The position numbers and the translations under genes are program-made. Under the pieces are notes generated by a model. It saw only the letters and a list, made by a program, of their open reading frames with translations. It was not told the DNA's origin and searched no databases. Shown here piece after piece: positions 1 to 64,000 of a stretch of 64,000 bases of DNA; position 1 is the stretch's first letter, and every line of letters starts with the position of its first letter. The DNA is from Mantamonas sphyraenae STR306. Its lineage: Eukaryota; Protista; CRuMs. The stretch is from contig JAPMXV010000034.1 of assembly GCA_026936335.1 (NCBI GenBank), positions 124,001 through 188,000 of the forward strand, written 5' to 3'.

Positions 1-21
1 CAGTCCTCCGCCGTCACGTAC

Positions 22-132
22 GCGCTCGTTGCATTCCATGCATCGCTTGTTCCCTTCGTATTTCAGCAGACTGCGGATCGTTGCCACTTGTTTGTCCACC
101 TTTTTGGGTTTCTTCAACGTGTTGCGCGACAT
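22..132 (-). CDS. ArfGAP-domain protein (AGFG/Hrb-like), first exon; gene continues off the window
   Basis: ATG at 132 gives MSRNTLKKPKKVDKQVATIRSLLKYEGNKRCMECNER, then a GTACGT donor. N-x-x-C-x-x-C is the start of an ArfGAP zinc finger. Confidence 0.7.
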
Positions 133-413
133 CTGCGTGTGTTTTGGGGTGTCAGTTCTTCTCTCCTTGCATCCGCGCCGGCATCCCACTCGATGAGTCC
201 ACCACTTGTTTGACACAGTATGCCACATCTATGCATGAACCCACATTGTCCTTTAGTTTTGTTGGTTTGTGCGGGGCGGGGTTCATTTCATTCCATCTTC
301 GTTTCGACCGACTCCCCACACCCCCTTCGGGCCCCTTCCAATTCCCACTCGTTCCAAATGACACACTCCGTGCATTTGCTTTGTGTGCTTCCGAGTCTGT
401 GTGTGCACAATGA

Positions 414-1410
414 CTACATCCCAAGTTTACCCAGACTGTGCATCCTCTCCTGCCCGATCTTGGACACGGCCGCTGCCATGTGCTCAAACATGCTTTGGCA
501 TCCATCCGACGCCAGTTTTACCACTTGCTCAAAGTTGTCTGTGTGCAGTTTGGCGTCCATTTGCAACGCCATGATTTTGCCCGACTGCGGCAAGATCGCA
601 AGGGTCAGGTCAGCGCCCCCCGCGGAGGCCTCGACGTAATTCAAATCTGCAGGTGTGTGGTTGTGTGCACGAAAGAGAGAGAGAGTGTGTGTGTGAGTGT
701 GTGAGAGAGAGTGTGTGTGTCCAGCATTGTGTGTGGTGTGCGTCGCCACACTGGAGGCGGCTCTGGCGCGTCGATACCGTTACAGCACACACTGCCTTTC
801 ACCTACCAAGCAACGCATTCCCGTCCACATAACCTGCGCTGCACGCACAAACAAAATCGTTCATGGGCACACCTGCGTCCACCAGCGCCAGCGTAGCTGC
901 GTTGATAGCTGCGCTGCGAAGTGACCCGTCCGACTGCAACACCTGGACGTAGATGTCGATCTGGCTGCGTGGAAACAGCTCTGTCTGGATGACGCCCTCA
1001 AACGTTTGCTTGATTACAGACGACATCTCCTGTGCTTTCCTGTGGCGTGTGCACAGGCACCGCGTGAGCAAAGCGGCCTCTTCGTATGTTCTTCCGCAGC
1101 CCGCAGCCCGCAGCCGCAGACACCCCCCTTACCTGTTGTTCTTGCTGCTTGCTTTGCGTTGCGCCGTGCTAAACGCAGCCGTACTGTACTGGCACGTGAT
1201 TACAGCACGCTCATGCGAGCTCTTTGCACGTTGCTTGAGCTCTCGAGGTCCGTGCACCACAGCAATCACCCTGCTGTTGCCCAACTGGAAGTATGCCGAG
1301 CCATCTGCTCGCTGAAACGGCGACAGCACACAGCGCACCTTGCGCAGCTCTCCTGCACGCCGGCCGTCCAACCGCAAGCCCTCGGGCGACACGAACTCAC
1401 TTCGCGACAT
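414..1410 (-). CDS. EXOSC4: Exosome subunit RRP41 (RNase PH-like), 3 exons
   Basis: EGLRLDGRRAGELR, ADGSAYFQLGNSRVIAVVHGPRE, FPRSQIDIYVQVLQSDG, INAATLALVDAGVPM, DLNYVE. Introns at ~1132-1042 and ~806-647. Confidence 0.95.
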
Positions 1411-1611
1411 GAAAAATCTCGAGGCGGCGTTTGGTCTGGTCTGCTTTGCGCAAATCTTCGTCCTGCAGGTTGAACAAGACACAGCACACTCTTGTTCAGC
1501 CACGATACTTCTCTTGTGTCCCAAGACGATCTCTGCTCGTGCAAATCACCCGTTTTGTTTTGCTCCCGTCTTCCTTCCCAAGCCTCTCTCCTCCCCAATT
1601 CGTCCACCAGA

Positions 1612-3631
1612 TCACTTCTTGGTCGAGTTGAGGTTTTCCAAGATGGCCACGCCGCCGAGGCCGCCGGCGGCACACACAGAGATCATGGAGTACTTGTTGC
1701 CCGTACGCCTGAGGTCGTTGGCGGCGGCGGTGACAATACGACCACCGGTGGCGGCAAAGGGGTGGCCAATGGCAATGGATGACCCGTTGGGGTTGATCTT
1801 CTCGGCTGGGATGGTGCCCAGGGCGCCGTCGAGACCCAGGACGTCCTTGCAGAAGCTTTCGCTTTCGAGCACCTTGATGGTGGACAGGCACTGGGCAGCA
1901 AAGGCCTCGTGCATCTCCACGGTGTCAATGTCGTCCAGAGTCAGACCAGCCTTGGCCAGAGCCTGCGGGATGGCCACGGCGGGCGCCAGCAGCAGCTGGG
2001 GCATCGGGTCGATGGCCGTGGTGACGCACGCACGCACCACAATGTCTGTCGGGTAGCCCATCTCCTTGGCCTTGTCCTCGTTCATCAGCAGCACGGCCGA
2101 AGCGCCATCGGTGAGGGGGGACGACGAAGCGGCAGTGATGGTGCCAAAGGGGGCCTTGCGGAAAACAGGGCGCAACTTGGCCATCTTGCGCGGGTCCGAG
2201 TCACCACGGATCAGGTTGTCTGCATCCAACACCTTTCCCTTCTTGGTTGTCAGCGGGGCAATCTCCTCCTTGAGGTAGCCCTTCTTCTCCGCAGCAGCTG
2301 CCTTGCGGTGCGACCCCAGTGCAAACTCGTCCTGTGCCTCGCGTGCAATCTGGTTCAACTCCGCCATGCGGTCGGCGTGCCAGCCCATGGTCTTGCCTGT
2401 GGATCGCTCGGCGATGGACAGGGGCTTGGGCAGCCAGCCCAGAGGCGACCCGGCGTCGCTCAGCAGGTTCTGCACCTTTTTCAGCATGGGCAAGCGCTCG
2501 CCACCCATGGCAAAGCGACCCAGGGCCTTGGTGAAGCGTCGAGGCATGGGCATCTCTCCGTTGGACACAGAGTCACCTCCGCCGGCCACCACCACGTCGT
2601 AGTCGCCGTGCTCGATGCCCTGCACACCCTGGTACACAGCCTGCAGGCCCGACAGGCACGCGCGCGACACTGTCACACCAGGCACCGTGCGCGGCAGCTG
2701 CAGATCAATCACAATCTCGCGTGCCACGTTGGGGGCCGCGGTGTTGAACACTGGAGTGGTGAAAATGCACCCCAGCCCGGTCGGTGTCAGCTCCCCAGAC
2801 AACGCCACACTCGCCGTGACAGGCTCACAACAACAGAGAAATGGTACGCGTGGATGTGTGTGTGTGTGTTTGCGTGTGGATTGTGCCTGTGCGTGTACGC
2901 CTGTGCCTGTGTGGTGTTTTCGGCGGTTGCATCCACTCACCGACTGCGCCCCAGATGATTTCGTCGATCAGCTCCGGGTTCAGCTTGGTATCTTCCAGCA
3001 GACCCTTGACCGCCGCAGCGCCCAGGTCGATGGTGTCAAACTCGCGAATCTCGCCAAAGGACTTGTGGAATGGCGTGCGCTTGCCCGTCACAACGACGGC
3101 GCGGCGCTCGTTGCTGCCGCTGTTGCTGCTGGAAGTGCTCTTTTTGGCCTGCACAGTGGTGGCCACCGAGAACTGCATCACAGTGGCATCCACGCAACAC
3201 GTGTCCACACACACGCACATGCACACACATACACATGCATACGTTTCTGTGTGTCAGCTCGTTGCTTCGCCTGCCCTCTGCCGCAAGGTCCGCGAGAGGG
3301 GAAAATTTCGGAGCCTGGCGCGCTCGAGTCGCTCAAACGGCGCACGCGCGGCACGAATGCCTCCGGGCCATACCCCGCACGGAGTGTGCATTCACATGGC
3401 CCATGATACCTCACTCAACCCCCAAGCACTCACCTGAGCCGAGGCCACCGCAGCCGGAGCGGCGGAACGGAGCGACGACGAGCCGGTCTTTGCAACCCTG
3501 GAGAACTGTGGGAGGGCACAGGAAGAGAGAAATGAGAAAAGAGAGGACAGCCACGGGGACTGTGTCAGCATGTGGGTTGCACCGTGGACGGGGATTGCCA
3601 CGAGGTGTGCCGGGACTGTGAAACGGACCAT
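1612..3631 (-). CDS. HADHB: 3-ketoacyl-CoA thiolase, trifunctional enzyme beta (HADHB/FadI) type, mitochondrial
   Basis: RTPF, SRACLSG (catalytic Cys), MHEAFA, GHPFAATG, CAAGG. Exons: ATG only (3629-3631), a transit-peptide-like exon FSRVAKTGSSSLRSAAPAAVASAQ (~3506-3434), ~3173-2941 and ~2750-1612. Confidence 0.9.
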
Positions 3632-3746
3632 GAAAGTGGTTTTGGTGGCCTCGCCTGCGCCGATCTCGATGCCCAAATCCGGGCATGGAGGAGAGTGGCT
3701 GGCTTTGCGAAGGGCAGTAGGACACAGGCAGACGGAGGACCTGCAT

Positions 3747-4585
3747 ATGCGCAATGCGAGCCAAAGGGGGATGTCTCGCCGCTACAGTCGGGGCATGCGG
3801 CCCATGGCACGCAACACGGATCTGACACCACGGGACATCACATGGACCACACGCAAGCACCGTGTGCCCTCCAAGCCCAAAGACAAGATCAACTTTGTGG
3901 ACGAGAGCGGACGCATCTTGGAGCCCGTGCCAAACACTCTCCCAGGCAAGCCGTCCCCTCGTCTGACCGGCCGCACCGTCTCCAAGGCATCCCTAGAGTA
4001 CAGACACAAGATGGAGGAAAAGAGCATGAAGAGCGACTGGTCTCGCGAGTTCAAGCGGGGCCGAAAGCACGTCCTGCCCAACTCCAGCGGCTTTGACGTC
4101 GTCAAGGGCGTCGATGAGGACATCTACGTGAGTTTTGTGGGGGTCAGCAGACACTGGAGAGATGCATATGCACATCAAGCCGCACAACTCACACTGGCCC
4201 CTCCCTACACACAGCACGGGTGCGTGTTGCTGCCAACGGCTGGAATGAGAAAATGGCCCCCTGCCCCCAACCCCAACTCACACGCACTTCACACCCTCAC
4301 AGCCGGATCCGCGGGCGAAAGCACTTTGACCAGGAGAGTGGGATCATGGACAGACGCACACAGCGACACTTGGAGCGCAACAACGGAGTGCTGGGCGCAG
4401 GCAGCTCGACCTCTGGTGCTCTGGCACCTGTGCGTGGCAGAGGCAAGTACGCGCCGCTCAAGGATGGTCACGGAGCCAAGAGTGCCCTTTCGTGGGAGGT
4501 TTCGTACCAAGAGCGCATCCAGGCCAGCAACACACGTGTGCTGCCCAGCATCAACCACCATCGCAGCAACATCCAATTGGCATGA
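3747..4585 (+). CDS. Basic uncharacterised protein with repeated (G)RKH motifs; 3 exons including a 5-nt micro-exon
   Basis: ORF runs to EDIY, then donor GTGAGT at 4128, micro-exon CACGG at 4215-4219 and acceptor at 4302, continuing RIRGRKHFDQESG...NIQLA*. Start may be 3747 or 3771. Confidence 0.6.
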
Positions 4586-4599
4586 AAGTGGGGAAAGTT

Positions 4600-5788
4600 T
4601 CAGTCAAATGTCGCCTCCAGATCCGCATCAATGCTCACTTTGCACACAGGACACTCCTTGCGGCCCTGTGTCAGCCAGTGGTCGATGCAGTCGACGTGGA
4701 ACTGGTGATAGCACGGCAGCAGGCGCAACTTGTCTCCGTCTTCAAACTCTTCCAGGCAAATGCTGCACTGCTTGCTTGCCTGTTTCTTGCCTCCATCGTA
4801 CTCAAGCACAGGCAGGGCTTCCACTTCGAATTGCTGTGCCCGTTCGTGCGATCTATCGATGTTTTCGTCCAACGCCAACAGGGCTTCGTAATCGCCGCGG
4901 TAAAGTCCCCTGAGCGTTGCTGTAGCTGCTGAAGCATAGCATTGGCGGAGTTGTGTTGTGGTTGTGGTTGTGGTTGTGGTTGTGGTTGTGCTGGGTCTGA
5001 ATCAACTGGGCCACGTTCTGCTCCATCTGCTGCATCCGCCTCATTCGACTCTCCAGCAGCTCGGAGAACGCTGTGTCTCCGAATCCGTCCGCTTGCAACA
5101 GACTGTTCATGTGTGCAATGTACTCGTCGCGTGAGTCGAACCCGCCAGTGCGCCTGCCAGTGGATCGTCTCCTCTGTGTCCCTGTGTTCCCTGACCCAGC
5201 TGGTGATGCATCGCATGAAAGCGTGAGTGGTGTGAGCATGCGTAACGCCGTCCTTTCGGCCGCCTCCTTCAGGCCTCTCCCTCTCCCTCTTTCCAGCAAC
5301 ACACCTCGTCCGCTTTGCTGTCTCTGCCTCCTTGCGTCCTCCTCCTCCTGCATAGCCCTGGCCACAGCCTCGTCCTGCGCCAACCTCTCCTCTTCCTCCA
5401 ACAAGCGAGCAAGTGCTTCGTCGGTGTCCATCATGTCCTGACCGGGTTCCGAGTTTTCCGCCGCGTCTTCTTCTTCGCCCGCGTTTGCGGCCGTGTTTGT
5501 CGTAGTCGTGGTCGTGGTCGTCCTCCTCGTCCCTCTCATGGCTCCGTGATTGATCAAGGGCATGCGTGAGGTTGCTGGTGCAGGTTGCTCTGGTGCGTCA
5601 AACCACTCGCTGTCATCATCGTCTTCACTGGACGACGGTGTGTCCAGGCCGTCCGTCGGCCCAGGTGGAGGCGCTCCCAGGTTGGATGCATCCACCTGCA
5701 GCTGACTTGCCACCCTTTCGTCCCTTTCCATCTGCGCAATCTGTTCCAGCACCTGCTGCAGTGCCAAGTCCTCCTCTTGCAGGTCCAT
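4600..5788 (-). CDS. RING-H2 E3 ubiquitin ligase with UIM-like helices (2 apparent frameshifts)
   Basis: [12 protein letters not shown] and [12 protein letters not shown]; [10 protein letters not shown]; CSICLEEF...[16 protein letters not shown]...CPVC. Intron ~5306-5199; single-base gaps at ~4954 and ~4894. Confidence 0.9.
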
Positions 5789-5843
5789 TTGGCTGTGTGC
5801 GGTTTGCGTTTCCGCTTCCAGCGCATCTCTCGAACATCAGATT

Positions 5844-6406
5844 ATGGACATTGGTACGCAGCATACACGACACACAGCCACGCCCACGCATATACTCATA
5901 CACTACGTCACACCATACTGACCCCGGATGTTGCAGAAGTGGCCTCTGGCAGCGACAAAGAGCGGGCCGTGCAGCGGATGCTGGCAAGCTCAAGTTCCGC
6001 CAGCAGCAGCGGCAGCAGCAGCAGCTCTTCACCCACCAAACCCATTCCCAAGCCAAATATCTACAAAGTGGGCACCAGTGACGTGCTTTCCCGCGTCCAG
6101 GCCTTTATGCCCACCATGGAAGCGGCCAACAAGGCGCTGGACGACGTCCTGGAGTCCGGCCAGTTTGACGCAGAGGTGTTTAATGTCAACCACATCGAGG
6201 AAGATGATGAACAGGTGGTGGAGGTGGACCTCGGTTTGGGCGTGTTCACCGAGAAGGAGTCTCTCGACGAGGCGGAGCTCGAGTTGCACGAACAGGCCCG
6301 TCAGCAGGACGAGGAACAGTATGAGAAGGACAAGAAGGATATGGACGAAAGGCACGGACAGAGTGACAAAGCAAACAAGGACAGTATGCTCATCCAGGAG
6401 CTGTGA
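5844..6406 (+). CDS. NOPCHAP1: NOP58 chaperone NOPCHAP1 / C12orf45 (DUF4598)
   Basis: MDI then an intron, then SDVLSRVQAFMPTMEAANKAL...FNVNHIEEDDEQVVEVDLGLGVF, the DUF4598 signature. Confidence 0.8.
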
Positions 6407-6500
6407 GGCGCGACCGCCAAGGCAAAACAAACACACCAGCAACACACACATGGTCATCCCCTTGCGCGGCTCCATCCGCCGTTGCACCTTCCGTGCGTCT

Positions 6501-8252
6501 ATGCCCGGTCTCCTCCTCTTGTTGGCTCTGGCAATCGTGGACTGCCAGCTCATAGGAGCCGAGGCCGCCAAGCCACCGCGTTCCCCCAACTTTGTCGTCC
6601 TGCTTGCAGACGACCTCGGCTACGGTGACCTCAGCTGCTATGGCAATGAAAGCATCCACACACCGAACCTGGACCGTCTGGCTGCAGAGGGCGCGCGTTT
6701 CACACACTTTCTGTCGCCTGCGCCGGTGTGTTCTCCCTCCCGCTCGGGACTGATGACAGGACGGTACCCCGTGCGTGCTGGGATGGTCTCCAGTGTCCAA
6801 AACTTCCGCACCATCAACTCACCGGCCATTGCAGGGGGTCTGCCGCGCTCGGCACAAACCTTTGCCGAGTATCTCAAGGAGCATGCGTACGACACAGGCA
6901 TGTTTGGCAAGTGGCACCTGGGCATCCACGAAGGCACCAACGGCACCCAAGACTACAACCTTATCCCGTCCCGGCGCGGCTTTGACACCTTTTACGGCAT
7001 GCCCGTCACCAACGTGCAGACCTGTGACCCCAACCGCACCGTCTACGTCCAATCCTCCCTCTTTGTCTACTTCCTGTCCCGCACTTCCCACGTTTGGTAC
7101 TCCCTTGCCGCCGTCATTGTCCTGGCTCGGGTCCTGGGGCTCGTGGGCAATCGCTCCACCTTTTTGCTCGCCCTGCTCCTGAGCGTCATTGTCTACGGCG
7201 CCTACTTTTACACAGCCAACTACTTTCTGCTTTCTCGAAGTGCATGCATCCTCATGCGCAACGATCGCATCGTGCAGCAGCCGGTGCGACTGCAGAACCT
7301 GACTCGCAACCTGGCTCGCGAGGCCACCCAGTGGATTGGCCAGCACAAGGACAAGCCCTTCCTCCTGTACCTGCCCTTTGTCAAGGTTCACACCGCCCTC
7401 TTCACCACACGCGAGTTTGAGGGCCACTCTCGCGCGGGCTCCTTTGGCGACAACGTCGAAGAGATGGACTGGGCTGTGGGACAGGTCATGGATGCCCTCA
7501 AGCAGCATGGCCTCGACGAAAACACTCTTGTGTTCTTCTCCTCGGACAACGGACCCTTCCTGGAACGCGGACACGAGGCTGGCACAAGCGGAGTGTTCCC
7601 TGCGACCGACGGCTCCCTGCACCGCCTGCGCGGTGGAAAGGCACAGAACTGGGAAGGAGGCATCCGTGTGCCAGGCATTGTGCGCTGGAAGGGACGCATT
7701 GCGGCAGGACAGGTCATCCACCAGGCCAGCACACTTATGGATGTCTTCCCCACCATCGTCGACCTCATCCAGTCTGCAGAAGGGCCAGTGGCCACCGAGC
7801 CCATGCTTCGGCATGACGGGCGCTCTCTCATGCCTCTGCTCACGGGGAAACTGCCGGCAGACGAGCTCCTGCACGACGTCCTGTTCCACTATTGCGGAGA
7901 TGTGATCTCTGCCGCCAGGGTTGGCCACATCAAGGTGCATTTTAGCACACCCGTGTGGGAGGATGACTCTCAGTCGTGTCCATCAGCCACCATCTGCTCG
8001 TGTGCAGGCAGTGCTGTTGTCCAGCACGACCCTCCTCTGGTGTTTGATCTCCGTAAGGACCCTTCCGAGAGCACGCCCCTCAACCCAGCCGACCATGCTC
8101 CCATCCTCGCCACCATCCACAAGGCACTGCGCGAACATCGCCAGTCCATCCAGCCCGTGCCCAATCAGCTCGAACGCTTCGCTCGTCCCTGGTTGTTTCC
8201 CTGCTGCAACGAGCAGTGCGAGTGTGACCTCGAGCCACAAGATCAAGCGTGA
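6501..8252 (+). CDS. Steryl-sulfatase-like arylsulfatase with signal peptide and transmembrane hairpin
   Basis: Signal peptide MPGLLLLLALAIV; PNFVVLLADDLGYGD; CSPSR formylglycine motif; GKWHLG; KVHTAL; SSDNG; WEGGIRVP; two hydrophobic helices. Intronless; alternative ATG at 6450. Confidence 0.92.
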   Translation: MPGLLLLLALAIVDCQLIGAEAAKPPRSPNFVVLLADDLGYGDLSCYGNESIHTPNLDRLAAEGARFTHFLSPAPVCSPSRSGLMTGRYPVRAGMVSSVQNFRTINSPAIAGGLPRSAQTFAEYLKEHAYDTGMFGKWHLGIHEGTNGTQDYNLIPSRRGFDTFYGMPVTNVQTCDPNRTVYVQSSLFVYFLSRTSHVWYSLAAVIVLARVLGLVGNRSTFLLALLLSVIVYGAYFYTANYFLLSRSACILMRNDRIVQQPVRLQNLTRNLAREATQWIGQHKDKPFLLYLPFVKVHTALFTTREFEGHSRAGSFGDNVEEMDWAVGQVMDALKQHGLDENTLVFFSSDNGPFLERGHEAGTSGVFPATDGSLHRLRGGKAQNWEGGIRVPGIVRWKGRIAAGQVIHQASTLMDVFPTIVDLIQSAEGPVATEPMLRHDGRSLMPLLTGKLPADELLHDVLFHYCGDVISAARVGHIKVHFSTPVWEDDSQSCPSATICSCAGSAVVQHDPPLVFDLRKDPSESTPLNPADHAPILATIHKALREHRQSIQPVPNQLERFARPWLFPCCNEQCECDLEPQDQA

Positions 8253-8401
8253 GTGATGTTGAGTCTTCTTTCGACATCAATGAGAATGCACATGACAATG
8301 ATCCGGTCACAAGTTGTGAGTGCGCACACACACTCTCTCTCTCTCTCTCTCCACGGCGCACGCATCCTTCATTTCCCTGCAACAAATCTCAACAGTGCAG
8401 C

Positions 8402-9715
8402 TCACCACTCCTCGTCACTGCTGAACCCATCCTCCCTGCCTTCCTCGTCCTCATCCGAAGCGTACAACTCTTGCTGCTGTTGCCTGTTCCACTTCCGAAT
8501 GGCTCCATCGTGCTGCATCTCATTCACCATCTGCTTCACCTCCATTTGCGTGTGCAGCCTGTCGCGTCGCATCGACGAGCTTGCCGATCCCTCGTCCGCC
8601 GTCCCTGCCCCATCTGTCCACAACCGCCTCACGTGGCCCTCTGTGTTCTTGCTCACCTTGTTCACATACATGTCCAGGCCCTTTTCGTTCTCCACCTCCC
8701 GCAAGATCTCTGGGCTGTCCGCCTCACCCCCGTTGAGCGGCGTCAGCAGGCCTGCAAAGCCCCGACGCAGCTCCTCCATCTCCTCCACCGCCACCTGCGG
8801 ACTCTCATCCAGTAGCAGAGCATCGTCTCTGTTCAGGAACACCATTGATCCGCTGCTCTTCTGCTTGTACGGTGTGGTGTCAAACACGTCGTCGCCGTGA
8901 TCTTCCTCCGCCTTCCGCAGCAGCTCACGCAGCTGTCGCTTCCGTTTCGCCGTCCCTGCTCCAGCCAATGGCGACATTCCTTCCCTTCCCCCCTTCTTCC
9001 TGCGCTTGCTGGTGTGTCGTCGCCCACCAACCCCCTGCGCATCCTCCCCGCCGTCCTGCTCGATCTCCTCCTCCTCTTCCTCTCCCAATCCCTCCTGTGC
9101 AGCCGTCTCTGCCGCACTCTTCTTTGTTGTCTTTCGTGTGCGCTTTTTCACGGCCTTGCGCTGCTTCGGTGTGCGTTGCAGGTTCTGAAACTGCATGCAG
9201 CACTCGTCGGCCGTGCGATCCGGAACAAGCGCAGCCACACGGTGCCAGAACCCGACACTCGTAGGATCCACAGACGCATGTGCCACAAACAACAGTTCCA
9301 ATTCGTCGTCTGCCCACACATCTCGCTTGCCGCGGCCCCGTTTGCGAGTCCCTGCGTTTGCGCGCCCTTTTGCCAACGGCTTTTTCGCCGGCGGCGTCGA
9401 TTCCAATTCTTGTCCCTCGGCCACCAGGTCCAGCTTCATCTTCTTGCGCTTGCCCTTGCCCTTTGCCTTTTTCCCCTTGCCTGCTGCCGCCGATTTTCCA
9501 TTACCCTTGGCTGTGGTTTCTCCCTTGGACGTGTCCTTGGTCCCCTCTGCCTCGTCTGCCATCACTGCGTTGTCTCCTTGGTTTTCCTTGTCCGCCACCA
9601 CCGCTGTATTCTTCTTCCGGCCCCGTCGTCCACCACGCTTCGCCACAAACGTGGTTACAAACGATTCCACTGTTTGATTGCAGCTCTGCAGATCTACCTC
9701 TGCTTCTGTGCTCAT
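8402..9715 (-). CDS. MIS18BP1: SANT/Myb-domain protein resembling the C-terminal half of Mis18BP1/KNL2
   Basis: WADDELELL...GFWHRVAALVPDRTADEC (SANT), then GTAKRKRQLRELL...DDVFDTTP and SPEILREV...DMYV, matching the Mis18BP1 post-SANT motifs as I recall them. Confidence 0.7.
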   Translation of the reverse strand: MSTEAEVDLQSCNQTVESFVTTFVAKRGGRRGRKKNTAVVADKENQGDNAVMADEAEGTKDTSKGETTAKGNGKSAAAGKGKKAKGKGKRKKMKLDLVAEGQELESTPPAKKPLAKGRANAGTRKRGRGKRDVWADDELELLFVAHASVDPTSVGFWHRVAALVPDRTADECCMQFQNLQRTPKQRKAVKKRTRKTTKKSAAETAAQEGLGEEEEEEIEQDGGEDAQGVGGRRHTSKRRKKGGREGMSPLAGAGTAKRKRQLRELLRKAEEDHGDDVFDTTPYKQKSSGSMVFLNRDDALLLDESPQVAVEEMEELRRGFAGLLTPLNGGEADSPEILREVENEKGLDMYVNKVSKNTEGHVRRLWTDGAGTADEGSASSSMRRDRLHTQMEVKQMVNEMQHDGAIRKWNRQQQQELYASDEDEEGREDGFSSDEEW

Positions 9716-9910
9716 GGGACGTGTCGTGCACCTGGTTTTGCTTTTTCTTGCCACCGCTGCGCAGCCATTCACACATTCCCCCAAACACACACGCTTCCAT
9801 GTACATACGACCCATGTGAGCATGGTGTGATCTGTACAATGGCCTCAACCTTCCCGCCAAAGAATCCTCCCTCCGTTGCGCTGCGGGCGACATCCAAACC
9901 CGCACACACC

Positions 9911-11366
9911 ATGTCGTCTGCCCCGATCAACCCGCAAACGGGCAACCCGTTCACCCGTGAGGAGATGCAAGCCAAGGAAGAGCAGACCAACAAGCGCCTT
10001 CAGAAGTTCCTCGTGGGGCTGATGGGCGTGTTGCCCCCCGAAGGCGAAAACCGCGAGCTGGAGCTGCAACGCAAGTATGCAGACAAGTGGATGTACAAGA
10101 CTCTGCAATCAAAGCGCAAGGAATACCGTTTTGACGAGCGATGGGTCAACGCACCCATCTTCTTCTCCCAGAAGCGCTACCAGGCTGCCCTCGAAGCCGA
10201 AGCCGAGGAACGCCAACGCGACCTGGAGAAGCTGCAGGCCACCTCTCTGTTTGGCAAGAAGCGCAAGGGAGCTGGAGCTGGTGTCGGTGCTGCCAAGGGA
10301 GGAGCCGCTGCCAAGGCTGCTGCAGCTCCCAACGCGGCACCCGCCGCCGGCCCGCCAGCCCTCACCATGTACAAGCCCATCTTTACGATCTTTATTTCCG
10401 TGGTCGACTGTGCCCTGCTGGCATACACCATCTGGCTCAACGGGGGCTTTGAGCCATGGCCTGCGGTGAACCCGTTCTTTGGTCCCAGTGTGCAGGTGCT
10501 GCTGGACAACGGCGCAAAGTACACTCCGTACATTGTCGAGCGTGGCGAGTGGTGGCGACTCATCACAGCCATGTTTTTCCACGTCGGCATCATCCATCTC
10601 ATTATGAACCTCGGCATGCAGATTCCCATCGGCAAGGGCCTCGAGCGCGTCTACGGTCCCTGGCGAATCATGACCATTTACATCCTTTCGGGCATTGGCG
10701 GCAACATTTGCTCCTCTATCTTTGTGCCCCAGCAGGTTGTCGTAAGTTGACTCCATTCAATCCCATGGCGCATGCGTTTCCGTGTGTTTTCTTTGTGTAA
10801 TGCCTCTCTGCACCATGCATGTGTCCCGTCATGGCCTTGGGAAGGTGCCGCCAGCCCGTTTCCCGGATGTGAAACGGTGTTTTAGGCGGCCACAGGCGCC
10901 GTGCTGGCGTTGCTGAGACTGACCTTGCGTCCCAATCACACACACACAGGTGGGGGCGTCGTCGTCGCTGTACGGTTTCTTTGGCGTGCTGCTCATCAAT
11001 GTGATCCAGTCGTGGAAGCAGCTCGACCGACCCGGCTTTGCCTTGTTTTCCACCCTCATGGTCATCATTGTGTCGCTGGGCATGGGTCTGCTCCCGCAAA
11101 TCGACAACTTTGCCCATATTGGCGGCTTCGTCATTGGTCTGTTTGTGTCCGTGGTGCTGCTGCCCAACGTCACCTTTGGCTATTGGGCGGCCAAGATCAA
11201 GATTGTGCTTGTGATTGTGTTCAGCCTTATCACCCTGGCCACCTTTGGCCTCGGTCTGCAGGTCATGTACAACGACATCAACCCCAACGGCTGGTGCCGC
11301 GAGTGCATCTACCTCACGTGCATCCCCTACGCAAACTGGTGCGACAACATCCAGATTGGCAAGTAA
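9911..11366 (+). CDS. Rhomboid intramembrane serine protease
   Basis: NPFFGPS, GEWWRLITAMFFHVGIIHLIMN, VGASSSLYG (catalytic Ser, joined across intron 10742-10949), DNFAHIGG (catalytic His). Confidence 0.93.
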
Positions 11367-11451
11367 CTCTTGGCAAATGTGTTTGCAGAGCTGGAAAAAA
11401 GAAACGACACATTGGCTTCTCAACCCATTCCTTCATTCAATCGCGTTCTGT

Positions 11452-12825
11452 TCAGCTCGAAAACAACTTGGGCAACCCCAGGCGCTCCACAACCTTGACT
11501 GGCAGTGCAAACACAGGATCCACCTGTTCCAGACCCTCGTAACCCATAGAGACAGGCCGGCAATACCGAAAAAGGTGTGGTACACATCGACACGATCGCC
11601 CTTGCGGTCTGCAATGCCTCCGGTGTCTGTGTCCTGGCAAGACAGGATAAACGCTTCCAGGGCGTCCTTGTTGATCCAATGCACCTTGTCGAGGATGGCC
11701 AGTGCACTGAGGATCCACCATGAGTAGCAAACGTCGGGCTTCTTCTCGGGCCTCCCGTTCAGTCCACCCGACTTTGTCTGTCGCTCGCACAGCCACCAGC
11801 CCAGCAGGTCGGCGTCCACATGATGCAAGGCTCCACCAATGGCCAATGCTGCCACACAGCAAAACACCTGTCCTGCGTGCGACTCGGCTCCCGGAACACA
11901 GCCGAAGCCGCCGTCAAAGTTTTTGCACGACGCCACAAAGTCTGTGGCTGCCTTGACGTCCACTGTGGACGACTCTGGAAGCTGGCCACCATTGCCCAGC
12001 ACCACCAGACAGTTCAGGGCACAGTAGGAGAACCGCGTGTCCACCTCGCCCCACTTGTCGCCTACAAACGAGCCATCCTCCTGTTGCAGACCAGACACGA
12101 CTGTGCACATGGGTTCCAGAAAAGGTAAGGGGGGCATGGGTGGATGATGGGTTTCAGCATGCGTCTGTGCCACTGGTTGTGAACGTGTGTGTCTGCTCGC
12201 CCTCTCACACTCCACTTACACGTGATGACTGCCTCTGTATCGATGCGGTCCAGCGCATCAAAGATGGCCAGGATCTGTACGGCACTGAGGGTGTAGAGCA
12301 GGTGCGGGTCATGGCCGATGTTGCCTCCAAACCCGCCTGCAAAGGCACCAACGTCGCGCGTGAGTGGTGTGCACTTCCCGTCAAACTCGCGGGCCCTGGT
12401 GGCTTCGTGTGCAACTCTCCCCTATGCGCGTGTACGTGTGTGTGGTTGGATCGCTGGTGCAGGCACGTGGCGGGAAGGGGGGAGGTGATAACCGTACCGT
12501 TTTCGTGTTGGCACCGCACCACCCAGTCGATGATCTCCTCCTTGGGCATTTCGTCGACGCCGTCCAGCAGCGCGATGGCCGACAGCCCCCAATAGACACC
12601 GGAAACGCGAAGATGTTCTGTCACCCAATACTCAAACTCGTGTTTGGCCTGCACGTCGATGGGTGCACAGAGTCAGCGCGTCTACCGTCTCACCGGGAAA
12701 TCCCTCGCCTATGCACACCACAGCGCCGCCCTCCTTACATTGGACAGTGTTTTTACATATTCCTTGTGCAGATCAACCAAGAGGGTCTTCCCTGCTTCCG
12801 AGGGTGCACCGGTGGAGTCGGTCAT
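11452..12825 (-). CDS. RABGGTB: Rab geranylgeranyltransferase beta subunit (4 exons, one apparent frameshift)
   Basis: [74 protein letters not shown]. Frame break at ~11547 before [16 protein letters not shown]. Confidence 0.95.
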
Positions 12826-12915
12826 GTGTGGGGGAACGCGAAAATTGGGTTGGCAACATGGACGTCCATCTTGCGACGTTTTTCTCCATCCTCTCATTAG
12901 CACACGTGGCGCACA

Positions 12916-14205
12916 TCACTCTGCATCCTCCAGGCGCTGAATAACGCCGTGTACAATCTCGCCACCAGCCATGAGCTTGCTGAGGTAGGCGTACTCGTTG
13001 TTTGCGTGGTATGCGCTCATCTCGCCAAAGCCAACAATCTGGATGTCAAAGCCAGCTTCCTGGAGCTCACGCACCAGAGGCAGCGATCCAGTGACGCTGT
13101 AGGGCTTGCATTCACCCTTGACGGCAGTGATGGAGTCGGAAAGAGCCTTGAACCCCGCACTCTCGATGTCACAAGCAATGCCCTTGTATGCCTCGCCACG
13201 CCAGGTCAGTTCCAGGGAGCCTGTGAGATCCTCGTCGTCGAGAGCAAAGCGAGAGGAGCCCGACGTGGACAGGGACCGCACGTCGAGGGAGCCGATGAAG
13301 TCTTTGCAACCCTGCATGACCTCGTCAATGTCGTAGAAAGGAGTGACACGGATGTCACCCGAAACAGTGGCCGAGCCCGGAATCTGGTTGGTGGAGCCTG
13401 AGGGCATGGACCAGACAGTGGGCTTGAGGCTAGACGGGACGGCAAAGCCATACACGTCCTCCTGTTCGACTCGGCCGTAGGTGGAGTGGAAAAAGTCCTG
13501 GAGGGCAATGGTGCCCTGCATGGCCAGCTCGATGGCGTTGATGGCCTTGTGCGGCAGACCAGAGTGGAACAGCTTTCCCTTGGCCGTGAGGTCCCACACA
13601 GCCGCAGCGCCAGTGCCAATCGTCGGGTTTGTGTCTGCGCTGTCCACCCAGTACACGGGTCCGTTCTTGCACTCGTCCATGACACCCGCCTCGACCATGG
13701 CATCCACACCCACACCGGGAATGTCGGAGCACTCCTCGTTGGCAATGAACACAGCAATCACCGACCGTTTCAGCGCCGGCTTGTTCACCGCCAGCGTCTT
13801 CATCACCTGAGCCAGCAGGGCCACGTGGCCCAAGCAGTCAGTGACACCACGCCCCTGCAGCTTGTCTGGGTTTTCACTGTCCCTGCTCAGCGTGAACGGG
13901 TCAAAGTCCCAGGAGTCCGGAGTTGCCGGAACCACGTCCATGTGCATGCCCACAAAGGACACGGTGCCCGATCCGGTGCCGGCGTACTTGACCACCAGAT
14001 TGGGACGACCTTCCACGTACTCGTGCTTTTGGATGTCCAGCACATCCTTGTAGTCGTTGAGAAAGGCAATCACTTCGTCGGCAATCAAACCCTCTTGAGG
14101 GTTCACGCCCTCGGACGGGTTGTTCTGCTGCTTCTCCACGTGCTGCATCAGTGAAGACAGCAATGAAACGTACTCTTCAGGATCCATGGTGGCGTAGGAG
14201 GTCAT
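12916..14205 (-). CDS. M20 peptidase, acetylornithine deacetylase (plant/Dictyostelium ArgE type)
   Basis: GMHMDVVPA, GRGVTDCLGH, ANEE, GKLFHSGLPHKAINAIEL, TGSLPLVRELQ, YHANNE. Intronless. Confidence 0.9.
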   Translation of the reverse strand: MTSYATMDPEEYVSLLSSLMQHVEKQQNNPSEGVNPQEGLIADEVIAFLNDYKDVLDIQKHEYVEGRPNLVVKYAGTGSGTVSFVGMHMDVVPATPDSWDFDPFTLSRDSENPDKLQGRGVTDCLGHVALLAQVMKTLAVNKPALKRSVIAVFIANEECSDIPGVGVDAMVEAGVMDECKNGPVYWVDSADTNPTIGTGAAAVWDLTAKGKLFHSGLPHKAINAIELAMQGTIALQDFFHSTYGRVEQEDVYGFAVPSSLKPTVWSMPSGSTNQIPGSATVSGDIRVTPFYDIDEVMQGCKDFIGSLDVRSLSTSGSSRFALDDEDLTGSLELTWRGEAYKGIACDIESAGFKALSDSITAVKGECKPYSVTGSLPLVRELQEAGFDIQIVGFGEMSAYHANNEYAYLSKLMAGGEIVHGVIQRLEDAE

Positions 14206-14290
14206 GGTCGTTGGTTGAAAAGGTGTTCGCTCCCGCGCCCCCGTCGCACCACCTCGACATCCCAACGTCCATTTTCCCAACCATCCAAAC

Positions 14291-15189
14291 ATGAGCAGCA
14301 ACGACAACCAGGTTACCATTGACCGCGATGGCGGCAAGCAGTGCAGCTTCTTTGCCTTTGCCGGCGATGACGCAGACGACTCCACACCCGTGGTGATTGT
14401 TTGCCAGGAGTGGTGGTACGTGACGAGACGCGCCTGTCGCTGTTGCGGTGGCATGCACGCGTAGAAACATGCAAGTGCTTGTGTGCGAGCGGGATGCACG
14501 CATGCATGGCAGTGCGTGTCGGCAGTGCAGCACTGTGGGGTATTTTCTGTGGCTTTGAGGAGAAAAAAAAAGGCTCCGTCGCTGACACGAACGGGCGGAA
14601 TTTGGCAACTCCGGGTGCACACAGGGGCGTGAACGAGCACATGAAGAATGTGAGCCAGCGCTTTGCCAACGCAGGCTTCCGTGCAGCCTTGCCGGACTTT
14701 TATTACGGCAAGGTGGCCTCTGACCCGCAAGAAGCCGGACACTTGATGGGCAACCTGGATTGGGAAGATGCCGCCGAGGTGGTGGATTCTGTGATTGGCT
14801 ACTACCGTGAGAAGAACGCCGACGTCAAGGTGGCCATCACTGGATACTGCATGGGTGGTGCCCTGTCCCTGCTGGCAGCCGCCAAGCTGGGCGACAAGTT
14901 GAGTGCAGCTGTGCCCTTCTATGGCATCCCTCCCGAGGACAAGTGTGACCTCACCGCCATCAAAGCCCCGGTGCAGGGCCATTGGGCAGTCAGCGACGAC
15001 TGGTGCACCCCGGAGAAGGTCACCGAGCTGTCCAAGACCCTGACCGAGGGTGGCGTCAACCACACCTTTTTCACCTACCAGGCCGACCATGCCTTTACCA
15101 ACGTCACCCGCGAGGAGGTCTACGACGCCAAGTGCGCCCAGCAGGCCTTTGACCGCACCTTTACCTTCTTTGGCCAGAACCTGTTTTGA
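14291..15189 (+). CDS. Dienelactone hydrolase family protein
   Basis: VIVCQEWWGVN across intron 14416-14624; PDFYYG; GYCMGG nucleophile elbow; PFYG; ADHAF. Confidence 0.92.
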
Positions 15190-15273
15190 AAGAATGAATT
15201 CGTGCGCTCTGTTGCGTCATTGAGCATGCCTTTGTCACCACATGAATTTCCACACTGAAGAGGTGTCTGTGCA

Positions 15274-17398
<2,125 letters not shown>

Positions 17399-17477
17399 GC
17401 ATGAACGTGAATTGAATAGGGGCGTCTCCATTTGCTTTCGCTTTCAAGGTTACAGCGCCTGCAGAAGTGCAGCGCAT

Positions 17478-18709
<1,232 letters not shown>

Positions 18710-18803
18710 TGGTGTTTGTTTGGAAATTGGGTGGCTGCAACGGCGCCCGAACGCCGGACACCTGCACTCCCATGCGGTCACACCACACATGCTGTTCACC
18801 CCA

Positions 18804-20010
18804 TCATTCCTCGCCTGACTCTCTCAACAGGCCGTCCTCGTACAACATCTCCCATTTCGTGCCCAGGCGCGAGCTGATCTTGTGATCCTTGCGAACAAGC
18901 GCCATGCCGTCCAGAATGTTGATTTCCCGCTCGCCAATGGCCACATCCTTGGCCTTGTGTGCCTCGCCCTGCTGCCCAGACTGCGTAGCACGTCCTCCGC
19001 CGTTTCCTGCCTCACCTCCGTTGCTGCTGCTCGCTTCTGCTTCGGCGTCTTCTGTGTCCATCGCGTCGTCGTCTGCGTCCTCGCTTTCCTGCTCGCTTTT
19101 GGATTTGCCCTTCTTGCCCTTCCTTCCCTTTTTTCTCTTTGACAGCGAGCCTTCGATCATACCCATTGCCAGCGAGTTGGCCATCCGCAGCGCTGCGCTC
19201 TCTTCCCTCTTGCGTTCCAGTTCCTCCCGTTGCTTCTCGCTCAGTTCTGTCTCGTCCTCGGGCTCATCCGGGTTGGGCATGCTGTTCACGGGCTTCAAGC
19301 GTGTCTTCCACATCTCCTTATCCCTCGCTTCCAGCTCTTCCATGTACGGTTTGACGCTGAACGTGCGCTTGTGCTTCCCCTCCGCCCGCCGAGCGTCATG
19401 GCGTTGAATGGATAGGTCGCGCAAATCATCCAGAACATCCGCCAAGCGTTCGCGAGCTGCCATGTTCAGCACAGCCAACACCTCATGTGTGACCTGCTCC
19501 ACCCCGTTCCTAGCACACACGCTCCGCACTGCTTTCTCCAGCGCCTTTTCCGACAACAACAGGTCGCTCTTCTTGCTTTTACGTTGCATGTACTCCTCAT
19601 CCTGCTCATCCACCATCTCCACTTCTTCCATTTCCAGCGTCTCTTGCTGCGCAACGCCCCAGGTTCCGCCCGTGGGCCTCCATGTCAGCATGCGCGTCCA
19701 GCGTCGATCACTCCTCTCGCCTTTTCCGTGCCCTCCAGTCGAATGTGCCTGTGTTTGCACTTGCGCGCACGGCAACGGGGATCTCCCTCTTGCTGCACAC
19801 ACACACACACACACACATGTCACTCTCTCTCTCTCTGGCACCGATGTGCGTACAAAGAGCAAACAAGTGGCGACTGCCTGCTTCCACACCTCTTACCTTC
19901 AGATCAATGTTTGCAACCGCAGTGAGGTCAAACGTGGTGGCCAGGCCACGCTTGTCCAGCTCCGAGCCCGACCCCTCTGCAGACGTCGACTTTTTCCGTT
20001 TGCCGGGCAT
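18804..20010 (-). CDS. TAF4: TFIID subunit TAF4-like (histone fold), 2 exons
   Basis: DLTAVANIDLK then an intron; histone fold LEKAVRSVCARNGV...AARERLADVLDDL; RMANSLAM; C-terminal REINILD. Confidence 0.72.
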
Positions 20011-20082
20011 GGAGTTTGGGCGAACTTTTCAACTGCTCTCGCACACGCACCTGAATTTGAAAAGCAACCCACCCACTGGAAA

Positions 20083-21335
20083 ATGAGCGAAACCGCAGAA
20101 CAAAAGACCAACGCCCTCGGCATGCCCGTGGACAGCACCGAAGTCCGCTCCATGGCCGCTTTTGAGCCGCACTCGGATCTGAAGGAGTGGAACTACAACC
20201 CCAAGCCTCTGAGCGACGACATGGTGGAAATTCGCATCACGTACTCTGGTAAGTGTGACAAGCGATCCCACAAGAATGTTATGGGCACGGTGAGTCGCTG
20301 GCAGCGACCACGTTCGCCTTCCTAGCGTCGCCAGATGGAGCCCAGCACAAACGGAATTTCCGGCACGTTCTAAGAAGCTGACAAAGCGGCTGTGCCTCCA
20401 ACCTCGCAGGGGTGTGCCACTCCGATATCCACACCATCGACGGGGATTGGGGTGACTGCACCTACCCGTGTGTGCCGGGCCACGAAATCATCGGTGTCGT
20501 GACGGCTGTGGGTGACGCTGTCACTGATCTCAAGGTGGGCGACCGTGCTGGCGTGGGTCCTCAGGTGCGCACGTGCATGCAGGACACCTGCCCCTACTGT
20601 GCCGAGTTTGACAGCCTGTGCCCTGAGGCAACCCTGACGTACAACGATGTCGATTACGAGATGTACCAGACCTACGGTGGGTACGCCGAAAGCTGGCGTG
20701 GCCATGCCCGCTGGGCCTTCAAGATCCCTGATGGACTGGAGAGCAGCGTCACTGCTCCTCTCCTGTGTGCTGGTGTGACCACGTACGCCCCGCTTGTCGA
20801 GTACGGCGTCAAGGAGGGCGATAAGGTGGGCATCCTCGGCATCGGTGGTCTTGGACACTGCGGCATCCAGTTTGCACATGCTCTGGGTGCCCACACAGTC
20901 GCCATCTCCGGATCCGACAACAAGAAAGATTTGGCACTGGAGCTTGGCGCCGACGAGTTCCTCTCTTACAAGGATTCCCAGGCCATGAACGCCGCCGAGA
21001 ACTCGTTCGACTTTATCCTCTGCACCGTGAGCGCTCCTCTGGATTACGAGACCTACTTTAAGATCCTCAAGCCCAACGGCCGCTTCTGCTTGGTCGGCCT
21101 GCCCGCCGACGACATCAGCTTTGATGTCATGAAGCTGGTCACCAAGCGCATCCAGTTCTGCGGCTCTCTCATCGGTGGAGTCGACCGCATGAAGGACATG
21201 CTGGAGTTCTCTGCCAAGCATGGCATCAAATGCATGGTCGAGGTCTTTGAACTGGACCAGGTCAACGAGGCGATTCAGAAGGTGCGCGACAACACTGTTC
21301 GCTTCCGCGGTGTGCTCCATGTGTCCGACGAATAG
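20083..21335 (+). CDS. Zinc-dependent NADP(H) alcohol dehydrogenase (CAD/AdhC type)
   Basis: YSG/VCHSDIH across one intron; PGHEIIG; APLLCAGVTTYAPL; GIGGLGH; VRFRGVL. Confidence 0.95.
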
Positions 21336-21346
21336 ATTGTGTTTGT

Positions 21347-23465
<2,119 letters not shown>

Positions 23466-23542
23466 ACACTTCGTCCCGAAAAGGCTCGATTGCGCTCGTG
23501 GACCCACAACGCTGCTGCATAGGCTCCGTCAACGTGCACACG

Positions 23543-24409
23543 ATGTCCGTTCGCCTGTTTGTGGCTCTTGCTTTGGTCGCGCTCTCGTTTTGGATTCCAG
23601 GTAGGCTGCAGAGTCGCCTCTAGATGCCATTTTCGTTGCGAGCACGCTCACACGCCTGCCCCGCCCGCCACAGGAGCATCCAGTGCCACGTGTGATGGTA
23701 CATGCGTAGCGACCTCTAACCTCACCGGCATCTCGTTCTGCAAAGGGTTCGTGGGTAGCTACCCAGCATGCATGACGTCGCGCGTTTTCCAAGGTGCGTC
23801 CGCAGTTTGCGCTTCTCTCCCACGACCACGGTTGCCTTCGCGCCGGGAACACGCCACGAGAGCTGTGATTCCACACCGCTGACCCTTGTGTGTTCTCTCC
23901 TGCCTCTCCCCCCCCCCCCCCCTTCCCCCTTAAGGTGTTACATACAAGGACACGGTTGCCGATATGGAAAAGTACGCGCAGCTGGAGTTTGACTACAACG
24001 TCGCCTACATGACGCCCGTCCTGTCCACTCTCAGCGACGATTGCCTCGATCGGCTAGCTGCCTGGTCCTGCTACAACGTATTTCACAAATGCAACCGTGA
24101 CACCAACGAGGTGTACCCCCAATGCTACGACGTAAGTCCCCTCCGCGCGAGCACACCTCCCTGCGTATTTCTCACACCGCCTTGTGCACGCACCAGAACT
24201 GCTTCAAACTGTATGAAGTGTGTTCGGGCGGTGTGCCCGACCCTAACCCCTGCAGTGCCAAGGCCGACCCTGCCAAACCCAACATGGTTCTCTATGCGGC
24301 CCAGGGGCAAGATTTGTGCACAGGCGCTGCGTCCAGCATTGCCCTCTCCTACTCCCTCCTCCTGGCCACAGCTGCTGTCGTGGCCGTTTTCCTCCACAAC
24401 GGTCTGTGA
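23543..24409 (+). CDS. Small secreted, probably GPI-anchored protein with a Frizzled-like cysteine-rich domain (4 exons)
   Basis: Signal peptide MSVRLFVALALVALSFWIP; CLDRLAAWSCYNVFHKC...PQCYDNCFKLYEVC; GAASS followed by a hydrophobic C-terminal tail. Confidence 0.7.
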
Positions 24410-24612
24410 ACACCGTGGCCAACGCACCCGTTCTCCATTTTTGGCGAGGCGATGACGACGCGACAAATTGAAACCCGTCTCTTCTCCCATCACCGAAAGC
24501 AACCACAATTCCCCCCGCCGCCTTCGACCTCTTCTCATCCACACTCTCACCCGCATGTGTTCTGCTCTTGAACCCTTTCTGTTTTCCTGGCTCCCACGCG
24601 GAACCAAGCCAA

Positions 24613-27600
24613 ATGGAGGCATATTTATTTGCAGCCGAGTCACTGGAGCAGATCACTCGCACACAGCCAGAGACCCTGGCACGTGTGCGAGCTGTCCATC
24701 GGCCCACTGGCACCAGCGTACGCTACACCCGTGTGCTGCTGGACGAAAACAAACAGCCGCTCATGGAGCGTCTCGACGCACTTGGCGAGGCTTCCCGACT
24801 TGGCATTGTGCCCATCATCGACCTCTTCACCTACAAACCCGGTGGCGATGATGATGATGACGCCTATGATGATGAGGATGCACCCACAAGGCATGTCCTC
24901 TCCGTTTCCTCAGCACGGTTTCCTGTCCAGCCCCCGCTGCAAGTTCGCTCACACTCGTTCCCCCCTCCATATGCCTCCCACACGTTGCCACCTCCCGTCT
25001 TGCCTCTCCTCTCAGTTTTCTGGTTGTGGTTGAGCCAGCCGCTGGGCTCACATCTATGCACCACTTCCTCTATGGCGAGGTATGCCAACGTTTGCGCGCC
25101 ACCTGCGCTTCACCGGCTCCAGTGCTCACACCCCACCCGGACCCCATTGTCCTTCGCAACCACAGGCTTTGGGAAGTTCCACTGTCACATACGAGTTTGA
25201 TGCCTCCAGGAACAGGCTGTGGTGAGTTGTGTATCCCCGTCTGTGTGTGTGTGTGAGCGAGGCCAGCGCTAACCCGCCACGGCAATGTCTTCTCCGGTCC
25301 CTTCCGCGCTTCCCCCGCAGCGGCGACGTCAGCCTTCTCTTCAACCACATGCAGAAAAAGACACGTGCGCAGGACGCTCTGGGTGAAACCATCCCTGGTG
25401 GGCTCGCACGCACCTATTTATTCTCCCTGCTCAATCTTCTGCGCTGGTACGTGTCCTCCCGTCACCGCACAACAGCACCCCCAGCACGCTTACACACTCG
25501 CATGGACAATCTTCCCACAATGTTCCTCCCACAGCATGCATGAAGACATCCAACAGCCGCATGGCAACATCAGCCCAGCCAACGTGCTCATGGACGATGA
25601 TGGCGAGGTACGTGTCCTGTGTGACGCTTGCAGGCCTATCCACGCCACACTCAAACACACGTCAATGCCCCCACGACACCACTAACCATGACATCCCCCC
25701 CCCCCCCCCTCCCCCGCCTCCCCGCACTCCTCATCCTCCTCCAGGTCCGGCTGGGCTTCTTTGCCGTCGAACGCGAGATCCTGCGGCAACCACACAAGGA
25801 CCCCGAACTGGCTGTGTGCTACTTGCCCCCCGAAATGTTGGGGATTGGACACGCCACAGAACCCATGACTGAAGAGGCAGACATCTGGTCGGCCGCCTGC
25901 GTCATGGCAGAGATGCTCATTGGCCGTCCGCTCTTTGATGCCCAGGCCACCATGCCAGGCCAACTTCGCCACGTCGCAAAGATCATGGGCTTTCCCCCAC
26001 GAACTTCCAGACGTCCCAGTGGCCTTGGCCTGGGGACAGGCTCCGCCTCCGCCTCTGCGGCACAGGGGGACACGCTCGGCGTCGGCGACGAAGGATTCTC
26101 AGACCGTTTTGCCTCTGTGCTGGACGAACTGCCCGAATCGGGTCAGGATCTACTGTGCTGCATGCTGCGTGAGGATCCAGGAGCTCGCATCAATGTGCGC
26201 GATGCTCTCAACCACCGCTACTTTGGCGAGGCATCCTTGTTTCTGGACGAGTACGACCCACCCACAGCCCTTCTCACCGTCGACGAACTCGAGCCTGTCC
26301 ATGGCCAGAGCACAGACGACGAAGAGGACGACGACGGCGAAGGGACGACAGAAGCAGATACCGGTGACGATGACGGTGATGACGACGATGACGACGACGA
26401 AGAGGATGAAGATGAGGACGAGGATGAAGACGAGGACGAGGATGAAGACGAGATCGCAGATGATAATGACGACGACGACGACGAGATCCGGACACGTGTG
26501 GAGGAGTGGATGGACGGAAGTCCCAAGAGCAGCAGCAGCAAGAGGAAACCTCGCACTCGCATCGGCAGCCTTCCATTTGCCAGTCCCAGCAAGCGTGGCG
26601 GTGCAGCAAATGCAAGCAAAGGACGCAGGAGCAGCAGCACTGGGATGACCAGGCGTGGCAAAAAGACGACCAAGAGGAAAAAGAAAGCCAGCGGCAAGGA
26701 ATCGGACAAGAAGCGACGTGGCAATCGCAGCACCAGTCGGGACGAGCCACCTCAGGACAACGATACGTCCAAGCCACGCACGCACACAGGGAGCAATTCC
26801 GTTGAACAAGCTGCACCCATGATGTGGTGGGAAAACACCGTGGAGGAACCTGCTGCGACGCAAGAAGCAACTGGCCAGCAGGGAGCAGATGCAGATGCCA
26901 CCACCCAAGCAGCGGCAAAAGACACAGCTGCATCTGCGTCTGCAACTGCGGCTGCTCCTGCAACAACTGCAACGGTGGATGAGAAGGGCACGAAGGATGA
27001 GCCAAAGCCACCACCACAGCCAGTGACGATTCCAACAATCACTGTGGGAAGTCCACATGCGGAAGGGACTCTCACAACCATGCGCAAGCCAAGGCCAGCG
27101 GTGCCTCCGACGATTGCAGAGGAGGAAGAGGACGTTGAGGATTCGACCATGACCGCGCCCTCCACCGAGCAAATGCGCAAGCAGGACATGTTTCTGTCCC
27201 TGATTGACAGCCACGCACCCAAGTCACAACAGGACGCGTCGATGGAGGACGATGCGCCAGAGCGAAGAGAGTCGCCGACCAGCGGAGACGAGGGCGACAA
27301 CAACCGCAAGGCACCTGCGCTGGAGGCGGTGGTTGAGAGCACCAATCGTGACGACAACGACGATAACCAAAGCCTGGCTAGCTCCAGCACAAACAGCACG
27401 TCTGGTAACAAGCGTACCACCAAGAAGGGGCCAGGGAGCAAGCTGCCACCGAAACTGCAGCTGGGACGACAGGCGTCGGTTCCCATGTTGGACCTTGGGC
27501 GACTGCGCACAGCTGGAAGCAGCAGCAGCAGTGCTTCACGTGGCAGTACGCTGAGCAGCAAATCGCTGTCCAAGAATTCAGGCAGGCGAAAGGCGAGCGT

Positions 27601-29215
27601 GCGTAGCGCTCGCAAACGAGCAAACACCATGGCAATTGGCCTGGGGGCGGCGAGGCTGGTCAAGAGTGCACGAGGCAGCGGCACACGCAGCGCACGTGGC
27701 AAGTCGTCCTTCGGGGCCACTGGCAAGAAGAGTGTGACACGGAAAAAGACGCACAAGAAAAAGTCCACGGCCACAACTGGCACACGGCGGCGTTCGCAGA
27801 CTGCAACGTCCTTGCGCAGTGCGACAAGCAGTACAGGGGGTGGAAGCAGCAAGAAGAAGAAGAAGCAGAGCCAGGTGGGAGTTGCGGACAAGAGCAAGAG
27901 CAGCAACAAGCAACAGGCGCGCACGAGCAACGACAAAACACAGGCAGAGAACCGAGAGAAAACAACAGCGCCCTCTGGAGATGGTGTGTACGACAATGGC
28001 CGCCGTGATGACGTATACACAGTACAGTCGGCACGAGGCCCTCACCAACAACTGCGCGACGATGATTTAGGCAACCAGCTGGAGACACGAACACAGCGTT
28101 CCATGTCGCTGTCGACGCCACGTGACCGGGTTCGCGTCTTCTGGAGCAGCTGCGCAACTCCCCTCGCCGTATCAGCACACCTGGCAACGACCAATTGCCA
28201 CGCACCCAGTCTCCAATTCATGCGCGTTCCACTGTGCCAGCCAGGCAGAGTCCGCTTTCACGAATGCGATTGATCCCGCAGGAAGCGGACGAGGAGGATG
28301 GACACAGTGACAGCAGTAGCAGCAGCGACAACAACAACAACAACAGCGACAGCAGCAGCAGCGAGGGAAGCGATGACAGCGACAACGAGCATGTGGACCA
28401 GGACGAGGAAAAAGTGGTGTCCTTCAGTGCGACGGTAGAGACTAGAACGGCCAGTGCAGACAGCGACGGCATGCCCGTGGCACGCAAGGGCTCTCGTCCC
28501 AAGCACCGCGCTCCAATCCCGCTGACCACCAGCGGTTCTGTGCTGCACCTCGTTTCACCCAAGCACTCCGAGGGTGAGAGCGAGGACTCTGGGGCCATGT
28601 CGGGCAAGGACACACCCACTACGCCGACCATTGAGATCTACAACGTGGAGAGTGATGATCTTGACGACGACATCGACAACGACGATGCGGATGAGGGCAG
28701 TTCCAGCAACACCAAGGTGCCTGGACGGTCGGGTCAACCGTTGACACCGCTGACCATTCCTCCATACGTGGCCAGCAACACATCCACACCCACAGGGAGC
28801 AGCCCCGGGAGCGCCGGCAGTCATGGCGATGGGCACCGCAAGCAGAGCCACAAACGAGGCACACGTCGCAAGTCATCCCTCAAGCGATCCAGCCTCAAGT
28901 CACCCGGACGCTCACACAAGAGCCATCGCCACACGACCACCGCCTCCTCCTCCTCTTCTTCATCTGGCACACACAAAAAGGTGCATCGCCGTCGACCGAA
29001 ACACGGCAGGCGCAGCAGCGTGTCCCCTCGACAAAGCGGCGGGGCCGCAAGCAGCAGTGGAGCCGACACAGACACCAGCTTCCCAGAGCCGATTACCAGT
29101 GTGGACAGTCCCAGCGTGGCTGGAGACTCGGTCGCATTTGATCCTCTTTCACGCACGTCTGCCTCATCCTCTTCCGCTTCCACTTCTTCATCGTTGTCGA
29201 CGGACATGCACAACG

Positions 29216-29248
<33 letters not shown>

Positions 29249-31170
29249 ACAACAACAACTCGGGCATGTCAGACGCGACCACCACCACCACCGGCAGGAC
29301 AAAGACGCCTGCGCGAGGAAACATGTCGCAGCACAGCCAGAACCAAAGCGGAATCGCCGACGACGTGGAGCTGCACATTGAGATCAGCAGAGTCAAGAAC
29401 TTGCAACAACTGGAGTACACTGGCAGCGAAGTGGTCCTTGCCGCTCTCCCGAGTCTGTTCTCCGCTCACATTGTACCCAAGGAGGTGGATCTGGAACAAC
29501 GCCTGCTGCAAAAGCGTGTGTCAGAGTCCCACGCGGGTCCAGAGCCGAGTGGAGTGGATCTGCAGTTGGATGGCCACCTCACTGTGCGTGGCTCTCGCTC
29601 GGCTCTGGCCACCAGCTGCACCAAAGAGGAGTTGGAGATCCAATTGTGGGCAGTGACAAACATTTACACATCGGGACTGCAATCTGCACCTGTGATTGAC
29701 GATTTGACCCAGAATGGCGACCTGTTGACGGGCCGGTACCAGTTTGGCGGCGTGCGCATCAGCCTGAAGTTCCTGGCCAAGTTTTACGACGTGGTCGAGG
29801 GCTGGTACCATTTGCAGGACCCACACACGCATGCGCGTTGGGCAGGTTCATGTGCGTGTCTACGCCTCGCAGTCGCTCATCCTACCGCGGCAGATCGACC
29901 CGCAGCTTGCGCGGGCCACGTCCTCCCAGGCCCACCACAGCTGGGCTGGATGGACAGGTGCATCCAGCAACCGCTCGAGTGGGACTGCAGAAGACATGCA
30001 CCGCTCCTACATGTCACTACGGGAGAGCATGCCCGAGGCTTTCTACCCGAAAATGGACCGGTACGCCAGCACTGGCGGGTACCGACGTGCCAACAACGGG
30101 CCTTCGCTGGTGGACCACATCGACCAGTGTCTGCCCAACTTTGCAAGCCTTTTTGGAGGCCGAGCGGGCAACAAGCAGCAGCAACAGCAGCAGCAGCCGC
30201 AGATGGAGGTCCCTGTGTCCACGTCGACACAGCAAGTCACGCACACGTCAAATGGCAGCTGGAACACAAGCGCCGCCATTGCGTCGAGTCAGGCCACGGT
30301 GCAAACACACACACAAGCACAGCAACAGCTGCAGGAGGCAAATGTGGCCATGCAAGGGTGGAATCACAATGTCAGTGCAGCCCAACCGATGACATTGCAG
30401 CAGTGGATGCAACAACAAGACGACGGTGTCCGCAGCACAAGCATGCAGGCGCCCTCACAGTTTCAGTTCCAACAGCAACCGCAGCAGGCGCTGGCCCAAC
30501 AGAGAACGCCGTCGCACATGACACCCACGACACAGGTGGTGGGCACGCCTGCCAACGGCGTACAGCGCACCCCAGGAAATGCCTCTGGATTCTTGAGCCC
30601 CAGCTACACGCTGGACCCCGAAGTCGAGCAGCTTCGCCTTCGTCAGCAGGAAGAAATCGACAAAATGGCAGTGCAACTGATGCAACGTGCGTTTTTGGAT
30701 GCCCTTTTCCGCCATGTCATGCCCCGTCTGCACACAAACACACACCCGCTCACACGCACAATCACGCAACCACCCCAGTCCAACAACAACTCCTGAGCAA
30801 CCTGCAGTCGGCCAACCAGACCCCAGATCACACCTATTCTGACGATGGAAGTGATGAGGACGCCAGTAGCGACGAGGACGAGGAGGAGGAGGAAGACGAC
30901 GAGGAAGAAGAATCCGATGACGATGATGAGAGTGCATTCGACATCCCATCGCCCATTCCCGGACCAGGCAGACCTGTACCAAGGAGCCATGCAGGCAATT
31001 CGATCCCTGCATGGATGCTCATGGGAGAAGGAGTCACCGACGCGTCGTTGACTGCAGAGGAGACACCCATGGCCTCGATGTTGGCAACGTCGTCTCCGTC
31101 ATCCCGACTGGGAGGTCGAGGCCACGATGGTTTCGCACATGCCAATGATGTGCACGGTCACCTTGGCTAG
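24613..31170 (+). CDS. Very large pseudokinase with long low-complexity linker, C2-like domain and Q-rich tail (multi-exon, 2 apparent frameshifts)
   Basis: HGNISPANVL (replaces HRD..N), VRLGFF (replaces DFG), YLPPE, ADIWSAACVMAEM. Later ELHIEISRVKNL...EGWYHLQD...GQVHVRV. Frame breaks at ~28127 and ~29825; intron 30688-30778. Confidence 0.72.
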
Positions 31171-34100
31171 AGTCTGGTCTGTGAGTGTTGAGGAAAGAGC
31201 GCGCAGGTTGATCGTCAGAGTCTCGAGAATGACCGGGATGTGCCCTCCGATCAATTTGTCGCTTGGGTCCAGTGCCATGACACACCGCTGCAGCCACGCC
31301 AGCTTGCCGCGTGTCTTTACCGACAGGTTGAAGCCCAGCTGCTGGATGAGCGACAGGACGACAGCCTGGCTCAACGCGTTGCTCTCCGCAGTAATGACGG
31401 CGTCGGGTGACACTTGGTGGCACAACCACACCACCATGTCCAGGTTGTTTGCGCTCAGCGCCATCATGAATGCATCCTCGTACTGTTGCGCTTGAATCAG
31501 TCCAACCAACTTTTCCTTGGCCGATTTCTGGTTAGGCGCTCCTGTGTTGAAGTTGCTGCCACTCTTGCTGCCACTGTAGCTCTGTGTGTTCATCGTGCTC
31601 TCGCTGCTTCGTCGGTCCATGCGCACGCTGCCTGCAGGGGAGGTGTTGTACGCCTCCATGTTTGGCATCGAGCGAGACGAGCTCATCGAGTCGATCTCAT
31701 CCCTACCGCCATTACCCAGGCCATCGCTTCCGCCTCCGCCCTGTTCTGGTGACGTTGCCATGACTGCATTGTTGCTGCTACTGCTGGTCTCGGTTGTGGT
31801 TGTTGCTTGGTTGTCCACTGTGCGGCCTGTAGGCATGGCAGCCGCCACAGCCCCGCTTGATGTGCTGTTCGTATGCACCGAAGGAGACGTATTGTCCATT
31901 GCGCTGCCACTGCCACTGCTGGGGACGTCGTTGCTGTTGCGCGCGACAAATTGTGCGTGCGCGTCGACCAGCACACCCAGCGGCTGGGTTACGTGCGCGT
32001 CCATGTTCTGTACAAACGCTGTGTTCATCTCGTTCATCATGTTGGTGACGACACTTTCGAACGTAGGCACCAGTGTACTCGTAAACGCTGTGGCAAATGC
32101 CGCATTCAGCTGCTGCTGGATGGCAGGCGCCAACATGGATTCATGCAACACTTCGGTCACCTTTTCCTCAATGGCTGGCTTCAACTGCTCCTCCACTGCT
32201 TTGCCAATGCCGTTCTGCACAGCAGCCTCGACGTGTGTGCTGATTGCACGTGACACGGTACGATTCACCTCACGTGCAATGTCTTTCTGCATCTTGGCCT
32301 GCTGCGCCTCCAGCTTTTCCGTGTAGTCCTTCTGCAGCCGCGAGAACAGCTTGTCGTGGTACTGCTGAAAGATTTTGTCCATGCGTGTGAGCAGGGTGCG
32401 CTCCACCTTCTTTACGTCCTTTTGGAACGCCTTGTCGTCGACGTTGGGCACCGAGTCCAGACTGTGGAACATGGTGCGCATGTCAAACGCCTTTGGATCC
32501 ATGTCCCCTCCCCCCTGGCCCGCCGGGCTGGCCAATGGTTTGGCTGCACTACCGCCTGTGCCCGCCGACGCAGCCGAGCCACCAACCATCCCATGAGCCG
32601 TGTTGCCAGTGGACGCATGGATGCTGCTACTGTTGTGGTTGCTGCTGATGCTACTGCTGCTGCTGCTGCTGCTGCTTTCCAGTGCACTGCTGCTTGCCCC
32701 CGCACTGTCCTGTGCTGCCTGCGCTGCAATGGCCAGCTTCAGGTTCTCGCCGCTTTGCGAGTGTGCCTGTGTGTTTAGCCTGTTGATGCGCGCCTCGTTG
32801 AGTTTTCCCGACCGAACCAGCGCAGCTCCGGGCACGTGAGGTCCTCCGTAGCGCCTGCCGCTACCGCTGCCACCACTGCTGCTGCTGCTGCTGCTGCCTC
32901 GTCGTGCTGCTGCTGTGCGAGGTACACATTGTTCGCCCGTCAGGTGCAGCTGCTGAATAGTCTTTTTGGTCAGTGCGTAGATGTAAAGGTCGCGTGGTTC
33001 CCCATCGTCATCCACGCTGTCGCCTTCACCGTCGTTTGTGTCATCGTCATCCCCTCCTTCTTGGTTTCCACGCCGAGATCCACTATCACCATCACTTCCA
33101 CCACCACGACCACCACCACCACCACCACTGCTGCTGCTGCTGCTGCTGCTGCCCCCTGTCATGCCACCCACGGTTGAGAGGCGGACGTTGCCAGCGGGGC
33201 GAGATTCGACGCTGCAGTTGAGCAGTTGCTGATCGCACCGAAATTCAGCCACACAATCAAACAGACCCGTGGTTGGCGAAAGGTGAAAGACAATCATGGC
33301 CGGGTGGACAGTGCTGGCCAAGAGCACGTAGTGCCCCTGCACGTCGAGACACAGATCAAACGCAGGATTGGTGGGCATCAGCATGTCCGAAAGGCCGGCC
33401 GACCCGCTACCAGACACGCTGTTGCTTTCAACGACCACCTGCTGGACAAGTCTGCGTGTGTTGAGGTCCCACACGCGCATGCGTTGGTTATTCGACCCAG
33501 AGGTGAGCAAGAGCGGGAAGCGACGGACGCCGTCTCCGGTCTGAGGCTGTGATGCCACAGAGGTTGGCTCGGGCAGGAAGCAAGCTGCAAACACAGGATA
33601 GGCGTGGTGTGCCATGATGGTGTCCACAAGCTTCGGGGCAGATGGGTCACTCAGGTCAAAGATCCTAGCCGAGCCGTCCTGGCTTGCCGAAGCCAGGAAG
33701 CGCCCGTCGGCCGAGAAGGACACCTGGTTCACTTGGGCCATGTGGGTGCCCACCAGCGTGATGCCATCCACAGTGGTTGGCGAACCCTCGTAGTAGCACG
33801 TCAGCTTGCCCTCCAGCTGCGAGAGAACGGTGGCCACGTTGACCAGGTACACGTTGCCGTCTGTGTCGCACATGGCCACCACGTTCTGGTCCACTGGAGA
33901 CCAGGCCACACGATGAAACGACGGACGTTGCCCTGTGGGCTGAGACGCCACCTTGAGCAGTACAGAGTGCACCTTGGTTGGGCCCTGCTGTTCCTCATCC
34001 TCGTCTGCATGGCTGCTGCTCTCCAGCTGCCACACCGACAGCGATCCATCCTTGGCCACAGAAGCAATCAGGCCGGATTGCTGGCTGAAAAACTCCATGT

Positions 34101-35102
34101 CGGCCACGTGGCCTGTGTGCACTTTCACGTTGTGCTTCTTTCCCCCACTGTGGTGGGTCGCCTTGATGCTTGGGCCTGTGAAGAAGCGATGTCGTCCCCC
34201 ATTGCATTGTGTGTCAGTCACGAGTTCAGCCTGCGTGTGTGTGCGGCAGTTGTGCGTGCATGGCCATCCATTCAGGGCTTGCCTGCGTTGACAACTCACT
34301 GCGTCCGCCCGTGTAGCAGATAAAGTCTGTGTTGGACACGATCAGCCTGCCGTGGCGATAGGTGTGGTCGTTGTTTTGCTGTGCATGTGTGTTTCCAGGG
34401 TCAGGGTTGCACATGCGGATTGTGTGTCAGCCAGCGACGTCGCCTAAGCCCTCTGACCACTCTCTTTCTGCAGACACAGACACACAACACACACCCACAC
34501 CCACAGCAACCACAGCTTACCATGGTGATGGGAAAATGCTCGGGCTCAAAGGTGCATTTGGAGTCGCGGATGGGCGTGTACTTGATGGAAGCCCCCGCGA
34601 GACGATGAGCGTGGGTGGCTGGTTCTTCGTCCTCCTCCTGCCCGTCCTCCTCCTCGTCCTGCACAGTGCTACGCTCCGATGTCGCAGCAGTGGATGTGGA
34701 TGTGTCTGCAGACGAAACTGCCAACGTGTCGGCAAGGGTGGAGGATGTGGGTGTGGTCAGAGAGGCCATCCGGGCACGAGCGCTGGCCAGCTTTGCGTTC
34801 CGGCTCGCTGTACTGTTGTTGTTGATGGATTGCGATCGTGACATGAGACTGGCCAGCTCTGCGCCGTCGCTTTCCGAGTCTTGGCTCGTCTGCGACGCCG
34901 TCGACGGCTGCTTGGCCAACATGGCCATGGGCGAAGGCGAGCCACTGCCCGAATCCACAGACCCGCTCTTGTTCTTGAACCGTGAGCGGGTGGACGACAG
35001 TGACTTGGGCATGTATTCGTCCGATGGTTGCCGGTCGATGTTGTTGCCGGTCCCTTCGGTGTCCTCTTCGCGGTTGGATGGACTACTGCCGGTGTTGGAC
35101 AT
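31099..35102 (-). CDS. EDC4: Enhancer of mRNA decapping 4 (EDC4/Ge-1/VARICOSE), 3 exons
   Basis: YRHGRLIV and HTGHVADMEFF WD40 region; coiled coil; C-terminal YEDAFMMALSANNLDMVVWLC...LSQAVVLSLIQQL...KLAWLQ. Confidence 0.92.
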
Positions 35103-35522
35103 CGTGCCTGTGTGTTCCACTTGTTGCCTCGGGTGCCGCCCCGGCCATGCATGCACCACACCCATGTGTTCAGCGCCCACACAACCTCCTTCTCCCTGTC
35201 TCCATGTCTGACTATGGAGGTGCGCCGTGATGCGCTGTCTTGCCCAACCCCAACACTCTGCCCGCCCGTTCCTGGCCGACAAATCCGTTCTACTGCGCCG
35301 CTCCAGTTCCACCAGCCCAAAAAAAGTGAGTCCTCCTCGAGCTGGTTCGCGAGTACAGACGTGTCCACCTCCCTGGCAGATGTCTCTGCGGGATGGATGG
35401 TGCATGTGCCATACTGCCTGTGTGGTTCGCTAGTGTCCGCTATGTGTGTGGTGTCCCTGCGCGAGTGCTGACGCACCCGCGTGTTTTTTGCGATTTCCTC
35501 CTTCGCCCTGCAGCAGAGAAAA

Positions 35523-36440
35523 ATGGTCAAGGCAATCCGTACTGTTCCCATCGTGAAGAAGCGCCGTAAGCAGTTCAAGCGCCACTTCAGCGACCGCCAC
35601 ATGCGCGTGCCGGTGAGTTTACAGCGAGTCGTCCAAGCCCAAAGGGAGCCGAAAAGCGCTCGGGGCCGCGCAGACGCCGCGCAAAGCCATGCGCATCCAC
35701 GCCCTCCGCGCACGAGGATCTGCCTGCCAGGTAGCATCTGCTCCACCCATGCCTGTGTGTGCCCTGTGGCCACAGGTGTGTGCGTATGCATTGGGCTGTG
35801 GGTCGTCGTGTAGCGAGTGGGCGCGTGTCCAACACGAGCGCATGCGCTTTTCCCTGGCCGACCCGTTGGCAATCTCGGGTCACACGCACTCTCCTGCCGC
35901 GGCACGCGTCTGCGCATGTGCATGTCTACCATCCACATGCAACGCAGACACGTGTCCGCTGTGCGTGAGCCTGTGTTGTGGCCTCGTGTGTGCCCCAGTG
36001 CTTGCCAGCCACTCGGCGCATGCAGTTTTTTCCAGGGCCGAGATTTTGCTCGCCCCGCGTACAACCACCCCGATGCTTGCCATCCCACTCACACTTCCCA
36101 TGGCCTTGTGTGCCTCTTTTACCAACTGCAGGAGTCGTGGAGGGCCCCGCGCGGTATCGACTCGTGCGTGCGCCGCCGCTTCCGTGGTGAGATCCCCATG
36201 CCCAACATTGGCTACGGATCCAACAAGAAGCACCGCCACCAAATGCCGGACGGGTTCTACAAGTACAGGGTGTTCAACGTGGCTGACCTCGAGCTCCTGC
36301 TCATGCTCAACCGCAAGTACGCTGCCGAGATCGCCAAGAGCGTCAACTCCCGCAACCGCGTCGCCATTGTCAACCGTGCCCGCGAGCTGGACATCAAGGT
36401 GACCAACGGCAACGCCCGCGTCGACGAGGAGGAGCAGTAA
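35523..36440 (+). CDS. RPL32: 60S ribosomal protein L32 (eL32)
   Basis: [16 protein letters not shown]...[25 protein letters not shown]. Long intron ~35613-36132; probable 5'-UTR intron ~35326-35516. Confidence 0.97.
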
Positions 36441-36473
36441 ATCGCTTCCAGTCTTCATTCTCACTTGCTCTTT

Positions 36474-37853
36474 TCACCTCCCGTCCTCCAGAAGTGCGGT
36501 GCTGGCCACCAGCACCGATATTCCTGCGCACAGCGCCCCCGAGAGCGGAAACGCTCTTCGCCACGCTCGGCACGGCTTGCCCGCAATGCTGTACCAGGGT
36601 GCAAACAGCACCACTCGGCTTCCCTTTGCCAGCGGGCCCCCCAGCCGTTCCAGCGCTGTCGCTCCAAACACCACCATCAGCACAGCCCCCATGGCCAGTC
36701 CTGCGTTCTTGGAAGTGTCCACAACCTGTACACGTGCAATCACCAGTCCGCACTGTTGTTTCAACGCCTCTATGTGCACTCTGATCCACTCATACTCGCT
36801 CAGCGCTGCCTCTGCATCCAAAGCTCTTGCTTCGCCGCGCTGCTGCATCCGCCTCCTGTGCATGATGCTGTCCACCGTGCGAGCTCGTTTCTGCAGGGCC
36901 TTGACCAGTCTCCCTGCCAATCCGTGCTTGTACCCTTTCAGCGAACTGTCCAACGCCATGTGCCCGTGCAGCTGCGAGCCCCGAGTGCTCAACGCAAACC
37001 GTTGCTTTTCCTGCTTCTCCTGCATCCTTTGCAACTTCTGCTCGCTCTCCACGTCCTCTGCCCGCTGTATCAGCACCTCCTCGTCCTCCTCCTCCACCTC
37101 TTCGTAGTCCGCCACCTCAATGCTCTCTTCGAAATCGCCCCCGCTCGATTCCACCACCTCGTCTTTCACCTCCATCACAGGCTCCTCCAATGCAGATGCC
37201 TCCGTTTCCATTGTCCCGCTGATTGTTTGCGACTGTACAGACTTTTGCGACAGCTGCGACTGCTGCGACTCGATGTCGTCCTCCACCACAAGTGCCTCCC
37301 CTTGGCGCGCACTGTCCACAAACAGCCTCCGGTTGCGCCATGCGCCCTGTCCATTGACTCCAGGCCGTGTGGGGAGTGACAAGCGCGCCATTTGCAGCGA
37401 ATACCCACGTGTCCCACTCCCACTGTCTGTCGTCATCCCCGAGCGGTTTGATCGCTCAACTTTCCCGGGCGACGGCGTCCCGCTCACATGTACTCCCCCG
37501 TGGCCTTCCTCGCCAGGCCTATCCTCAACCTCCCTGTTCTCTTTCTCCTCCCACTTCTCCTTGCCCATGCCCGAGTGCCCCACGTCTCCCCATACGTTGC
37601 TGCTCCCGTGGTTCCCGAATCGGTTCCCGCCAAAACGCCCAGACCTGCCGCTCCCCCTCGAGCCGGTCCATGTCTTGGACGGCGGCCCGCTATGCATTTC
37701 CACCTCCATTCCAGACTGTGTGTGCACTTCCTGCGACTCGCCTTCTTCTGAATCGCTCTCCAGCGACTCTTGCGACTCCTGCGACGCGCCCCAGAGCAGT
37801 TTCTCCATTTCCCACGACGCTGCGCGCGACATGACCACGCTTTTTCGCATCAT
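36474..37853 (-). CDS. SPIDR-like (DUF4502) protein: disordered N-terminus plus one OB-fold-like domain
   Basis: GLAGRLVKALQKRARTVDSIMH, VHIEALKQQCGLVIA, VVFG and VVLFAPW resemble the SPIDR motifs I recall (GLAERL, ELHEEC, VLF, IFPPW). Start uncertain (37853 or 37568). Confidence 0.55.
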   Translation of the reverse strand: MMRKSVVMSRAASWEMEKLLWGASQESQESLESDSEEGESQEVHTQSGMEVEMHSGPPSKTWTGSRGSGRSGRFGGNRFGNHGSSNVWGDVGHSGMGKEKWEEKENREVEDRPGEEGHGGVHVSGTPSPGKVERSNRSGMTTDSGSGTRGYSLQMARLSLPTRPGVNGQGAWRNRRLFVDSARQGEALVVEDDIESQQSQLSQKSVQSQTISGTMETEASALEEPVMEVKDEVVESSGGDFEESIEVADYEEVEEEDEEVLIQRAEDVESEQKLQRMQEKQEKQRFALSTRGSQLHGHMALDSSLKGYKHGLAGRLVKALQKRARTVDSIMHRRRMQQRGEARALDAEAALSEYEWIRVHIEALKQQCGLVIARVQVVDTSKNAGLAMGAVLMVVFGATALERLGGPLAKGSRVVLFAPWYSIAGKPCRAWRRAFPLSGALCAGISVLVASTALLEDGR

Positions 37854-37963
37854 GGTGTGTAAGGGGGTGACACGGGATGTGCAGAGATGGGTCCAAGTCC
37901 AACTGGGGCAGCTGGAAAGAGCAGGAGTCCGATGCGTTTGCTCAGCCAGCGCAAACTTTGTCC

Positions 37964-38011
37964 ATGAGCAGCAGCGGCACAGAACCCGTTAGCCGCTTTG
38001 CTGTGGCGGCC

Positions 38012-38045
<34 letters not shown>

Positions 38046-40600
38046 TCGGCAGTGGGAGACGCGACAGCAATGCTGCAGCTGAGAGCAGCCCTGGTGCGGC
38101 CGACCTTGCCGACCCGCCCTCAGAGACGCCGGTCATCTTTGTCGACTCCCCTCCATCGACACCCATCCAGTCTGACTTTCTGCTCGATTCCAGCGACCTA
38201 AGGTGTGTTCTTGTGCCCGTTTGGCTGCCCCATCTCGCCGTGGCGTGTCACATCCCGCCTGTACGGGAGCTCCCCTCTCGCTTTGCACCTCGCTCAGGGC
38301 TGCTGCTATGCCGCATGCCCCTGCCCGCTCACACGCACGCCTGGCTTTGCCTCATTGCCCTCAGTACCATGTCCACGTTCACCCCAGAGTCCTTGGGCGA
38401 CTGGCTTCTGGGCATCTGCGTCGTCGATTTCCACAAAGAACGAGGCCAGGTATGTCCTCGATCAACTGTGCCGGCCGTTTCCCCTTTGGTTTCCCGTCCC
38501 ATACGGCTCATGCTGACCCCATGTGCCCTGTATCCTGTTGACCACCTCCCCCTTTGGTCATCCCAGACCATTGAGCTGTGCCACCCGGACCTCGACCTGC
38601 CCGACACCCTCAGCAAAAACATCGCCTACTCGTCCTTCCCCGACTCAAACTCGGCCCAGATCGGTGACACCGTGTACTGCTTCCGAGTCCGCGCTCCGCA
38701 CAGTTGGCTCCACCCTGCCTTGGCCTGTGTACGTAGCTCCTCCGACCGGCTTCTCGACAGCCCATTCATCTATGGCTATGTGTTTTTCCGCCAGGAAGCC
38801 GACGAGGCCTCAGATCGCGGTTACGTCCAAAAGGTCAGTCGCCCACCACCTCCTTCCCACCCCCCTACCAGCCACACCTTCATTCTGACCCACCCACCCA
38901 CTCACCCCCTTCCGCCTCTCTGGGTGCACATGTCCACACCTCAGTCGGTCGTCATCCTCAGTCTCTTGCCCTTTGTCGACCTCTTTCAACAGCTGGTCCG
39001 TGTCGTCGGCCCCATGTTCTTTGAGTACGGTGAGCCGCTTATCGAAACTGCTTTGGAGAACATTAGCCGCTGGCCCGCTTATGACCGTGCGCAGGTTGTC
39101 GAGTTACCCTTCCTTGGCCATGTGTTCCAGGTGACCCCGGACACCTCGGTTGATCCGCGCCTGGCCACCGTCGAGGTGGAGCTTCTCTCCCACGAGGCCA
39201 AGGGCAATATGCCCTTCAACGTGGTGGTCATCCGCAACAGTCGCTTCGGCAGCCTCAACCTCTACTCCAGCTTCCACGCCATCGTTCCCCATCTGTGGCA
39301 CCTGTGGGAGCTCGTCATCACAGGACACCCCATCATGGTCATTTCTCCCGACCCACAGCTGTCCAGCCACGCCGTCCTCTCCCTCGTTGGTATGATTGCT
39401 CCCCTCCAGTACGCCGGCGACTTCCGGCCCTATTTTACCATTCACGACTCGGACTTTCGCCTCTACTTTGCCACTCCGAGCCCCAAGGCCAACGAACCTC
39501 TCCCTGACGACGAAGCCAGTGTGGCTGCCGAGGTTAACCAGGAGCACGGCCAGATGCCCGTCGTCCTTGGCGTCACAAACCCGTTTTGCGTAAAGATGAA
39601 CTCGGAGATCTCCACCGTCGTTTCTGTCGGCTACAAATCGGCACACAGGATGTAAGTTTGTGTGTGTGTGTGTGTGTCTGTGTGTGTGTGTGTGGCTGCT
39701 CGTGTGCACGTCGCCCATCACTCACACGCCATGATCCCATGATCCCATGATCCCATGTTCCCTCTCCACAGACGCAAAACGCGCTCCATGGGTTCCAGCC
39801 CGTCCATGGACGACATTTCCGAGTTTGTCAACGAAGTGCGTACGTCCAACAAACCACTCATCCAGCCTGACAAGGACATGCTGCGTCGCATGACCTCCTC
39901 CAAGAACCTGACGACCACGAGCGTGTTGCCTGACGACGACGGGGCCAATTACCGCAACCAGGTGCTACGCCAACACTTTGACCTGCTCACCGAAACCTTC
40001 ATGATGCCCCTGGAGCGCCACTTTGCCACGCTCATGCCGCTGGCGCGTGATGTCCAGCCGCTGCAACAGCTACCACGTGTGCAACCCTTTGACGTGGATG
40101 CATTCATTCACGACACCGACTGGCGAGACATCAGTGTACAAACCATGATGGGCATCCAGGCCGAGTGGAAGACCATCTACACACGCTTCCTGCACTCGCC
40201 GACCTTTGAACACTGGTACCAACGCCGGTGCACAGAGGCACGTGCCGTGCTGCAGATCAAGTACAGAGAGGTGCTCATGGCCCTGGATGGTGACGAATTG
40301 GCACGGCTTGTGCCCGACACGGAAGACGAAATCACCCTCATGGACCACTTTCTTCGCACGCGCGACGAACGCGACGAGTATGCAGAACGCGGGGACTCAA
40401 AGTACGCCCAGTGCCTCGACACCTTGCTCCAGGCCATTGTCGCCAAGTTGCCACAGGATCTGCGCCAAGCTGTGGAAGGCGAACTTGCTGCCGACTTGGA
40501 CGGTGGCGAAGCAAGCGTGGACGCAGTGGAGGGAGAGCAGAAGCAAGCAACCACCGAGCAACAGGATGAGGAAGCCAAGGATGAGAATGAAACGAGTTGA
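37964..40600 (+). CDS. DENND6: DENN domain protein 6 (FAM116; Rab GEF), 5 exons
   Basis: WLLGICVVDF..ERGQ, SFPDSNS, YGYVFFRQ, RGYVQKSVVILS, LWELVITG, DFRPYFTIHDSDF, LGVTNPF. Confidence 0.92.
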
Positions 40601-40610
40601 ATGCGCTGAC

Positions 40611-42531
40611 TCACAAGTGTTGCTCAATCACACCCAAGCCGGTACGGCGCGGTTTGGCCTTGCTGGCCGAGCCCGGGGTCAAACTAGCGCCCGGTTGCCG
40701 CGTGCCTGACGTAAAGATGGCCTGTTTGTCCACAGATACCTCGCGCACAGGCGGCACATACTGATAGTCACGCACGAGGATGAGGAAGAACAACAGAAAG
40801 AGGCCCATGAGGCCGGCAAAGAAGAAAAACTCGAAACTCTGGCTCTTGAACTTGATGTCCGCCACAATGGCTACAATGAGGTTTCCGATGGCTGTGGTGA
40901 GCAAAAAGGCGGCCATGACGACCGACTTCATGGACGAGGGCGCCTGGGAGTACGCAAATTCGAGGCCCGTGATGCTGACCAGGATTTCGCCAATGGTCAT
41001 CAGCAGGTACTGAGGCACTTGCCAGGTGACATGCACATGGCCCGGCGCCGCATCGATGGCCAATTGAACCAGACCCGCAGTGACAAAGGCAGCGGAGCAG
41101 AAAACCATGCCCACACTCATACGTTGGAGCGGGCGCAGCTTGAGACCCAGCGAACGCAGACCAGGGTAAATGAAGCGCTCAAACACGGGGATGAGCACAA
41201 TGAGCATCATGGGATTCATCATGGGCACCTGGTCCGGGTGGATGCGAGCCTTGCCAAAGGTACGATCCATGTGGTCGGCCTGAAACACCCAGCGTGATGC
41301 ATGCTGATCGTACAGAGCCCAGAAGATGGGTAGCGGGATAAAGACCTTGAGGACGCCCAGGACGATCTTGACGTCGTCGACGGTCTCGTCTGTGAAATCG
41401 CCACGGGCTGCGTCGACCCACGTCTCCCTGGTGAGGGCAGTGGTGACAGGCTCACGGTTGGGATTCTTGCTGTTGCGCCACGCTGTGCGGATGACATTCC
41501 AGACGGTGGAAAGGACGTGGCCGCCAGGGGGCACGTTGACATAGGTCCGCCTGCCCAGCCACAGCACAAAGGTGCTGACCACCAGCAAGACGGCAGGCAC
41601 GGAAAAGGCAAAGGCGTAGCTGACCGAACTGCGCAGGATGGGAGTGACAAAGGTGGACGCCAGCGAGCCGAGGTTGATCATAAAGTAGAACACGGCAAAC
41701 ATGGTTGGGATGAGGTGTGCCTGGGACGATGCAACCTGGTCACCCATAAAGGAGCTGGTACACGGTTTGATGCCGCCTGTGCCGATGGCAATGAGCAGCA
41801 AACCGATGCCGACGCCCCACAGCGAAGGCGGATTGCCGCTAAAGCCCGGGATGGCCGTCACCGCCACGACGATGTTACCCATGATGTAGATGAGCGACAG
41901 GTACAGAATGGTTTTGTACTTGCCTGTGTGTATGGGACCATGGGGCAATGCAGTGTGTGAGCAAGCGGCATTGCGGGACAAACACGCCGGGCAGGAACCG
42001 GGAGGGGAACGGCGCTGGCCGCCCGACGACTGACCCCATTTGGCATCCGAGAGCCAACCGCCAAAGAGCGGGAAGGAATACGAGACAAAAATGAAGGAGT
42101 GGAGCACGATTGTGGCGTGGTCCTCTGTCAGACCCAGCTGCCTGTGCAGATACAGGGCGAGGATCGCCTTCATGCCGTAGAAGGAGAAGCGCTCGCAAAA
42201 CTCGTTGCCCACGATGTAGTACTGGGGTTGAACCCAGCACACGCGGCACAATGATGGTGTGGGTTGGTGTGAGAACAGGTGGGCAAGTGCGTTGGGGCCA
42301 GAAAAGGCAGGCAAGACGCAAATACAAGGGCTCTGCCAAGTGGGAACGCACGCCGCGTCACCGGCACCCACAACTCACCACAGCACGCGGGATTTCGTCC
42401 CGCTTGTGCCGGTCGCGTGAATCCTGAGTGTCTGCATACTGGACGAGCCGTGTGCCGACGTCTGCGTCGTAGTCGTCGTCCAGGTCGTCCAATGGCAAGC
42501 CCGAACCGCGTGGGGCAAACGAGGATGACAT
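40611..42531 (-). CDS. Proton-coupled oligopeptide transporter (POT/SLC15, PepT1/2-like), 3 exons
   Basis: NEFCERFSFYGM (ExxERF), GTGGIKPC, FYFMINLGSL, FWALYDQ, TGLEFAYSQAP. Confidence 0.95.
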
Positions 42532-42723
42532 GAGCGGACCAACAAAGATGTGGTGACACCGGAGCACTGCGAGAAGCACGGAGGACAGGGGATTGGACCA
42601 ATGTGGATTGCACCAACGTACAACCTGTGCACACAGCGCGGATCGGGACAAGGAGAACACGAGAGATGGTTTGTTGTTGCGTTTTTGCCACGTACTGCAC
42701 CCGATTGCAGTCCTGTGTTTTGC

Positions 42724-45899
<3,176 letters not shown>

Positions 45900-46245
45900 G
45901 ATGGTTAGAGCAATGGGGGCGCTGTGGCAGGAAAGAAAACCTCGAATTTTCGCGTGTGAGTTTCAGGCGGGAGCTGCACGGGAGAACATGCATGGATGGG
46001 TTGGATCCTTCGAAGCCGGTCTAGGATGCACCTGCCAGACCCCTCACAGGGCTGGAAGTGGCCTGCACATGACTTTGCCGGTCAAAGTGGATCCGAGAAC
46101 ACGCGCACAGCGCGATCTGCGTTCGGTAGGGACGCTGCATCCTTTGGTTGCTCGCAACCTCGTGGGTGTGGCGAAAACAGACCACCGCGGACATTCTATG
46201 CCGCTAGCCGCAAGGCGTCCGGGCACGTGTGTGCGGGCGCAGGCA

Positions 46246-46270
46246 GCGGGAAAGCGTTTTGGCGCCAAAA
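46246..46270. promoter_or_regulatory. Tandem E2F-type sites upstream of the CDK gene
   Basis: GCGGGAAA at 46246-46253 and the perfect palindrome TTTTGGCGCCAAAA at 46257-46270 match the TTTSSCGC consensus. Confidence 0.6.
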
Positions 46271-46487
46271 TCGCGCGCCGGAAAAAAGCGCGAGAGGGCC
46301 AGGTGATCAGAGCAGAATTGCCCAGGTCCGCCGCCGTCCATGTAGAGGGTGTGGGCAGACGCGAGCACAGTGTGTGCGTGGTGGCAGAGTGTGCTGACAC
46401 GGTAGTCGCATGTACCGGATGACACCACGGTTCTGCGTGGCTGTGGGGCGCCGGAACGGGCGCTTTGCGTGCACGCCGTGCAGACCG

Positions 46488-47498
46488 ATGATCAAGTACC
46501 GCAAGATCGAGAAAATCGGGGAGGGGGCCTATGGCGTGGTGTACAAAGCCAAGTGTGTGCAGTCGGACGAGGTGGTGGCGCTGAAGAAGATCCGGTTGGA
46601 CACCAACGACGAAGACGGCGTGCCGTCGACAGCCATCCGCGAGGTGGCGCTGCTGAAGGAGCTGCAGCACCAAAACGTGGTCGGTCTCCGCGACGTCATC
46701 CACAACGAGAACAAGCTGTACCTTGTGTTTGAGCATCTGGATCAGGACCTGAAGCAGTACATGGACAAGACGTCCAGCATCCCCAGCGCAACCGTCAAGG
46801 TAGGGAGGAGCGATGATCAGGAACCGCAAAATGCCACCGAAAACCCGCAAACACAACGGACGCACATGCTCACATGACCCCACGCACACACACGTGGTAC
46901 CCCACCCCGCCACCCGCTCTCTCCAACACAGCGCTTCCTCTTTCAATTATTGCGAGGTGTGGCCTTTTGCCACAGCCACCGCGTGCTGCATCGGGACCTT
47001 AAGCCCCAAAACCTTCTGATCAACGAAGACGGTACGCTGAAGCTGGCTGACTTTGGCCTGGCGCGCGCTTTTGGCATCCCTGTGCGCACATACACGCATG
47101 AGGTGGTGACGCTGTGGTATCGAGCGCCAGAGGTGTTGCTGGGCTCCAAACACTACTCCACAGCGCTGGACGTGTGGTCCATCGGCTGCATCTTTGCAGA
47201 GATGGTCAGGCGCACTCCTCTTTTCTCTGGCGACAGCGAGATTGACCAGCTGTTTCGCATCTTCCGCACTCTGGGCACTCCTAACGAAGACGTATGGCCG
47301 GGTGTCACCAAGCTGCCTGACTTTAACCAGGACTATCCCAACTTCCGGCCCCAGTCCCTTTCCAAAACCGTGTCCGACCTCGATGATACGGGCATCGACC
47401 TTCTCCAGTCTATGCTTGTCTACGAGCCGCGCAAGCGCATTTCCGCCAAGCGGGCTTTGCTCCACCCCTACTTTGACGACATCCGCGACGAAGAGTGA
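46488..47498 (+). CDS. Cyclin-dependent kinase, CDK1/2 (PSTAIRE) class, 2 coding exons
   Basis: [65 protein letters not shown]. Intron 46800-~46931. Confidence 0.96.
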
Positions 47499-47546
47499 CA
47501 ACACTGCGCACTACAATGTACATAGCGACGGTTTTGAAAATCAGAA

Positions 47547-48783
47547 CACACGTTGACGTTCATTCAATTCAGGCAGCCTTCTGTGCCTCCTTGGCCAGAA
47601 GCTTGTTGCGCTTCACGTTGTGCTTCTTGGCGAAGCGCAGGTTGCGCAGGAACTTCGGGTCCATCCCCTTCAGCGGGGTCTGGCGCTTGCGCTGCGGCTT
47701 CTTGATGCCGTTGCGGTGCGCCTTGTACGTCTGGTTATGAGCCGTGTGGTTCTTGGACTTGGCCATCCTTGATCTGTTCCGTCAGTCGCCACACAAGCGT
47801 ACACGTCAACCACCAAATCGTGTGTCAGTGTTCCACCCCTCCCAATCACACTCATCCCCACACATGCATACACACACACACACACACCAGCACAGGCTCT
47901 GGGAAACACGCCACAACCCCCGCTTCCAAACACGCCCAGCCGATTCCCGTCCCAGCCCCCATCCTCCTTTGTCCACCCTTTCCGTCTTCCCATGCCACCC
48001 CTCCTCCCTGGAACGCGACCCCCCACACCGGCCCATCCACCCCCTCTGTCCCATCCACCTCTTCCTCCCCCCACGCCACCCACCCGACCGCCAAAAAGCT
48101 CGGCCCCGCCCATGCAACGCCCCAAATTCCTCCTCTCCCGTTCCTTTCCCCGCCCCTTTTCCCCTTTCACTCCCCTCCACACCCTTACTCTCACACCCCA
48201 TCCTCTTCTCCATCCACCCCTCTTTCCCACACATCCCTCCACAACCACTCCCTGCTTTCCAATCCCCCGCAAACCCGTCCTCCTTTCCCTTTCTCTCTCG
48301 CTCCCCCTCCACCTTTGCCCCGTTCCACCCAAAACCCTCTCCCCATCCTTCACTCTCGCCTGCCCATCATCCACCACACCACCCATTCCCCTCCCATCCT
48401 CCTTTTCCCTGTTCTCCCCCATCCGTTTCCTCCTATCCTCCTCTCTACCCTCCCACATCCTCCGCCAAAGTCCACCCCTCTCGCATGCATCACCCGCAAA
48501 ACCCGTCATCCGCCGCCCAGAATCCACCTCCACCACCGCCCACCATCACATCCACACGCACATTCCAACCACATCTCCATGCACACACATTCACACATCC
48601 CCTCTCTTTATCCTTGCTCTCATCTTGCAACCTACGAGTGGTGTTTTCGCTGTCTGCACACTCGCACTCCTCCCTGCACACCACATTCACATCTGTGCTT
48701 CTCTGTCACCCTCCCGTCTCTCCGGGGGACATGGCTCCCTCACTCCAACCCTCCCATTCACAGAGTCAACCAGTGGTTTCATT
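47547..48783. repeat. Copy 1 of a ~1.24-kb direct duplication (RPL29 plus C-rich upstream tract)
   Basis: Near-identical to 54148-55395. CDS identical; scattered SNVs and indels in the non-coding part. Confidence 0.97.
47569..47766 (-). CDS. RPL29: 60S ribosomal protein L29 (eL29), copy 1
   Basis: [24 protein letters not shown]...[19 protein letters not shown]. Confidence 0.98.
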
Positions 48784-51700
48784 CTGATTTGGATTCCCCC
48801 GATCGTCGGCGTGGCTCGCTCTGAGGACATCCAGAGGAACACTTGCTCCTGCTGTGGAGCAGCACAAAGGTGTCTTTGTCTTCTGCACTGGGACTCGGTT
48901 CGAAATGGTACGCGTGGTCGGCGAGCTCGCGGACTGTGCGTGTGACACAGATCTGAGCGAGCGGACCGCTCGCTCGTTCGTACAAATCGGTTGCCTCGCG
49001 TTCGCTCGATCCGTACACGCTATAGCGCAGTGGGCGTAGGCGAGCAGTCATATACTCCTGTACAGGGCCCACTGCCACTCCAAAGCGCATGGTCTCGAGC
49101 AGCGACGGGACGTGGTAACGCATCTCTCCTCCGTGCGAATGAGAGTAGCCCATGTGAAGCACATCGTGCAACCTGTGCTCCAGTTGTTCGGCAGACTCTA
49201 GGCAGGCCAAGCACATGCTCAGCGTTGCCAGCACGCTGTTGATCACCTTTTGATGCGTCTTTTCGTCGTCAAGGTCCTCGTCTTCGTCATCTTCACGCAC
49301 GTCATCGCACGCGCATCCCCTGCCACACGGTTCCGAGAACGAGCGCAACAGTCCGCATGCTCCTTCGATCACATTGCCCTGTTGGTTGAGCCACTGCACG
49401 CCATACTTTTCCAAAATGGGCCGGAAGTGTTGGGTGAGCTCGTTCAGCACGTGCACCTGGGGCACAATGGGCAGGTTGGACAGCCAACGATCAAGCTCGA
49501 CTGCAGACATGACCACCACACACGCGTACTTGACCGATGGCAGGCGCCGCCGGTTCAGAGCACGCAGAAAGTGTACGGGCAACACGCTGGCCAGCAGCTC
49601 CTCGAAACTCTTTTTTTGATGCTGCAGGTTTGTCATCTGGCGGTGATTCCACAGGTCGTTCACAAAGATGAACCGATCCAGCTTCTCGTTCATCCAAGCA
49701 CGATAGCCGCCAAATCCAAGCGTGAGGATGCTCAGCATGGAAAACTTCCACAGGCCAAACGGAATGGTGGTGGTGGCCACTTCGTACGGCACATACGTAC
49801 CCAACATCATGGCCAGAGCTGTGCTGAGTACCATGGACAACGACAGGGGCACGGTGTACACAAACGTAAGCCGTGACGACTGCAGCGTGCCCATCACGAG
49901 TACCACCGATCCATACGCAAAGTTGGGGATGTGGGACAGCACCATGACTATGTTGAGCATGACATTGGTGGCCAGGAGTACCAAAAACACCATTTGCCTC
50001 CAGAACGGGTTGAACAGGCGCGGAAAGAAGGAGGCCGCCATCGCCGCCGCCAACATGATGATGGCTACGTTTACAGCCTCATGTGCGAGGTCAAGGTCAT
50101 CTTGCAGATGCGCCAGATCCTCTAGATGGGTGGCACGTGCAAGGACTTCCAACATCACATGCACCACGCCACCAAGGCTCAGCAGCAGGGCCAGGAGCAT
50201 GCGCAGGTGTGTCTTGGACCGGTTGCGTCGACGCACCACATAGTGGGCCTCGACCTCGGGCTTGCGCACAAAGCGAAGCGTCCATGCGTTGAGCAGCAAA
50301 AGGTGTTGGGGCACACTGACGACGCCGTCGCGAATCGACTCGAAGATTTGTTCGACGAATCGCCTGCGATGATAGGACGCAGGCTGTGCATGTGATGTGT
50401 ACGTGCCACCCGCCGCCGCACGTCCGTGCGCGGTGTTGGCCAGCGGAATGGCGCTTCCTTCGCCGTCCATGTCCATGTCAAACGGGGAGAGTGCCTGGCC
50501 AGGCGTGGGTGTGTGCTGACCCGTGGCCGACACCACCATTCGCCAGCCAGTCTCTTCCCAGTGCGCCTCTTCGTCCACTGACTGGTGACTGACTGCGCCT
50601 GCGTCATCTTCCTCCTCGACCACGCCGTCCCGTCCTGAACTCAGCGCCTCTGAGCCCACCAGCTCCTGCGAGACATGTGGACCTGACGAACTGAGTGTCC
50701 AACCGGCCGAGTGTGACCTGGTCATGATGTTTGCCTGTGGGTCCCATGCACCGCCTTGGAGTTGCACCGTGTGCTTCCACGGTTCGGTGTCACTCTCGTC
50801 GTCCGACGACAGGTCGTGGTCCATCATGGCAGGTCGAGCCACCGCTGGCAACGATTCCATGCTTCCCCATCGCCCCTTTCGTGGAGAGTCGGTGAGCAGA
50901 TTGTCCAGGGCCACGGCGTCTGTGTGGCGCCTCTCTCTGTCCCCACTTGGCTGTACAGGCAACATCGACGCGTCATTGGTCATGTCCGAGGGCACCCTTG
51001 CCCCTCCCGAGTGACCTGTGATTGGCGATACAGAGGAGCGAGCACCTCGGACACGCCGGGAGAAACTTGGAGAGGTGCGCGATTTTCCTTTCTTGGAAGA
51101 GCGGCCTTCTGTACTGGGTACGTGTGTCCACGTCAAAGTTGGAGGCCATGGACTCTTCCATGATTGCCCCGATGGAGGTGATGCTGCGCATGGCAGGCAG
51201 GTCGGAATGATCGTACAGGTCCACGGCGTCGGGCAGGTCTTCGGCCATCGGAGCGAAGCTGACAAATTTGCCGCCGCCTGTGGTGGATTCAGTCTCCGAG
51301 TCCATGGAACTACCGTCGTCGGGTGTGATGTCGTCTGTGCTGGTGCTCACCATGCCCGATTCGTTCCCTGGCGACTCCAGGGTCTGAGAGTGACCGGAAC
51401 CACCTCCGGTGCGTTCGCGCACAAAGTCGTGCAGCTGGAAACAGTCCAGGGTGAGGTCTGACGAGAGGTATTCGGCGCCCTGGTGGAGCACAGTGCGTGG
51501 CAGTTCAAACACAGAGGTGCGGTAGCGTCCACGAAGCAACTCGTGTGTGGTGGCAGACACGACGCAGTTGTTTTCTGGAGCAAAATCGGCGAGCTGATTG
51601 GCGGTGGACAGGACTGGACCCCACGCATCGTACGTGAGTGAGCTCCAGCCCAAGACGCCTGTGTAGACAGTACCCGAGTGCAGACCAATGCGAAATGAAA

Positions 51701-53176
51701 AGTGCGGATCTTCGGACTCTTGCAGGCGTCGAAGCTTTCGAACGAGGCGCAGCGCGCAATTCGCGGCCGTCAAAGCGTGGGTGGTCTGCACGACAGGCAG
51801 TCCACTTGCACCCACGACACGCACGCTGGATGCACTGATGCGTTCCACATCAAACTCTCGGAAAACCTTGCCGATTTGCATGACGCACCTCATATGGGCG
51901 AGTAGATTTTCCTGTAGCGAGCTCGTCCTTGTCTCTGTGAGAGCAACGGTGATCACCTGTGCCACGGCCCAGTGGAGTGAACGAGTCAGTGACTGCACAT
52001 GACGGTGACACGCATGTGCGTGCGGCTCACCACGTGCTGCACACGGCGCCAGGCGGACAAGGGACAACGGAGAAAAAACTTCTGCAGGCGAGCGAGTTGG
52101 GGAGAAAAAAACACACGCGGAGGTGGGCGGCCGAAAGCAAAGGGTCGTCCAGAAAGTGATGCTCTGGGCTGGAAACTCACCGTGACCTGTGTTTGCACTG
52201 TGCCCAGATATCCTGGGTCGTCCAGGAGCTTGGCAATCTCTTGATGTGGCAGAATTCGCTCCACAAGTTCTGTGCTCATCTGCTTCTGCTCGTTGACGTC
52301 GTCGCGCGCCTGCACCATGGCCTTGGTGACCAGAACGGCTCGCTTGCTGGCCAGCTCTTCAAAGTAGCGTGCAAACAGAAGAAGCGACGTCCACGCGAGC
52401 ACCGCACTGCTCGTCTGGGTGTACCTGTAATCCTCGTGGAACACGGCAAAGTAAACGCCGACGAAAAGAGCGTGCATCGTGACGGAGAAGATCCAGGCAA
52501 AGGTGTAATACCACCGGTGGTGTACAAGCACAGTAAACATAAGTAACACGGCGCTGATTTCCACCTGGTAGAGCACCGGGGCGTCGACGAGCATCTCTAC
52601 AAACAGGAAAGTGTGCACCGTCACAAATGCCCACAAAACGAGTGCCGTGCGGGATCGCATTTCGTAGTCATGCATCAAAGTGAGCACATACACCAGCGAT
52701 AGCGAAAGCAGCAACGTGATGGCACCCACGATCATGCGGAGGGCCCAGAAACTGCGCAGAGCCGGGTACAACGCGAAATGCGCGTACGAATCCACCACGG
52801 AATAGGATATAATAAACAAGCCCATGGCAACAATGGCCTTGCGGGCCAGTTGCCAATCGGCGCGGATCCACTGCGTCTTCCAGTACCACTCCTCTTGCTG
52901 TTGGTCTTTGAACGCGAGTGAACGCAGATTGATGTGCTCTCGCAGCACAGTGGCCTCTTCAGCCTCGGCCACCGCCATACTGTCCTGTTGCAGCGCCGTC
53001 ACACGCTTCGATGTGTCATGTGTGGCCGTGATTGCGCTGCCTTCAAGCCCCTGCAGCGAACCAGACGACCTCCGTTCCAACTCGAAGGCCTCGATGCGAC
53101 TCGCAAACACAAAGTCTGCGAGGTGCTCCTCGACCAAAGCGTTCCGGGTGGCCACCCCTGCACGGGGCAAAGACAT
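48779..53176 (-). CDS. Membrane class III nucleotidyl cyclase-like protein (6TM-C1-6TM-C2), catalytically degenerate; one apparent frameshift
   Basis: Two hydrophobic blocks, each followed by a helical LVERILP or LLASVLP. C1: RIGLHSGTVYTGVLG..YDAWG. C2: MRFGVAVGPV..RYSVYG. Intron 52180-51957; frame break ~51124. Confidence 0.82.
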
Positions 53177-53262
53177 GCTTGGCGAGTGCGCTTGTGACGT
53201 GACGGATTGTGTTGGGGGGAACCGCGCCAAACCCGGGCCAGCCAACGAAATCGCTACACACG

Positions 53263-54099
53263 ATGGTAGGAGAGTGGCCCGGAGAAGCCTCGTGTGTGTC
53301 GTTGCTGCTCACTTTGTTACCTTTCCACTTTCCACCGCACAGTTTGACAAGAACGGAGTCTGTTCGCCCACATTCATGCGCGACGCAGGCGGGTACATTG
53401 CCGGCGTGGTGGTAGGTGACTCGCGTAGCGCCCTCGTTTTGTGCACATGTCCACTGACACACAGACACGGGCTCACCGTTTGGTGCACACACCTGTTTTC
53501 TGCAATGTGTGTGTGCTCGTCAACCTCCTGTGATGCACAGTTTGGCGTTGCGTGGTGGTTGTTCATCGGTGCGTGCTTGCGTTTCCCACTGCTTCTGTGC
53601 GTTTGCCCTGTGCTCACACCGCCTGCTCCTGCCCACAGACGGCGCCGTGTACGCTGACAAGACCAACGACCCGCGTTTGTTTGTATTTGGCTTCTATGTG
53701 CCCGGGTTTGTGGCCACCATTGGCCTTGTGATGTGGGTTTGGAGCGACGTTTTCCCTTGGCAACTGCCGCCAGCGCGCCTTTCCCACCGTCTCTGACACG
53801 CTCGTGTGCCGCTGCCTCTCTGCAGGGTCAACATGCTCCCGTGGCGTTCGCTGTATGACACACAAACACAAGCACGCGCACGTATCTGGCTGCTTTTTGC
53901 CTTTCTCGTCAGTTTGGGCCCTGTCGTCGCCGCCTTTTGGATCTATGCCGACCTGTACGCAAACCCGGCCCAGCCCATCCAACCCGCCTCTCAGTATCCG
54001 GGTCTCGCCATTGTACTTCAAAACATCCTCATCTTTGTCGCCACCCTCATCTACCGCTTTGGCCCTGCCAAGGAAGAGGAGGAGTTTGGCGCCTTTTAG
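53263..54099 (+). CDS. TMEM50/Vps68 (UPF0220) membrane protein, 5 exons
   Basis: ATG-only exon, then YIAGVVFGVAWWLFIDG, YVPGFVATIGLVMVN, ARIWLL and YPGLAIVLQNILIF. Confidence 0.9.
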
Positions 54100-54147
54100 G
54101 GAGTGCAAGTGCACACACCTTTCAATGAACAACAGAGCACATTGGGT

Positions 54148-55395
54148 CACACGTTGACGTTCATTCAATTCAGGCAGCCTTCTGTGCCTCCTTGGCCAGA
54201 AGCTTGTTGCGCTTCACGTTGTGCTTCTTGGCGAAGCGCAGGTTGCGCAGGAACTTCGGGTCCATCCCCTTCAGCGGGGTCTGGCGCTTGCGCTGCGGCT
54301 TCTTGATGCCGTTGCGGTGCGCCTTGTACGTCTGGTTATGAGCCGTGTGGTTCTTGGACTTGGCCATCCTTGATCTGTTCCGTCAGTCGCCACACAAGCG
54401 TACACGTCAACCACCAAATCGTGTGTCAGTGTTCCACCCCTCCCAATCACACTCATCCCCACACATGCACACACACACACACACACACACACAGCACAGG
54501 CTCAGGGAAACACGCCACAACCCCCGCTTCCAAATTCCAAACACGCCCAACCGATTCCCGTCCCAGCCCCCATCCTCCTTTGTCCACCCTTTCCGTCTTC
54601 CCATGCCACCCCTCCTCCCTGGAACGCGACCCCCCACACCGGCCCATCCACCCCCTCTGTCCCATCCACCTCTTCCTCCCCCCACGCCACCCACCCGACC
54701 GCCAAAAAGCTCGGCCCCGCCCATGCAACGCCCCAAATTCCTCCTCTCCCGTTCCTTTCCCCGCCCCTTTTCCCCTTTCACTCCCCTCCACACCCTTACT
54801 CACACACCCCATCCTCTTCTCCATCCACCCCTCTTTCCCACACATCCCTCCACAACCACTCCCTGCTTTCCAATCCCCCGCAAACCCGTCCTCCCTTCCC
54901 TTTCTCTCTCGCTCCCCCTCCACCTTTGCCCCGTTCACCCAAAACCCTCTCCCCATCCTTCACTCTCGCCTGCCCATCATCCACCACACCACCCATTCCC
55001 CTCCCATCCTCCTTTTCCCTGCTCTCCCCCATCCGTTTCCTCCTATCCTCCTCTCTACCCTCCCACATCCTCCGCCAAAGTCCACCCCTCTCGCATGCAT
55101 CACCCGCAAAACCCGTCATCCGCCTCCCAGAATCCACCTCCACCACCGCCCACCATCACATCCACACGCACATTCCAACCACTTCTCCATGCACACACAT
55201 TCACACATCCCCTCTCTTTATCCTTGCTCTCATCTTGCAACCTACGAGTGGTGTTTTCGCTGTCTGCACACTCGCACTCCTCCCTGCACACCACATTCAC
55301 ATCTGTGCTTCTCTGTCACCCTCCCGTCTCCCCGGGGGACATGGCTCCCTCACAAGCCAACCCTCCCATTCACAGAGTCAACCAGTGGTTTCATT
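54148..55395. repeat. Copy 2 of the ~1.24-kb direct duplication
   Basis: Runs CACACGTTGACG...CAGTGGTTTCATT, shared with 47547-48783. Confidence 0.97.
54170..54367 (-). CDS. RPL29: 60S ribosomal protein L29 (eL29), copy 2
   Basis: Identical translation to copy 1. Confidence 0.98.
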
Positions 55396-55433
55396 TGAAC
55401 AATCCGTCGCCGCCCGTGCGGCAACGGACGCGC

Positions 55434-56315
55434 TCACGTGAACTGCTTGCCTGAACAGGGCCCACCTTCGCTAAAGTGGCCGCTGTCGTAGCGACCGTTG
55501 CACAGCCAGCAAAACTCAAACTTGCAGTTGCGGCAGGTCATGTGGTTGCACCCGCCGTTCTTTTCAATGTTCGCCTTGCACTTGGGACACGTCTTGGTGT
55601 TCTCCTGGGCCCACTTCTTCCACAGGTCGTCTTCGTTGTCGTTGAGCTCCTTCCACTCGGCGTACTGCGCACATGTGAGGTCGTTGTGCCACTCGACGTC
55701 GCATTTGGAACAAAACGCGTACTCGCAGGCGTCGCACACGGCCATGGGGTTGCCTGGGCGCAGTCCCATCGCATTGCCACATCCCTTTGTGCACCACACA
55801 ATCGATGCGTCCTTGTCGATGGTTCGGTTGAGCAGGAAGCGCTCGTAGCGAGCAAATGTTTCCTCCTCGCTGACCTGCTTCACCTCGTCGTACGTCAGCA
55901 CCTGCTTGCAGTTTGAACTGGGGCACTCAATGTCCACCTGGCCCTCCTCCACCATCACGCGTACGTTTTCGCGCACACAGTCCAGACAGAATTTGTGGTA
56001 GCAGCCGTCGATGATGTACAGCTCCTCCACAGTCAGGTCGTCCATGCACACGCTGCACTCGTACGTCTTTTCCTGCAGCGCCTTTTCACGTTCCAGTCGT
56101 TCCCTCTCCAACATCTGCTTGACCACAAGCTCGTCTTGCTTGGCCTGAATCGCTCGTTCGCGCATCTCCTTTTCCTCCATCTCCAGCATCTTGATGTACG
56201 AGTCGGTCAGCTCTCGGATGCGCTGTTCCTCCTCCTGCTTGGTCAGCAGCTTCTTGACCTTGTCCACATCCTCGATGCTCCGCTGCGTCTGAAGGCGGCC
56301 GCCGCCATTCCCGCC

Positions 56316-56360
<45 letters not shown>

Positions 56361-56888
56361 TGTGGTGGTGTTCCCGTTCCCCGTGTTGCTGCTACCTTCC
56401 GTTCCCCCCGAAGAGTCTTTGGTGTGGTTTCCGCCGCCTGCAGTGGTGGTGGTGGTCGTCGTCGTCGTTTGTGGTGTTTGCGTTCCGTCCTGATTTGTGT
56501 TGACCACAGGCTCCTCCAGCAAGATGGCAATGACTGCTTCTGTATCCATGTTGTGCTGTTTCAACAGCACAGTCGCGCGCTGGTCGTCAATGTCGCCCAG
56601 CAAAGCTGTGATTTGGCTGAGGGCTGACGCGAGGGTCGCTTGGAACTCGGCGCTCTCCTCGTCGGTATCTCCGTTGTTTGCGCCCACGTTGCCTGTGTCC
56701 TTCTCGTCGTTTGTCTGTGTCCCAGCGTTGTCTGAGTCCCCTTGGAGCAGAGTGTTGATGGCGGCCTCCTGGTCGATGCCGTTTTCCCTCAGGATGCGAA
56801 TGACCTTGTCGTGGTCCACATCTCCCAGCAGGTCTTCGATGGCGCTGGCCACAGTCATGAGCTGCATCTGCTCCTCGTTGTTGCTCAT
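55434..56888 (-). CDS. RBR (RING-IBR-RING) E3 ubiquitin ligase with two N-terminal CUE-like domains
   Basis: Two repeats of LLGD.D....LL......EA.I..LL; RING1 CSVC..CYHKFCLDC; IBR; RING2 CPKCKANIEKNGGCNHMTC..C..FCWLC. Confidence 0.93.
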
Positions 56889-57081
56889 GATTGCAATGTT
56901 GAGACGAGCAGACGTGGACGTGTGAGGTGATTGTGCTGCGATGGGGTGCGCGGCAAACAAGGGTCTCACACGAGTGAATGCACAGGAGAAGCATTGAAGC
57001 ATGGGGGTTGGGGAATTCCCAGAGTGCAACCTGCGCGTGGACAACCAATCGATCCCAGGGCGAGAGAGAGAGAGAAAAAGG

Positions 57082-57937
57082 ATGCAAAACGCGGATGGGC
57101 CTGTGCGTGGCACAGAGATCCGCTCTGGCTTCCTGGACAAAAAGGGAGAGGTGAACAAGTCGTGGAAGACGCGCTGGTTTGTACTGGCGGCGAAGCAGCT
57201 GTGGTATTACCGCAAGTCCGACGCACCCAAGCCCATTTCCAGCATCGAGCTTGAGGACACTACCATCCGGGTAGGTGGAAGGGCGGCGAGAGGAGGCCGA
57301 AGGCCGAAGGGTGTGGGTTGTTGTGTCGTAGACTGACACGCGAGTGGGCAACGTGCAGCCATGCGAGGAGGCGTTTGACGAGTACGACTTTGCGTTTGAG
57401 ATTGTGACGCGAGGCAGGATTTACCAGCTGGCGGCGAGCTCGGCCGAGGAGATGCGCAACTGGATGCGCGATCTGTCGCAACAGACAATCCACAATCTGG
57501 AGAACAAAATCATGGTGGATGCGGAGATGCTCATTATGAAGGTGGAGCGGGAACACCGTTTTTTGTCGACGCCCGAAGCAAACGCGCGGCGGACGCTGGT
57601 AATGGAGGCGGGAGACGAGGAGAGCGAGACAGAAACGCAGGGCAAGGATGTGGAGGAGGGAGACGAAGGGGAGGAGGGAGACGGGGAGGAAGAGGCCGGT
57701 GTGGATGCAAGCGGGAGGCAAAAGAGGGGCGGGTCGGTGTTCAACGACGTGAAGTTTGACCTGCCGCACATGGGCGGGTCGCTCGCACCTGTGTCGGGGA
57801 CAATGCAAGGCGCAGGAAGCAGCACGGGCAGTCAGGACAGTGACGATGGAGGCGCCAAGAACCCCAAATTCTCGCGTCTGAAGAAGGCCATTCGGTCGTC
57901 GAGCTTCAAGCGTTTGACCAAGGGCCAAACACCGTGA
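57082..57937 (+). CDS. PH-domain protein, 2 exons
   Basis: RSGFLDKKGEVNKSWKTRWFVL...FAFEIVTRGRIYQLAASSAEEMRNWM. Confidence 0.88.
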
Positions 57938-58010
57938 GCGGGGCGGAATGGGAGGGATATATGGGCCGAAGGGTAGAGATGCTTGCGAAAAGGAGGTATG
58001 CGTGAATGTA

Positions 58011-59416
58011 ATGTATGTTGAAGAACGCGACGAGGCGGCAAACGAAAAAGGCAGAGCCGAGAAGAGAGAGATGCCTGCGCTGTGTGTGGTGGGCAACCAG
58101 AGTAGCGGAAAGACACAGGTGATTGGGGTGTTGAAGCAGTTGGTGGCGGGCGATCAGACAGGAGCAAGCGCAAGCATGGGATTGGGGCTGGACTACCACA
58201 GCGTGCAGGCGAGGGGCAAAGAGTACGAGTTGTGGGAAGTGCAAGGGGACACGCAACTGCTGCCGTTGATGGACCTAACGAGTGTGGGTCAGCAACAAGG
58301 AGAGGACGGGAAGCAAGGCAAGGCCGGATTGGACATGATCCTGATTGTGCTGGACTGGAGCCAGCCCAGGACGCTGCTGAGCAGCCTGAAAAAGTGGCTG
58401 GGTGGGCTGGACGAGGTGGAAGCGGCCAAGAACGTGCCGGTGATGGTACTGGTGAACAAAAGCGACACAATGGGGACGTTTACGTCGCAATTTATGGAAG
58501 CAGACGCAGAGCGCAAGCTGCGCATTGTACAGCAGTGTTTGCGGCGCGAGTGTTTGGCGTGTAAGTTGTGTGATCAGGAAGCGGCGGGAAACGGGTGCAC
58601 GAGGCAAAGGGTGACGGCAGGCTGACACGGAAGTCGGACGGTGCAGACAACGCCGGATTGGCGTATGTGTCGTGTGAGACGAGAAAGAATGTGGAATGGG
58701 TGTGGCACTGGATTGAAGAGGCTTGCACAGAGAGGGCAGAGGAGAAGGAAACGACGGAAGGGGACAACGAGGAGGCGGAGGAGGAGGAGCGGTGGAGCAA
58801 CAGCTTGGATTCGGACAACATTTTGATCCGTGCAGGCAGCGACAAGAAGGAGTATGTGGATATCAGCGGGAGTCTGACGGAGCAGGAAGAGCGGTTTGAA
58901 GATGCGGTGGGGGAGATGGATGGAGACACGTCGCAAGGAGGAGGGAGCAGCAGCAGCGAAACAGAGGGTCAAGAGCAGCCTTTGTCGACGGAGGAACTGG
59001 AAGCGCAAGTAAGTGCTGCGTTTGAGGCGGCTCTGGCAAAGGCGGCGGAGGCAGGAGAGTACTCTGGGGCGACGTCGACGATGGATGCGCTGAACGAAAG
59101 TGCAGGGGCAACAGGTGGCGGCGGAAGCAGCAGCAGCAGCGGCGGGGGCAGCAACGGAGGGGAGTCTGGGGAGAAGGAAGGGAGTGCGGGAGGAGACAGT
59201 GCGGGTGGAGGGCTGGAGGCAAAGTGGGACAAGATGCGCAAGAAGAGGGTGGCCAAGGGAGATGCACGTGGAGCCAAGGCGCTCAAGGCGTCGGACATTG
59301 CCAATGGAGGGTCGCCACGACGAGGGCGGTCAGGGACAAAGAGCGCGCTGGCGGCGTTGCGAGCGAGCAGCAGTGGAGGAGGCGGAGGGAGCGATGACGG
59401 GAAGAAAACGGAATGA
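58011..59416 (+). CDS. Cytoplasmic dynein light intermediate chain (DLIC), divergent, 2 exons
   Basis: GNQSSGKT P-loop; GLGLDY; IVLDWSQP; VLVNKSD; VQQCLRRECLAYNAGLAYVS; NILIRAGSD. Confidence 0.75.
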
Positions 59417-59444
59417 GAGATTGATTCTGTGAGTGTAGTGTGGC

Positions 59445-60062
59445 TTAGTCGAAGGAGGTCTTGAGCACGTAGATGTTGTCGTTGTCGAGGGTGATGGAAA
59501 CCTGGGAGTTGTCGAATTGCACTGGAGTGGGGCATTTCGCGTGCACGCGTGAGCAGGCGATGCACAGGGCACGAGGGAGTGTACGGAGGAGTGGATGGCA
59601 CGAAGGTGATGTGACGCTTACCTGTCAAACGCGAGAACTTCTCGTCGTCCTTTTCGAGGCGTTGCAGGACGGCCTGGGTGTCCTGCAGGATGGCGGTGAC
59701 CAATGCGGGCAGGTTCTCTGCGCTGGCGCCCTCGTACTCGCCGGAGCTCTGTGCGTGGAGAGGACGGGTGAGGAAGAGCACGAGGGAGGGTAGTGTGCGA
59801 AGGAGGCACACCGTGGCAAAGGAAACGGTGCGTGAGTGCGTGGGGCAGGAGGACGGGAGGCAGCGAGGAGGAGCTCACCTTGACGATGGTGCCGTTCTCG
59901 CGGCTGACCACAGCCACACCCGTCTGGTTGTCTACTTCCTGCAGCGCGTCAAAGATGGCGTCGGACTGTGTCGGGGCGTGTGTTGTGGAGGGAGAGGCGG
60001 TTGGAGTGAGCCAGAGGTGTCCTTGCGGGAAAGGGGCAAAGGCGGAGCGAGGCACGGACCAT
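59445..60062 (-). CDS. LAMTOR4: Ragulator subunit LAMTOR4-like roadblock protein, 4 exons
   Basis: Spliced product M/SDAIFDALQEVDNQTGVAVVSRENGTIVK/SSGEYEG...FSRLT/VQFDNSQVSITLDNDNIYVLK matches the LAMTOR4 pattern. Confidence 0.75.
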
Positions 60063-60107
60063 TCGGATTGCTTTGTGTGCGTCTGCGCTTCCAACCGAGA
60101 GGGGGGA

Positions 60108-62837
60108 ATGGTGAGCTGGAGAAGGGGGGGGGGATGTGGAGGGTGCAGTGGCAGCAGATTGGCCTAGGAGGATGCACCCGTCATGGTGGCGTGCTGACAC
60201 AAAAGAGGCTGTGTGCGCACACAGGGAATCTCGGGACTGCTGAACGCCCTGAAGCCGGCCATCACGCCGCTGGAGCTGAAGAGCCTGAGCGGGCAGACGG
60301 TGGCGGTGGATGCGTCTGTGTGGCTGCACAAGTCGACGTACGGGTGTGCGTACGAGCTGGCCATCGGCCAATGGACGGACAAGTGGGTTTGAGAGCGGGA
60401 AGCAGAGCGGGAGTGATGGTGGTTTGTTGCTGACCGGCCGCTGTGGACGCACAGGCACATCAACTACTGCATGCGGCAAGTGGGGCTGCTGCAACACTAC
60501 AAGATCCGTCCGTACATTGTGTTTGACGGCGCGACGCTGCCAGCCAAGGCCGGGACGGAGGAGGAGCGACGGAGGTAGGTGGTTCTTGGGAAATGGCGCG
60601 AAAAGCGCGCGCTGTGCGACGCTGTCAAGGGGCCGACAGGTGGGGTGGGATGAGGCAGTGGTGGCACAGAGACAGGGCGACTGACACGGCACGGGCAATT
60701 GGATGGACCCAGGTCGCGTGAAAAGTACCACCGCATGGGGATGGAGTATGTGCGGGCCGGGAACAGGGCGGAGGCGACGCGGTGTTTCCAACGCTGCGCC
60801 AACGTGGATGCACACATGGCCTACGAGTTTATCAAGCGCCTCAGGGCAGAAAACGTGCCGTTTGTGGTTGCACCGTACGAGGCAGACGCACAGCTAGCGT
60901 ACCTGGCACGCAATGGACTGGTGGACGCAGTGATCACCGAGGACTCGGACATGATTGCGTTTGGGTGCTCGCGTGTGCTGTACAAACTGGACAAGTTTGG
61001 GGCGGCGCAGGAGTTTCGCCTGAAGCGGCTGCTGCAGGTGAGCGAGCCGCTGGATTTCAGGGAGTGGGACGGAGAGATGCTGCTGACGGCGTGCATCTTG
61101 TCAGGGTGCGACTACCTGCCTTCTATGAAGGGAATGGGCTTCATCACGGCGCACCAGGCTGTGCAACGCTACCGCAACCACGAACGACTGTTTGAGAATC
61201 TGCGGATGGGTCAAAAGACGGGCACAAAGGTTGTCAAGGGCAAACTGGCGCTGACGGAGGAGTATGCGCGTAACTTTCGTGTCGCATGGCTGACGTTTCA
61301 CTACCAGCGTGTGTATGATCCACGCACGCGCACGGTGGTTCACCTGACGCCTCTTCCGGAGGGGTTGGACGAGAGTGTGCTGGACGAGGGGATTCCTGCG
61401 GGGCTGCTAGCCGGGAGCAAAGGAGGTTCGGCATCATCGTCATCGTCGTCATCGTCATCGTCATCGTCAGGGATGGATGGTATGGACACGGAGGAGATTG
61501 GAGAGCGAAGCGCAGAGAAGTGGATGGACTTTGTGGGGCCTGCGCTGCCAGAGGAGATTGCACGGGGGGTGTGCGAAGGCAAGTTGCACCCGTACACACA
61601 TGCCGACCTGGAGAAGCACAGTGTGGAGCAGCGGAGGGGACTGGGTGCAGATGGTAAAGGGCGCGGTTGGAGCAGGCGGAACAAAGCGGGCAAGAAGAAT
61701 GGGGCGTTGCCGGAGCAGAAGCAAAAGATCTCGCGATTCCTGGTGAAGCGCGTGCGCGAAGGGACGCAGAAAAAGGTGGCTGGGGAAGCAAGCGAGGCGA
61801 TGGTGGCAGTGGGCAAGGCAAAGAGCAGTGCGGGTAGGGAGGATGGAGCGCAGACACAAAAGATGGTGGAGGAGATGGAACGCAGAAATAGGCGGGAGGA
61901 ACACAAGCGGGCGACAGATGAGTTGCTAGCCATGCTGAAACGGGACATTGGAGCGTCGTCGGCGGAGAAGGGCGGGAGGAAGAGGCGGAGCGAGGAAGAG
62001 GAGTTGGAGGAGCGGATGCTGGAGCAGGCACTGAAGCGAAGTCGAGTGGAAACGAGTGCGGCTGAGTGTTTGGTGGCCAGCAGCAGCTTGGAGGAAGAGG
62101 AGGAGGGGGAGGAGAAGGAAGCCAAGGGGACGCCGAAGAAATCAAGCACAAAGCGGAAGCAGCCACGGGCCAAGAGGGGGGCAAAGACAAAGGGTGTCCT
62201 GCGCACGCCGGTGAACAACAGAAACAATCATCGGCGTGTGATCAGCCAATACTTTGCGACGCCGCCGAGCTCGACCGCGAGTGAAACACCGGACAGTGGC
62301 AGCGGTACAAGCGGAGGGACGTCAACGACGACGAGCACGAGCACGATGACGATGACGGTGACGAGTGCACGCGCGACGCTGGCACAAAAGTTTGAGGCCA
62401 TGCTGGGGCCGCGTGCGTATGCAGGCAAGAAGGACGAGGGACTAGAGCGGTCAGCAAGCGAGACGAGCAGCGCAGGGAGCTCCAGCGCGTTTGCAGCGCC
62501 GGGAAAGCAGGTGTCGGGTGGGCACGGGAGCGGGGATGGGCAGACGCCGAATGTGCGGCCGTCCTCGAATCCGGATCTGAAACCGGCGCTGCTGGACCTA
62601 AGCAAGATGGAGTACAGGCGGTCGTCGTCGGTGACATCGATTTTTAGCTCGGGTGGGCGCTCGTCGTCGATGTCGAACCGGTCGATGGATGCGTTGGACG
62701 AGTCGCGGCCGAGCGAGGAGGAGGACGCGCAAGGATCGCAGTCTCACTCGCAACGCAGTGTGAGTGAAGTGCACGCATTGATGGCGAGCAGCACTGCACG
62801 TCGTAGCAAGCAGTTTTATGGGGAAGAGGAGGTGTAG
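60108..62837 (+). CDS. EXO1: Exonuclease 1 (XPG/Rad2 family), 4 exons
   Basis: M/GISGLL...VAVDASVWLHK; VFDGATLPAK; VAPYEADAQLAYL; ITEDSD; ILSGCDYL; FHYQRVYDP. Confidence 0.96.
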
Positions 62838-62907
62838 TGCGGCGAGGAGCACTGCACGTCGGGCAAGTGGTTTAATGGGGAAGAGGAGGTGTAGTGTGGC
62901 GAGCAGC
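62783..62907 (+). repeat. ~57-bp tandem duplication spanning the EXO1 stop codon
   Basis: Units 62783-62840 and 62841-62897 (GGCGAG.AGCACTGCACGTCG...GGGGAAGAGGAGGTGTAGTG), plus a partial third unit. Confidence 0.9.
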
Positions 62908-62947
62908 AGCAATGCAGCAGTGCGTGGATTCAACAATGTTTCATTTG

Positions 62948-63948
62948 TCATTGAGTCTCGTCGGCGTCGTCGCTCGGCTGTGTCTTTGCCTTCTTCTTGG
63001 TGGGGCGCACAAGGAGAAGGACCATGCCGCTGGAAAGCTGGGCAACGTCGTCGAGAGAGACCTCGTCTTCGTCGAGGACGTCGATAAACTGCTTCTTGCC
63101 GCGGAGGTTGAACTTGGCCGAGGCGAGGGAGAGGAGATCCCGGACAGAGTCTGGGCGTTCGTTCACACGCAGCAAGCGCTCCTTGGCCCCCTGGCCGTGG
63201 ATGCGCAGCTTAAAGTGCATCTGACCGCGACGATAGGATTCCTGTTCGCGAATAGGGTTGCGCTTGGCGGAGAACAGGGCCTTGCCGTTGACGTAGCGTG
63301 GCGTGGAAGCGGTTTCGGAGGTGGTGGACGTCTCTGGCACGTCGACGTCGACGACTTGTGCGTATTGGTCGTCGTTGCTGTACATGGATTGTGCGGTGGT
63401 CGGGGTGTGCTCGTCGTCGTGTTGCTCCTCTTCCTCCTCCTCCTCCTCCTCATCGTCATCGTCATCATCCTCGTACTCCTCCTCACGGGCAAAGTAGTCT
63501 GGGTTCTGATGGATGTAGCCTGTGCCGTAGCGCTCCTCGTATTCGCGGAGAGACTTGTTGCTGCTGAGGTTCTTGGCCTTGATCTTCCAATGGGCATCCT
63601 GGTTGAGCCTGAGGGCAACATTCTTGGGCAGAAACTGTTGTTCCTCACGCACGACGCGGTCCATCTCGCTCTCGTGGATGACCATTTGCAGAGTGCGGTC
63701 CGAGTACATCTCTTCGGCGAGATGGGTTGTGCCGTCGCTAAACATCAGCTGATGCTCCTGGTAGTTGAGGCTGGGGTTAGCCCAAATGCCTTCGTCGACA
63801 AGTTGGACGTCGGCGGCGGTGTCTGCGTCGTCGTTGTCGTACGGCTCGTGGGGCTGGGGCTGGGAGCCACTCTCGGCGGCCTCCATGGCAGCAATGGCGG
63901 CAAGGATTTCCTCTGGCACGTCTTCGCCAAAGTCTTGTTCAAAGATGT
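62948..63948 (-). CDS. Acidic protein with a C-terminal KHA/ubiquitin-like domain; 5' end probably outside the window
   Basis: PDSVRDLLSLASAKF...VLDEDEVSLDDVAQLSSGMVLLL resembles KHA. An acceptor CAG precedes DIFEQDF. Confidence 0.6.
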
Positions 63949-64000
63949 CTGCCGGTTGGTGGACATGTTGGCCGCTGGGCCCATTTCCTCTGCGCTGGGC

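What the first reader, a model, noticed from the sequence alone, without database searches (positions are those of the whole stretch)
1..64000. Sawtooth G/C strand skew, independent of gene direction, flipping G-to-C about every 8-13 kb (candidate dense fixed replication origins)
Seen: two 111-nt introns in + strand genes only 5 kb apart have opposite composition. DENND6 intron 38834-38944 has about 59 C and 12 G; KIF24 intron 43853-43963 has about 19 C and 54 G (hand counts). Across 57-64 kb the + strand stays G-rich through both + genes (PH, DLIC, EXO1) and - genes (LAMTOR4, KHA). Across 36.4-39.7 kb it stays C-rich through a - gene and a + gene. Third codon positions follow the same pattern. 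G-to-C flips by eye: ~15.3, ~23.4, ~36, ~46.85 (inside the CDK intron), ~54.2 kb and possibly ~4 kb, with mostly more gradual returns between them. Established: sawtooth skew arises from leading/lagging-strand mutation bias at fixed origins, and budding-yeast leading strands are C-rich. Inference: this genome may use unusually strong, closely spaced, sequence-fixed origins.
Basis: partly seen in the sequence, partly recalled or inferred. Interest (0 to 1): 0.8.

Follow-up and report, generated by a model that had tools for sequence, protein, structure and literature searches.

The report
Strand-locked G/C skew domains
For many kilobases at a time, one DNA strand of this protist chromosome is loaded with G (and A) and the other with C (and T), whichever way the genes point; this is probably an unusually strong footprint of replication direction, but the proposed regular saw-tooth of origins is not supported.

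Summary
The core observation is real and very strong. I analysed the window plus its flanks, 258 kb of contig C34. At silent sites, G/C skew follows the chromosome strand and not the gene strand. Third-position skew tracks nearby noncoding skew (r=0.75) but not gene strand (r=-0.12). Neighbouring genes on opposite strands share the same + strand skew (r=+0.59). In strong domains, 4-fold sites read G 57% / C 15% or the mirror image, which gives two codon dialects and shifts amino-acid use.

The saw-tooth shape and the 8-13 kb spacing are not supported. Sharp and gradual transitions occur in both directions, and there is no significant periodicity.

The contig starts at a telomere, and the first ~45 kb is uniformly C-rich on the + strand. 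If forks run outward at chromosome ends, the G-rich strand is the leading strand.

The genome matches Mantamonas sphyraenae, and I found no paper describing this skew. The scan noted the same pattern on many other pieces of this genome. Replication linkage is inferred, not shown.

The parts
5248..9874 (.). C-rich (+ strand) skew domain. Silent-site skew is -0.30. It contains genes on both strands.
   Evidence: Segmentation; exon table.
15274..17401 (-). Left arm of a 2.1-kb inverted duplication, 99-100% identical. It carries a PPP-family phosphatase gene on the - strand, and its introns and 3' UTR are C-rich on +.
   Evidence: the repeat finder I1/I2; self-BLAST at 99.06% over 2128 nt; Metallophos hits.
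21344..23465 (+). Right arm of the same inverted duplication. The phosphatase gene is on +, so the skew is mirrored (+0.29).
23371..26671 (.). C-rich domain, silent-site skew -0.27.
36049..40414 (.). C-rich domain (-0.26). It spans a - gene at 36576-37841 (S3+ -0.42) and a + gene at 38564-39634 (S3+ -0.43). The + gene holds the C-rich 111-nt intron at 38834-38944.
   Evidence: intron joint GT..AG in spliced contigs.
40417..46670 (.). G-rich domain (+0.17). It spans the - strand POT transporter gene (S3+ +0.20; its introns have +0.23 and +0.14 on the + strand) and the + strand kinesin gene (S3+ +0.20; intron 43853-43963 has +0.48).
   Evidence: Pfam.
47547..48783 (-). Copy 1 of a 1.24-kb direct duplication (98%). 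It holds ribosomal protein L29e on the - strand plus a putative ~854-nt 5' intron at about 47783-48636, with + strand skew -0.73.
   Evidence: The intron limits are read from splice-like signals only and were not confirmed by RNA.
54148..55395 (-). Copy 2 of the L29e-plus-intron duplication, + strand skew -0.77.
55200..57200 (.). C-to-G transition (-0.32 to +0.40), fitted width 1.5-2 kb, centred near 56.2 kb. It lies in the 5' half of the - strand RBR/IBR ligase gene, next to a divergent promoter near 57.2 kb. It is a candidate initiation zone if the G-rich strand is the leading strand.
56283..64000 (.). Start of a 19-kb G-rich domain. Silent-site skew is +0.40, rising to +0.66, and the domain runs on to contig position 199.2 kb. 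Genes on both strands share the + strand G excess.

Best explanation
A strong mutational asymmetry between the two DNA strands is fixed to the chromosome strand. It most likely follows the usual direction of replication forks, and it has driven silent sites towards about 56% G, 16% C, 17% A and 10% T on one strand and the complement on the other. Where fork direction is nearly constant, the skew is large and flat: the last ~45 kb before the telomere, and contig 180-199 kb, which includes window 56-64 kb. Where both directions are used, it is weak. Taking forks to run outward at chromosome ends, the G/A-rich strand is the leading strand. C-to-G transitions are then initiation zones and G-to-C transitions termination sites. 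Many sharp-edged small blocks sit on top of this pattern. They are not fork switches but recently duplicated or amplified DNA that brought its old skew with it. What is shown: strand-locking, independence from transcription, the telomere-adjacent polarity at one end, and the duplication-borne blocks. What is inferred: the link to replication and the leading-strand assignment.
For: Silent-site skew follows local noncoding skew and not gene strand. Opposite-strand neighbours share + strand skew. RNA-confirmed introns of + and - genes in one domain share polarity. Skew changes gradually from -0.47 to +0.14 along one 18-kb gene. The 4-fold composition of genes on the two strands is a mirror image, and weak domains look like an equal mix of the two. 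K-mer asymmetries reduce to single-base asymmetry, as expected of point mutation rather than the spread of a motif. The contig starts with CCCTAA repeats, followed by -0.41 and -0.37 over 0.3-38 kb. Both ends of contig C1 show the same polarity over about 1 kb. Unchecked first-stage notes report the same at other ends. Duplication-borne blocks were seen directly.
Against: There are no fork-direction or timing data. The profile lacks the N or saw-tooth shape expected from sharp origins and spread-out termination. Internal skew (+0.66) exceeds that of the terminal domain (-0.41), where fork direction should already be fully fixed, so fork bias alone does not set the amplitude. G co-varies with A, which differs from bacteria and human (G with T) and from yeast (C with A). 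The amplitude has no precedent that I know of for a nuclear genome. ORC2, OGG1, MutY, six MutS and four MutL homologues are all present, so no gene loss explains it. The polarity argument fails if origins sit next to telomeres.
Confidence: 0.5

Rival explanations
1. One reading: replication-linked skew with C-rich leading strands, as in budding yeast. The G-to-C flips would be dense, fixed origins, and chromosome ends would be replicated inward from origins next to the telomeres.
For: Yeast leading strands are A+C-rich (PMC3459929). Small G-to-C steps are over-represented at divergent promoters: 19 of 25. The flat terminal domain followed by a ramp fits either polarity.
Against: It needs an efficient origin within about 300 bp of the telomere (and, if the unchecked notes hold, at other ends too), which is unusual. 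There is no abrupt-versus-gradual asymmetry and no regular spacing. Four of the six flips cited are tied to duplications, three at an edge and one about 0.7-0.9 kb away.
Confidence: 0.17
2. A strand-locked but non-canonical process polarised from chromosome ends, such as frequent break-induced or recombination-dependent synthesis towards telomeres. Rearrangements would then spread skewed blocks through chromosome interiors.
For: The terminal domain is telomere-polarised. Duplications and family expansions demonstrably move skewed blocks. Both edges of blocks are sharp.
Against: Strong internal domains (contig 180-199 kb) consist of varied genes, none of which the 258-kb self-comparison found duplicated, on both strands, far from the end. 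No interstitial telomere repeats occur in the 258 kb. There is no direct evidence for such synthesis.
Confidence: 0.15
3. Transcription-linked skew (transcription-coupled repair, or R-loop-type G-rich sense strands near gene ends), with flips arising at convergent gene junctions.
For: Several window flips lie at convergent junctions. The putative L29e 5' intron is extremely G-rich on its sense strand. A small sense-strand component exists, with intercepts of -0.054 and +0.021.
Against: The strand coefficient is -0.024 against 0.87 for local skew. Opposite-strand neighbours correlate positively. Convergent junctions show no net step: mean +0.03, 17 up and 10 down. Skew changes sign along a single 18-kb gene.
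Confidence: 0.03
4. Selection or structure: for example, selection for G-quadruplex-forming or purine-rich strands, or spread of G-rich low-complexity repeats.
For: Introns and intergenic DNA contain G-run or C-run low-complexity sequence.
Against: The skew is strongest at 4-fold degenerate sites (0.51-0.59, against 0.40 in noncoding DNA), and k-mer asymmetry is explained by base frequencies alone.
Confidence: 0.03

Closest known systems
Bacterial replication GC skew (leading strand G>C, sign change at origin and terminus)
   Same: The skew is strand-locked and independent of gene direction. It is strong enough to give leading and lagging codon dialects and to shift amino-acid composition. Inverted or imported segments show up as local anomalies. 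Under outward forks at telomeres, the polarity (G on the leading strand) is also the same.
   Different: This is a linear nuclear chromosome of a eukaryote with many sign changes per chromosome. A co-varies with G here, rather than T. I found no gene co-orientation bias.
Human skew N-domains (upward jumps at origins, linear decline between them)
   Same: A nuclear, replication-type skew that is separable from the transcription-linked skew.
   Different: The human amplitude is far smaller, on my recollection. The N or saw-tooth shape is not found here. Domains here are 2-45 kb rather than about 1 Mb.
Replication skews in budding yeasts (S. cerevisiae, K. lactis, C. albicans; PMC3459929)
   Same: A compact genome, with skews detectable at third codon positions and in intergenic DNA around origins and some termini.
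   Different: Yeast skews are weak and only visible as averages over many origins, and the yeast leading strand is A+C-rich. Here single domains are obvious by eye, and the polarity inferred from the telomere is the opposite for G/C.
Animal mitochondrial strand asymmetry (skew that alters protein composition; PMC2779903)
   Same: Comparable skew magnitude at silent sites, with a visible effect on amino-acid usage.
   Different: That is an organellar genome with a special replication mode, not nuclear chromosomes.

Membership tests
Replication-associated compositional strand asymmetry | Departure from G=C at neutral sites that follows the chromosome strand and not the transcribed strand | tested here: met
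   strand calls checked by Pfam and by spliced contigs.
Replication-associated compositional strand asymmetry | Skew sign switches where fork direction switches (mapped origins and termini) | not testable with these tools
   No fork-direction or timing data. The only public runs found are held as contigs.
Replication-associated compositional strand asymmetry | Uniform polarity in the region beyond the last origin at chromosome ends | tested here: met
   C34 left end: -0.41 and -0.37 over 0.3-38 kb. Both C1 ends over about 1 kb. Other ends are covered only by unchecked notes, and I could fetch no more genome sequence.
Replication-associated compositional strand asymmetry | Saw-tooth or N-shaped profile: sharp at origins, gradual between them | tested here: not met
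   Increment skewness is non-significant. Sharp and broad transitions occur in both directions.
Replication-associated compositional strand asymmetry | GC and AT skews paired as in known systems (G with T, or C with A) | tested here: not met
   G pairs with A. At 4-fold sites the G-rich strand has A 0.15-0.19 against T 0.09-0.11, and pos3 GC versus AT skew gives r=0.44.
Transcription-associated skew | Skew sign follows the sense strand of genes | tested here: not met
   Strand coefficient -0.024; positive correlation between opposite-strand neighbours; no step at convergent junctions.
Sequence-defined point origins (yeast ARS type) | A shared sequence motif at the flip points | not tested
   Only about 6 sharp transitions of each direction were available in 258 kb, too few for motif discovery.
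Rearrangement-borne skew anomalies | Edges of discordant blocks coincide with duplication or amplification boundaries | tested here: met
   Inverted phosphatase pair and direct L29e pair; 4x 99% tandem repeat inside a gene; LRR-kinase block with at least 10 copies at 92-94% identity elsewhere.

The most novel reading that the evidence does not exclude
The nuclear chromosomes of this deep-branching eukaryote are replicated with almost deterministic fork direction over tens of kilobases, and they experience a strand-asymmetric mutation process several-fold stronger than in any nuclear genome described. Origins, termini and past rearrangements could then be read directly from the sequence of all ~66 chromosomes, and each gene's codon usage and protein composition would depend on which strand it lies on.
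Probability: 0.45. Interest if true: 0.85.

Novelty: new variant of a known kind. Interest (0 to 1): 0.72.

Why it matters
If the skew tracks replication, this genome would give a sequence-only map of fork direction in a lineage (CRuMs) near the base of Amorphea. No replication data exist for that lineage. The amplitude is large enough that single origins and termini could be located without averaging. That would make it possible to test how origin placement, termination and chromosome ends are organised on very small chromosomes. There are practical consequences too. Two codon dialects and strand-dependent amino-acid composition can mislead gene finders, expression proxies based on codon usage, and composition-sensitive phylogenomics that use Mantamonas proteins. 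The cause of such a strong purine/pyrimidine asymmetry, despite an apparently complete repair and licensing gene set, is itself an open question.

Tried and rejected
1. Saw-tooth asymmetry: the skewness of skew increments at 0.5-3 kb is non-significant, and step-versus-ramp fits give sharp and broad transitions in both directions.
2. Regular spacing: periodogram against AR(1) surrogates. Only a 10-kb bump at p~0.02-0.03 before correction.
3. Flips at convergent junctions: no net step there.
4. Context-specific mutational signature: k-mer asymmetries follow single-base frequencies, with obs/exp of 0.7-1.4.
5. Gene loss as the cause: OGG1, MutY, ORC2, six MutS and four MutL homologues are present.
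6. Polarised mutation spectrum from the 173-bp satellite: only 14 and 7 rare variants, too few to use.
7. Centromere reading of the satellite/tRNA foldback at contig 221-234 kb: weakened. First-stage notes report a second such island on the same contig and a TnpB/Fanzor-like gene in the core (unchecked).
8. Ancient telomere-to-telomere fusion at that G-to-C flip: no interstitial telomere repeats.
9. Introner family behind the three 111-nt introns: no similarity beyond the splice sites.
11. Literature: no paper links Mantamonas or Corallochytrium to skew. General searches returned only known bacterial, yeast, human and organelle cases.
Full report
WHERE THE WINDOW LIES. The window is G000:C34:124001-188000 in a genome of 25,061,354 bases in 78 contigs. 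C34 is 739,905 bp long. I fetched both flanks and assembled C34:1-258000. The contig begins with about 25 CCCTAA repeats and is therefore a true chromosome end. Contigs C1 and C2 carry telomere repeats at both ends, and C3 shows them at its start in the truncated listing. The size, contig number, 59% G+C and TTAGGG ends match the published Mantamonas sphyraenae assembly exactly: 25.06 Mb, 78 primary contigs, 59.19% GC, telomeres at both ends of 59 contigs, about 66 chromosomes (PMC10492846). That paper does not contain the word 'skew'. The identification is my inference from these figures, because run labels are coded.

CHECKING THE OBSERVATION. The hand counts for the two 111-nt introns are exact. 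Spliced contigs of run X3 skip exactly these intervals with GT..AG ends on the + strand. The same contigs show two - strand introns, at 41923-42033 and 42222-42378. Their + strand skew (+0.23 and +0.14) agrees with the G-rich + strand intron 5 kb away and with the surrounding domain. The window's skew in 1-kb windows ranges from -0.63 to +0.44.

To separate coding constraint from neutral composition, I trained a codon log-likelihood exon caller on the contig itself. It gave 217 segments covering 68% of the sequence. I tested 30 called segments against Pfam. Twenty-three had significant hits, all in the called frame and strand, and seven had none. At silent sites (noncoding plus codon position 3) the SD of skew over 2-kb bins is 0.278, against 0.038 expected from sampling.

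INDEPENDENCE FROM TRANSCRIPTION. Over 151 exons, third-position skew expressed on the + strand correlates with flanking noncoding skew (r=0.75, p=1e-28) and not with gene strand (r=-0.12, not significant). The regression gives 0.87 x local skew - 0.024 x strand. Genes of either strand follow the noncoding skew, with slopes of 0.80 and 0.65. Adjacent genes on opposite strands have positively correlated + strand skew (r=+0.59, p=3.6e-5, n=42). A sense-strand effect would make that correlation negative. Along one 18-kb + strand gene, third-position skew moves from -0.47 to +0.14.

In strong domains, 4-fold sites of genes whose sense strand is the G-rich strand read G .566, C .147, A .194, T .093. 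Genes on the other strand read C .559, G .183, T .146, A .112, which is the mirror image. Weak domains (G .366, C .338) look like an equal mix of the two. Amino-acid use shifts as the codon table predicts, with Glu, Gly and Lys up on G-rich sense strands, and Pro, Phe, Ile and Tyr up on C-rich ones. A small sense-strand component does exist, with intercepts of -0.054 and +0.021.

WHAT IS NOT CONFIRMED. The distribution of skew increments is symmetric at 0.5, 1, 2 and 3 kb, both in the window and in the whole contig. Step-versus-ramp fits give widths of 500 bp or less for three upward and three downward transitions, and 1.5-4 kb for others of both kinds. A periodogram shows only a 10-kb bump that does not survive multiple testing. 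Flips are not tied to convergent junctions: mean step +0.03, 17 up and 10 down. Divergent junctions show small downward steps in 19 of 25 cases.

DUPLICATIONS CREATE MANY OF THE SHARP FLIPS. The window holds a 2.1-kb inverted duplication, 15274-17401 versus 21344-23465, at 99-100% identity. Each arm carries a PPP-family phosphatase gene. It also holds a 1.24-kb direct duplication, 47547-48783 versus 54148-55395, at 98%. Each copy carries ribosomal protein L29e on the - strand plus a putative ~854-nt 5' intron with + strand skew of -0.73 and -0.77. The start of the second L29e copy is the 54.2-kb flip, and the first copy starts 0.7 kb after the 46.85-kb flip.

The same holds outside the window. 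A flip inside an open reading frame at contig 38.3-40.7 kb is a four-fold, 99% identical tandem repeat. A -0.55 block at contig 200.4-203.7 kb, embedded in a +0.4 to +0.66 region, ends exactly at the LRR/kinase domain border of one gene. That block has at least ten copies at 92-94% identity on contigs C25 and C2. Recently moved DNA therefore keeps the skew of its former context, as inverted segments do in bacteria.

THE UNDERLYING DOMAINS AND THE TELOMERE. After discounting these blocks, long domains remain that consist of varied genes on both strands, none of which the 258-kb self-comparison found duplicated. One covers contig 0.3-38 kb (-0.41 and -0.37) and continues to about 44 kb, then ramps to about +0.1 by 48.5 kb. 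Another covers contig 180.3-199.2 kb (+0.40 rising to +0.66) and includes window 56.3-64 kb.

At the left telomere the + strand, whose 5' end is the chromosome end, is the C-rich one. The G-rich strand therefore runs 5' to 3' towards the end, like the TTAGGG strand. Both ends of C1 show the same polarity over about 1 kb: -0.62 and -0.47 at the left end, +0.41 and +0.58 at the right. First-stage notes on other ends report the same, but I could not check them. A fork moving towards a chromosome end synthesises as its leading strand the strand that runs 5' to 3' towards that end. If terminal regions are replicated outward, as is usual, the G-rich strand is the leading strand. That polarity matches bacteria and human and is opposite to yeast (PMC3459929). 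Origins would then be C-to-G transitions. In the window these lie near 10-11, 26.7, 40.4 and 56.2 kb, the last being 1.5-2 kb wide and next to a divergent promoter. An efficient origin beside every telomere would reverse this reading. The sequence alone cannot exclude that, and I put outward forks at about 70%.

MECHANISM. K-mer asymmetries in noncoding DNA are accounted for by single-base frequencies, which points to point mutation and not to motif spread. G and A rise together on one strand. This purine/pyrimidine asymmetry suggests strand-biased transversions, or polymerase-specific errors. I tested for gene loss as a possible cause. OGG1, MutY, ORC2, six MutS and four MutL homologues are all present. 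The cause of the large amplitude therefore remains unexplained. It is also unexplained why an internal domain (+0.66) exceeds the terminal one (-0.41).

COMPARISON AND NOVELTY. The phenomenon belongs to the known class of strand compositional asymmetries. It behaves most like bacterial replication skew in strength and in its effects on codons and proteins. It occurs, however, on small linear nuclear chromosomes with many sign changes and with an unusual pairing of G with A. Searches of the paper library found nothing on skew in Mantamonas, and nothing comparable for a nuclear genome. The scan's own first-stage notes record the same pattern on many other pieces of this genome. I treat those as leads, not support.

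VERDICT. The skew domains and their independence from gene direction are real and striking. The saw-tooth shape, the regular 8-13 kb spacing and the assignment of origins to the G-to-C flips are not supported. Replication-fork linkage is the best explanation but remains an inference.

Noticed in passing
window 15274-17401 and 21344-23465: A 2.1-kb inverted duplication, 99-100% identical, with a 3.9-kb spacer. Each arm holds a complete-looking PPP-family phosphatase gene. This could be very recent, could be homogenised by gene conversion, or could be an assembly artefact.
   Followed up: partly
window 47547-48783 and 54148-55395: Two direct copies of the ribosomal protein L29e gene. Each has a putative ~850-nt 5' intron of extreme composition: 442 C against 70 G on the + strand, so G-rich in the transcript. 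They sit in an otherwise unskewed stretch.
   Followed up: partly
window 38834-38944, 41923-42033, 43853-43963: Three of the four RNA-confirmed introns in a 6-kb stretch are exactly 111 nt long, yet unrelated in sequence. This hints at a very narrow intron-length optimum.
   Followed up: partly
L025:3112-6661 and L026:4249-6280 (contig 221.1-234.3 kb): A 13-kb foldback. It has a 173-bp satellite (20.8 copies) and an inverted array (12 copies) that the genome search found only at this locus. Three tRNA-Val genes point inward around a 4.5-kb core. A first-stage note says the core encodes a TnpB/Fanzor-like protein, and another reports a similar island 380 kb further along the same contig.
   Followed up: partly
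L023:2380-5745 (contig 200.4-203.7 kb): This LRR-kinase gene belongs to a recently expanded family. At least 10 copies at 92-94% identity exist, including a tandem array with roughly 7.4-kb spacing on contig C25 and three copies on C2.
   Followed up: partly
L012:8214 to L013:762 (contig 38214-40762): A unit of about 640 nt is repeated four times at 99% identity inside an 18-kb gene built of filamin-like repeats.
   Followed up: partly
L025:1-960 (contig 218001-218960): A 102-bp tandem repeat, 9.4 copies at 98%, inside a 6.4-kb open reading frame. It produces a local skew peak of +0.6 to +0.77.
   Followed up: no
window 38500-44400: Contigs of runs X1 and X2 differ from the assembly, and from each other, at about 20 single bases in 5.9 kb. 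This is consistent with the heterozygous diploid state reported for this organism.
   Followed up: no
contig 17154-20149 (L010:7154-10000 and onward): A 3-kb island with skew +0.11 sits inside the -0.4 telomere-proximal domain. It has no close paralogue elsewhere (best match 79% over 354 nt), so it is not explained by recent duplication.
   Followed up: partly
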